Assembly (NCBI GenBank): GCA_043719155.1
Contig: JAYSUJ010000031.1
Span: 1-25,769, forward strand
Direction of reading: 5' to 3'
DNA: 25,769 nt
Origin: a bacterium
GTDB taxonomy: Bacteria; Patescibacteriota; Minisyncoccia; Phycocordibacterales; UBA5272
Part shown: piece after piece, positions 1-25,769 of the stretch
Position numbering within the stretch: the first letter of the stretch is position 1
How the letters are laid out: every line of letters begins with the position of its first letter
The notes under the pieces: generated by a model
The model's input: only the letters and a program-made list of their open reading frames with translations
Databases searched by the model: none
Told to the model about the DNA's origin: nothing
Translations under genes and position numbers: made by a program

Positions 1-125
1 GCGCCTTCGGCGCCACCCACTCCTGAACCCTACAAATTTAAAAAAGAATTTTTGTGCGATATTAAAAAGAATAAAATAGAAATATTTTAATTATAAAAGA
101 AATTCAGGTAAATCAAACATTTATT

Positions 126-311
126 ATGGCTAAAACCAGTACAAATGCGAGATCCAAAAAAACTCCTAAATTTTCTACACGAAAGGTAAATCGTTGCTTC
201 CGTTGCGGACGTAAACATGGTTACATGCGAGATTTCGATCTTTGCCGTATCTGTTTTCGAGAGCTCGCAAGTGAAGGCATGATCCCAGGCGTTAAAAAAT
301 CATCTTGGTAA
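126..311 (+). CDS. rpsZ: 30S ribosomal protein S14, type Z (zinc-binding, 61 aa)
   Basis: 61-aa product with CxxC...CxxC and a basic N-terminus typical of short S14; followed by S8 and L6 in canonical order. Confidence 0.9.
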
Positions 312-315
312 TTTT

Positions 316-717
316 ATGGATAAAATCGCAAACTTTATAGTCGCGCTCAAAAATTCGAGCATGGTTGGGAAAGACAAAATCTTCTTCCCATATTCACAAC
401 TAATAGAAAACATTGCCAAACTTTTAAAAGAGCAAGCTTATGTTAAAGCTGTTAAATTAATAGATTCAACTCCAGGTAACCCAGCTGGAAAGTTTTTAGA
501 AGTAGTTCTAAATTACGATGCTACTGGTACACCAAAAATCCGAGAGGTCGCTCGTGTTTCCAAAAGTTCAAACAGAGTTTACGCTTCCAACAAAAGACTT
601 CCAATTTTTAAAAGAGGTGCAGGTCTGGTAGTTATGACAACCCCAAAAGGCATCATGACTGCAGCACAAGCTAAAAAAGAACAAGTAGGAGGAGAGGTTT
701 TATTTAAGATGTTCTAA
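316..717 (+). CDS. rpsH: 30S ribosomal protein S8
   Basis: 133 aa; position after S14 and before L6; S8-like sequence. Confidence 0.88.
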   Translation: MDKIANFIVALKNSSMVGKDKIFFPYSQLIENIAKLLKEQAYVKAVKLIDSTPGNPAGKFLEVVLNYDATGTPKIREVARVSKSSNRVYASNKRLPIFKRGAGLVVMTTPKGIMTAAQAKKEQVGGEVLFKMF

Positions 718-739
718 ATTAAATTTGAGGGAATAAAAA

Positions 740-768
740 TTGTACATTAACAAAAAAATATTTAGTAT
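740..768 (+). promoter_or_regulatory. promoter-like box TTGTAC-17nt-TAGTAT, near-identical 35-nt copy at 16936-16972
   Basis: TTGTAC(740-745), 17-nt spacer, TAGTAT(763-768); same 35-nt string upstream of the small ORF at 17015; overlaps left inverted-repeat arm of cassette 1. Confidence 0.45.
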
Positions 769-825
769 CACAATTTGTTTGCAACTTGTATGTTTTGTGA
801 ACACAACAAGAAGAAAGGATTTAAC

Positions 826-1062
826 ATGTCTGGCAAACTTTATTTTGGTAAAATCTTCTTTGCTAAAAATTCAAAGGAAGAATATACCGTTGGGTATCTA
901 TTCTGTAAAAACTTGGAGGATGCAAAGATCCAGATAGCAACTGATGCAGCCACTGCATGGATGAATTTAAAAGCCAAACCAGAATTTCAAGATGTTATTT
1001 TTTTGAAACTGGTTTTGGTAGGAAAAGATGGTGATGAGCATCAGATTAATTGGAAACCTTGA
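826..1062 (+). CDS. small hypothetical protein (78 aa) ending ...INWKP; paralog of ORF 2977-3231
   Basis: ATG at 826 preceded by AAAGGA RBS; the 775 start would lie at/before predicted TSS; C-terminal NWKP and TVGY motif shared with ORF 2977-3231. Confidence 0.5.
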   Translation: MSGKLYFGKIFFAKNSKEEYTVGYLFCKNLEDAKIQIATDAATAWMNLKAKPEFQDVIFLKLVLVGKDGDEHQINWKP

Positions 1063-1070
1063 AGTGATTC

Positions 1071-1100
1071 TGGTTTGATAATTGAAAGATTATCAAACCA
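1071..1100 (+). other. perfect 12-bp stem / 6-nt loop hairpin immediately after small ORF
   Basis: TGGTTTGATAAT-tgaaag-ATTATCAAACCA; weak T tract follows. Confidence 0.7.
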
Positions 1101-1206
1101 ATTTTACAAAGCATATAATAATGTGTAAGCAAATTGTGGTACTGAATACTAAATGTTAAAAAACAATTTTGAAAAACTCGAAATAAAATAGAAATATATA
1201 AAATAT

Positions 1207-1743
1207 ATGTCAAAAATAGGAAAACAAGAATTGCTTATACCAGCAGGTGTAACCGTGACTGTAACCGGAGAAAATTTATCTGTCAAAGGTAAAGCTGGTG
1301 AAATTCATAAAACTTTTGATGGAAAGTTGGTGAGTATAAGGGTTGAAGGTGCAAATGTTTTTGTCACTAAAAAAGGCAATGACAAAAAAGCTTCTCAACT
1401 TTGGGGGACAATGGCCGCTCATATTAAAAATATGATCAAGGGTGTTGAAACTCCATATACAAGAAAGCTGATAGTTGAAGGTGTGGGTTATAAGTGGGAG
1501 GTGAAAAGTGACACAGTGCATTTGGCACTTGGTTTCTCTCATCCAGTTTTAATGAAAATACCAGCAGGTTTAAATGTCAAAACAGATAAAGGTGTCATGG
1601 ATATAACAGGTATAGACAAAGAGTTAGTCGGACTTTTTGCTAAAAATATTCGTCAATTGAAAACTCCTGAACCTTATAAAGGAAAAGGAATTCGATACTC
1701 TGATGAAGTTATTAGACGTAAACAAGGTAAGCGTTCAGCATAA
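1207..1743 (+). CDS. rplF: 50S ribosomal protein L6
   Basis: 178 aa, L6-like sequence, canonical position before L18. Confidence 0.9.
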   Translation: MSKIGKQELLIPAGVTVTVTGENLSVKGKAGEIHKTFDGKLVSIRVEGANVFVTKKGNDKKASQLWGTMAAHIKNMIKGVETPYTRKLIVEGVGYKWEVKSDTVHLALGFSHPVLMKIPAGLNVKTDKGVMDITGIDKELVGLFAKNIRQLKTPEPYKGKGIRYSDEVIRRKQGKRSA

Positions 1744-1746
1744 TCT

Positions 1747-2088
1747 ATGAAAGTAACAAAAAAACAAGGACGTTTAAGGCGTCACGCAAGAGTGAGAGCT
1801 AAAATTTCTGGCACCTCAACTGTACCAAGAGTTTCGGTGTATCGTTCAAACGTAAATATCTATGTTCAAGTTATAGACGACACGACAAACAAAACTTTGA
1901 TAGGTAAATCTACAAAAGCTTTGACCGGCACAAAAAGTATAAAAGCTTTAGAGTTAGGAAAAGCAATAGGAGCAGAGCTTAAAAAGTTAGGTGTTGCATC
2001 TGCATTGTTTGACAGAGGTGGATACAAATATCATGGTCGAGTGCAAAACGTAGCCACAGGTTTACGTGAATCTGGATTAAAAATTTAA
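1747..2088 (+). CDS. rplR: 50S ribosomal protein L18
   Basis: 113 aa basic protein, L18-like, between L6 and S5. Confidence 0.88.
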   Translation: MKVTKKQGRLRRHARVRAKISGTSTVPRVSVYRSNVNIYVQVIDDTTNKTLIGKSTKALTGTKSIKALELGKAIGAELKKLGVASALFDRGGYKYHGRVQNVATGLRESGLKI

Positions 2089-2094
2089 AAATAT

Positions 2095-2865
2095 ATGGAA
2101 GAAACAAAAGTAGAAACTACAAATGTAGATGCACCCCAAGCTAGAAGTTTTGCACCTCGTGGCAACTTTAGAGGTGGTGCAGGTGGTCGTGACGGACAAA
2201 GAGGTGGTCGCCCACCAGGTAAAGGCGGACCAAGAGGTGGTGGTCGTCCAGAAAGACAAAAGCCAGAATTCGAGCAAAAAATGATAGACGTACGTCGTGT
2301 AACTCGTGTAGTTTCAGGAGGTCGTCGCTTTTCCTTCTCAGTAGCACTTGTTATTGGGGACAGAAAAGGTCATGTTGGTTTTGGTATAGGAAAATCTGGC
2401 GACACTTCTGCAGCAATTGATAAAGCTTACAAACAAGCAACAAAGAAAATGATAACTTTGCGTCTAAACAAAAAGTTTTCAATTCCTTATGATGTAAATG
2501 CTAAGTTCAACACTTCAAAGCTTACTCTTATGCCAAACAAAGGCCGTGGACTTATTGCAGGTTCATCTGCACGTACAGTTCTAGCTCTTGCTGGCGTGAA
2601 AGACATTACTGCCAAGTATCACTCTGGTTCTAAAAATAAACTTAACAATGCAAAGGTTTGTATGGAAGCTTTAAAGAATTTTTCAATTCCATTTGAAAGA
2701 TCTCACAAGCCAAAAGAAGACCGAGCAGAAGGTGTGCGAAAGTTTGTAGGCGGACGAGATGGTGCTAGAAAATTTGGAAGTCGACCAGGTGGTTTTAGAA
2801 AGCCTTTTGAAAATAGAGATGCTGCTCCTAAAACTGAAAACGCTATAGATAAAATAACTATATAA
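2095..2865 (+). CDS. rpsE: 30S ribosomal protein S5 with RGG-rich N- and C-terminal extensions (256 aa)
   Basis: central region matches S5 (dsRBD-like and S5 C-terminal domain, e.g. GDRKGHVGFG...); ~65 aa Gly/Arg-rich N-term and ~60 aa basic C-term tail. Confidence 0.85.
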   Translation: MEETKVETTNVDAPQARSFAPRGNFRGGAGGRDGQRGGRPPGKGGPRGGGRPERQKPEFEQKMIDVRRVTRVVSGGRRFSFSVALVIGDRKGHVGFGIGKSGDTSAAIDKAYKQATKKMITLRLNKKFSIPYDVNAKFNTSKLTLMPNKGRGLIAGSSARTVLALAGVKDITAKYHSGSKNKLNNAKVCMEALKNFSIPFERSHKPKEDRAEGVRKFVGGRDGARKFGSRPGGFRKPFENRDAAPKTENAIDKITI

Positions 2866-2976
2866 GAAACAATATCTTAAGATAAAAAAATTCTTTTAAA
2901 ATAAAATATCGAGCGTCACAATTTATAAATAAAATATTTGTATAATTAGTAGGACTAGCAAAAGGAAACCTGCATC

Positions 2977-3231
2977 ATGAAAATTGAAGTAGAGAGTTGG
3001 GTATCTATCCAATACATGCTTGAGCGTAAAAATGGCCAAGCTTCTAAGTATGCACGACAACAAACTCATGAACTCCGGATTAAGGAAGGGCAAACTTTTG
3101 AACAAGCTGCTGAGTGCTGTTGGGGTGATATCAAGAAGATAACGGTCGGCTATAAGATAACTTTTGTTAAATCTGAAAGGATAAATATAAAAGTTACCGA
3201 AGAGACTCAGGTACTTAATTGGAAACCATAG
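2977..3231 (+). CDS. small hypothetical protein (84 aa) ending ...LNWKP; paralog of ORF 826-1062
   Basis: AAAGGA RBS upstream; shares C-terminal NWKP and internal TVGY with ORF 826-1062; occupies the slot where rpmD (L30) normally lies but has no L30 similarity. Confidence 0.5.
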   Translation: MKIEVESWVSIQYMLERKNGQASKYARQQTHELRIKEGQTFEQAAECCWGDIKKITVGYKITFVKSERINIKVTEETQVLNWKP

Positions 3232-3240
3232 CTATCCAGG

Positions 3241-3273
3241 CACGAGCAAACTCCATTTTGGAAAATGCTCGTG
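3241..3273 (+). other. stem-loop after small ORF (8-bp stem CACGAGCA/TGCTCGTG with inner TCCA/TGGA)
   Basis: inverted repeat seen directly; no T tract, so not a classical intrinsic terminator. Confidence 0.6.
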
Positions 3274-3363
3274 TCACCTACTAAATATATAAAATTTATT
3301 TATAAATTGTGGCACTTGATAAAATAAAATTTGAAGAATTAAAATAAAAAGAAACAAAAATAT

Positions 3364-3882
3364 ATGGAAATAAATAATATACATAGAAATACACCAAATA
3401 AAAAGGTGCGTTTGCATGGTCGTGGAGGAAAGCGAGGCAAGACTTCTGGTCGTGGTACCAAGGGTCAAAACGCTCGTGCTGGTAGAAAGTTTCGTCCTGA
3501 AATGCGAGACGCTATCAAGAAACTTCCAAAACTAAGAGGGCATACTGTAAATGGTTTTGCCATCTCTTCAACTGGTGTACACAACAACAAAGCTGTTGCA
3601 ATAAACTTGTCACAACTTTCTGTTTTTACAAAAGGAGAAACTGTAAACTTGAAAACTTTAGCTGAGAAAAAAGTCCTTAACATGAAGTTAGGAAAATATC
3701 CTGCAACTAAAATTTTAGGAACAGGGGAAATAAAAGTTGCACTAAATTTCGAAAGAGTTCAAGTTTCAAAAGAAGCTAGAACAAAAATTGAAAAAGCTGG
3801 AGGGACAATAAAAGAAGAAACAAAAGTTTCAACTCTACTTCCTAAAAAAGCTAGACGTGCAGCGAAAGCTAAAACGGCTTAA
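3364..3882 (+). CDS. rplO: 50S ribosomal protein L15
   Basis: 172 aa, Gly/Arg-rich N-term typical of L15, precedes secY. Confidence 0.85.
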   Translation: MEINNIHRNTPNKKVRLHGRGGKRGKTSGRGTKGQNARAGRKFRPEMRDAIKKLPKLRGHTVNGFAISSTGVHNNKAVAINLSQLSVFTKGETVNLKTLAEKKVLNMKLGKYPATKILGTGEIKVALNFERVQVSKEARTKIEKAGGTIKEETKVSTLLPKKARRAAKAKTA

Positions 3883-3904
3883 ATCCAAACTGAAAATTAA
3901 AAAC

Positions 3905-3937
3905 AAAAAACATCTAAAATTTAGATGTTTTTTGTTG
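3905..3937 (+). terminator. intrinsic terminator after rplO
   Basis: AAAAAACATCTAAA...TTTAGATGTTTTTT inverted repeat with T run. Confidence 0.6.
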
Positions 3938-4000
3938 TTTGAAAAATATGTTATAATGCTCCTTAGTTTAAAAAACAAATTAATTTATCTAACTCATTTT

Positions 4001-5257
4001 ATGCAAAAAACCTTAATGGCTGTCATTAAAGAAGAGTCTTTACGAACAAAAGTCCTTATTGTACTTGGGCTTTTAGCTTTAACTCGTTTATTGTCTGCTG
4101 TGCCACTACCAGGAGTAGACACTGAAAAGCTTGCTGGTTTCTTGGCCAACAACCAACTTTTTGAGTATTTGTCCCTCTTCTCCGGTTCAGGCTTTTCGAC
4201 TTTTTCCATCACCCTTTTAGGTCTTGGGCCATATATTACAGCTAGTATCTTGGTGCAAGTTGGGTCTATGGTTTTCCCACAAATTAAAAAACTTATGCAC
4301 GAAGAGGGGGAATTGGGACGAAAAAAGATTACACAATATACTCGTATTTTCACAGTCCCATTTGCTTTCCTTCAAGGTTTCGCCTTGATGAAAATTTTAG
4401 CAGCCCAAGGAATATTAACAACAACAGGAAACTATGATATTTTCCTAAACCTTTTGGTGATGACAGCCGCAACTTTGGTGTTGTTGTTTATTGGTGAAAA
4501 GATTACCGAGTTTGGTATAGGTAACGGTACTTCTCTCATTATCTTTTCTGGTATCGCTGCAGGTATGCCGGGGGCTATATCTCAGTTTTATGCAACTTTC
4601 GATACTGCTCAAATACCACTTTACCTAGTTCTTTTGGCCATGAGCTTACTTATAATTTCACTTGTGGTATTTATAAACGAAGCTGAAAGAAGGGTGGAGA
4701 TAACATATGCTCGTGCTTATGGACAACAGCAAGGTAGTTTAGACACTCATTTGCCACTTAAAATAAACCAAGCGGGTATGATCCCAATTATTTTTGCCCT
4801 AGCACTATTCACAATGCCACAGTTTGCAGCTCAATATTTTGTAAGTTCTGGTGTGCCAATGTTGGCAACGGTGGGAACTTATGTAAATGCTTTTTTTGCA
4901 AATCAAATCCTGTATATGATTGTTTACTTTGTCTTGGTATTTGCTTTTACATTCTTTTACACATCGGTGGTTGTAGAGCCAGAAGAAATGTCAAAAAATT
5001 TACACAAACGTGGGGCTTTTATCCCAGGTATACGCCCAGGTGAAAATACTGCAGAGTATTTGGGTAATGTGATAACTCGTATAACTTTTGTAGGAGCAAC
5101 TTTCTTGGCATTTGTTGCCGTGCTACCGATAGGCATGCAAGCCATAACTGGAATACAGGCTTTAGCTGTAGGTGGAACAAGTGTACTTATTGCTGTGTCT
5201 ACAGCTCTTGAGACATACAAAAAAGTAGAGGCCCAAGCTACTTTAACAGAATACTAA
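4001..5257 (+). CDS. secY: preprotein translocase subunit SecY
   Basis: multi-TM protein with SecY-like sequence; ATG at 4001 chosen because the 3857 start overlaps rplO and the terminator. Confidence 0.85.
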   Translation: MQKTLMAVIKEESLRTKVLIVLGLLALTRLLSAVPLPGVDTEKLAGFLANNQLFEYLSLFSGSGFSTFSITLLGLGPYITASILVQVGSMVFPQIKKLMHEEGELGRKKITQYTRIFTVPFAFLQGFALMKILAAQGILTTTGNYDIFLNLLVMTAATLVLLFIGEKITEFGIGNGTSLIIFSGIAAGMPGAISQFYATFDTAQIPLYLVLLAMSLLIISLVVFINEAERRVEITYARAYGQQQGSLDTHLPLKINQAGMIPIIFALALFTMPQFAAQYFVSSGVPMLATVGTYVNAFFANQILYMIVYFVLVFAFTFFYTSVVVEPEEMSKNLHKRGAFIPGIRPGENTAEYLGNVITRITFVGATFLAFVAVLPIGMQAITGIQALAVGGTSVLIAVSTALETYKKVEAQATLTEY

Positions 5258-5276
5258 TTTTAAATTTTAATATCAC

Positions 5277-5310
5277 AAAAACACATAATTTATTTATGTG
5301 TTTTTGTTTT
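5277..5310 (+). terminator. intrinsic terminator after secY
   Basis: AAAAACACATAA / TTATGTGTTTTT stem followed by T run. Confidence 0.6.
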
Positions 5311-5351
5311 TCACTTTTTAGACTAAAAATGTTACAATCACTATAAATAAT

Positions 5352-5705
5352 ATGAATATAAAAATTTTAGATAAAAATAAAAAAATTAAAGTTTCTGACT
5401 TGAAAAGTTTTGCAAATGAGTGGTACGAAATATTATTAAAAGGAACTGTAGATGTTGAGCTTGCTAGGGTGGCTCTGGGTGGAGAGTGGCACTTGGATAG
5501 TTGTGAGATTTTAACAAAAACTGGCTCAAATAAAGATAATGTATGGGGTTTCAACATTGTCTTTGATACGATAGATAAAAAACTAGAATATCATTCTTTG
5601 GTAAATATCAAGCCAAACAAAAACCATAAAAAAATGGAAATAACAAATGAAGATTTGATTCTAGAAATCAACAAAGTTTTAAGCGAGTATATCGACTTTG
5701 AGTAA
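5352..5705 (+). CDS. hypothetical protein (117 aa)
   Basis: ORF inserted between secY and adk; no recognisable family. Confidence 0.5.
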   Translation: MNIKILDKNKKIKVSDLKSFANEWYEILLKGTVDVELARVALGGEWHLDSCEILTKTGSNKDNVWGFNIVFDTIDKKLEYHSLVNIKPNKNHKKMEITNEDLILEINKVLSEYIDFE

Positions 5706-5715
5706 TTTTAAAAGC

Positions 5716-5985
5716 ATGACAGAAAAACAGAAATACAATTTTTATTTAGCCAATCTTGGACCCGAACTAGGTAGGTTATTAAAATTTAAAAATATTGATG
5801 AACTACAATTTTTAGGTGCAAGACAAAGAGTGGAAAATATATTAGAAAAAATAGTTTTAACAAGAAGTGAGACAAATTTTCTAGAAATAGAAAAAATACT
5901 AGACTTGATACTCTGGAGCGATTCTGTATCCCAAGACGACTTGGATTTATACTTTTACCCAATTTCTTTAAATATGTTAAAATGA
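5716..5985 (+). CDS. hypothetical protein (~90 aa)
   Basis: ATG at 5716 (track start 5698 is TTG); stop overlaps adk start in an ATGA overlap, suggesting translational coupling. Confidence 0.45.
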   Translation: MTEKQKYNFYLANLGPELGRLLKFKNIDELQFLGARQRVENILEKIVLTRSETNFLEIEKILDLILWSDSVSQDDLDLYFYPISLNMLK

Positions 5986-6623
5986 AATTAAATATGCAAG
6001 AAAATATAACAACAGAAAATAAGAGTAAGATAATCATTTTGGTCGGTCGCTCTGGAAGTGGAAAAGGGACACAGGGTAAATTTATTAAAAGTTTTTTGGA
6101 GAAAAATTTCCCAGAGAATGAAATGCATTACCTTTCAACCGGAGAAGAAATGAGGAGGATAATGAAACAAAGCTCTTATACTGCGCAACTATCAAGAAAT
6201 GCAGTAAACGAGGGTAAGCTGCAGCCGATGTTTTTCTCTGTTTATGTTTGGGCAAAATATCTTATGGAACATGTACATGGTAACGATAATGTAATATTTG
6301 ATGGAGTGCCAAGACGTCGTGAGGAGGCCAAAATTTTGCACTCAACTGTAAAGTTTTATGATTGGGAAAAGCCAGTGGTTATAAATTTGGAAGTAAGTGA
6401 AGAAGAGTGTATAAGAAGAATGATAGAAAGAAAAAGAGATGATGATAATGTAGAAAATTTTAAAAAGAAAATGGACTGGTATAAAATAGAGGTTGAGCCG
6501 ATGTTGCAATGGTATGAAGAAAGTAATCAATACTCTTATACAAAAATTCATGGTGAAAATGCACCAGAAGAAATTTCCAAACACATCGAGCGCTTTCTAA
6601 CTTCGCATTTTAATTTAAAATAA
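5982..6623 (+). CDS. adk: adenylate kinase-like P-loop NMP kinase (divergent)
   Basis: GRSGSGKGTQ P-loop resembling adenylate kinase GxPGxGKGTQ; DGVPRR motif; position after secY before map as in the spc operon. Confidence 0.7.
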   Translation: MKLNMQENITTENKSKIIILVGRSGSGKGTQGKFIKSFLEKNFPENEMHYLSTGEEMRRIMKQSSYTAQLSRNAVNEGKLQPMFFSVYVWAKYLMEHVHGNDNVIFDGVPRRREEAKILHSTVKFYDWEKPVVINLEVSEEECIRRMIERKRDDDNVENFKKKMDWYKIEVEPMLQWYEESNQYSYTKIHGENAPEEISKHIERFLTSHFNLK

Positions 6624-6642
6624 TTCTAATTAAAATTTAATT

Positions 6643-7431
6643 ATGTCCAAGCATGTACCGTACACAGATAAAGAAATAAGTATTTTAAAAGAAGGTGGCA
6701 AAAGACTTGCTGCTATTTTAGAGATACTTGGTAAAAAATGTGTTGCAGGCACAATTGCAAAAGAGTTGGACGGCCTGGCTGAAAAATTAATTTTAGAAAA
6801 TGAAGATATACCTGTTTTTAAAAATTATAGGCCAAAAGGCGCTGCTTATCCGTTTCCCGCCACACTTTGCGTATCTATAAATGATGTGGTGGCACACGGT
6901 ATACCTAAGGGAGAGATTTTAAAGGAAGGTGATGTGGTAAGTTTGGATCTTGGGTTGCGGCATGGTGGATTGGTGGTAGATTCGGCTATAAGTATTTTGG
7001 TGGGCGGCGGCTACGCCGCCGCCCAATTTCCACTTGAGCAAAAACTTTTAGAAGTTACTAAAAAAGCATTGGAAATCGGTATTGAAAAGTGTGTAGTTGG
7101 TAACAGGGTAAATGATGTAGGGATAGCTATAGAAAAATATGTTAGTAGCGAAGGTTTTACTGTGGTTGATATTTTATGTGGTCATGCTGTAGGTCGAGAG
7201 ATACACAGTGAACCCATTATTCCACATGCTGACTTTGGGCTAGGTGGTGAAAAGTTTAAAGAGGGGATGGTCGTAGCTATTGAGCCACATATTTCTATGG
7301 GCAATGGACAGATTTCACTTTCAAATAAAGACGCTTGGAGCTATGTTTCCGACGATGGACACAAGACGGCTCAGTTTGAACATACAATCCACATTACTTC
7401 TGGTCTCCCGCAAGTTTTGACAGAAAAGTAA
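6643..7431 (+). CDS. map: methionine aminopeptidase type I
   Basis: pita-bread fold motifs (DxD...HGxxxE...EPHIS...E) seen in sequence. Confidence 0.9.
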   Translation: MSKHVPYTDKEISILKEGGKRLAAILEILGKKCVAGTIAKELDGLAEKLILENEDIPVFKNYRPKGAAYPFPATLCVSINDVVAHGIPKGEILKEGDVVSLDLGLRHGGLVVDSAISILVGGGYAAAQFPLEQKLLEVTKKALEIGIEKCVVGNRVNDVGIAIEKYVSSEGFTVVDILCGHAVGREIHSEPIIPHADFGLGGEKFKEGMVVAIEPHISMGNGQISLSNKDAWSYVSDDGHKTAQFEHTIHITSGLPQVLTEK

Positions 7432-7453
7432 TAATCTTGTATAATATTACACA

Positions 7454-7780
7454 ATGAAAAACACCAATTGTCCATACGTTAAAACGAATCCTGATAATAA
7501 TATTTTGTCTAATTTTTCTTTGATTACAAGAGCAGAGGCTCAACCTATTCAAAATATCCCAGTTGAAAGAGTGGCTCAAAGTCTAAGTTCACAACTTAGC
7601 ACTCCCTTTTACTTGCTAGTAGCTAGCTTCTTTCTGTTTACATTCTTGATGGCAGCTGTCTACATTTATCATTGGATAAATTTTAATTTAAACGACCCTA
7701 TAATCAAACATTTCATCCCAGTGTTTTTTGTTGGATTGGTAATGTTATTGATACCTTTAATTTTTAATTTGATAAACTAA
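7454..7780 (+). CDS. small membrane protein (2 predicted TM helices)
   Basis: two hydrophobic segments in the C-terminal half; immediately upstream of a bPH_2 protein, an arrangement reminiscent of YdbS/YdbT. Confidence 0.5.
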   Translation: MKNTNCPYVKTNPDNNILSNFSLITRAEAQPIQNIPVERVAQSLSSQLSTPFYLLVASFFLFTFLMAAVYIYHWINFNLNDPIIKHFIPVFFVGLVMLLIPLIFNLIN

Positions 7781-7784
7781 AAGT

Positions 7785-8570
7785 ATGTTAAATTTGCACC
7801 CTGACGAAAAAGTTATAATCTATATACGACGACACTGGATATTTTTATTTATACAAACCAAGTTGATTTTTCTACTTTTCATAACCCCAACACTCTTAGT
7901 TTGGGCTCTTCAATATTTTGGTTACGTACCAGAGTTTAATATTTTTGGAGTTTCCTTCTACTCGCTGACAGATGTATTTATCTACATGTGGGCAATTTTT
8001 TGTTGGCTGCTTTTGGCTGAAAAGTTTACAGATTATGCATTAGACTTTTGGGTTTTGACAAATAAAAGAATTATTGAAAGTGAACTACTAAAACTTTTTG
8101 ATCGTCGACTTTCTACTCTAGAGTTACAAGATATTGAAGATGTAACTGTAAGGGTAAAAGGTGTTGTGCAGACGGCGATAGGTTATGGAACATTGGAGGT
8201 GCAAACTGCGGGTAGCGAAAGAGAATTTTTGGCAGAAAATATTGCTGACCCGGCTAAAGTTCAGGAACTAATTTTTGATGCCAAACTAAAACAAGCACAA
8301 GAAGAGAAGGATATCGAAAAGCAAGAGTTTGAACAAATTGCCAATAGGGTAACAACAGAAAGAATTGCTGTAGACCATAATGCAGAAAACCATATACCAC
8401 TAGACCAAAAGCAAAAGGAAGATGTAAAGAGTATGGCTGAAAATGCTTTTGATTGGGCTCATGTAAATCAATCTCAGTTCAAAGACACAAGAAACGTAGA
8501 GGAGTATATGGAAACTGTAGAAGACAAATACAAAAAAAATACTGAAGCTGCACTTCGAACAGGGCTGTAG
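7785..8570 (+). CDS. membrane protein with bacterial PH domain (bPH_2/DUF304, YdbT-like) and acidic C-terminal tail
   Basis: N-terminal 2-TM hairpin followed by VLTNKRII...GYGTLEVQTAG pattern typical of bPH_2. Confidence 0.55.
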   Translation: MLNLHPDEKVIIYIRRHWIFLFIQTKLIFLLFITPTLLVWALQYFGYVPEFNIFGVSFYSLTDVFIYMWAIFCWLLLAEKFTDYALDFWVLTNKRIIESELLKLFDRRLSTLELQDIEDVTVRVKGVVQTAIGYGTLEVQTAGSEREFLAENIADPAKVQELIFDAKLKQAQEEKDIEKQEFEQIANRVTTERIAVDHNAENHIPLDQKQKEDVKSMAENAFDWAHVNQSQFKDTRNVEEYMETVEDKYKKNTEAALRTGL

Positions 8571-8634
8571 TTTTTCTACTGGGGACAAACACTTGTGTTT
8601 GGGCTAAATAGTTCATATACTTATTTTATATTAT

Positions 8635-11403
8635 ATGAAAAAAATAAATATTTTTAAGAATACCTTTTTAAGTTTTTTTGCCTTTGCTTTTGTTTTTTTG
8701 CTTTCAGGTATGAAAGTTTCTGCTGAAACTTATCCAGAGATTTGCCTGCAATTAAATAGAAGTTTGGGGTCTACGACTTATGGGGAAGATGTGCGCCGAT
8801 TGCAGGTTGTGCTTGGTCAAGAGGGTATCGCCTACCTAAATGTAACTGGCACAATGAACAGGGCTACTCAAAATGCGATAAAAGTCTTTCAGTTACGAAA
8901 TAGTATTCGTCAAACTGGCTTTGTCGGCCCACTCACCCTCAACAAGATGAAATATTTGTGGTGTAGTGGGGTAAATGATGGAGGAGTTTATTCTGGGCCA
9001 CAAGAGATATCTATAAATCCTGTCAATTCTTCTGGTAATAATATTACACTTGCTTGGACAACTAGAGGATCAACAAACTGTAGAATAAACGGTGAAATCG
9101 TAAACATCAATAGTTCAAAAGTTTATAGTGTTTACAGTGAGACAACTTTTGTACTTTCTTGTAACGACTTTCGAGGAAGGGTTATGGAAAAAAGTGTGAT
9201 TGTAAAACCAAATCAATCGTACGGTTCATTGCCAACAATAAATCTTACAATTTCACCCATGAATGTTCCTGTAGGACAAACAGCTACAATCTCCTGGAGT
9301 TCTCAAGGGGCAACATATTGTACTTCAAATATGAATACCGGTAATTTACAGACTAGTGGGTCAAACCAAGTCCTGGTCTCATCAAATGCTCAGCAATTTA
9401 CCTTCAATTGTTTTAACTCTGCGGGACAAAGTGTGAGTCAAACAGTTTCATCTAATGGGGCTACCAGAGGAGTAGAAACTCCTAATTTATTCTTGACGGC
9501 CAATAACTTAAATATTTCTGCAGGTCAGCCTACAACGCTAAACTGGGTTGGAACGTTCTTAAATCCAAACACTTGTGCAATATCTGGAGGCTCAGTAAAT
9601 AGCTCTAACCAACCCATTTCTGGCAACTTGCTTGTGTACCCAACTGTCACGACAACATATAACATTGGTTGTTTACTGCAAGCTTATGGCTATACTGGCG
9701 GGGCGATAAACAGAAGTGTGACAGTGACTGTGGGGTCAAATGCTAGCACAATGGTTCTAACCGCAAACCCAACCACTATTACATCGGGGCAGGCTTCCAC
9801 TTTAACGATTAGTGGTTCGGGTATATCGGCTTGCACTCTTTATTCTGGTTCAGCAGGTGCTGCTGCAACAGGTACAGCCTTTCCTGTAACAAATGGGTTG
9901 GGAAGTATCAATGTATACCCAGCGGCCACAACAAATTACACGGTTACTTGTACAGGTGGGAATGGGCAATTGATTTATGCGTATGCGACCGTAAATGTAA
10001 ATACTGTAAACAGTGGTGTTGTAAATGTCACCATAACTCCAAATAAAGTGACATATAGCGTTGGTGAGAATGTTGTACTTACTACAGTTGTTACCAATAA
10101 TAAAAATATAGTTGCAACTTTTATATATGATAACTGCGTTGGGAATGCTGGTACAGACTTTAATATGCGCATAAATGGTGTGCAAACAGCGGGCTATTTT
10201 ATGAATTCACCTTACGACTCTTACTCAAGAACCCAGTGCTATGTGCCAGCAGAACAAGTTACTTTACAACCAGGTCAAAGCAGAAACTTTGTAAAAACTC
10301 TAACAGTTTTAGCTTATGCAAATTCTAGGCTGTCAGCAGGTAACCACAATGTAACGATAAATATTCCAGAAATTTCGGTAAATGCGCAAACAAACTTTAC
10401 TGTAAATGTTGGAACAACTGGGGATATGGGGACAGTTACAATTAACCCAAATTCAAATTTGTCCGTTGGCAACTCTGTGAATGTGGCTTGGAGTTACCCA
10501 ATGCTTGCGGGTTGTACCGCAAATGGTTGCGCGCAACCAACAAACGCAGAAGGAGTGATCGTCGACCTAATTAATGCAAACGGAAATGTGGTCGGTACTC
10601 TTTTTAGAAAAGACTTAAGACAAAATTTTACTGCAATTGGGTCAATGAATTGGACTATACCTGCAACCATGCGTGACATAAGAAATGATGTTGCAAACGA
10701 TTATAGAACTGTGACTTCAGGCAATTACAGGTTGCGAGCAACTTTCTTTACACCAAGTAATGCTTGTTTTGGGGAGTGTCAGTATGTAAATGGTCAACAA
10801 GTTTTAAGTACTGTTTACACTACAAATTACTTTAACATAAATGCAACTGCTGTTGCTTCAGCGCCTCTAATAAATACTTTTTCAGGGTATAGATATCCTA
10901 TCAATAATAATTTAAGTGGAACTTGTGTTGTTGGGGTACTTAGTCCTTGTAACGGCTCGGCAGTTCTAAACTGGACAACCACAAATGTTAACTATTGTAC
11001 TCTTGCTGGGCCTAGTATAACCACACTTTCAGTTTCTGGAAATAGTGGGGTAAATGTGTCCCCGATATCTACTTCCAATTCAACTTACACACTGACTTGT
11101 TACAACAGTGCAGGCACTGCCGTATCTTCAATAGCGACCATAGATGCACCAGCGGCAAGCAGCATCTCACTTGTGTCGAGACAAAATGGATATGTGATAA
11201 TAAATTTAAGCACTTGTAGTGCTGGGAGGATAGATTGGGGTGATGGTACGGCTTTATTACAGTTTATGAACGAGGGAACAGGTTGTACATTTTATCATCA
11301 ATATACAGGTCAGTCTTTAGGTCAGCAGTTTTTGATTCGGTACATGGACATGTCCGGCAACATTCGCTCTACACTTAATGTTACTCCTTTCCCAGGTGTC
11401 TAA
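8635..11403 (+). CDS. large secreted surface protein: signal peptide, peptidoglycan-binding-like domain, multiple Ig-like Cys-containing repeats, C-terminal PKD-like (WGDGT) domain
   Basis: N-terminal hydrophobic signal; PG_binding_1-like segment (GEDVRRLQ...AIKVFQ...G.VGPLT); about six repeats of ~90 aa with conserved W...C...TY.L.C pattern; S/T/N-rich with many N-x-S/T sequons; IDWGDGT near the C-terminus. Confidence 0.7.
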   Translation: MKKINIFKNTFLSFFAFAFVFLLSGMKVSAETYPEICLQLNRSLGSTTYGEDVRRLQVVLGQEGIAYLNVTGTMNRATQNAIKVFQLRNSIRQTGFVGPLTLNKMKYLWCSGVNDGGVYSGPQEISINPVNSSGNNITLAWTTRGSTNCRINGEIVNINSSKVYSVYSETTFVLSCNDFRGRVMEKSVIVKPNQSYGSLPTINLTISPMNVPVGQTATISWSSQGATYCTSNMNTGNLQTSGSNQVLVSSNAQQFTFNCFNSAGQSVSQTVSSNGATRGVETPNLFLTANNLNISAGQPTTLNWVGTFLNPNTCAISGGSVNSSNQPISGNLLVYPTVTTTYNIGCLLQAYGYTGGAINRSVTVTVGSNASTMVLTANPTTITSGQASTLTISGSGISACTLYSGSAGAAATGTAFPVTNGLGSINVYPAATTNYTVTCTGGNGQLIYAYATVNVNTVNSGVVNVTITPNKVTYSVGENVVLTTVVTNNKNIVATFIYDNCVGNAGTDFNMRINGVQTAGYFMNSPYDSYSRTQCYVPAEQVTLQPGQSRNFVKTLTVLAYANSRLSAGNHNVTINIPEISVNAQTNFTVNVGTTGDMGTVTINPNSNLSVGNSVNVAWSYPMLAGCTANGCAQPTNAEGVIVDLINANGNVVGTLFRKDLRQNFTAIGSMNWTIPATMRDIRNDVANDYRTVTSGNYRLRATFFTPSNACFGECQYVNGQQVLSTVYTTNYFNINATAVASAPLINTFSGYRYPINNNLSGTCVVGVLSPCNGSAVLNWTTTNVNYCTLAGPSITTLSVSGNSGVNVSPISTSNSTYTLTCYNSAGTAVSSIATIDAPAASSISLVSRQNGYVIINLSTCSAGRIDWGDGTALLQFMNEGTGCTFYHQYTGQSLGQQFLIRYMDMSGNIRSTLNVTPFPGV

Positions 11404-11452
11404 CCTGTAAAGTTTTTTATCTTTCTGGAGTATACTGTCCATATAATTTGTT

Positions 11453-14245
11453 ATGTTAAATTTAAGTGAACTCAGAAAAGATTTTAAATCCAAAGAAGAA
11501 GAAATAGAGTATCTGCATGCTCTGATTTTGGAAAAAGAGCAAGAAAAAAATACTGAAAAAAAAGATGCAGGATCTGGGATTTTAATCAGAGAAGACAAAC
11601 AAGACAAAGCACATCAGATAGGTGAGATACTTCATAAGTATAAGGGTGAAAAAACAGAAGACATTTTAAATAAAAACTTTGTCTTAAATGAGGAGCATGT
11701 GACAACCCTGTCTTTAGGGCTGCAGCCAGAGGACCATGACGATAAGCTGCAAAAATTGATAGACATTTTTTTAACGGAGGGTGTAAAAAACTCTTTTTTG
11801 GTATTAGAGAAAATTGGTGATGCTCATTTAGAAGATGATTTCCATAGATTTCTAGTACAATATCTTTTGAAAACCCAAACTGAACATGCAAAAAAAAGAC
11901 TAAGCAGCTACAGGGAAACAGCCAAAGCTTTGGGGACATCGCTTTTTCAGGTTATTTTACCAACTGAAAAAGAAAATCAGCAAACGCCTGGAAACCAGCC
12001 ACCAGACCCAAAGAACATCATTGCTTTAATGGAGCGTTTTTACATAGGTATGATGTCCATTTCCGATCCGACCAACATGGAGAAAAATAAAAATTATTTT
12101 ACTTTGGAAATTGCTAAGCCACAAAACTCTAACCAAATAAAGTTTTTTGTGTCTGTTCCAAACGACTTCAAAGACCTGTTTCAAAAACAGGTTTTAGCCC
12201 TCTATCCTTCGGCTAAAATAGAGTTGCAACCAGACGATTACAATGTTTTTTCAGCAGAAGGTTTTTCAGTAGGAGCCTATGCTGAAAGTGGGAAGATCCC
12301 AGCTTTGCCTATCAAAACTTATAAAGATTTTGCAGGTGACTCTATTTCGGTTGTGTTGTCGGTCCTGTCGCAACTTCAAGACAATGACGAGGGGGCTGCG
12401 ATACAAATAGTGATACGTCCTGCTGGAGAAAAATTTATAAAAGAATATGGAAAGCTGTTGGACAAAATGCGTAGAGGAAAAACCTTGAAAAATGTTTTGG
12501 CTGACAGGACTGTAATGGGTTCGATAGGGTATGAAATCAAGCAAATGTTTAAAGGTGAGACACAGTTGGAAAAAGAAAAAACTAACAAATCCCATGAAGA
12601 TGAAGATGCGATAAAACTTCTGTCAGAAAAATTAAACTCAACAATTTTTAATACAAATATCAGACTCGTTGCTTCTTCAAAATCTCCAATTCGCAGTTCG
12701 CAAATTTTGCATGAAGTTTCTTCTTCTTTTAGGCAATATACGGAAAGCAAGGGCAATAGTATTATCTTTAAAGACATAAAAGCCAGAAGCTCGGCCCAGT
12801 TTTTCAAACATTACTCCTATCGCTATTTTGACGATTCAGAAAGCTTCCCCCTCAACGCTGCAGAGCTCGCCACTATTTATCACTTTCCAAAAGGTGTATC
12901 AGACCGAGATTTTTCAGAGCTCAATCAATATGCTGCAGCCCAAGCTCCGGCCCCTCTAGACTTACCGAAAACAGGTATTTTCCTTGGAAAAAATAATTAT
13001 CGCCACCTTTCTACGCCGATACATTTTGAGCCAGACTCACGGGTTCGACATATGTATGTTATAGGACAAACGGGTACTGGTAAGTCTTATTTCTTGATGA
13101 ATAATATCATTCAGGATATTAAAAATGGTGAAGGACTTTGTTTTATAGATCCTCATGGGGCAGACTTGCAAACCATTATGTCACTCATTCCAAAAGAAAG
13201 AATTGATGACGTGATTTATTTTGACCCAGGAGATCTGTCACGGCCTATGGGACTAAACATGCTCGAGTATGACATTACTCATCCAGAGCAAAAAACTTTA
13301 ATTGTAAATGAGCTGCTATTAATTTTCAACAAACTTTTTGATATGAAAACAGCCGGAGGTCCAGCCTTTGAACAGTACTTTCGTAACTCAGCACTTTTGG
13401 TAATGGAGCACCCTGAAAGTGGTTGTACTATGCTTGAAATTTCTCGTGTACTTGCCAACTCAGAGTTTAGGCATATGAAACTGCAGCATTGTAAAAATCC
13501 GATGGTTAAACAATTTTTCGAAACAGCAGAGGCGACAAGTGGTGAACAAGGTTTTGAAAACTATGTTCCTTACGTTACAAATAAATTTGATAACTTTTTA
13601 AGTAATGAATTTATGCGACCTATTATAACCCAAGAAAAATCGGCTTTTGATTTTAAAGACATCATGGCCAATAAAAAAATCTTACTTGTCAATTTATCTA
13701 AAGGAAAGTTGGGCGAGCTTGGTTCGCAACTTATAGGTTTGATAATTGTAGGGAAGATTTTGGTTTCAGCTTTTGCACGTGACCCTCATGAAAACCCGCC
13801 GCCTTTTTATTTGTATTTAGACGAGTTTCAAAATGTTGCAACTGATTCTATAAAATCAATCTTGTCTGAAGCACGTAAGTACAAACTTGGTTTAACTTTG
13901 GCCCATCAATACATAGAGCAAATTCCCAAAGATATAAAAGATGCTATTTTTGGAAACGTGGGCAGTAAAGCAATTTTTAGAATAAACATGGAAGATGCAA
14001 AGTTTATCGAAACCAGTTTTTCACCAACCTTTACAGCTAAAGATATTATAGGTCAAGAAAGAGGGAATTGTTATTTGAGTTTGTTGGCCAACAACAAGCC
14101 ACAAAAGCCTTTTAATTTACAAGTACCGCGTTTACCAGACGGTAACGAAGAGATAAAACAGGTAATTATTGAACTCTCAGCTTTGAAATACGGAACCCCG
14201 AGGGAGGAAGTAGAGGAAATGATAATGAAAAAATTTAATATTTAA
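11453..14245 (+). CDS. FtsK-HerA superfamily P-loop ATPase, VirB4/VirD4(TraG)-like conjugation or type IV secretion ATPase with ~500-aa N-terminal domain
   Basis: Walker A GQTGTGKS; Walker B hhhhDEFQ (FYLYLDEFQN) followed by ...ARKYKLGLTLAHQ... (Arg finger/Q motif characteristic of TraG/VirB4/HerA); no N-terminal TM segment. Confidence 0.65.
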   Translation: MLNLSELRKDFKSKEEEIEYLHALILEKEQEKNTEKKDAGSGILIREDKQDKAHQIGEILHKYKGEKTEDILNKNFVLNEEHVTTLSLGLQPEDHDDKLQKLIDIFLTEGVKNSFLVLEKIGDAHLEDDFHRFLVQYLLKTQTEHAKKRLSSYRETAKALGTSLFQVILPTEKENQQTPGNQPPDPKNIIALMERFYIGMMSISDPTNMEKNKNYFTLEIAKPQNSNQIKFFVSVPNDFKDLFQKQVLALYPSAKIELQPDDYNVFSAEGFSVGAYAESGKIPALPIKTYKDFAGDSISVVLSVLSQLQDNDEGAAIQIVIRPAGEKFIKEYGKLLDKMRRGKTLKNVLADRTVMGSIGYEIKQMFKGETQLEKEKTNKSHEDEDAIKLLSEKLNSTIFNTNIRLVASSKSPIRSSQILHEVSSSFRQYTESKGNSIIFKDIKARSSAQFFKHYSYRYFDDSESFPLNAAELATIYHFPKGVSDRDFSELNQYAAAQAPAPLDLPKTGIFLGKNNYRHLSTPIHFEPDSRVRHMYVIGQTGTGKSYFLMNNIIQDIKNGEGLCFIDPHGADLQTIMSLIPKERIDDVIYFDPGDLSRPMGLNMLEYDITHPEQKTLIVNELLLIFNKLFDMKTAGGPAFEQYFRNSALLVMEHPESGCTMLEISRVLANSEFRHMKLQHCKNPMVKQFFETAEATSGEQGFENYVPYVTNKFDNFLSNEFMRPIITQEKSAFDFKDIMANKKILLVNLSKGKLGELGSQLIGLIIVGKILVSAFARDPHENPPPFYLYLDEFQNVATDSIKSILSEARKYKLGLTLAHQYIEQIPKDIKDAIFGNVGSKAIFRINMEDAKFIETSFSPTFTAKDIIGQERGNCYLSLLANNKPQKPFNLQVPRLPDGNEEIKQVIIELSALKYGTPREEVEEMIMKKFNI

Positions 14246-14248
14246 AAA

Positions 14249-15370
14249 TTATTTAATTTCACTAAATTTAGGCTTAGAGACGGTGCTTGTACTCTTTTCT
14301 GGAGTGTAGGTTAAAATTGGGTATTCCAGCTCTTTAAGTTCAGGTATTTTTTCAAAATAATATTTGAGCTTGTACTCAATAATCTCTAGGGGGAGGTTTA
14401 AGATTTGCATGAGAGGAAAGTGCACAGCACCGTAAAAAGATAAAACTTTTCTGTCTTTAAATTTATCTGGATTTTTCCTTATCTCTAGTAATAAATTTCT
14501 AGCCACAATAAATTCTCTAAAGTTGGCAAAAGAAAGTTCAACTAAGGTTTTTCCAAAAGTGGTTTGCTGCAGTTTTTCTGGTACTATATCGGCGTAACGT
14601 AAACGTCCCTCCAGGTTGTCTCTCGGCAAAAGCATTAAAAGTGAGATTGTGCTGGACAGAGCCGTGAAAGTGTCGACTTCGACTGCTGTGTCGACTGCTT
14701 TATCTCCACCCATAGCCCGGATAGTTTCTGCTGTCACAGCTGAAATAGTTACTGGGATAGCTGTTGCAGAACTTATTGCGCTAGTCGTTTCAAATAAAGT
14801 CGCAAACCTTTCATCCCAATATCTATTTCCTTTTTTTCCCATACTAAAATTATCTGGGTCGCTGCAAATGACTTTTTTATTGTGTAAAAAAGCTAAAAGC
14901 TTTAAACAGTTAAAGTATTCTCTTGCATCATGTGGTCCTTGTTTTGCAAGCCAGGTCATTATTTCCTTTTTTCCTTGCGGCAGTTTAAGAGAAAAGAGTT
15001 TTAAATATTCCGGGTCCAAGTCGGAAGAATTTTCATTGGAAAAATATTCAATTAGGACAATGTCCGAGTTTTTAATGGAATTTGATATCTCCTCAAAGCT
15101 ATGAGAAGCTTGGGGAGGATAGTGTTCTACCCCGATAAATTTTAAAGTGGTGTTTGGAGAATTAGGGATTTGCAAAGAGCTATACTCTTTGAAAAATTTA
15201 GGTGACTCTTTGTCTTCTGGTGACTCTGAACCTTGTCTATCCTTTATATTTAGCAAAGTTTTACCTGCAACCAGAGCAGCTGCTGCTCGAGCTGCCCACT
15301 TTATACCGTTCTCGATAATTCTTCGCCTGCTTGGTTGGGACTTTTCGTTTTTTAGTTTTTCTGGAGACAT
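14249..15370 (-). CDS. hypothetical protein, possible TraB/GumN (Tiki-like) family
   Basis: N-terminal FIGVEH...VLIEY and C-terminal FYGAVHFP resemble the GxxH...E...GAxH signature of the TraB/Tiki superfamily; Ala-rich hydrophobic N-terminus after an RRR motif. Confidence 0.4.
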   Translation of the reverse strand: MSPEKLKNEKSQPSRRRIIENGIKWAARAAAALVAGKTLLNIKDRQGSESPEDKESPKFFKEYSSLQIPNSPNTTLKFIGVEHYPPQASHSFEEISNSIKNSDIVLIEYFSNENSSDLDPEYLKLFSLKLPQGKKEIMTWLAKQGPHDAREYFNCLKLLAFLHNKKVICSDPDNFSMGKKGNRYWDERFATLFETTSAISSATAIPVTISAVTAETIRAMGGDKAVDTAVEVDTFTALSSTISLLMLLPRDNLEGRLRYADIVPEKLQQTTFGKTLVELSFANFREFIVARNLLLEIRKNPDKFKDRKVLSFYGAVHFPLMQILNLPLEIIEYKLKYYFEKIPELKELEYPILTYTPEKSTSTVSKPKFSEIK

Positions 15371-15379
15371 GTGTTTGTA

Positions 15380-15406
15380 TTGTCAAAGTCTACCTTACTT
15401 TGACAA
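15380..15406. promoter_or_regulatory. 10-bp perfect palindrome TTGTCAAAGT-7nt-ACTTTGACAA in divergent intergenic region; right half provides TTGACA followed by TATACT(15421-15426)
   Basis: seen directly; candidate operator plus promoter for the SIMPL gene. Confidence 0.45.
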
Positions 15407-15449
15407 AAAAATAAATACGGTATACTGTATTTAGTAATTAAATAAATAT

Positions 15450-16274
15450 ATGAACAATTCAAACAACATAACGATTTTACAAAAAGCTGGAGTATTTGCC
15501 TTGGCAACACTTGGTATTTTAGCCTTGGCTGCAACTTGGTTTATGTACAAAACTTTTTCACATCAAGACACTCGTACTTTTACGGTACAAGGTAAAGGTG
15601 AGGTAGAGGTAAAGGCAACAAAGGCAACTGTGTCAGCTGAAATATTTGCAGAAAGTAAAGACACAAAAGACGGTGGGGACGCGGCTCTAAAACTTACAGA
15701 GACGTCTACTAAAATTTTTGCTGAACTTGAAAAAGCTGGTGTAAAAAAAGAAGATATAAAAACTCAAAATGTTTCCACCAATCCAAAATATGACTATTGT
15801 TATAATTATGTTAACAATAGATACGCCTTACCAGAATATTGCAAGAAAGATCCTAACGACCAGAAAGTAATAGGCTACACTTCAACTCAAAGTATCACTG
15901 TAAAGATAACCGACAATAAATCATTGGTAGAAAAAGTACTGGGACTTTTACCACAACTAGGTGCTAGAAATACTAACGGTCCCGCTTGGGAAGTGGACAA
16001 TAAAAAAGCTGTACAAGAGGCAAGAGAAAAAGCTGTAGCGGAGGCCAAAGAAAAAGCCACGAGTATAGCTAAAAGCTTGGGTATGAGCCTCGGGGAAGTG
16101 CAATACTATGCTGAAAACCAAGGTGGTGGAGGTGGTCCAATGCCATTCATGATGAAGGGTTTAACTTCGGCCAGAGCCGAAATGGCCCCAGCTCTTATGG
16201 ATATATCTGTGCCAGTTTCTGAGGGAACAGATAAGGTGACTGTAAATGTAGACATTACTTACGAGTTGAGATAG
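15450..16274 (+). CDS. SIMPL domain protein (DUF541, BP26/OMP28-like periplasmic protein)
   Basis: N-terminal TM anchor then TVQGKGEV...PD.A pattern and overall SIMPL-like organisation; Gly-rich segment near the C-terminus. Confidence 0.65.
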   Translation: MNNSNNITILQKAGVFALATLGILALAATWFMYKTFSHQDTRTFTVQGKGEVEVKATKATVSAEIFAESKDTKDGGDAALKLTETSTKIFAELEKAGVKKEDIKTQNVSTNPKYDYCYNYVNNRYALPEYCKKDPNDQKVIGYTSTQSITVKITDNKSLVEKVLGLLPQLGARNTNGPAWEVDNKKAVQEAREKAVAEAKEKATSIAKSLGMSLGEVQYYAENQGGGGGPMPFMMKGLTSARAEMAPALMDISVPVSEGTDKVTVNVDITYELR

Positions 16275-16434
16275 TTCTAAATTCGTGTTATAATACATCT
16301 TGTAAACCAAAGAAAGGGTAGTGTGAAATAAATTTAGAGATAAAAATATTTTACTTAATGTCTCCCTGACGGTATCTAAAGAATATTTATATACACTTTG
16401 TGTTTATTTGTCCGATTAAAATTAAAAATTAAAC

Positions 16435-16920
16435 ATGCCAATTACAAAAGCAAAAAAAGGTGAAATCCTAAAACAATTGAACACTATTGTAGACTCTTCA
16501 AAGTCTATAGTATTTCTTTCTTTGAAAGGGATAACCGCCAATGATACTGTTGTGATGCGTAAGAAGTTAACTTCTGAAAAAGTAGGTTTAAAAGTTGCTA
16601 AAAAAACTTTATTCAAAAAAGTTGTTGCTGATAAAAACATCAGTGGAACTATGCCTGAATTTGGTCAAGAAACAGCTTTTGCTTATGGAGAAGATTTGTT
16701 GGCCCCAGCTCGTGAAATGTTGAGTTTCACCAAAATGCATAAGGGGTTAATAAGTATAGTGGGTGGTATATTTGACGGAGCCTACAAGTCAAAAGAAGAA
16801 ATGATGCAAATAGCAACTATTCCTTCTAGAGAAGTGTTGATCTCTCAAATTGCTTACTTGCTAAAATCTCCTATCCAGAGTTTAGCTATTGCTGTGTCAG
16901 AGGTTTCTAAAACAAAATAA
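16435..16920 (+). CDS. rplJ: 50S ribosomal protein L10
   Basis: 161 aa L10-like sequence; partner rplL lies downstream. Confidence 0.85.
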   Translation: MPITKAKKGEILKQLNTIVDSSKSIVFLSLKGITANDTVVMRKKLTSEKVGLKVAKKTLFKKVVADKNISGTMPEFGQETAFAYGEDLLAPAREMLSFTKMHKGLISIVGGIFDGAYKSKEEMMQIATIPSREVLISQIAYLLKSPIQSLAIAVSEVSKTK

Positions 16921-16935
16921 TTTTTTTAAAATTAT

Positions 16936-16964
16936 TTGCACATTAACAAAAAAATATTGAGTAT
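16936..16964 (+). promoter_or_regulatory. promoter-like box TTGCAC-17nt-GAGTAT (copy of 740-768)
   Basis: 35-nt near-identity with 740-776. Confidence 0.45.
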
Positions 16965-17014
16965 CACGTTTTACAAAAAATTAGTTGAGATAGCTTGTTA
17001 ACAGGAGGAAGAAG

Positions 17015-17275
17015 ATGGTAAGTGAAAACGAAAAGAAGCCAGACTTTCTAGTTGTTCTCCGTTCAAAAAAAACAGGAGAACATCTTGTGGGTGAATTTTA
17101 TAAACTTCCCCCAGGTGAAATTGGCTGCGAAGAGCCTGTACTATGGCAATTGCTAGCATTCCTGAAAGGCTTCTTGGAGGAGAGAAATAAAAAGATGCTG
17201 ACGCACCCTGAGGGTGTTGGAGATCTAGAGCTCCTGGGTTTGTACAGCAAATTCGACGATCTTGAAAACTATTGA
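17015..17275 (+). CDS. small hypothetical protein (86 aa), GC-richer than neighbours
   Basis: strong AGGAGG RBS 8 nt upstream; inserted in the normally tight rplJ-rplL junction; no similarity to the other two cassette ORFs. Confidence 0.5.
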   Translation: MVSENEKKPDFLVVLRSKKTGEHLVGEFYKLPPGEIGCEEPVLWQLLAFLKGFLEERNKKMLTHPEGVGDLELLGLYSKFDDLENY

Positions 17276-17281
17276 CAAGTA

Positions 17282-17316
17282 GCTACACGCATAGTTTCTG
17301 AAACTTTGCGTGTAGC
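17282..17316 (+). other. 10-bp perfect stem-loop (GCTACACGCA / TGCGTGTAGC) after small ORF, T-rich tract downstream
   Basis: seen directly. Confidence 0.65.
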
Positions 17317-17378
17317 ATCTATCTTAATTTGTTTTTTGTAAAACGTGGTACTTGATATTAAATTAAAATAAAATTAAT

Positions 17379-17741
17379 ATGAAATTTGAACAATTTTTGA
17401 AAGATATAGAAGGGGCAACAGTGCTAGAGTTGAATGAATTAGTAAAGGCAATTGAGGAAAAGTTTGGTGTTTCAGCGCAAGCTGTAGCAGCAGCTCCAGC
17501 AGCTGGTGGTGCGGTAGAGGCAGAAGCTAAATCTTCTTACAGTGTCATCTTGGCAGATGCAGGCGCACAAAAAATCGCCGTGATGAAAGTGGTAAAAGAA
17601 GCTCTTGCTCTTGGTCTTAAAGAGGCTAAGGACTTGGTAGACGCTGCTCCAAAAGAAATAAAAGCTAATGTTCCAAAAGCAGAAGCTGATAAACTTAAAG
17701 CAGATCTTGAGGCTGCAGGTGCGAAAGTTGAGTTGAAATAA
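17379..17741 (+). CDS. rplL: 50S ribosomal protein L7/L12
   Basis: 120 aa, Ala-rich hinge, conserved C-terminal domain sequence. Confidence 0.92.
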
Positions 17742-17759
17742 ATTTAACTTTTTGAAAAT

Positions 17760-17800
17760 AAAAAACAGGCATAATAAAATTTGCCTGTTTTTTGCTTTTT
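17760..17800 (+). terminator. intrinsic terminator after rplL
   Basis: AAAAAACAGGCA...TGCCTGTTTTTT with long T run. Confidence 0.7.
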
Positions 17801-17845
17801 TTTATGGTAGAATATCATTCCTCTAAACCAAAAGGAGTCAGCTCA

Positions 17846-18238
17846 ATGAAAGTCTTAAAGTTTTTTGGAAAAGTACTTCTCAGTGCTTTTGCTGTACTGG
17901 TTGTTTTACTCTCGGTTCTCATCTACACAGCACCAGAGCCCAAACCAGAAAATTTGGATGTACCGCAGTCCTGCCAAAAAAATAAGATCGTTATGATCTC
18001 ATCCACATGGTGCCACTGGTGCAAAACAGCCAAGCTTTCCTTTCAAGCAAGTGGCATTGAATTTGAAGAAATTCTACATAACAAAATGCTTGCTAATGAC
18101 GCCGATGCTTTGGATAGCAAGTATTCAAAGAAAGGTTTTCTGGGCTACCCATTCTTTGTCTTGACGGATAAGAACGGTAAAGAAAGTTATGTTCCCGGTT
18201 GGCAAAAGGAAAGACTGGTCCAGGAATACTGCAAGTAG
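17846..18238 (+). CDS. membrane-anchored thioredoxin-fold protein with CHWC active-site motif
   Basis: ATG at 17846 with AAAGGAG RBS (the 17792 start overlaps the terminator); N-terminal TM; WCHWC; paralog of 18383-18805. Confidence 0.65.
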   Translation: MKVLKFFGKVLLSAFAVLVVLLSVLIYTAPEPKPENLDVPQSCQKNKIVMISSTWCHWCKTAKLSFQASGIEFEEILHNKMLANDADALDSKYSKKGFLGYPFFVLTDKNGKESYVPGWQKERLVQEYCK

Positions 18239-18261
18239 TATTCAGGAAATAGTTTTTTTAC

Positions 18262-18298
18262 GAAGAGTCCTCAGACTGAGGACTCTTTTATTTTTTAT
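18262..18298 (+). terminator. intrinsic terminator
   Basis: GAGTCCTCAG...CTGAGGACTC stem then TTTTATTTTTT. Confidence 0.7.
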
Positions 18299-18299
18299 G

Positions 18300-18327
18300 T
18301 TGATTTATTCTGAAATCATGGTATAAT
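18300..18327 (+). promoter_or_regulatory. sigma70-like promoter TTGATT-16nt-TATAAT
   Basis: seen directly, ~55 nt upstream of the 18383 CDS. Confidence 0.55.
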
Positions 18328-18382
18328 TTTTTTCTTAGCAAAAGCTAAGTTCCCAGCCATACATGTCCTGAAAGGACAAAAC

Positions 18383-18805
18383 ATGAGTAAGGTGAAAGAA
18401 TTGTGGAGAAGTGACTTGGGTACATTTTTTCTAGCTTGTTGTCTCGGTGTGGGGATTATACTGTTTTCCCACCTCGGCAACAAGTTGAGAGAGCTGGAGG
18501 CAAAATCTGCCCTTCAAGTTGCTTTGACCGACAACTGCAAGAAAAATCACATCATCATGGTTTCGGCCAGCTGGTGTCATTATTGTCGTACGGCGACAAG
18601 AGAGCTTGGTGAGTTGGGGGTTAAGTTTCTCGAAAATCAAATCGACAGACTTCCGCTTGAAGAGCAAAAAGAAATTGCTCGTCAACTCCAACCTTACGGT
18701 TTCGTTGGTTACCCGTTCTTTATAGTTCGAAACCACGAAACTAACCAGTTCTCCTACGTCAGCGGCTGGCAAAAAGCTCAAGTTGTGCAGCAATACTGCA
18801 ACTGA
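18383..18805 (+). CDS. membrane-anchored thioredoxin-fold protein with CHYC motif (GC-richer paralog of 17846-18238)
   Basis: shared SxSWCH.C, GYPFF, GWQK and C-terminal YC with upstream paralog; visibly higher GC. Confidence 0.7.
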   Translation: MSKVKELWRSDLGTFFLACCLGVGIILFSHLGNKLRELEAKSALQVALTDNCKKNHIIMVSASWCHYCRTATRELGELGVKFLENQIDRLPLEEQKEIARQLQPYGFVGYPFFIVRNHETNQFSYVSGWQKAQVVQQYCN

Positions 18806-18831
18806 GCTTTTACTCAATACTTCTGCCATTT

Positions 18832-18860
18832 GGGCTCTTCGCAAGAAGAGCCCTTTTTAA
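18832..18860 (+). terminator. intrinsic terminator (GGGCTCTTC-GCAA-GAAGAGCCC + TTTTT)
   Basis: GNRA-looped 9-bp stem with T run. Confidence 0.75.
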
Positions 18861-18888
18861 TTTTTAATTCTTAGTTATACTGTAAATA

Positions 18889-21030
18889 GTGAAAAAAATA
18901 ATTTTAATCTCCCTTGGGCTTTTCCTGTCAACAAACTCCGCATTTACACAGAGTATAAATAATTTAACTAGTAATTTAGTTTGTCCAGAACTTAAATATT
19001 TCCAAAAACTAGGAAGTAACGACAAGAGAAATAATGGAGAAACAAGTAAATTGCAAAGTTTTTTAAAACAAAACCTGTCTTTATCAAATCAGCAATTTTT
19101 GGTATCGGGACATTTTGGTAGAGTAACTCAGAATTTTGTAAAACAATTTCAAGAAAACAACAATTTAATTATTTCAGGACAAGTAGGTCAGATAACGAGA
19201 AATAAAATTCTAGGCTCATGTTCTAGTTCAGTGGATGATACAATCACAAATTACGAAATGAAAACTTCTTTTTTGGAAGGGACACAAAGTGTGATGCTTA
19301 ATGTAAGCTTTTTGAATTCTGTACAACAGTCAGTGATGCTAAATTCCTATCAAGTTTCGCAATATAAAGTAAAATGGGGAGATGGTACAGAAGATATATT
19401 GGAGTGTAATGGTTTAGCTTTTCCAAATTCAACAAGTGAAATTCAACGGCAATGTGGTGGTGGCTTGTCAACAAAGAAATATTCTCAGCCAGGAAATTTT
19501 ACAATTTCTTTAACCGGACAAAATGGTAATATTCTAAAATCTATCTCGTATGAGTATAAATCAGCGATATCTTCTTGTACTTTTAACGGACAAAGTTATA
19601 CAAATAATCAAAGTCTTGTAACGTATTTAACTTCTTCCGTTCCTCTTGGTTCAACTTGTCAATCACAGACACGTACTTGTACCAATGGAACTTTGTCTGG
19701 AAGCTACACAAATGCTTCTTGTTCTGTAACTGTTGCTCAATCTTGTTCTGCGGGTGGTGTAACAATTGCTAATTTAATTACAAGACTATTTTATCTGTCC
19801 TCAACTGTTCCTTATGGTTCAATTTGCCAAAGTGAAAATAGGACTTGTAACAATGGGGTATTGAGTGGAGGTTCTAATTTTTCATTTTCAAGCTGTCAGC
19901 AAACTTCTGATCAGCAGATGATTGTAAACCTTACACCTTTTGCTTTGACGACTCCTACGAATAACCAAACAGTAACAAGCAGAGTAATAAGTTTTTCAGG
20001 TACTTGTGACTCAAGTAAGGGATATGTATTTTTAATTGTGGGTGCTGAAAGTAAAAACACTTTATGTAATGCAAATAATACTTTCTCAGATACTTTAAAC
20101 TATGTTGGAAATTTTGGACAGGTAAATGCTGGGACTGGCTATTTGTCAGAAGGTGGCGCTTTTAAGCAAACAATGGTGCTCAACTTAAGCTTCCCTTACC
20201 AACCTTTAACCACAAATAGAAACGATAAAAAAACGTCTATAAATTTTAACAATGTGTATTCGCCGGATGTGATTTTAAAAGACGGTTGGAGATATGTTTA
20301 CTTTGGTGGGTGGGTAGAGAATGGTCAAACTCATGACAATATTTATAGAATGAAGTGTGGGAATCTGGGTGACGGGTGTACTGACTTGGTAAAAGTTTTA
20401 GACGGAATGGCACATGGTTTTGACCATATAAATGACCCGTCTATTATTCGAAAAACTGACGGAACTTATATTATGTATTTAACTGGTCTGGTCAATGGCT
20501 TAAATGCTTTCACACCTTCGAATAATAAAATATATTATTCTACATCCAGTGACGGGGTTACTTGGACAGCACCTATACTTGTAATTTCTAATGCTTGGCT
20601 ACCCAGTGCGACTATTGGTGTGACTGGTCAAGTAGAAGTTTTCGGGAATGAGACTTTGGTTATGGGAAATGTAGCTAGATTTAAACTTGGGGCAAACGGT
20701 ACGACGGCTACTAACAACTATGAAGCGCTTGTTTTTTCAAATGGAGAATTTTATAGTAATTCAAGTATAAAATATAGATCGAGTATTGGTATCTACCAAA
20801 TGTTTGGAGAAAGAAGTGGTGCTACAGCCATCGACTATCTGTCATCAACAGACGGGATACATTTTACCCTTGTTACAAAAGATGTGGTCACATCTGCTTC
20901 AGCAGGCATGTTGCATGTTCGCACACCTGGGCAAGACTCAGACACTGGAAATTGGCTTTACTATGGCGCAACAAATAATCCAAATGCAACTGAAAACAAA
21001 ATCTTGTTCCAAACTTGGACAGCACAGTAG
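18889..21030 (+). CDS. large secreted protein: signal peptide, peptidoglycan-binding-like domain, PKD-like (WGDGT) domain, two ~50-aa Cys-repeats, C-terminal 5-bladed beta-propeller glycosidase-like domain (GH43/GH32-like) with BNR-like SxDGxTW
   Basis: GTG start giving MKKIILISLGLF signal; GHFGRVTQNFVKQFQ...GQVGQITRNKI PG-binding-like; VKWGDGTE; repeated C...TCQSxxRTCxNGxLSG; DPSIIRKTDGTYIMYLTG and STSSDGVTWT. Confidence 0.65.
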   Translation: MKKIILISLGLFLSTNSAFTQSINNLTSNLVCPELKYFQKLGSNDKRNNGETSKLQSFLKQNLSLSNQQFLVSGHFGRVTQNFVKQFQENNNLIISGQVGQITRNKILGSCSSSVDDTITNYEMKTSFLEGTQSVMLNVSFLNSVQQSVMLNSYQVSQYKVKWGDGTEDILECNGLAFPNSTSEIQRQCGGGLSTKKYSQPGNFTISLTGQNGNILKSISYEYKSAISSCTFNGQSYTNNQSLVTYLTSSVPLGSTCQSQTRTCTNGTLSGSYTNASCSVTVAQSCSAGGVTIANLITRLFYLSSTVPYGSICQSENRTCNNGVLSGGSNFSFSSCQQTSDQQMIVNLTPFALTTPTNNQTVTSRVISFSGTCDSSKGYVFLIVGAESKNTLCNANNTFSDTLNYVGNFGQVNAGTGYLSEGGAFKQTMVLNLSFPYQPLTTNRNDKKTSINFNNVYSPDVILKDGWRYVYFGGWVENGQTHDNIYRMKCGNLGDGCTDLVKVLDGMAHGFDHINDPSIIRKTDGTYIMYLTGLVNGLNAFTPSNNKIYYSTSSDGVTWTAPILVISNAWLPSATIGVTGQVEVFGNETLVMGNVARFKLGANGTTATNNYEALVFSNGEFYSNSSIKYRSSIGIYQMFGERSGATAIDYLSSTDGIHFTLVTKDVVTSASAGMLHVRTPGQDSDTGNWLYYGATNNPNATENKILFQTWTAQ

Positions 21031-21115
21031 GGTAAGACTTGTCAAAGTTGTACTTTTCTAAAAAGTTGTTTAAACTAAACTCAATTAATAGAGTAAGTAT
21101 TAAAAAAGAGTAAAT

Positions 21116-21790
21116 ATGCTAAAAGAGTTAGGAAAAATATTTGGAAGTGAGAATAGGGTAAAATTACTGAGGTATTTTCTGGCGCATCCCAATGAGCAGA
21201 TAGTAATTGCTGACTTGGATAAAAAATTAAAAATAAAAAATTCAGAGCTTAAAAAAGAAATTAAAAATTTAGTAGCTATAAACTTTGTAAGTGAAATAAC
21301 TTTGGTGTCAGAAGTGGAAGAAAAAGTAAAACAAAAAAAAGTTAAAAAAACTAAGAAAAATATTTTACAACTTTCTGGTCCGAAAACTAGGTTAAAAATA
21401 GTAAATGAAGCGGGGCTAGAAATAAATAAAAATTATGTTTTCGCTGACTCACTAGCAAAACTCCTTTTGGATTTTAGACACATCGACAGGTTGGAGATGT
21501 TGGATAGCTTTAAAAAATTTGGAAAGATTAAATTGCTATGTTTGGGTGGGGTTTTCTTGCAAGATGAAGAGGGGGCCTTGGACTTACTTATTGCAGGAGA
21601 CGCGTTAGACAAGGACAAAATAGATGGCTTCATTAAAAATTTAGAAGCTGACTTTGGGACAGAGCTTCGATATGCTGTTTTTGAATCTGAGGAATTTAGA
21701 TACAGGGTAAACATGTTTGACAGATTGTTGAAAGATTTTTGGAAACGGCCGCATGAGAAAATCTTGGAAAAAATAGAGACAAGGCCATAA
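21116..21790 (+). CDS. hypothetical protein, possible winged-helix N-terminus
   Basis: 224 aa; N-terminal RVKLLRYF...IADLDKKL region is HTH-like; no firm family assignment. Confidence 0.45.
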   Translation: MLKELGKIFGSENRVKLLRYFLAHPNEQIVIADLDKKLKIKNSELKKEIKNLVAINFVSEITLVSEVEEKVKQKKVKKTKKNILQLSGPKTRLKIVNEAGLEINKNYVFADSLAKLLLDFRHIDRLEMLDSFKKFGKIKLLCLGGVFLQDEEGALDLLIAGDALDKDKIDGFIKNLEADFGTELRYAVFESEEFRYRVNMFDRLLKDFWKRPHEKILEKIETRP

Positions 21791-21903
21791 TTTTTTTTTA
21801 AAATAGATATCCACAAAAATAACACACAAGGTGTTTGTTTTTGTTTTTTCCACTATATACTATTCTTACATTAGTAATTTAAATATTAATTAAATAATAA
21901 AAT

Positions 21904-22698
21904 ATGAACTATATAGAACTTGTAGGAGGAGCACTAATTAAGGCTTCTCAAATAATCTTCAAGGATATAATTGTCTTTGTTCCAAAGTTTTTCTTGGCGT
22001 TTGTTGTGTTTGTTGCCTTGATGTGGATATCAAAAGTTGTCTCAAAGCTTATTGGGGACTTGTTGAGATTGGCTAGAATCGATGCTTTGCTTGCTAGAAT
22101 CGGCATAACTCAAGCCTTCCATGAAGTTGGCTTTCAGGTATCTATTGCTTATGGAGTGCAGGTATTTATAAAATGGACACTTGCTTTGATGGCATTTGTT
22201 ACAGCCTTTAAAATAATTGGTTTAGACGAAGTTGTGTACTTTTTAGAATTTGGTCTGTTTAATATCCTGCCGGACATTTTAAAATTGTCTATAATGTTTT
22301 TCCTAACAGTGGTTATTGCAAATAAAGTGAAAGACGTTGTATCTCATACTTCATATGTTGCAAAGAATCACTCGCCTTTTTTGGCAAATTTATCTTGGTT
22401 TACGGTTGTGCTTTTTGGGGTTATTGCAACTTTACAAGAGATGGACATCCTCAGATTTGTTACCGACTCAGCTTCTGGCATAATTCAGGCTCTTGGTTTG
22501 GGGCTTGCTCTGGCTCTTGGTTTGGCTTTTGGGCTTGGATGTAAAGAGGAGGCAAGATGTTTGCTGCGTTCCTGGATGGGGAAGGAGTGCTATGACCTCG
22601 ACTGTGGTTGTAACACTTTCGGTTGTGGAAAATGTTCTGGTATTTCCGACGACTCACATGAAGACTCTTGTGAATGTGACCATTGCAATCTATCTTAA
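21904..22698 (+). CDS. polytopic membrane protein with C-terminal Cys-rich tail (11 Cys in ~50 aa)
   Basis: several hydrophobic helices, GLGLALALGLAFGLG segment, then CKEEARC...CYDLDCGCNTFGCGKCSG...CECDHC. Confidence 0.55.
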   Translation: MNYIELVGGALIKASQIIFKDIIVFVPKFFLAFVVFVALMWISKVVSKLIGDLLRLARIDALLARIGITQAFHEVGFQVSIAYGVQVFIKWTLALMAFVTAFKIIGLDEVVYFLEFGLFNILPDILKLSIMFFLTVVIANKVKDVVSHTSYVAKNHSPFLANLSWFTVVLFGVIATLQEMDILRFVTDSASGIIQALGLGLALALGLAFGLGCKEEARCLLRSWMGKECYDLDCGCNTFGCGKCSGISDDSHEDSCECDHCNLS

Positions 22699-22730
22699 AA
22701 AAAACTTAAAATTTAATTTTTTTAAAAATA

Positions 22731-22765
22731 AAAACATCTCTAAGATATAGAGGTGTTTTGTTTTA
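22731..22765 (+). terminator. intrinsic terminator after 21904-22698
   Basis: AAAACATCTCTA...TAGAGGTGTTTT (one G·U) plus TTTTGTTTT. Confidence 0.6.
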
Positions 22766-22831
22766 AAAAATTGGTGAGAATATAGAGAAGATAAGTGAGA
22801 GTAAGTAAAAATAAGAAAAGAAAATAAAAAA

Positions 22832-22857
22832 GAAGCGACACGCTTGCGTGTCGCTTC
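22832..22857 (-). terminator. GC-rich hairpin GAAGCGACAC-gcttgc-GTGTCGCTTC; terminator for the minus-strand flotillin gene
   Basis: 10-bp perfect stem; on the minus strand it is followed by a U tract (A-run 22820-22831 on the + strand). Confidence 0.7.
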
Positions 22858-22895
22858 CACTAGTAAACCAGTTTGACGAAAATTCAGAGAAGAAA

Positions 22896-24254
22896 TTATT
22901 CCTTCTTCCCTGAAAGGATTGAGTTGACTGAGTTCAGGAGTGTTTTACCTTGGTCAGTTTGACCAAGGGCCTCCAGCGCTGCAGCCAGCTGAGTGCCGCC
23001 GTTTGCAGAGAAGAGCTCCATTGCTGAGGTCATGCCTTCAGTGGGGTTGCCACCGTTTGCGATAACTTTAACATCGGCACCTTCGAGTGCTCGAGCCTGA
23101 GCCGTACCTACATTCATCTGGGCTTCGATGCCTTTGATGACTGCCAGATATTGCAGATATGGTCCGTTTTGACCGGACTTCTCCATGAGCTCGATTTGAC
23201 TCTTAACCGGTGCCATAAGTTTTGCGAACTCTGCGGCACCTTCTGCTTCACCTTGAGCTTTTACACCTTCGGCGTGCAGCTTAGCTGCGTTAAGAGCTGC
23301 TTCTGCTTTGATCTCGACTTGCCGGCGTTCTTGCTCGGCCAGAACTAGTGCAGCGGCTTTTGCGTTTTCAGCCAGACCACGTTGAGTCACCAACCCAGCG
23401 GCGATGTCTTTCTCGTTGGTTTGGGCTTGAGACGTAGCAATTGCAGCACGAGCTTCAGCGTCAGCAATGCCAACTTGGCGCTTGCTATCTGCTGTCGCTT
23501 GACCGACTTGCTTTGCTGCTTCCTGAGCACGTGTGTCAACTTCACGCTGAGCTTCGATTTCGCGAGTCTTTGCAGCTTGGCCGTTTTTGGCGACTTCGAT
23601 GCGAGACTCCGATTCGATCTTACTCGACGCTTTTGCCATGATGTTGGCAATGACAGCCGATCCCCTACGGTCACGAATGTCAAGCAACTCCACGTTCTTC
23701 ACGGGAACGATGCCCCATGATGCAAAAGATTCCTTCACTTCTTCTGTGAATTCGTCGGCAATCTTCTTCCTGTCACCCATGATTACGTTGATGTCGTGGC
23801 GAGCCAGAGATGTACGAATACAACCCCGAACCACGTCATGCAACTGCTCCATGAATTTCCTAGGATCCGACTGCATGCGAACAGCAGCTTTGGCGGTGTC
23901 TTGCACTTGAAGAAATGCAATCACATCCACATCGAACGGCAGTCGATTAACGTCGTATCCGTCGTAGTCCTTTAACAGGACAGACAACACTTCAACACTG
24001 ACAGGTTTGCTGACGATGCCGAAGAATGGTACCCATTGGGGCCAATGATAATAGACGTTTCCTTCTGCTTGCTTCGATCCGTAAGAGACGGTTGCACTGC
24101 GTCGTTGAACGACGTGCACCATTTCTGTTGGAACGACTGTTCGAAATAGGACAGCCAGTAGGATCGTTCCGGCTAGGATCGAAACCACTAGGACTGCTAT
24201 ACCTATCGCAACTGTTGCGACAGATAAGTTTAGGTTTGCTAGAGTTTGAAACAT
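22896..24254 (-). CDS. SPFH/band-7 flotillin-like protein (YqiK/FloT-like), GC-rich
   Basis: N-terminal TM, SPFH domain, then long Ala/Glu/Gln-rich flotillin-type coiled-coil repeats; much higher GC than surrounding genes. Confidence 0.8.
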   Translation of the reverse strand: MFQTLANLNLSVATVAIGIAVLVVSILAGTILLAVLFRTVVPTEMVHVVQRRSATVSYGSKQAEGNVYYHWPQWVPFFGIVSKPVSVEVLSVLLKDYDGYDVNRLPFDVDVIAFLQVQDTAKAAVRMQSDPRKFMEQLHDVVRGCIRTSLARHDINVIMGDRKKIADEFTEEVKESFASWGIVPVKNVELLDIRDRRGSAVIANIMAKASSKIESESRIEVAKNGQAAKTREIEAQREVDTRAQEAAKQVGQATADSKRQVGIADAEARAAIATSQAQTNEKDIAAGLVTQRGLAENAKAAALVLAEQERRQVEIKAEAALNAAKLHAEGVKAQGEAEGAAEFAKLMAPVKSQIELMEKSGQNGPYLQYLAVIKGIEAQMNVGTAQARALEGADVKVIANGGNPTEGMTSAMELFSANGGTQLAAALEALGQTDQGKTLLNSVNSILSGKKE

Positions 24255-24494
24255 GTTGTCCCTTTCTGGAACAAAGTATTACATCGGACTCAAGGTCCGA
24301 CGCCGGCATTATACAATATATTTAAATAATCGTAAATATTGACTAAACATAATAAAAGTGTTTTAAGTTAATTACTTTTTCAAATTATTTTTAAATAAAT
24401 TTCTTTTATTTGATTAAATTTGTTTAAAAAAGTATCACATTTTTATGGTTTTTTATTTTCTTGTGAGGGAATAGTGGAATGGATGTGGGTTTGC

Positions 24495-24523
24495 TTGACT
24501 TTAGCTTAAACTTCGACTATAAT
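24495..24523 (+). promoter_or_regulatory. consensus sigma70 promoter TTGACT-17nt-TATAAT, likely rRNA promoter
   Basis: TTGACT(24495-24500), 17-nt spacer, TATAAT(24518-24523); ~680 nt upstream of the 23S start with no intervening CDS. Confidence 0.6.
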
Positions 24524-24819
24524 TGCACTTATCGTTTTTCAGTAATTCAAAAAGCTGATGACGTTGAAAATTGACAATTAAATTCTACCCGCCCCAAACA
24601 TTTTAGATGCAAAGTTTAAATTTATTTCTAGCAAATTTATTTGTTAGATAATCAGGTTTAAATAATAATGATGTTGGAATGTGTTAGTCAACGCAAACGC
24701 GAGGTAGAGAAAAACGGATCTGTAGGAATACAGGTTCGAACATAAAAATAATTAGGTAATTATTTTTGTGTAAAGCAAATTGTATGTAGACAGCGGTGTC
24801 GACCAATGCATTTGCAAAA

Positions 24820-25105
24820 TCCAGCACTACATTTTGTTTTTAATAATTGTGTTTTAAGAAATACACACTATGGAGGTCGCAAGACCAGAAGCCTTCGGCT
24901 GAGACTCGAACTGAGATGTAAGTTCTCAAGTGTGTACGAGGTGGAAGTGAGCCTTCCTAGAATTATAGGCCGGACGGTTCTAGTGAAAACGTCCTCCCAC
25001 CGAGATGGGAGGTTTGTGAGAGATTACTAGAATTTCAACTTGCCGCCCATTTCTTAGAACAGAATTTAAATTAAAAATAATTTGAAAATAAAATGTAGTG
25101 CTGGA
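24820..25105 (+). ncRNA. structured GC-richer RNA element bounded by perfect 16-bp inverted repeats in the 23S leader
   Basis: TCCAGCACTACATTTT(24820-24835) / AAAATGTAGTGCTGGA(25090-25105); interior contains GGTC-GCAA-GACC, AGCC-TTC-GGCT and CCTCCC-accgagat-GGGAGG hairpins. Confidence 0.4.
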
Positions 25106-25207
25106 AAATTCAATAAAATATATAATTTTTTAGTTAATGAGAAAAGATTAGCAATAATATTTTCGGGGTTAATTAAAACAAAATATAGCTTTACACTTCC
25201 TGATAGG

Positions 25208-25769
25208 AGTGTTAAGGGTATATGGTGGATGCCTTGGTTCTGTATGGCGATGAAGGACGTAGTAAGCGAACGATATGACTTGGGGAGCCCGCTAACGGCA
25301 TCGATCCAAGTATTTCCGAATGGGGAAACCCTATTAAGGTTATACTTAATAACACTAGCATTAATGCAGTGAGCAGACGTGGGGAAGTGAAACCTCTCAG
25401 TACCCACAGGAAAAGAAAATAAAAATAATTCTCAAAATAGCGGCGAGCGAAATGAGAGAAGCCCAAACCGGCGCAGCAATGCAATGGGGTTGTAGGTTAG
25501 AAACGTAGTTATCTAGAACAGTAAAAAAATAAGTAGTTAGATTAAGCTTTTGGAAAGAAGCACCAAAGAGGGTGATAGTCCCGTAATCGAAAATTATTTA
25601 TCTGTTTTGTTTCTATACCTGAGTAATTCGAGACATCAAAAGCTCGGGTGAATTTGCCAGAACTAACTGGTAAGGCTAAATACATACAGAGACCGATAGT
25701 GAACAAGTACCGTAAGGGAAAGGTGAAAAGAACCCTGGAAAGGGAGTGAAATAGAACTGAAACCATATA
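25208..25769 (+). rRNA. rrl: 23S ribosomal RNA, 5' portion (continues beyond window)
   Basis: GTTAAGGGTATATGGTGGATGCCTTGG...GATGAAGGACGT; CCGAATGGGGAAACC; AGTACCGTAAGGGAAAGGTGAAAAGAACCC...GGGAGTGAAATAGAACTGAAACC match conserved 23S domain I strings. Confidence 0.88.

Follow-up and report, generated by a model that had tools for sequence, protein, structure and literature searches.

The DNA analysed here (the window) is one 25.8-kb contig of its source genome (25,769 nt). Pfam matches place on it the genes of ribosomal proteins S8 (316-717) and L6 (1207-1743), S5 (2095-2865) and L15 (3364-3882), and L10 (16435-16920) and L12 (17379-17741). The spacers within these three gene pairs are wholly occupied by inserted units, which lie on the forward strand together with all their component features: cassette 1 fills the S8-L6 spacer (718-1206, 489 nt), cassette 2 the S5-L15 spacer (2866-3363, 498 nt) and cassette 3 the L10-L12 spacer (16921-17378, 458 nt), as delimited by junction comparison and RNA folding and, for cassette 1, by blastn against the relative L135. 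Each unit spans from a stop codon to the next start codon in the same order: an A-rich boundary string, a 5' arm, cargo with its own SD motif, a GC-rich hairpin lacking a U-tract, a 3' arm, and an AT-rich run (AAATAT or TTAAT) directly before the downstream ATG. Across the family, units measure ~340-500 nt. The original prediction of three inverted-repeat-bounded small-ORF units at ribosomal protein gene junctions is upheld, on stronger grounds than were first stated.

Relatives were fetched via ribosomal protein genes only. Many of them carry the same junctions empty: S8-L6 is 8 nt long in L135, L137 and L147, S5-L15 is 4 nt long (TAA tttt ATG) in L135, L139 and L144, and L10-L12 is 25 nt long in L146; empty junctions occur in L135, L137, L139, L144, L146 and all 20 more distant loci. 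These junctions were expected to hold only a few nucleotides, and in the relatives they do (3-4, 8, 4 and 25 nt). The blastn alignment with L135 breaks at window positions 717|1198, breakpoints that coincide with the spacer edges, and no target-site duplication was found on comparing filled with empty junctions. Further copies of the same family, which the original prediction had proposed to seek, turned up in three relatives: L143 has one cassette each at S14-S8, S8-L6 and S5-L15, the L10-L12 junction of L145 holds three units in tandem, and L138 contributes two partial copies. This clean presence or absence at the same junctions in close relatives, likewise proposed as a check, identifies the units as true insertions. 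The S5-L15 cassette is found in the window and L143 and is missing from L139 and L144, though most shared proteins place these two marginally nearer to the window; such a distribution requires either that the cassette was lost precisely or that it was gained more than once. The turnover seen between close relatives, the swapping of cargo within conserved ends and the tandem arrays show that the cassette family is mobile or was so until recently. All copies are in sense orientation within transcribed operons, and each of the seven independent sites, like the two partial copies, lies in a ribosomal protein gene junction or leader, a restriction biased by sampling since every relative came through ribosomal protein genes.

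The two longest inverted repeats of the window are those of cassette 3 (16953-16993/17319-17359; 41 nt, 83%) and cassette 2 (2907-2943/3285-3321; 37 nt, 81%). The core arms of cassette 1 (759-783 and 1124-1148) form 25 bp, four G·U included, with P ~1.0 in a 1.1-kb context; those of cassette 2 (2907-2931 and 3297-3321) form 24 of the 25 possible pairs, a C·A mismatch accounting for the other, and those of cassette 3 (16955-16979 and 17333-17357) form all 25. The arms thus lie where they had been predicted. Their complementarity, put at 14-25 bp, is real but was understated: folding gives 57 long-range pairs per window unit, and in general a closing duplex of at least 25 bp with 40-57 pairs in all. 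Fold z-scores are -9.7, -10.7 and -8.1 for cassettes 1 to 3, and -8 to -16 for the cassettes of relatives. Pairing also survives the inclusion of 350-nt flanks on each side (1.1-kb context), another check proposed at the outset, with 24-25 of the 25 core pairs kept in the minimum-free-energy fold (P ~1.0). Upstream of the 3' arm of each cassette, a post-ORF hairpin read from the sequence and recovered in the fold lies at 1072-1099 (11-bp stem; absent from the terminator-like list), 3239-3275 and 17282-17316, respectively. None of the three window hairpins is followed by a U-tract, which sets them apart from intrinsic terminators; the terminator scan does not score them, which makes read-through plausible.

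Comparison of seven cassettes reveals that the stem is maintained by selection. In the core, 172 of 175 cells are paired, and 13 of the 25 pairs exhibit double changes, a result equalled in 0 of 500 shuffles; the compensatory changes noted in cassette 3 relative to cassettes 1 and 2 were confirmed. The T on the left and G on the right seen at one position in all window copies correspond to a U·G at pair 10 that is invariant in 7/7 cassettes, and one other core pair swaps U·G to G·U. Core cells hold 21 G·U against 1 A·C, and the long-range stems of the window 18 against 2 (A·C counted by eye). The minimum free energy of the sense strand lies 10-48 kcal/mol below that of the antisense strand in 13/13 folded segments, and the inner arms, wholly different in sequence between copies, retain their complementarity. 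The long-range stem is therefore real and under sense-strand selection, as covariation, the invariant U·G, the 21:1 ratio of G·U to A·C and the far better sense folds attest. The G·U excess and the strand bias of folding imply that its working form is a single-stranded nucleic acid, RNA being the likeliest. The original prediction of a long-range RNA stem stands in this respect, but folded single-stranded DNA accommodates G·T wobbles as well, so the signal fits either molecule. What the G·U argument excludes is a terminal repeat acting purely as double-stranded DNA. Part of the G·U excess could come from a transcription-linked C-to-T bias of the sense strand.

The boundary string TTGTACATTAACAAAAAAATATTTAGTATCAC occurs twice in the window (740-771 in cassette 1 and 16936-16967 in cassette 3), with 30/32 positions identical and 0 copies expected by chance; L145 contains three copies and L143 one or two. 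This near-identity had been predicted, but the promoter-like character ascribed to the string was not confirmed. By our own count it matches the sigma-70 hexamers at 3/6 and 3-4/6 positions, the consensus promoter scan of the window does not list it, and the supposed 17-nt 'spacer' never changes between copies, in contrast to the putative -10 hexamer (TAGTAT, GAGTAT, GAATAA, GAATTC). This is not how a sigma-70 promoter would be expected to behave.

The predicted small ORFs of 78-86 aa with their own ribosome-binding sites were recovered. Cassette 1 encodes 78 aa ending in INWKP (826-1062) behind a GAAAGGA motif; gene callers prefer a 90-aa form starting at ATG 790 (P0001), the longest sense ATG ORF of the loop, whose length was reached in 4/2000 dinucleotide shuffles. 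The cassette 2 ORF (2977-3231, 84 aa, ending in LNWKP, SD motif AAAGGAAA) and the cassette 3 ORF (17015-17275, 86 aa, SD motif AGGAGG) were equalled in length in 1/2000 and 2/2000 shuffles, respectively. An SD motif (GGA or AGGAGG) precedes each cassette ORF in the window and likewise in the relatives, while none was found before the neighbouring ribosomal protein genes. SD regions have an accessibility of 0.46-0.67 against a unit average of 0.31-0.40, showing that the cassette fold leaves the SD of the cargo exposed. Significant ORF lengths, SD motifs and their accessibility mark the cargo as predicted to be translated. No homologue of the three ORFs was found among 5.8 billion proteins, and for the cassette 3 ORF the query itself was the only match, both among the 5.8 billion clustered proteins and among 1.84 billion cluster representatives.

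The proposed paralogy of the first two ORFs is only partly sustained: their C-terminal 40 residues ending in NWKP are marginally similar (Smith-Waterman shuffle test, p ~0.02), but BLASTP finds no match and their TVGY motifs are not collinear. The cassette 2 ORF is weakly similar (p = 0.005) to the ORF of L143 cassette C, located at the same S5-L15 junction. Cargo is interchangeable, comprising orphan alpha/beta proteins, small membrane peptides and, in relatives, GC-rich non-coding RNAs. At S8-L6, the window has its 78-aa alpha/beta protein where L143 has a 48-aa membrane peptide (L143-B), and at L10-L12 the 86-aa protein is replaced in L145 by non-coding RNAs and a 31-aa peptide (L145-U3). 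Both peptides are predicted to be single-pass membrane peptides with basic tails.

The reading we favour, and hold at about even probability, is that the three units are members of a cassette family confined to one clade of Patescibacteria (Paceibacteria-like; CPR), inserted in intercistronic junctions of ribosomal protein operons and co-transcribed with them, and that their closing duplex would serve as a module for RNase III-type processing or insulation. Each unit would be transcribed with its highly expressed operon and fold as a self-contained domain. Judging by its length, the closing duplex may be cut by an RNase III-type endonuclease specific for double strands; at a minimum, it would act as an insulator looping the cargo out. 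The cargo mRNA could then be clipped out, or stabilised by its base-paired ends, while read-through into the essential downstream gene would continue, possibly boosted by promoter-like motifs that face outward from the right end. Folding gave a mixed answer on whether the stem holds the downstream start open: the unpaired probability of the start site is 0.65 vs 0.47 in cassette 3, 0.84 vs 0.80 in cassette 2 and unchanged in cassette 1. An RNA stem and a mobile element are compatible rather than mutually exclusive ideas, and the cassettes would represent an unusual, dynamic route for adding accessory genes to essential operons.

Another explanation, which we deem unlikely but the foremost of the alternatives, is that the stem works in single-stranded DNA, the units being transposable elements with hairpin ends that a Y1 (HUH) tyrosine transposase mobilises in trans, after the fashion of IS200/IS605 and REPINs. 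Insertion and excision would be seamless on the lagging-strand template and RNA pairing a by-product. Clean empty sites devoid of target-site duplication, the need for precise loss or repeated gain at S5-L15 and the tolerance of folded DNA for G·T wobbles all agree with this, and REPINs are known hairpin-forming elements maintained by compensatory change (PMC3116915, PMC3337134). Moreover, a RAYT-like protein (REP-associated tyrosine transposase) is encoded within the same operon of L143 (Pfam Y1_Tnp, 27.5 bits for a cut-off of 23; NCBIfam REP_Tyr_transpos, E = 7e-12). However, that protein falls under the NCBIfam cut-off (45.5 vs 80), the palindrome on either side of its gene, CCCCGACCCCCGGGGGTCGGGG, is GC-rich and differs from the cassette arms, and Pfam found no Y1 transposase among the proteins of the window. 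The hairpins of known IS200/IS605 ends and of REPs are short and local, unlike a 25-57-bp duplex closing a 250-390-nt loop, and the uniform sense orientation in transcribed operons and the exposed SD motifs also speak against DNA-level function.

The units could instead be classical double-stranded DNA MITEs, or small terminal-inverted-repeat transposons with a passenger gene, whose arms are transposase-binding sites. This we consider improbable. A MITE-like element had been the original alternative, and the part of it that holds is that these are true insertions with presence/absence polymorphism, in several copies per genome and bounded by inverted repeats with conserved termini; Correia elements also demonstrate that such repeats can double as promoters and RNase III targets (PMC2649163). 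Classical MITE anatomy is lacking, as is a target-site duplication. The 21:1 ratio and the U·G to G·U swap are unexpected for duplex DNA sites, inner arms differ fully between copies yet remain complementary, the arms of L145 U1 and U2 are unrelated despite their identical architecture, and all copies share a single orientation. A scan for the arm pattern in 185,579 species genomes and IMG/VR gave single matches only, at chance level.

Equally doubtful is the view that the cargo consists of ordinary lineage-specific host genes, e.g. new ribosome-associated proteins co-regulated in these operons, neither selfish nor mobile, with stems serving as their RNase III or autoregulatory sites. Strict residence in ribosomal protein operons, strong SD motifs and a possible orthology of ORF2 and the L143-C ORF at the same junction are in line with this, and ORF1 appears foldable (single-sequence AlphaFold2 model, pLDDT 77, beta-beta-alpha-beta-beta order). 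Yet cargo at one junction (S8-L6, L10-L12) differs completely between close relatives, sister lineages manage without the units, homologues are absent from 5.8 billion proteins, and the cassette ORFs end in TGA, TAG and TGA whereas 16/23 host genes end in TAA. Least probable of all are type I toxin-antitoxin-like addiction modules, in which a 5'-3' long-distance interaction locks a toxin mRNA as in hok/sok or AapA1/IsoA1: such pairing of a ~400-nt small-protein mRNA is a hallmark of type I systems (PMC5416894) and L143-B and L145-U3 are membrane peptides, but the three window proteins are hydrophilic alpha/beta, SD motifs are exposed rather than sequestered, the promoter scan gave no significant antisense promoter and some units have no ORF.

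Read as co-transcribed cassettes with a processing or insulation stem, the units find partial counterparts among several known systems. Like CREE of Neisseria and ERIC, they are bounded by inverted repeats, insert in intergenic regions of operons and vary in presence between strains; such repeats are co-transcribed and fold to long RNA hairpins bound or cut by RNase III, and their ends can create promoters (PMC2649163). Unlike CREE, which are non-coding and of high copy number, the units measure 340-500 nt with an ORF or structured RNA in the loop, lack a duplication, and are known to date solely from ribosomal protein operons of one Patescibacteria clade, whose members were fetched via those genes. 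CREE span roughly 100-150 bp, with a TA target duplication and an IHF site. REPINs, about 100 nt long, are cargo-free and consist of two REPs, a repeat also found on both sides of their RAYT, whereas the L143 RAYT-like gene has a different palindrome. The resemblance is that both are hairpin-forming, non-autonomous, intergenic and subject to compensatory change (PMC3116915), with a RAYT-like gene in the same L143 operon.

The pairing of flanking sequences around a unit recalls the processing stems of rRNA operons and the RNase III sites of phage T7. There, flanks pair over at least 20 bp and a double-strand-specific nuclease frees the unit from its polycistronic precursor. Here such a nuclease would act around a small mRNA or another RNA, and the module itself has been inserted and differs in cargo from copy to copy. 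Integron cassettes resemble the units in that their genes, mostly orphans, are exchangeable, all point the same way and rely on a promoter upstream of them; they too line up in tandem arrays punctuated by a recurring boundary element, as the three L145 units do, and possess an imperfect hairpin that is functional on one strand. However, the attC hairpin stands beside the ORF while this stem surrounds it, and the cassettes reside inside essential operons rather than at an attI site; neither attC core sites (own reading) nor an integrase gene were seen. Phage morons are likewise independent small-ORF units between two operon genes and missing from relatives. A moron by definition brings its own promoter and terminator, and it has no closing stem, whereas the cassettes have a poor promoter match and a hairpin without U-tract. 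With hok/sok and AapA1/IsoA1 they share a small-protein mRNA of ~400 nt closed by a 5'-3' long-distance interaction (PMC5416894), but those systems hide the SD of a hydrophobic toxin, while the cassettes expose the SD of a cargo that is mostly hydrophilic or non-coding.

The three window cassettes (cas1, 718-1206, between the S8 and L6 genes; cas2, 2866-3363, between S5 and L15; cas3, 16921-17378, between L10 and L12) are insertions relative to close relatives. Relatives were retrieved by matching exact sequences, those of the S14 protein and of the 90%-cluster members of S8 and L12; S8 of the close-relative contigs is 83-92% identical in protein sequence to that of the window. The DNA alignment of the window with one of these contigs, L135, is interrupted at 717|1198 and then again between 2865 and 3417. 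At S8-L6, 489 nt in the window and 338 nt in contig L143 replace 8 nt in L135, L137 and L147; at S5-L15, 498 nt in the window and 450 nt in L143 replace 4 nt in L135, L139 and L144; at L10-L12, 458 nt in the window and 1,167 nt in L145 replace 25 nt in L146. The S14-S8 junction is filled in L143 (494 nt) and empty (3-4 nt) in the window, L135 and L139. Empty junctions of 3-25 nt among close relatives agree with the original prediction that such junctions are normally only a few nucleotides long, and each of the three junctions where it placed a cassette has an empty counterpart. Comparison of filled with empty junctions revealed no consistent direct repeat or target-site duplication; the insert takes up the whole spacer, with an AT-rich run (AAATAT or TTAAT) directly before the next ATG. 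Foreign units of 460-500 nt occupy three of the approximately seven junctions of the 25.8-kb contig, and in 20 more distant Paceibacteria loci all junctions are compact and no cassette arms were found.

The window is one complete contig of 25,769 nt (GC ~37%), present in NCBI and Logan. Entries of the 90% S14 cluster bear the names Paceibacterota, Patescibacteria, Elulimicrobiales or Vogelbacteria, which places the source among bacteria of the candidate phyla radiation (CPR). The contig carries S14-S8-L6-L18-S5-L15-SecY-DUF5674-Adk-Map as well as genes for large proteins with peptidoglycan-binding domains, a TraG-like protein, SIMPL, L10-L12 and two thioredoxin-like proteins, and its 23S rRNA starts at 25202. 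Since the relatives were all obtained via ribosomal-protein genes, the confinement of the units to ribosomal-protein operons is a sampling-biased observation; of the source genome, the analysis covered one contig. The small gene of cas2 (ORF2), which stands in the L30 slot, has no Pfam match at E <= 5 except noise, the L30 family not being matched; as the S5-L15 spacer is so short in relatives, L30 is missing from the whole clade. S5 of the window has an N-terminal extension of ~55 residues (2095-2260; the Pfam domain begins only at residue 59), whose DNA has a GC content of 0.52 versus 0.37 for the contig. Long S5 proteins also occur in close relatives, and tblastn alignments with relatives begin at residue 55, indicating that the sequence of the extension is not conserved. 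The L15-SecY junction of the window contains an AT-rich perfect palindrome of 16 bp (3902-3936); SecY, listed with a GTG start at 3857, probably starts near 4000, as relatives align only from residue 47-49, and this spacer would then measure ~118 nt. In L143 (12606-14170) this junction contains a TerC gene, with a perfect hairpin of 18 bp ahead of it, and the gene of a RAYT-like Y1 transposase; in L139 and L144 it is occupied by an S49 peptidase gene with other genes. Together, the TerC and RAYT-like genes of L143 and the S49 peptidase genes point to L15-SecY as another insertion hot spot of the clade.

Searching JGI metagenomes with L6 only returned relatives of at most 52% identity, whose S8-L6 spacers are normally short (~15 nt by our own estimate), the longer ones often folding into hairpins. 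Among distant bacteria (L055-L134), 14 S8-L6 spacers of at least 80 nt were folded after exact stop-codon mapping (a rougher estimate of long spacers is 17 of ~75), and several form a single closed hairpin or rod (L055, ~170 nt; L078; L071; L092; L077). These predicted folds hint that self-pairing may be a general property of inserts tolerated at S8-L6.

The cassette family extends to the relatives. L143 carries three cassettes, at S14-S8 (L143-A), S8-L6 (L143-B) and S5-L15 (L143-C), with arms as in the window (AGTATCACAATTT / AAATTGTGGTACT, or ...CACATTTT / AAAATGTG...); all three have an ORF led by a Shine-Dalgarno (SD) sequence and a post-ORF hairpin. The boundary string that opens the window units is present in L143-B and L143-C, and the left flank of L143-A differs. 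L143-A encodes a product of 86 aa, L143-B a membrane peptide of 48 aa and L143-C a product of 80 aa with a TDWKP end. At L10-L12 of L145, three tandem units are each opened by an identical 29-nt TATTTGCACATTAACAAAAAAATATTGA; two have arms whose sequences are quite different, with GC-rich non-coding RNA in between, and the third combines canonical arms with a 31-aa membrane peptide. The units of relatives all fold as closed domains (z -8 to -16), and every cassette copy found lies in sense orientation. As the cargo at one junction differs between close relatives, it is the ends, not the cargo, that are conserved. No Rfam family matches the cassettes, a 15-bit 'ARRPOF' match in L145 being noise. 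The two ORF-less tandem units of L145 (2853-3502) each place 200-340 nt of GC-rich RNA inside their own closing stem (z ~-8); Rfam has no match to them, and they resemble neither each other nor an element in the 23S leader of the window, comparison of the non-coding cargos with that element yielding nothing beyond a 20-nt AT-rich match. In L138, a right arm lies upstream of S14 and the beginning of a cassette follows S8. The post-ORF hairpin of its partial cassette upstream of S14 (40-60, AGACCCCCGGGGGTCT) resembles the REP palindrome flanking the RAYT-like gene of L143.

S8-L6 is also occupied by different non-coding inserts of 118-138 nt in L139, L144 and L136; with L6-L18 included, these other inserts measure 114-138 nt (L136 1812-1948; L144 10403-10540 and 11078-11191; L139 7071-7188). 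The insert common to L136 and L144 forms one long hairpin (z = -5) whose outer stem, AAATATTG(A/G)...(T/C)CAATATTT, is like the outermost cassette pairs, and it could be a miniature cassette derivative. Arm motifs, for which the original prediction proposed a search of related genomes, occur in L143, L145 and L138; scanning by pattern found no family members in GTDB species genomes or IMG/VR. Scanning the former for TCACRWTTT-N(352-382)-AAAWYGTGGYACT gave 48 single matches in unrelated taxa, of which the lone CPR match lay inside coding sequence; the IMG/VR scan gave 5 matches. By our own estimate these are about the chance number, with no family members among them.

Each window unit is bounded by inverted repeats of 25-41 nt, which include the two longest inverted repeats of the window. 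The predicted pairing of the arms over 14-25 bp is real (the cas1 arms pair over 25 bp) but was set too short: the 57 long-range pairs of each unit begin shortly after the stop codon of the preceding gene and extend almost to the post-ORF hairpin, with near-continuous duplexes of 25 bp in cas1, 7+17 bp around one mismatch in cas2 and 29 bp in cas3. Fold z-scores against dinucleotide shuffles are -9.7 (cas1), -10.7 (cas2) and -8.1 (cas3), and when 350 nt of coding sequence is added to each end, the minimum-free-energy fold keeps 24-25 of the 25 core pairs (P ~1.0). The conserved arm cores, as read from the sequences, are AGTATCAC / GTGGTACT. Covariation was assessed on seven complete cassettes from three or four genomes, a set that is small for statistics although the signal is large: 172 of 175 cells of the 25-bp core are standard pairs, and 13 of the 25 pairs show both-sided changes. 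Compensatory changes, which had been predicted for the window, affect 10 of the 25 pairs in its three copies alone. Sliding the partner by 1-3 columns lowers pairing to 34-49%, and none of 500 column shuffles reached any observed covariation measure.

The position described originally as T on the left and G on the right, pair 10, holds U·G throughout the seven cassettes; at pair 5, one copy has U·G and two have G·U. Of the core cells that are not Watson-Crick pairs, 21 are G·U, 1 is A·C and 2 are of other kinds; along the whole of its long-range stems, the window has 18 G·U versus 2 A·C (A·C counted by eye). In 13 of 13 segments the sense fold is more stable than the antisense fold, by 10-48 kcal/mol. 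The closing stem is selected, and it is selected on the sense strand. Covariation, G·U excess and sense-strand stability together show that selection does not act on a terminal repeat that is purely double-stranded DNA. The idea of a long-range stem is thereby upheld; these results are what an RNA stem predicts, and they also accord with folding of the sense strand as DNA. Part of the G·U excess may come from a transcription-linked C-to-T bias.

The string shared by cas1 and cas3 that had been described as promoter-like is real (30/32 positions identical versus 0 expected), but we reject its reading as a sigma-70 promoter because its hexamers are poor: TTGYAC matches 3 of 6 sigma-70 positions, and the would-be -10 is TAGTAT, GAGTAT, GAATAA or GAATTC across units. 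Such an invariant 17-nt 'spacer' with a variable -10 is the opposite of promoter-like conservation. Genuine promoters of the neighbourhood do have a canonical look: TTGACT-17-TATAAT ahead of the 23S rRNA (24495-24523) and TGTTATAAT ahead of S14 in relatives. In our reading of the folds, some of the boundary string is base-paired to the right flank (TTAACA / TGTTAA in cas1 and L143-B; GTTCTTTTACA / TGTAAAGAAC in L143-C), with an A-rich internal loop intervening. Its identical recurrence before each L145 tandem unit suggests a sequence-specific role, which may lie in processing or recombination. Outward promoter-like motifs occur at right ends (TTGATA-18-TAAAAT at 3316; TTGATA-17-TAATAT at 17352; TGTTATAAT in L143-C), and such right-end matches are no commoner than in shuffles, as is also true of promoter-like sites on the minus strand, such as an antisense RNA antitoxin would need.

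The small ORFs with their own ribosome-binding sites hold up as predicted. ORFs as long as ORF1, ORF2 and ORF3 (78, 84 and 86 aa in cas1, cas2 and cas3) arise in only 1-4 of 2000 shuffles per loop, and all three have a GGA or AGGAGG SD; the antisense strand of the loops has nothing comparable, and the flanking ribosomal-protein genes have plain AT-rich leaders. The ORFs end in TGA, TAG and TGA versus TAA in 16 of 23 host genes. All three products are hydrophilic; ORF1 has an alpha/beta model, and the structure prediction for ORF2, which reaches pLDDT 74 in only one of five models, was set aside. No homologue of ORF1-3 was found among 5.8 billion clustered proteins, nor of ORF3 among 1.84 billion cluster representatives; Pfam, PHROGs and PADLOC gave nothing or noise for all three, and PDB sequences nothing for ORF3. 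The proposed paralogy of ORF1 and ORF2 is marginal: with the L143-C ORF they share a helix with a W end and a C-terminal (N/D)WKP (shuffle p 0.005-0.02). Judging from their sequences, ORF2 and the L143-C ORF, at the same junction, may be diverged orthologues. ORF3, originally considered unrelated to the other two, and the L143-A ORF are not demonstrably related to these three.

The SD region of each ORF has a P(unpaired) of 0.46-0.67 versus 0.31-0.40 for the whole unit, and the predicted fold would therefore present the cargo for translation rather than lock it. The post-ORF hairpins are not followed by a U-tract and are not scored as terminators, in keeping with transcription that has to continue into L6-L18-S5, L15-SecY and L12. 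Scrambling the left arm in silico changed the accessibility of the downstream start from 0.65 to 0.47 in cas3 and from 0.84 to 0.80 in cas2, and left cas1 unchanged; with so mixed a result, simple insulation of the next start site is not established.

A fourth hairpin-closed element is located in the 23S rRNA leader. Its arms (24820-24843/25082-25105; 24 nt, 92% complementary) enclose a 238-nt loop of GC-rich RNA with apparent GCAA, UUCG and GAAA tetraloops (z = -8.4). This element matches no Rfam family, lacks the U·G of the key pair and contains no convincing ORF, and its arms (AGCACTACATTTTG...) are only loosely like cassette arms (15/21 positions, own count). The promoter at 24495-24523 lies ~680 nt upstream of the 23S 5' end, implying a long structured leader with no 16S gene directly upstream on the contig. 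Upstream of this promoter, at 24431-24443, stands a solitary exact left-arm motif, AGTATCACATTTT, which has no matching right arm in the window and may be a remnant or a chance match (~0.04 expected, own estimate). A 31-nt AT-rich inverted repeat (24377-24407 / 25058-25088, 87% complementary) spans 650 nt around the promoter and the element, overlapping the 3' arm of the latter's stem by 7 nt; this repeat may offer an alternative pairing or be due to chance.

We propose, with about even confidence, that the cassettes are inserted accessory units that ride on ribosomal-operon transcription, as their position inside the operons suggests. Each would fold into a self-contained RNA domain whose closing duplex, 25 bp or longer and containing the invariant U·G, would act as an RNase III-type processing or insulation module; the cargo would remain translatable and transcription would go on to the next essential gene. 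Co-transcription, cleavage and benefit are inferred here. The main rival, which we consider improbable, is that the hairpin works in single-stranded DNA during seamless Y1-type transposition. The clean empty sites fit such transposition, as does the patchy distribution of the S5-L15 cassette, shared by the window and L143 and absent from L139 and L144, both slightly nearer to the window in most proteins. The RAYT-like Y1 transposase (227 aa) encoded by L143 also speaks for it, but the GC-rich palindrome CCCCGACCCCCGGGGGTCGGGG flanking this gene on both sides differs from the cassette arms, leaving the enzyme unsupported as a cassette mobiliser. Going beyond the RNA-processing reading, ribosomal junctions of the clade might form a cassette-capture and expression platform, integron-like in function but of different construction, in which the U·G marks a dedicated nuclease or recombinase and the hairpin excises cargo RNA from the pre-mRNA; this we regard as speculative and rather unlikely. 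On such a platform, orphan proteins, membrane peptides and structured RNAs may be swapped or stacked between boundary string and hairpin.

Ribosomal-protein operons are among the most compact and most conserved gene arrays of bacteria, and foreign units of this size are unexpected there, all the more as close relatives have other cargo or none. The units suggest a rule for tolerated insertions into essential polycistrons: a self-sealing hairpin, a translated ORF led by an SD, no terminator, and an AT-rich run supplied just upstream of the next start codon. To our knowledge, RNA processing in CPR bacteria is almost unstudied, and the 13 covarying pairs with the invariant U·G offer a precise site for such studies. 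The cargo represents a fast-turnover pool of orphan small proteins and RNAs in very small genomes. Mobility by way of the hairpin or boundary string, if real, would make the units a gene-cassette system of a new kind.

Readings of the units as classical MITEs, bona fide host genes or type I toxins are less likely. The MITE-like alternative of the original prediction draws on the terminal inverted repeats around each unit, comparable to those of TIR transposons, and on presence or absence among relatives; against it, target-site duplications are lacking, and whereas MITEs are non-coding, near-identical and found in either orientation, cassettes have significant ORFs, unrelated interiors and sense orientation only. 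Type I systems such as hok and AapA1 encode a small hydrophobic toxin, unlike ORF1-3 (membrane peptides occur only in L143-B and the third L145 unit); a 5'-3' interaction is common to both, but the cassette SD is predicted to be exposed instead of sequestered. Correia and ERIC-type transcribed hairpin repeats, with rRNA processing stems, are the closest functional analogues (PMC2649163), and REPINs, with integron cassettes, are the closest in evolutionary behaviour (PMC3116915). Like Correia and ERIC sequences, the cassettes have an inverted repeat predicted to fold into a long RNA hairpin, their co-transcription being deduced from position; these sequences are short (roughly 100-150 bp), non-coding and cause a TA duplication, whereas cassettes measure 338-498 nt, carry cargo and lack the duplication. 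As in the RNase III stems of rRNA and T7, the flanks of a unit form a near-continuous duplex of at least ~20 bp. REPINs are built from the REP sequence that also flanks a RAYT gene, and the L143 gene is flanked by its own palindrome and not by cassette arms; Pfam revealed no Y1 transposase among the window proteins. Integrons resemble the L145 tandem array, with its repeated boundary string and different cargo per unit, but their attC cores (RYYYAAC / GTTRRRY) lie beside a promoterless ORF whereas cassette arms surround it, and no window protein has an integrase domain as in IntI. We found no such elements in the literature on CPR or ribosomal operons, and we know of no compared system that encloses variable coding or RNA cargo within a hairpin, or that colonises ribosomal-protein junctions. 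There is a real chance that these cassettes represent a new cassette system.

Follow-up and report, generated by a model that had tools for sequence, protein, structure and literature searches.

An optional stem-bounded cassette, probably clipped by RNase III, at a variable hairpin site in the 23S-5S rRNA leader of a Paceibacteria-like CPR bacterium

The intervening sequences (IVS) of the 23S rRNA genes of Coxiella burnetii and Leptospira are segments of a few hundred nucleotides with terminal inverted repeats that form a long stem within the rrn transcript. They are sporadic in close relatives, horizontal transfer being suspected, contain an ORF or nothing, and are naturally excised by RNase III without re-ligation (PMC4990558). 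The Coxiella IVS is 428–444 nt long, carries an ORF, and is closed by a 28-bp terminal-repeat stem that RNase III cuts mid-stem. The rRNA genes of CPR bacteria contain non-intron insertions, many of which are short, lack ORF or intron features, and lie at the tops or bases of stem-loops; an IVS-like nature and cleavage by RNase III were proposed for them (PMC11270868). Leaders, spacers and inverted repeats are mentioned nowhere in that paper. Correia elements (CREE) of Neisseria are non-autonomous, foldback, inverted-repeat-bounded elements that lie intergenically in operons, show presence/absence polymorphism, give RNA hairpins that can be RNase III substrates, and have ends that can create outward promoter-like hexamers (PMC2649163). 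Finally, rRNA processing stems, the RNase III sites flanking 16S, 23S and 5S rRNA, provide long leader-borne helices in the rrn transcript.

The window, i.e. the whole stretch of DNA analysed here, comprises 25,769 nt and ends within a 23S rRNA gene. The features of the 23S leader are as follows.

24495..24523, + strand: sigma-70-type promoter of the unlinked 23S-5S operon (-35 TTGACT at 24495-24500, 17-nt spacer, -10 TATAAT at 24518-24523)
24563..24583, + strand: boxA-like conserved leader block, GTTGAAAATTGACAATTAAAT, present in 7/7 leaders
24660..24819, + strand: conserved upstream leader domain with a hairpin at 24740-24771 and CAGCGGTGT at 24791-24799, ending with GCATTTGCAAAA
24820..24862, + strand: left arm of the leader element (16-nt perfect repeat, extended 24-bp helix, then 18-bp helix)
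24863..25048, + strand: cargo (interior) of the leader element, 186 nt, GC-richer, two domains
24863-24935, + strand: cargo domain 1 (GCAA hairpin, cUUCGg hairpin, third hairpin)
24940-25047, + strand: cargo domain 2
25049..25105, + strand: right arm of the leader element
25106..25201, + strand: conserved 3' leader, kept in relatives (right flank AAATTCAATAAAATATATAA at 25106-25125, small hairpin, ATAGCTTTACACTTCCT at 25185-25201)
25202..25769, + strand: 5' 568 nt of 23S rRNA (Rfam LSU_rRNA_bacteria, model positions 1-562, 411 bits), continuing past the contig end

The promoter matches the consensus at 11/12 positions and ends 679 nt upstream of the Rfam 23S start at 25202, as given in the original prediction (~680 nt). 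Its hexamers and spacing and the downstream TTATCGTTTT are kept in 6/6 related leaders, with a one-base difference in the -35 hexamer of L016, which reads TTTGAC in the register of TTGACT. The absence of a preceding 16S gene was confirmed: neither 16S rRNA nor tRNA was found by Rfam anywhere in the window, nor any tRNA or tmRNA by ARAGORN. There is no + strand terminator between the promoter and the 23S gene, and the upstream promoter is conserved; hence co-transcription of the intervening DNA with 23S is very likely. The block at 24563-24583 is one that we liken to rrn boxA antitermination motifs. The upstream domain, whose terminal GCATTTGCAAAA is the left flank of the leader element (24820-25105), can be aligned across all relatives and is predicted to fold; the arms of its 24740-24771 hairpin vary among relatives in sequence, with complementarity kept. 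Directly upstream of 23S, the ~17-nt ATAGCTTTACACTTCCT provides the 5' strand of the processing stem of 23S; in L009 its homologue is paired with the trailer 3' of 23S. Over 17606-25670 the window agrees base for base with an independent Logan assembly (L001), which shows that the leader element is not an assembly artefact; the contig occurs in SRR23617205.

The leader element is 286 nt long and ends 97 nt upstream of mature 23S. Its ends, TCCAGCACTACATTTT (24820-24835) and AAAATGTAGTGCTGGA (25090-25105), are exact reverse complements over 16 bp, as reported in the original prediction. The repeat extends to 24 nt at 92% complementarity, being fully paired if G.U pairs are counted, and a second helix of 18 nt joins 24845-24862 with 25049-25066. 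The 16-bp repeat is thus predicted to be the base of a ~45–50-bp RNA helix that closes a GC-richer multi-hairpin core of 186 nt. Folding of 24810-25115 gave -106.7 kcal/mol on the + strand (z = -9.8; 0/100 shuffles as good) and z = -5.9 on the - strand, and the interior alone (24863-25048) gave z = -3.0 and -1.5, respectively. The GC content is 46–49% in the interior as against 16–31% in the arms and spacer. The expected GNRA hairpin, GGTC-GCAA-GACC, lies at 24875-24886 and is followed by a C(UUCG)G hairpin at 24890-24900.

The proposed Rfam search of the element returned no family: in Rfam 15 there was no match at the gathering score and none of note at E up to 10, the best being mir-9465 with 18.5 bits (gathering score 63; E = 0.74). 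The L013 elements and the remaining leader gave no Rfam family either at the same thresholds. A 74-aa ORF at 24806-25030, the sole long frame, was considered as coding cargo and rejected as a chance ORF, as it has no ribosome-binding site and a nonsense-like sequence. When the element was compared by blastn with the collected loci as a search for the origin of the cargo, only AT-rich noise was obtained.

Six related 23S leaders were recovered from metagenomes (L004, L008, L009, L013, L014 and L016), L004 from one metagenome scan and others by walking from L10 homologues; L013 is JGI Ga0558121_02160. They were compared in blastn blocks and in a multiple alignment with masking; aligning the window globally with L004 in MAFFT was misleading. 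Scans of genome contigs with a 23S signature and with a boxA-like signature gave 0 matches each, as did scans of viral contigs with the 23S signature, the leader-type arm and the cassette-c-type terminus (see below). Synteny with the flotillin gene did not lead to further 23S genes, the best homologues being ≤51% identical and L002 and L003 not adjoining 23S.

The flanks of the element, GCAATTGCAAA on the left and AAATTCAATAAAATATATAA on the right, are conserved in 7/7 leaders (the window and six relatives), and some hairpin stands between them in every genome. In L008, L009, L014, L016 and L004 it is a short hairpin of 7–13 bp of unrelated sequence, and only the window and L013 (2/7) have a long-armed element. 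As judged by 23S identity to the window, L008 (90.4%) and L009 (88.6%), which lack the element, are closer than L013 (85.3%), which has it; its distribution among the seven leaders is therefore sporadic and incongruent with relatedness. The element is thus an insertion that seems to replace the native small hairpin and not to split it, a pattern compatible with both transposition and recombinational replacement. In L009 and L013 the 23S genes themselves contain long simple hairpins and no cassette with these termini.

The arms and the interior of the element differ sharply in conservation between the window and L013. The left arm (24820-24862) is 93% identical to L013 13678-13720 and the right arm (25049-25105) is 89.5% identical to L013 13848-13902, with one double change from G-C to A-U that keeps the pairing. 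Identity is 44.9% in the cargo, as compared with 45.2 ± 1.8% for shuffled sequences, 61–76% in the leader flanks, 85.4% in the 23S 5' region, and 76% in the L10 gene. In the DNA examined, the window and L013 each have a single copy of the leader-type arms.

These data bear on the suggestion that the element is a native leader structure for 23S maturation or antitermination, or an in-situ expansion of a native hairpin. The presence of some hairpin at exactly this site in all genomes indicates that the site may have a structural role. However, the large element is missing from 5/6 relatives, including the two closest ones, and the boxA-like motif (24563-24583) and the processing-stem strand (25185-25201) lie elsewhere in the leader. 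In-situ expansion would also leave unexplained the close arm identity to the more distant L013, whose cargo is unrelated. The native-structure reading is therefore largely refuted, and we regard it as highly improbable. An rrn antitermination element of the boxA/nut type is not supported, for the same reasons, and neither is an rRNA processing stem, the interior matching no rRNA or Rfam family. As the L013 interior is unrelated and no Rfam family matched, a conserved ncRNA gene is excluded too; of the small ncRNA envisaged in the original prediction, there remain the co-transcription with 23S and room for a strain-specific RNA.

The predicted parallel with inverted-repeat cassettes of the ribosomal protein (r-protein) operons proved correct and became the key lead. 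Three such cassettes are present in the window.

740..1159, + strand: sister cassette a, S8-L6 spacer (47-bp outer stem, ribosome-binding site and 78-aa ORF at 826-1062, hairpin)
2907..3321, + strand: sister cassette b, S5-L15 spacer (42-bp outer stem, ribosome-binding site and 84-aa orphan ORF at 2977-3231, hairpin)
16936..17359, + strand: sister cassette c, L10-L12 spacer (40-bp outer stem with 6 G.U pairs, ribosome-binding site and 86-aa orphan ORF at 17015-17275, hairpin)

Cassette a is missing from the close relatives L005 and L007. Cassette b is absent from the S5-L15 spacer of relatives, which is 4 nt long, and cassette c from the L10-L12 spacer of seven relatives, where it measures 20–49 nt. 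The L10-L12 spacer of L013 has cassette-c termini (32 nt on the left and 18 nt on the right) enclosing an unrelated cargo that is apparently non-coding, with no ORF where the window's cassette c has one. The termini of cassettes a, b and c are related to one another, and cassette-c-type termini occur at three sites of the window; leader-type and cassette-c-type termini are alike at only 12–13 of 19 positions. Further copies of the arm sequence, which the original prediction had proposed to seek, were thus found as related termini at three r-protein sites and not as repeats of the leader-type arm itself.

The ORFs of cassettes a–c matched no Pfam, PHROG or NCBIfam family. No homologue of ORF c was found in 5.8 billion proteins, and none of ORF b in 1.84 billion representatives except for weak matches to giant repetitive proteins. 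ORFs a and b share no BLASTP similarity, though both end in ..NWKP. Scanned for promoters and terminators, the cassettes scored no higher than expected from shuffled sequence. Cassettes b and c carry outward promoter-like hexamers at the right end (TTGATA-17/18-TAAAAT or TAATAT).

On another reading, the conserved arms would serve as a portable processing module for a cargo that is a strain-specific, adaptive small RNA (a mini-mRNA in the r-protein operons), released at a very high level from the rrn transcript and acting, for example, in defence, competition or host interaction. The GC-richer cargo of the leader element, which beats shuffles on the sense strand only, and its GNRA and UUCG tetraloops are in line with this, as is the strong fold of the different L013 cargo (z = -12.3 with the arms). 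Exchange of the cargo behind arms of 90–93% identity resembles diversification of cargo behind a conserved delivery module, and the r-protein cassettes have ORFs with ribosome-binding sites. Against these points, no cargo is conserved or matched by Rfam, exact sense or antisense matches between the cargo and the window do not exceed those of shuffles in length, and the cassette ORFs are orphans among 1.8–5.8 billion proteins. Moreover, the L013 L10-L12 cassette has no ORF at the corresponding position, which suggests that cargo content is under no consistent selection. We consider a functional small RNA cassette unlikely. The GNRA and UUCG tetraloops and the stability of its fold give a hint that the cargo may not be a mere passenger.

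Pairing of the arms is maintained throughout the family. Across five distinct elements, pairing in the basal 16-bp helix reaches 98.8%, and 8/16 pairs are changed on both sides (0/500 shuffles as high), a covariation that cannot separate RNA-level from DNA-level function of the hairpin, the elements having been chosen as inverted repeats. On the sense strand, the arm mismatches comprise 27 G.U and 4 A.C; this excess is partly inherited, as three wobble positions are common to all elements with cassette-c-type termini, and a rough recount of independent events gave about 17 to 4, part of which could come from a transcription-associated C-to-T bias on the non-template strand. Complementarity extends over 40–50 bp, past the conserved termini of ~16–30 nt, and the inner arms are element-specific yet paired. 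The arms look selected for RNA pairing.

The same evidence bears on a purely DNA-level MITE or foldback transposon, whose arms would be terminal inverted repeats for a transposase encoded elsewhere, the RNA fold and any RNase III cutting being incidental. The original prediction had included a MITE-like insertion, and in substance that claim is supported: the element has terminal inverted repeats, a small size and no internal transposase, its orthologous site is empty or filled in different genomes, its arms are shared across genomes, and multiple related copies occupy different sites of one genome. Of the genomes examined, only those of the window and L013 combine leader-type with cassette-c-type elements, which suggests a trans-acting factor confined to those genomes, and CREE demonstrate that MITEs in transcripts can be RNase III substrates (PMC2649163). 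On the other hand, no target-site duplication is evident at the leader element, whose flanks are A-rich (..CAAAA before and AAATT.. after it), and no transposase or recombinase was found in the 25.8-kb window. Pairing of the element-specific inner arms, the sense-strand G.U excess, and the sense orientation of every copy in its operon, though independent events are few, are likewise at variance with a DNA-only element, which we judge to be quite improbable. An integron gene cassette, with an attC site at one end and an intI/attI platform beside it, does not fit either, as hairpin arms enclose the cargo on both sides and the window proteins that were scanned gave no integrase domain.

The element at 24820-25105 is best explained as an optional stem-bounded cassette of IVS/MITE-like character, clipped by RNase III, at a hypervariable hairpin site of the 23S-5S leader, a reading that we consider probable. 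The element would be transcribed passively from the 24495-24523 promoter within the pre-23S leader. Its conserved arms would fold into the 45–50-bp helix, capped by the strain-specific structured interior. A long perfect helix is the type of substrate that RNase III cuts, and the enzyme therefore most likely removes the insert by cutting its stem, as it does with 23S IVS; no rnc gene is present within the window. As the leader is discarded, the insert would be harmless to 23S. The arms would represent the conserved portable part and the interior an exchangeable cargo. Given the same architecture and related termini in three r-protein spacers, with small orphan ORFs there, the element would belong to a family of mobile or exchangeable cassettes riding the most strongly transcribed operons. 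'Empty' arm pairs were not found in the DNA examined.

Like the 23S IVS, the leader element measures a few hundred nucleotides, is sporadic, lies within the rrn transcript, and is closed by terminal repeats forming a long stem (24–50 bp here); the cassettes also share with IVS a cargo that is an ORF or nothing, and excision without re-ligation is their predicted fate. Unlike the IVS, it lies outside mature 23S and 16S, in the discarded leader and not in helix 9, 25 or 45, and does not fragment rRNA; its sister copies occupy mRNA spacers of r-protein operons, and its arms are conserved while the cargo is swapped. The S23p/PF05635 (23S_rRNA_IVP) ORF is absent, there being no credible ORF in the leader element and no Pfam match to the cassette ORFs. 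The CPR non-intron insertions belong to the same radiation but lie inside 16S or 23S genes (PMC11270868). As compared with rRNA processing stems, such as the 26–27-nt stems that enclose the 5S genes of relatives, the leader-element stem encloses a non-rRNA segment and is missing from most relatives. ERIC, a transcript-borne bacterial MITE, shows the same likenesses to the cassettes as CREE. Unlike both, the elements here are larger (286–420 nt), have unrelated cargos including ORFs with ribosome-binding sites, show no evident target-site duplication, keep element-specific inner arms paired, and in the leader apparently replace a native hairpin.

More tentatively, the elements may represent an undescribed class of hairpin-bounded, cargo-swapping, 'operon-riding' cassettes of Paceibacteria-like CPR bacteria. 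Their ~40-bp arm pair would be a portable module for RNA processing, and perhaps recombination, lodged at hairpin sites of the rRNA leader and r-protein spacers, which belong to the cell's most strongly transcribed units. Read-through by the host and processing of the double-stranded RNA would release strain-specific small RNAs or mini-mRNAs. Insertion or exchange would depend on a trans-acting factor found only in some genomes, such as those of the window and L013.

Were the element a plain MITE with an incidental RNA fold, it would be of modest interest. Inserts of this kind can fragment assemblies and mislead the annotation of rRNA operons in metagenome-assembled genomes. Neither the core r-protein spacers nor the leader of the sole 23S operon is fixed in this reduced CPR genome; they host optional long-hairpin cassettes, with arms better conserved than the rRNA itself and contents replaced wholesale between genomes. 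The probable cassette would carry the IVS concept, that of a selfish insert tolerated since it is excised by RNase III, beyond rRNA genes into leaders and mRNA spacers. It would also provide a system for asking how mobile elements can use a cell's strongest promoters without being lethal to it, what trans-acting factor moves the cassettes, and how orphan small ORFs and small RNAs arise and become expressed in CPR bacteria.

The window is an entire contig of 25,769 nt, present in both NCBI and Logan. It includes an S8-L6-L18-S5-L15-SecY-Adk-Map operon and genes for L10-L7/L12, giant PG_binding proteins and a VirD4/TraG-like ATPase. Homologues of L10 (~50% identity) are named Paceibacterota, Nomurabacteria or Pacebacteria; given these names and the gene content, the source is probably, as an approximate placement, a small-genome bacterium among the Paceibacteria-like CPR bacteria. 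The original prediction described an unlinked 23S rRNA gene preceded by a flotillin gene and an AT-rich spacer rather than a 16S rRNA gene, in agreement with the gene calls and with Rfam, which together with a tRNA search revealed no 16S rRNA or tRNA gene in the window. The promoter, inverted repeat, GCAA hairpin and GC-richer interior were likewise all found where it had placed them:

22896–24254, minus strand: flotillin-like gene, upstream of the 23S rRNA gene and followed by the AT-rich spacer
24495–24523, plus strand: 23S promoter TTGACT-17-TATAAT (11 of 12 positions match the consensus)
24820–24835 and 25090–25105, plus strand: perfect 16-nt inverted repeat
24875–24886, plus strand: GGTC-GCAA-GACC hairpin in the element interior
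24890–24900, plus strand: cUUCGg hairpin in the element interior
25202–25769, plus strand: 5' part of the 23S rRNA gene (Rfam; only model positions 1–562 of bacterial 23S matched)

The 16-nt repeat is the base of a longer helix of 24 bp, including two G.U pairs, followed by an 18-bp extension. For the sense-strand RNA of 24810–25115, which spans the whole element (24820–25105; arms 24820–24862 and 25049–25105), the predicted fold has −106.7 kcal/mol and z = −9.8, as compared with z = −5.9 for the antisense strand; a stem of ~50 bp, almost without interruption, encloses an interior of two domains. Folded alone, the interior (24863–25048) gave z = −3.0 for the sense and −1.5 for the antisense strand, i.e. 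a predicted stability that is modest but sense-strand-specific; its GC content is 46–49%, versus ≤31% in the flanking arms. The element has no match to any Rfam family, even at E up to 10, and no credible ORF, and neither copies of its cargo nor targets for it were found in the window and related loci compared. An assembly artefact was ruled out by an independent Logan assembly identical over 17606–25670.

Related 23S leaders were obtained from metagenomes, one (L004) by a scan with a 23S signature and five (L008, L009, L013, L014 and L016) by walking from L10 homologues; species-representative genomes scanned with the 23S and boxA-like signatures yielded none. All related genomes have 23S-5S unlinked from 16S and downstream of a conserved ~262-aa membrane-protein gene, which in the five walked loci is followed directly by the 23S promoter. 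The flotillin-like gene and spacer are extra in the window; the segment 22699–24494, with its 13–18% GC spacer, is missing at the orthologous position in these five. As the best homologues of the flotillin-like gene are just 47–51% identical, the segment looks like a separate insertion or transfer. Elsewhere in these loci, the L009 23S (3465 nt) contains long simple hairpins at 14474–14511 and 15057–15115, 5S genes of the relatives are enclosed by 26–27-nt stems (e.g. L009 16345–16489), and a LAGLIDADG ORF lies in the L013 rrn region (17353–17844).

Multiple alignment showed that every leader keeps both promoter hexamers at the same spacing, a boxA-like block at window 24563–24583, a structured mid-leader domain ending ..CAGCGGTGT..GCAATTGCAAA, the block AAATTCAATAAAATATATAA, and ~17 nt immediately 5' of 23S; in L009 these ~17 nt form the 23S processing stem by pairing with the 3' trailer. 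The mid-leader domain (24660–24819; TGTTGGA..AGTCAACGC..GCGA..GGA, a GGTAA-loop hairpin, TTGTATG..AGCGGT..) is conserved across the clade, with homologous parts in the five walked loci; arm sequences of its hairpin vary with pairing retained, and it has no Rfam match. Possibly this domain is a true RNA structure conserved in 23S leaders.

The element is bounded exactly by GCATTTGCAAAA on its left (last base 24819) and AAATTCAAT on its right (first base 25106). In L008, L009, L014, L016 and L004 this position is occupied just by a short hairpin (13, 7, 9, 8 and 10 bp, respectively), and the hairpin sequences are mutually unrelated. The element is thus optional, inserted where the 23S leader has a hypervariable hairpin, and the proposal that it is a leader processing or antitermination structure was rejected.

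Only the L013 leader contains an element, whose arms (13678–13720 and 13848–13902) are essentially those of the window. Arm identity is 93% and 89.5%, as compared with 61–76% for the leader flanks, 85.4% for the 23S 5' region and 76% for the L10 gene. The interiors (186 nt in the window, 127 nt in L013) are 44.9% identical, the level of shuffled sequence (45.2 ± 1.8). The two stems differ by one double substitution, G-C to A-U, that keeps pairing, and the L013 element is predicted to fold into a long stem with two hairpins (z = −12.3). These comparisons indicate conserved arms and exchangeable cargo. Hence the small ncRNA suggested by the original prediction was dismissed as a conserved one, and the cargo may be a strain-specific RNA. 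L008 and L009 are nearer to the window than L013 in 23S and in L10+L12, though they lack the element; its distribution is therefore patchy, so that it either spread horizontally or was repeatedly lost or replaced.

Sister cassettes of the element occur in further operons with high expression, and the proposed inserted, mobile-like element paralleling the r-protein cassettes is supported:

740–1159: cassette a, S8-L6 spacer, outer stem of 47 pairs
2907–3321: cassette b, S5-L15 spacer, outer stem of 42 pairs
16936–17359: cassette c, L10-L12 spacer, outer stem of 40 pairs

Within each stem are a ribosome-binding site, a 78–86-aa ORF and a strong hairpin ahead of the right arm. No cassette ORF matched the family libraries, and those of b and c are orphans among 1.8–5.8 billion proteins. 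On their left side, cassettes a and c have a further 19 nt in common, ACATTAACAAAAAAATATT, and the ORFs of a and b share a 3' end, TTAATTGGAAACC (..NWKP*). Cassettes a and b are missing from the loci of close relatives L005, L006 and L007, whose SecY is ≥90% identical to that of the window (S8-L6 spacers of 118–138 nt, S5-L15 spacers of 4 nt), and c is missing from seven relatives with L10-L12 spacers of 20–49 nt. The L007 S8-L6 spacer (5981–6104) is itself a small inverted-repeat-bounded structure with 18-nt arms 88 nt apart.

The L013 L10-L12 spacer contains two tandem stem-bounded cassettes (10520–10893 and 10898–11225). One has 32-nt left and 18-nt right termini as in cassette c around unrelated, apparently non-coding cargo with a nested inverted repeat; the other has a third terminus type, TTGCAAACTTTTAAGAGG / CTTCTTAAAAGTTTGCAA. 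Conserved ends with replaced content are thus the rule at both sites in both genomes. Among the genomes compared, only the window and L013 have both leader-type arms and cassette-c-type termini, which hints at a trans-acting factor specific to these genomes.

The core r-protein operon is an accessory-insertion hotspot in this clade. Accessory genes of the r-protein/SecY/Adk operon differ between the window (5352–5985; DUF5674 and a 95-aa ORF) and relatives (L005 11304–12937 and 8505–9941; DUF3307, Vut_1 and a 119-aa ORF, with Peptidase_S49 and an Rce1-like gene between L15 and SecY). The listed SecY ORF begins at a GTG 48 codons upstream of the relatives' 418-aa SecY start; this extra stretch (3857–4000) is probably intergenic spacer, as it contains a near-perfect 20-bp AT-rich hairpin (3899–3939).

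An ungapped alignment is possible between the 16 bp at the base of the leader arms and those of cassettes a, b and c and the L013 cassette (12–13 of 19 positions identical). In the aligned helix 98.8% of cells pair, with both-side changes in 8 of 16 pairs; values this high were obtained in none of 500 shuffles, and pairing falls to 31–44% in slid registers. This shows that hairpin potential is maintained across diverged members, which were preselected as inverted repeats, so that action as RNA or as DNA is not distinguished. Arm mismatches in the sense strand are 27 G.U versus 4 A.C, or ~17 to 4 in a rough recount discounting positions shared by descent; this excess is in favour of the sense transcript being selected to pair, and a transcription-associated C-to-T bias could add to the excess.

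The element is situated between the conserved promoter and 23S, and no terminator interrupts the sense strand before 23S is reached; the element is therefore very likely co-transcribed with 23S. Its closest working likeness is the 23S intervening sequence (IVS). That of Coxiella measures 428–444 nt, has terminal repeats forming a 28-bp stem that RNase III cuts in the middle, carries an ORF and occurs sporadically (PMC4990558). However, the element differs in the defining criterion, lying outside the mature rRNA. By analogy, RNase III would cut its 24–50-bp helix, and the insert would be harmless because the leader is discarded anyway; copies in mRNA spacers would likewise be looped out of, or cut from, polycistronic transcripts.

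A second resemblance of the element is to MITEs embedded in transcripts, for example Correia elements, which RNase III can cut or protect and which create promoters at their ends (PMC2649163), but the element is larger, with diverse cargo and no target-site duplication seen. As in Correia elements, the right ends of cassettes b (3316–3345) and c (17352–17380) contain promoter-like hexamers that face outward (TTGATA-17/18-TAAAAT or TAATAT) and immediately precede L15 and L12, respectively; the count of such sites shows no excess over shuffled expectation. Neither transposase nor integrase was seen, and cassettes could arrive or be swapped by transposition with a factor encoded elsewhere, or by recombination via arms or conserved flanks.

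A survey of CPR rRNA insertions described many short non-intron insertions at stem-loop tips within 16S and 23S and suggested that they are IVS-like; leaders and spacers were not treated (PMC11270868). The literature searched contained no account of cassettes of this kind in Patescibacteria or Parcubacteria. In these cassettes, whose function, cleavage and mobility are inferred, the conserved arms with swapped cargo in core operons of a CPR lineage are unexpected and directly testable.
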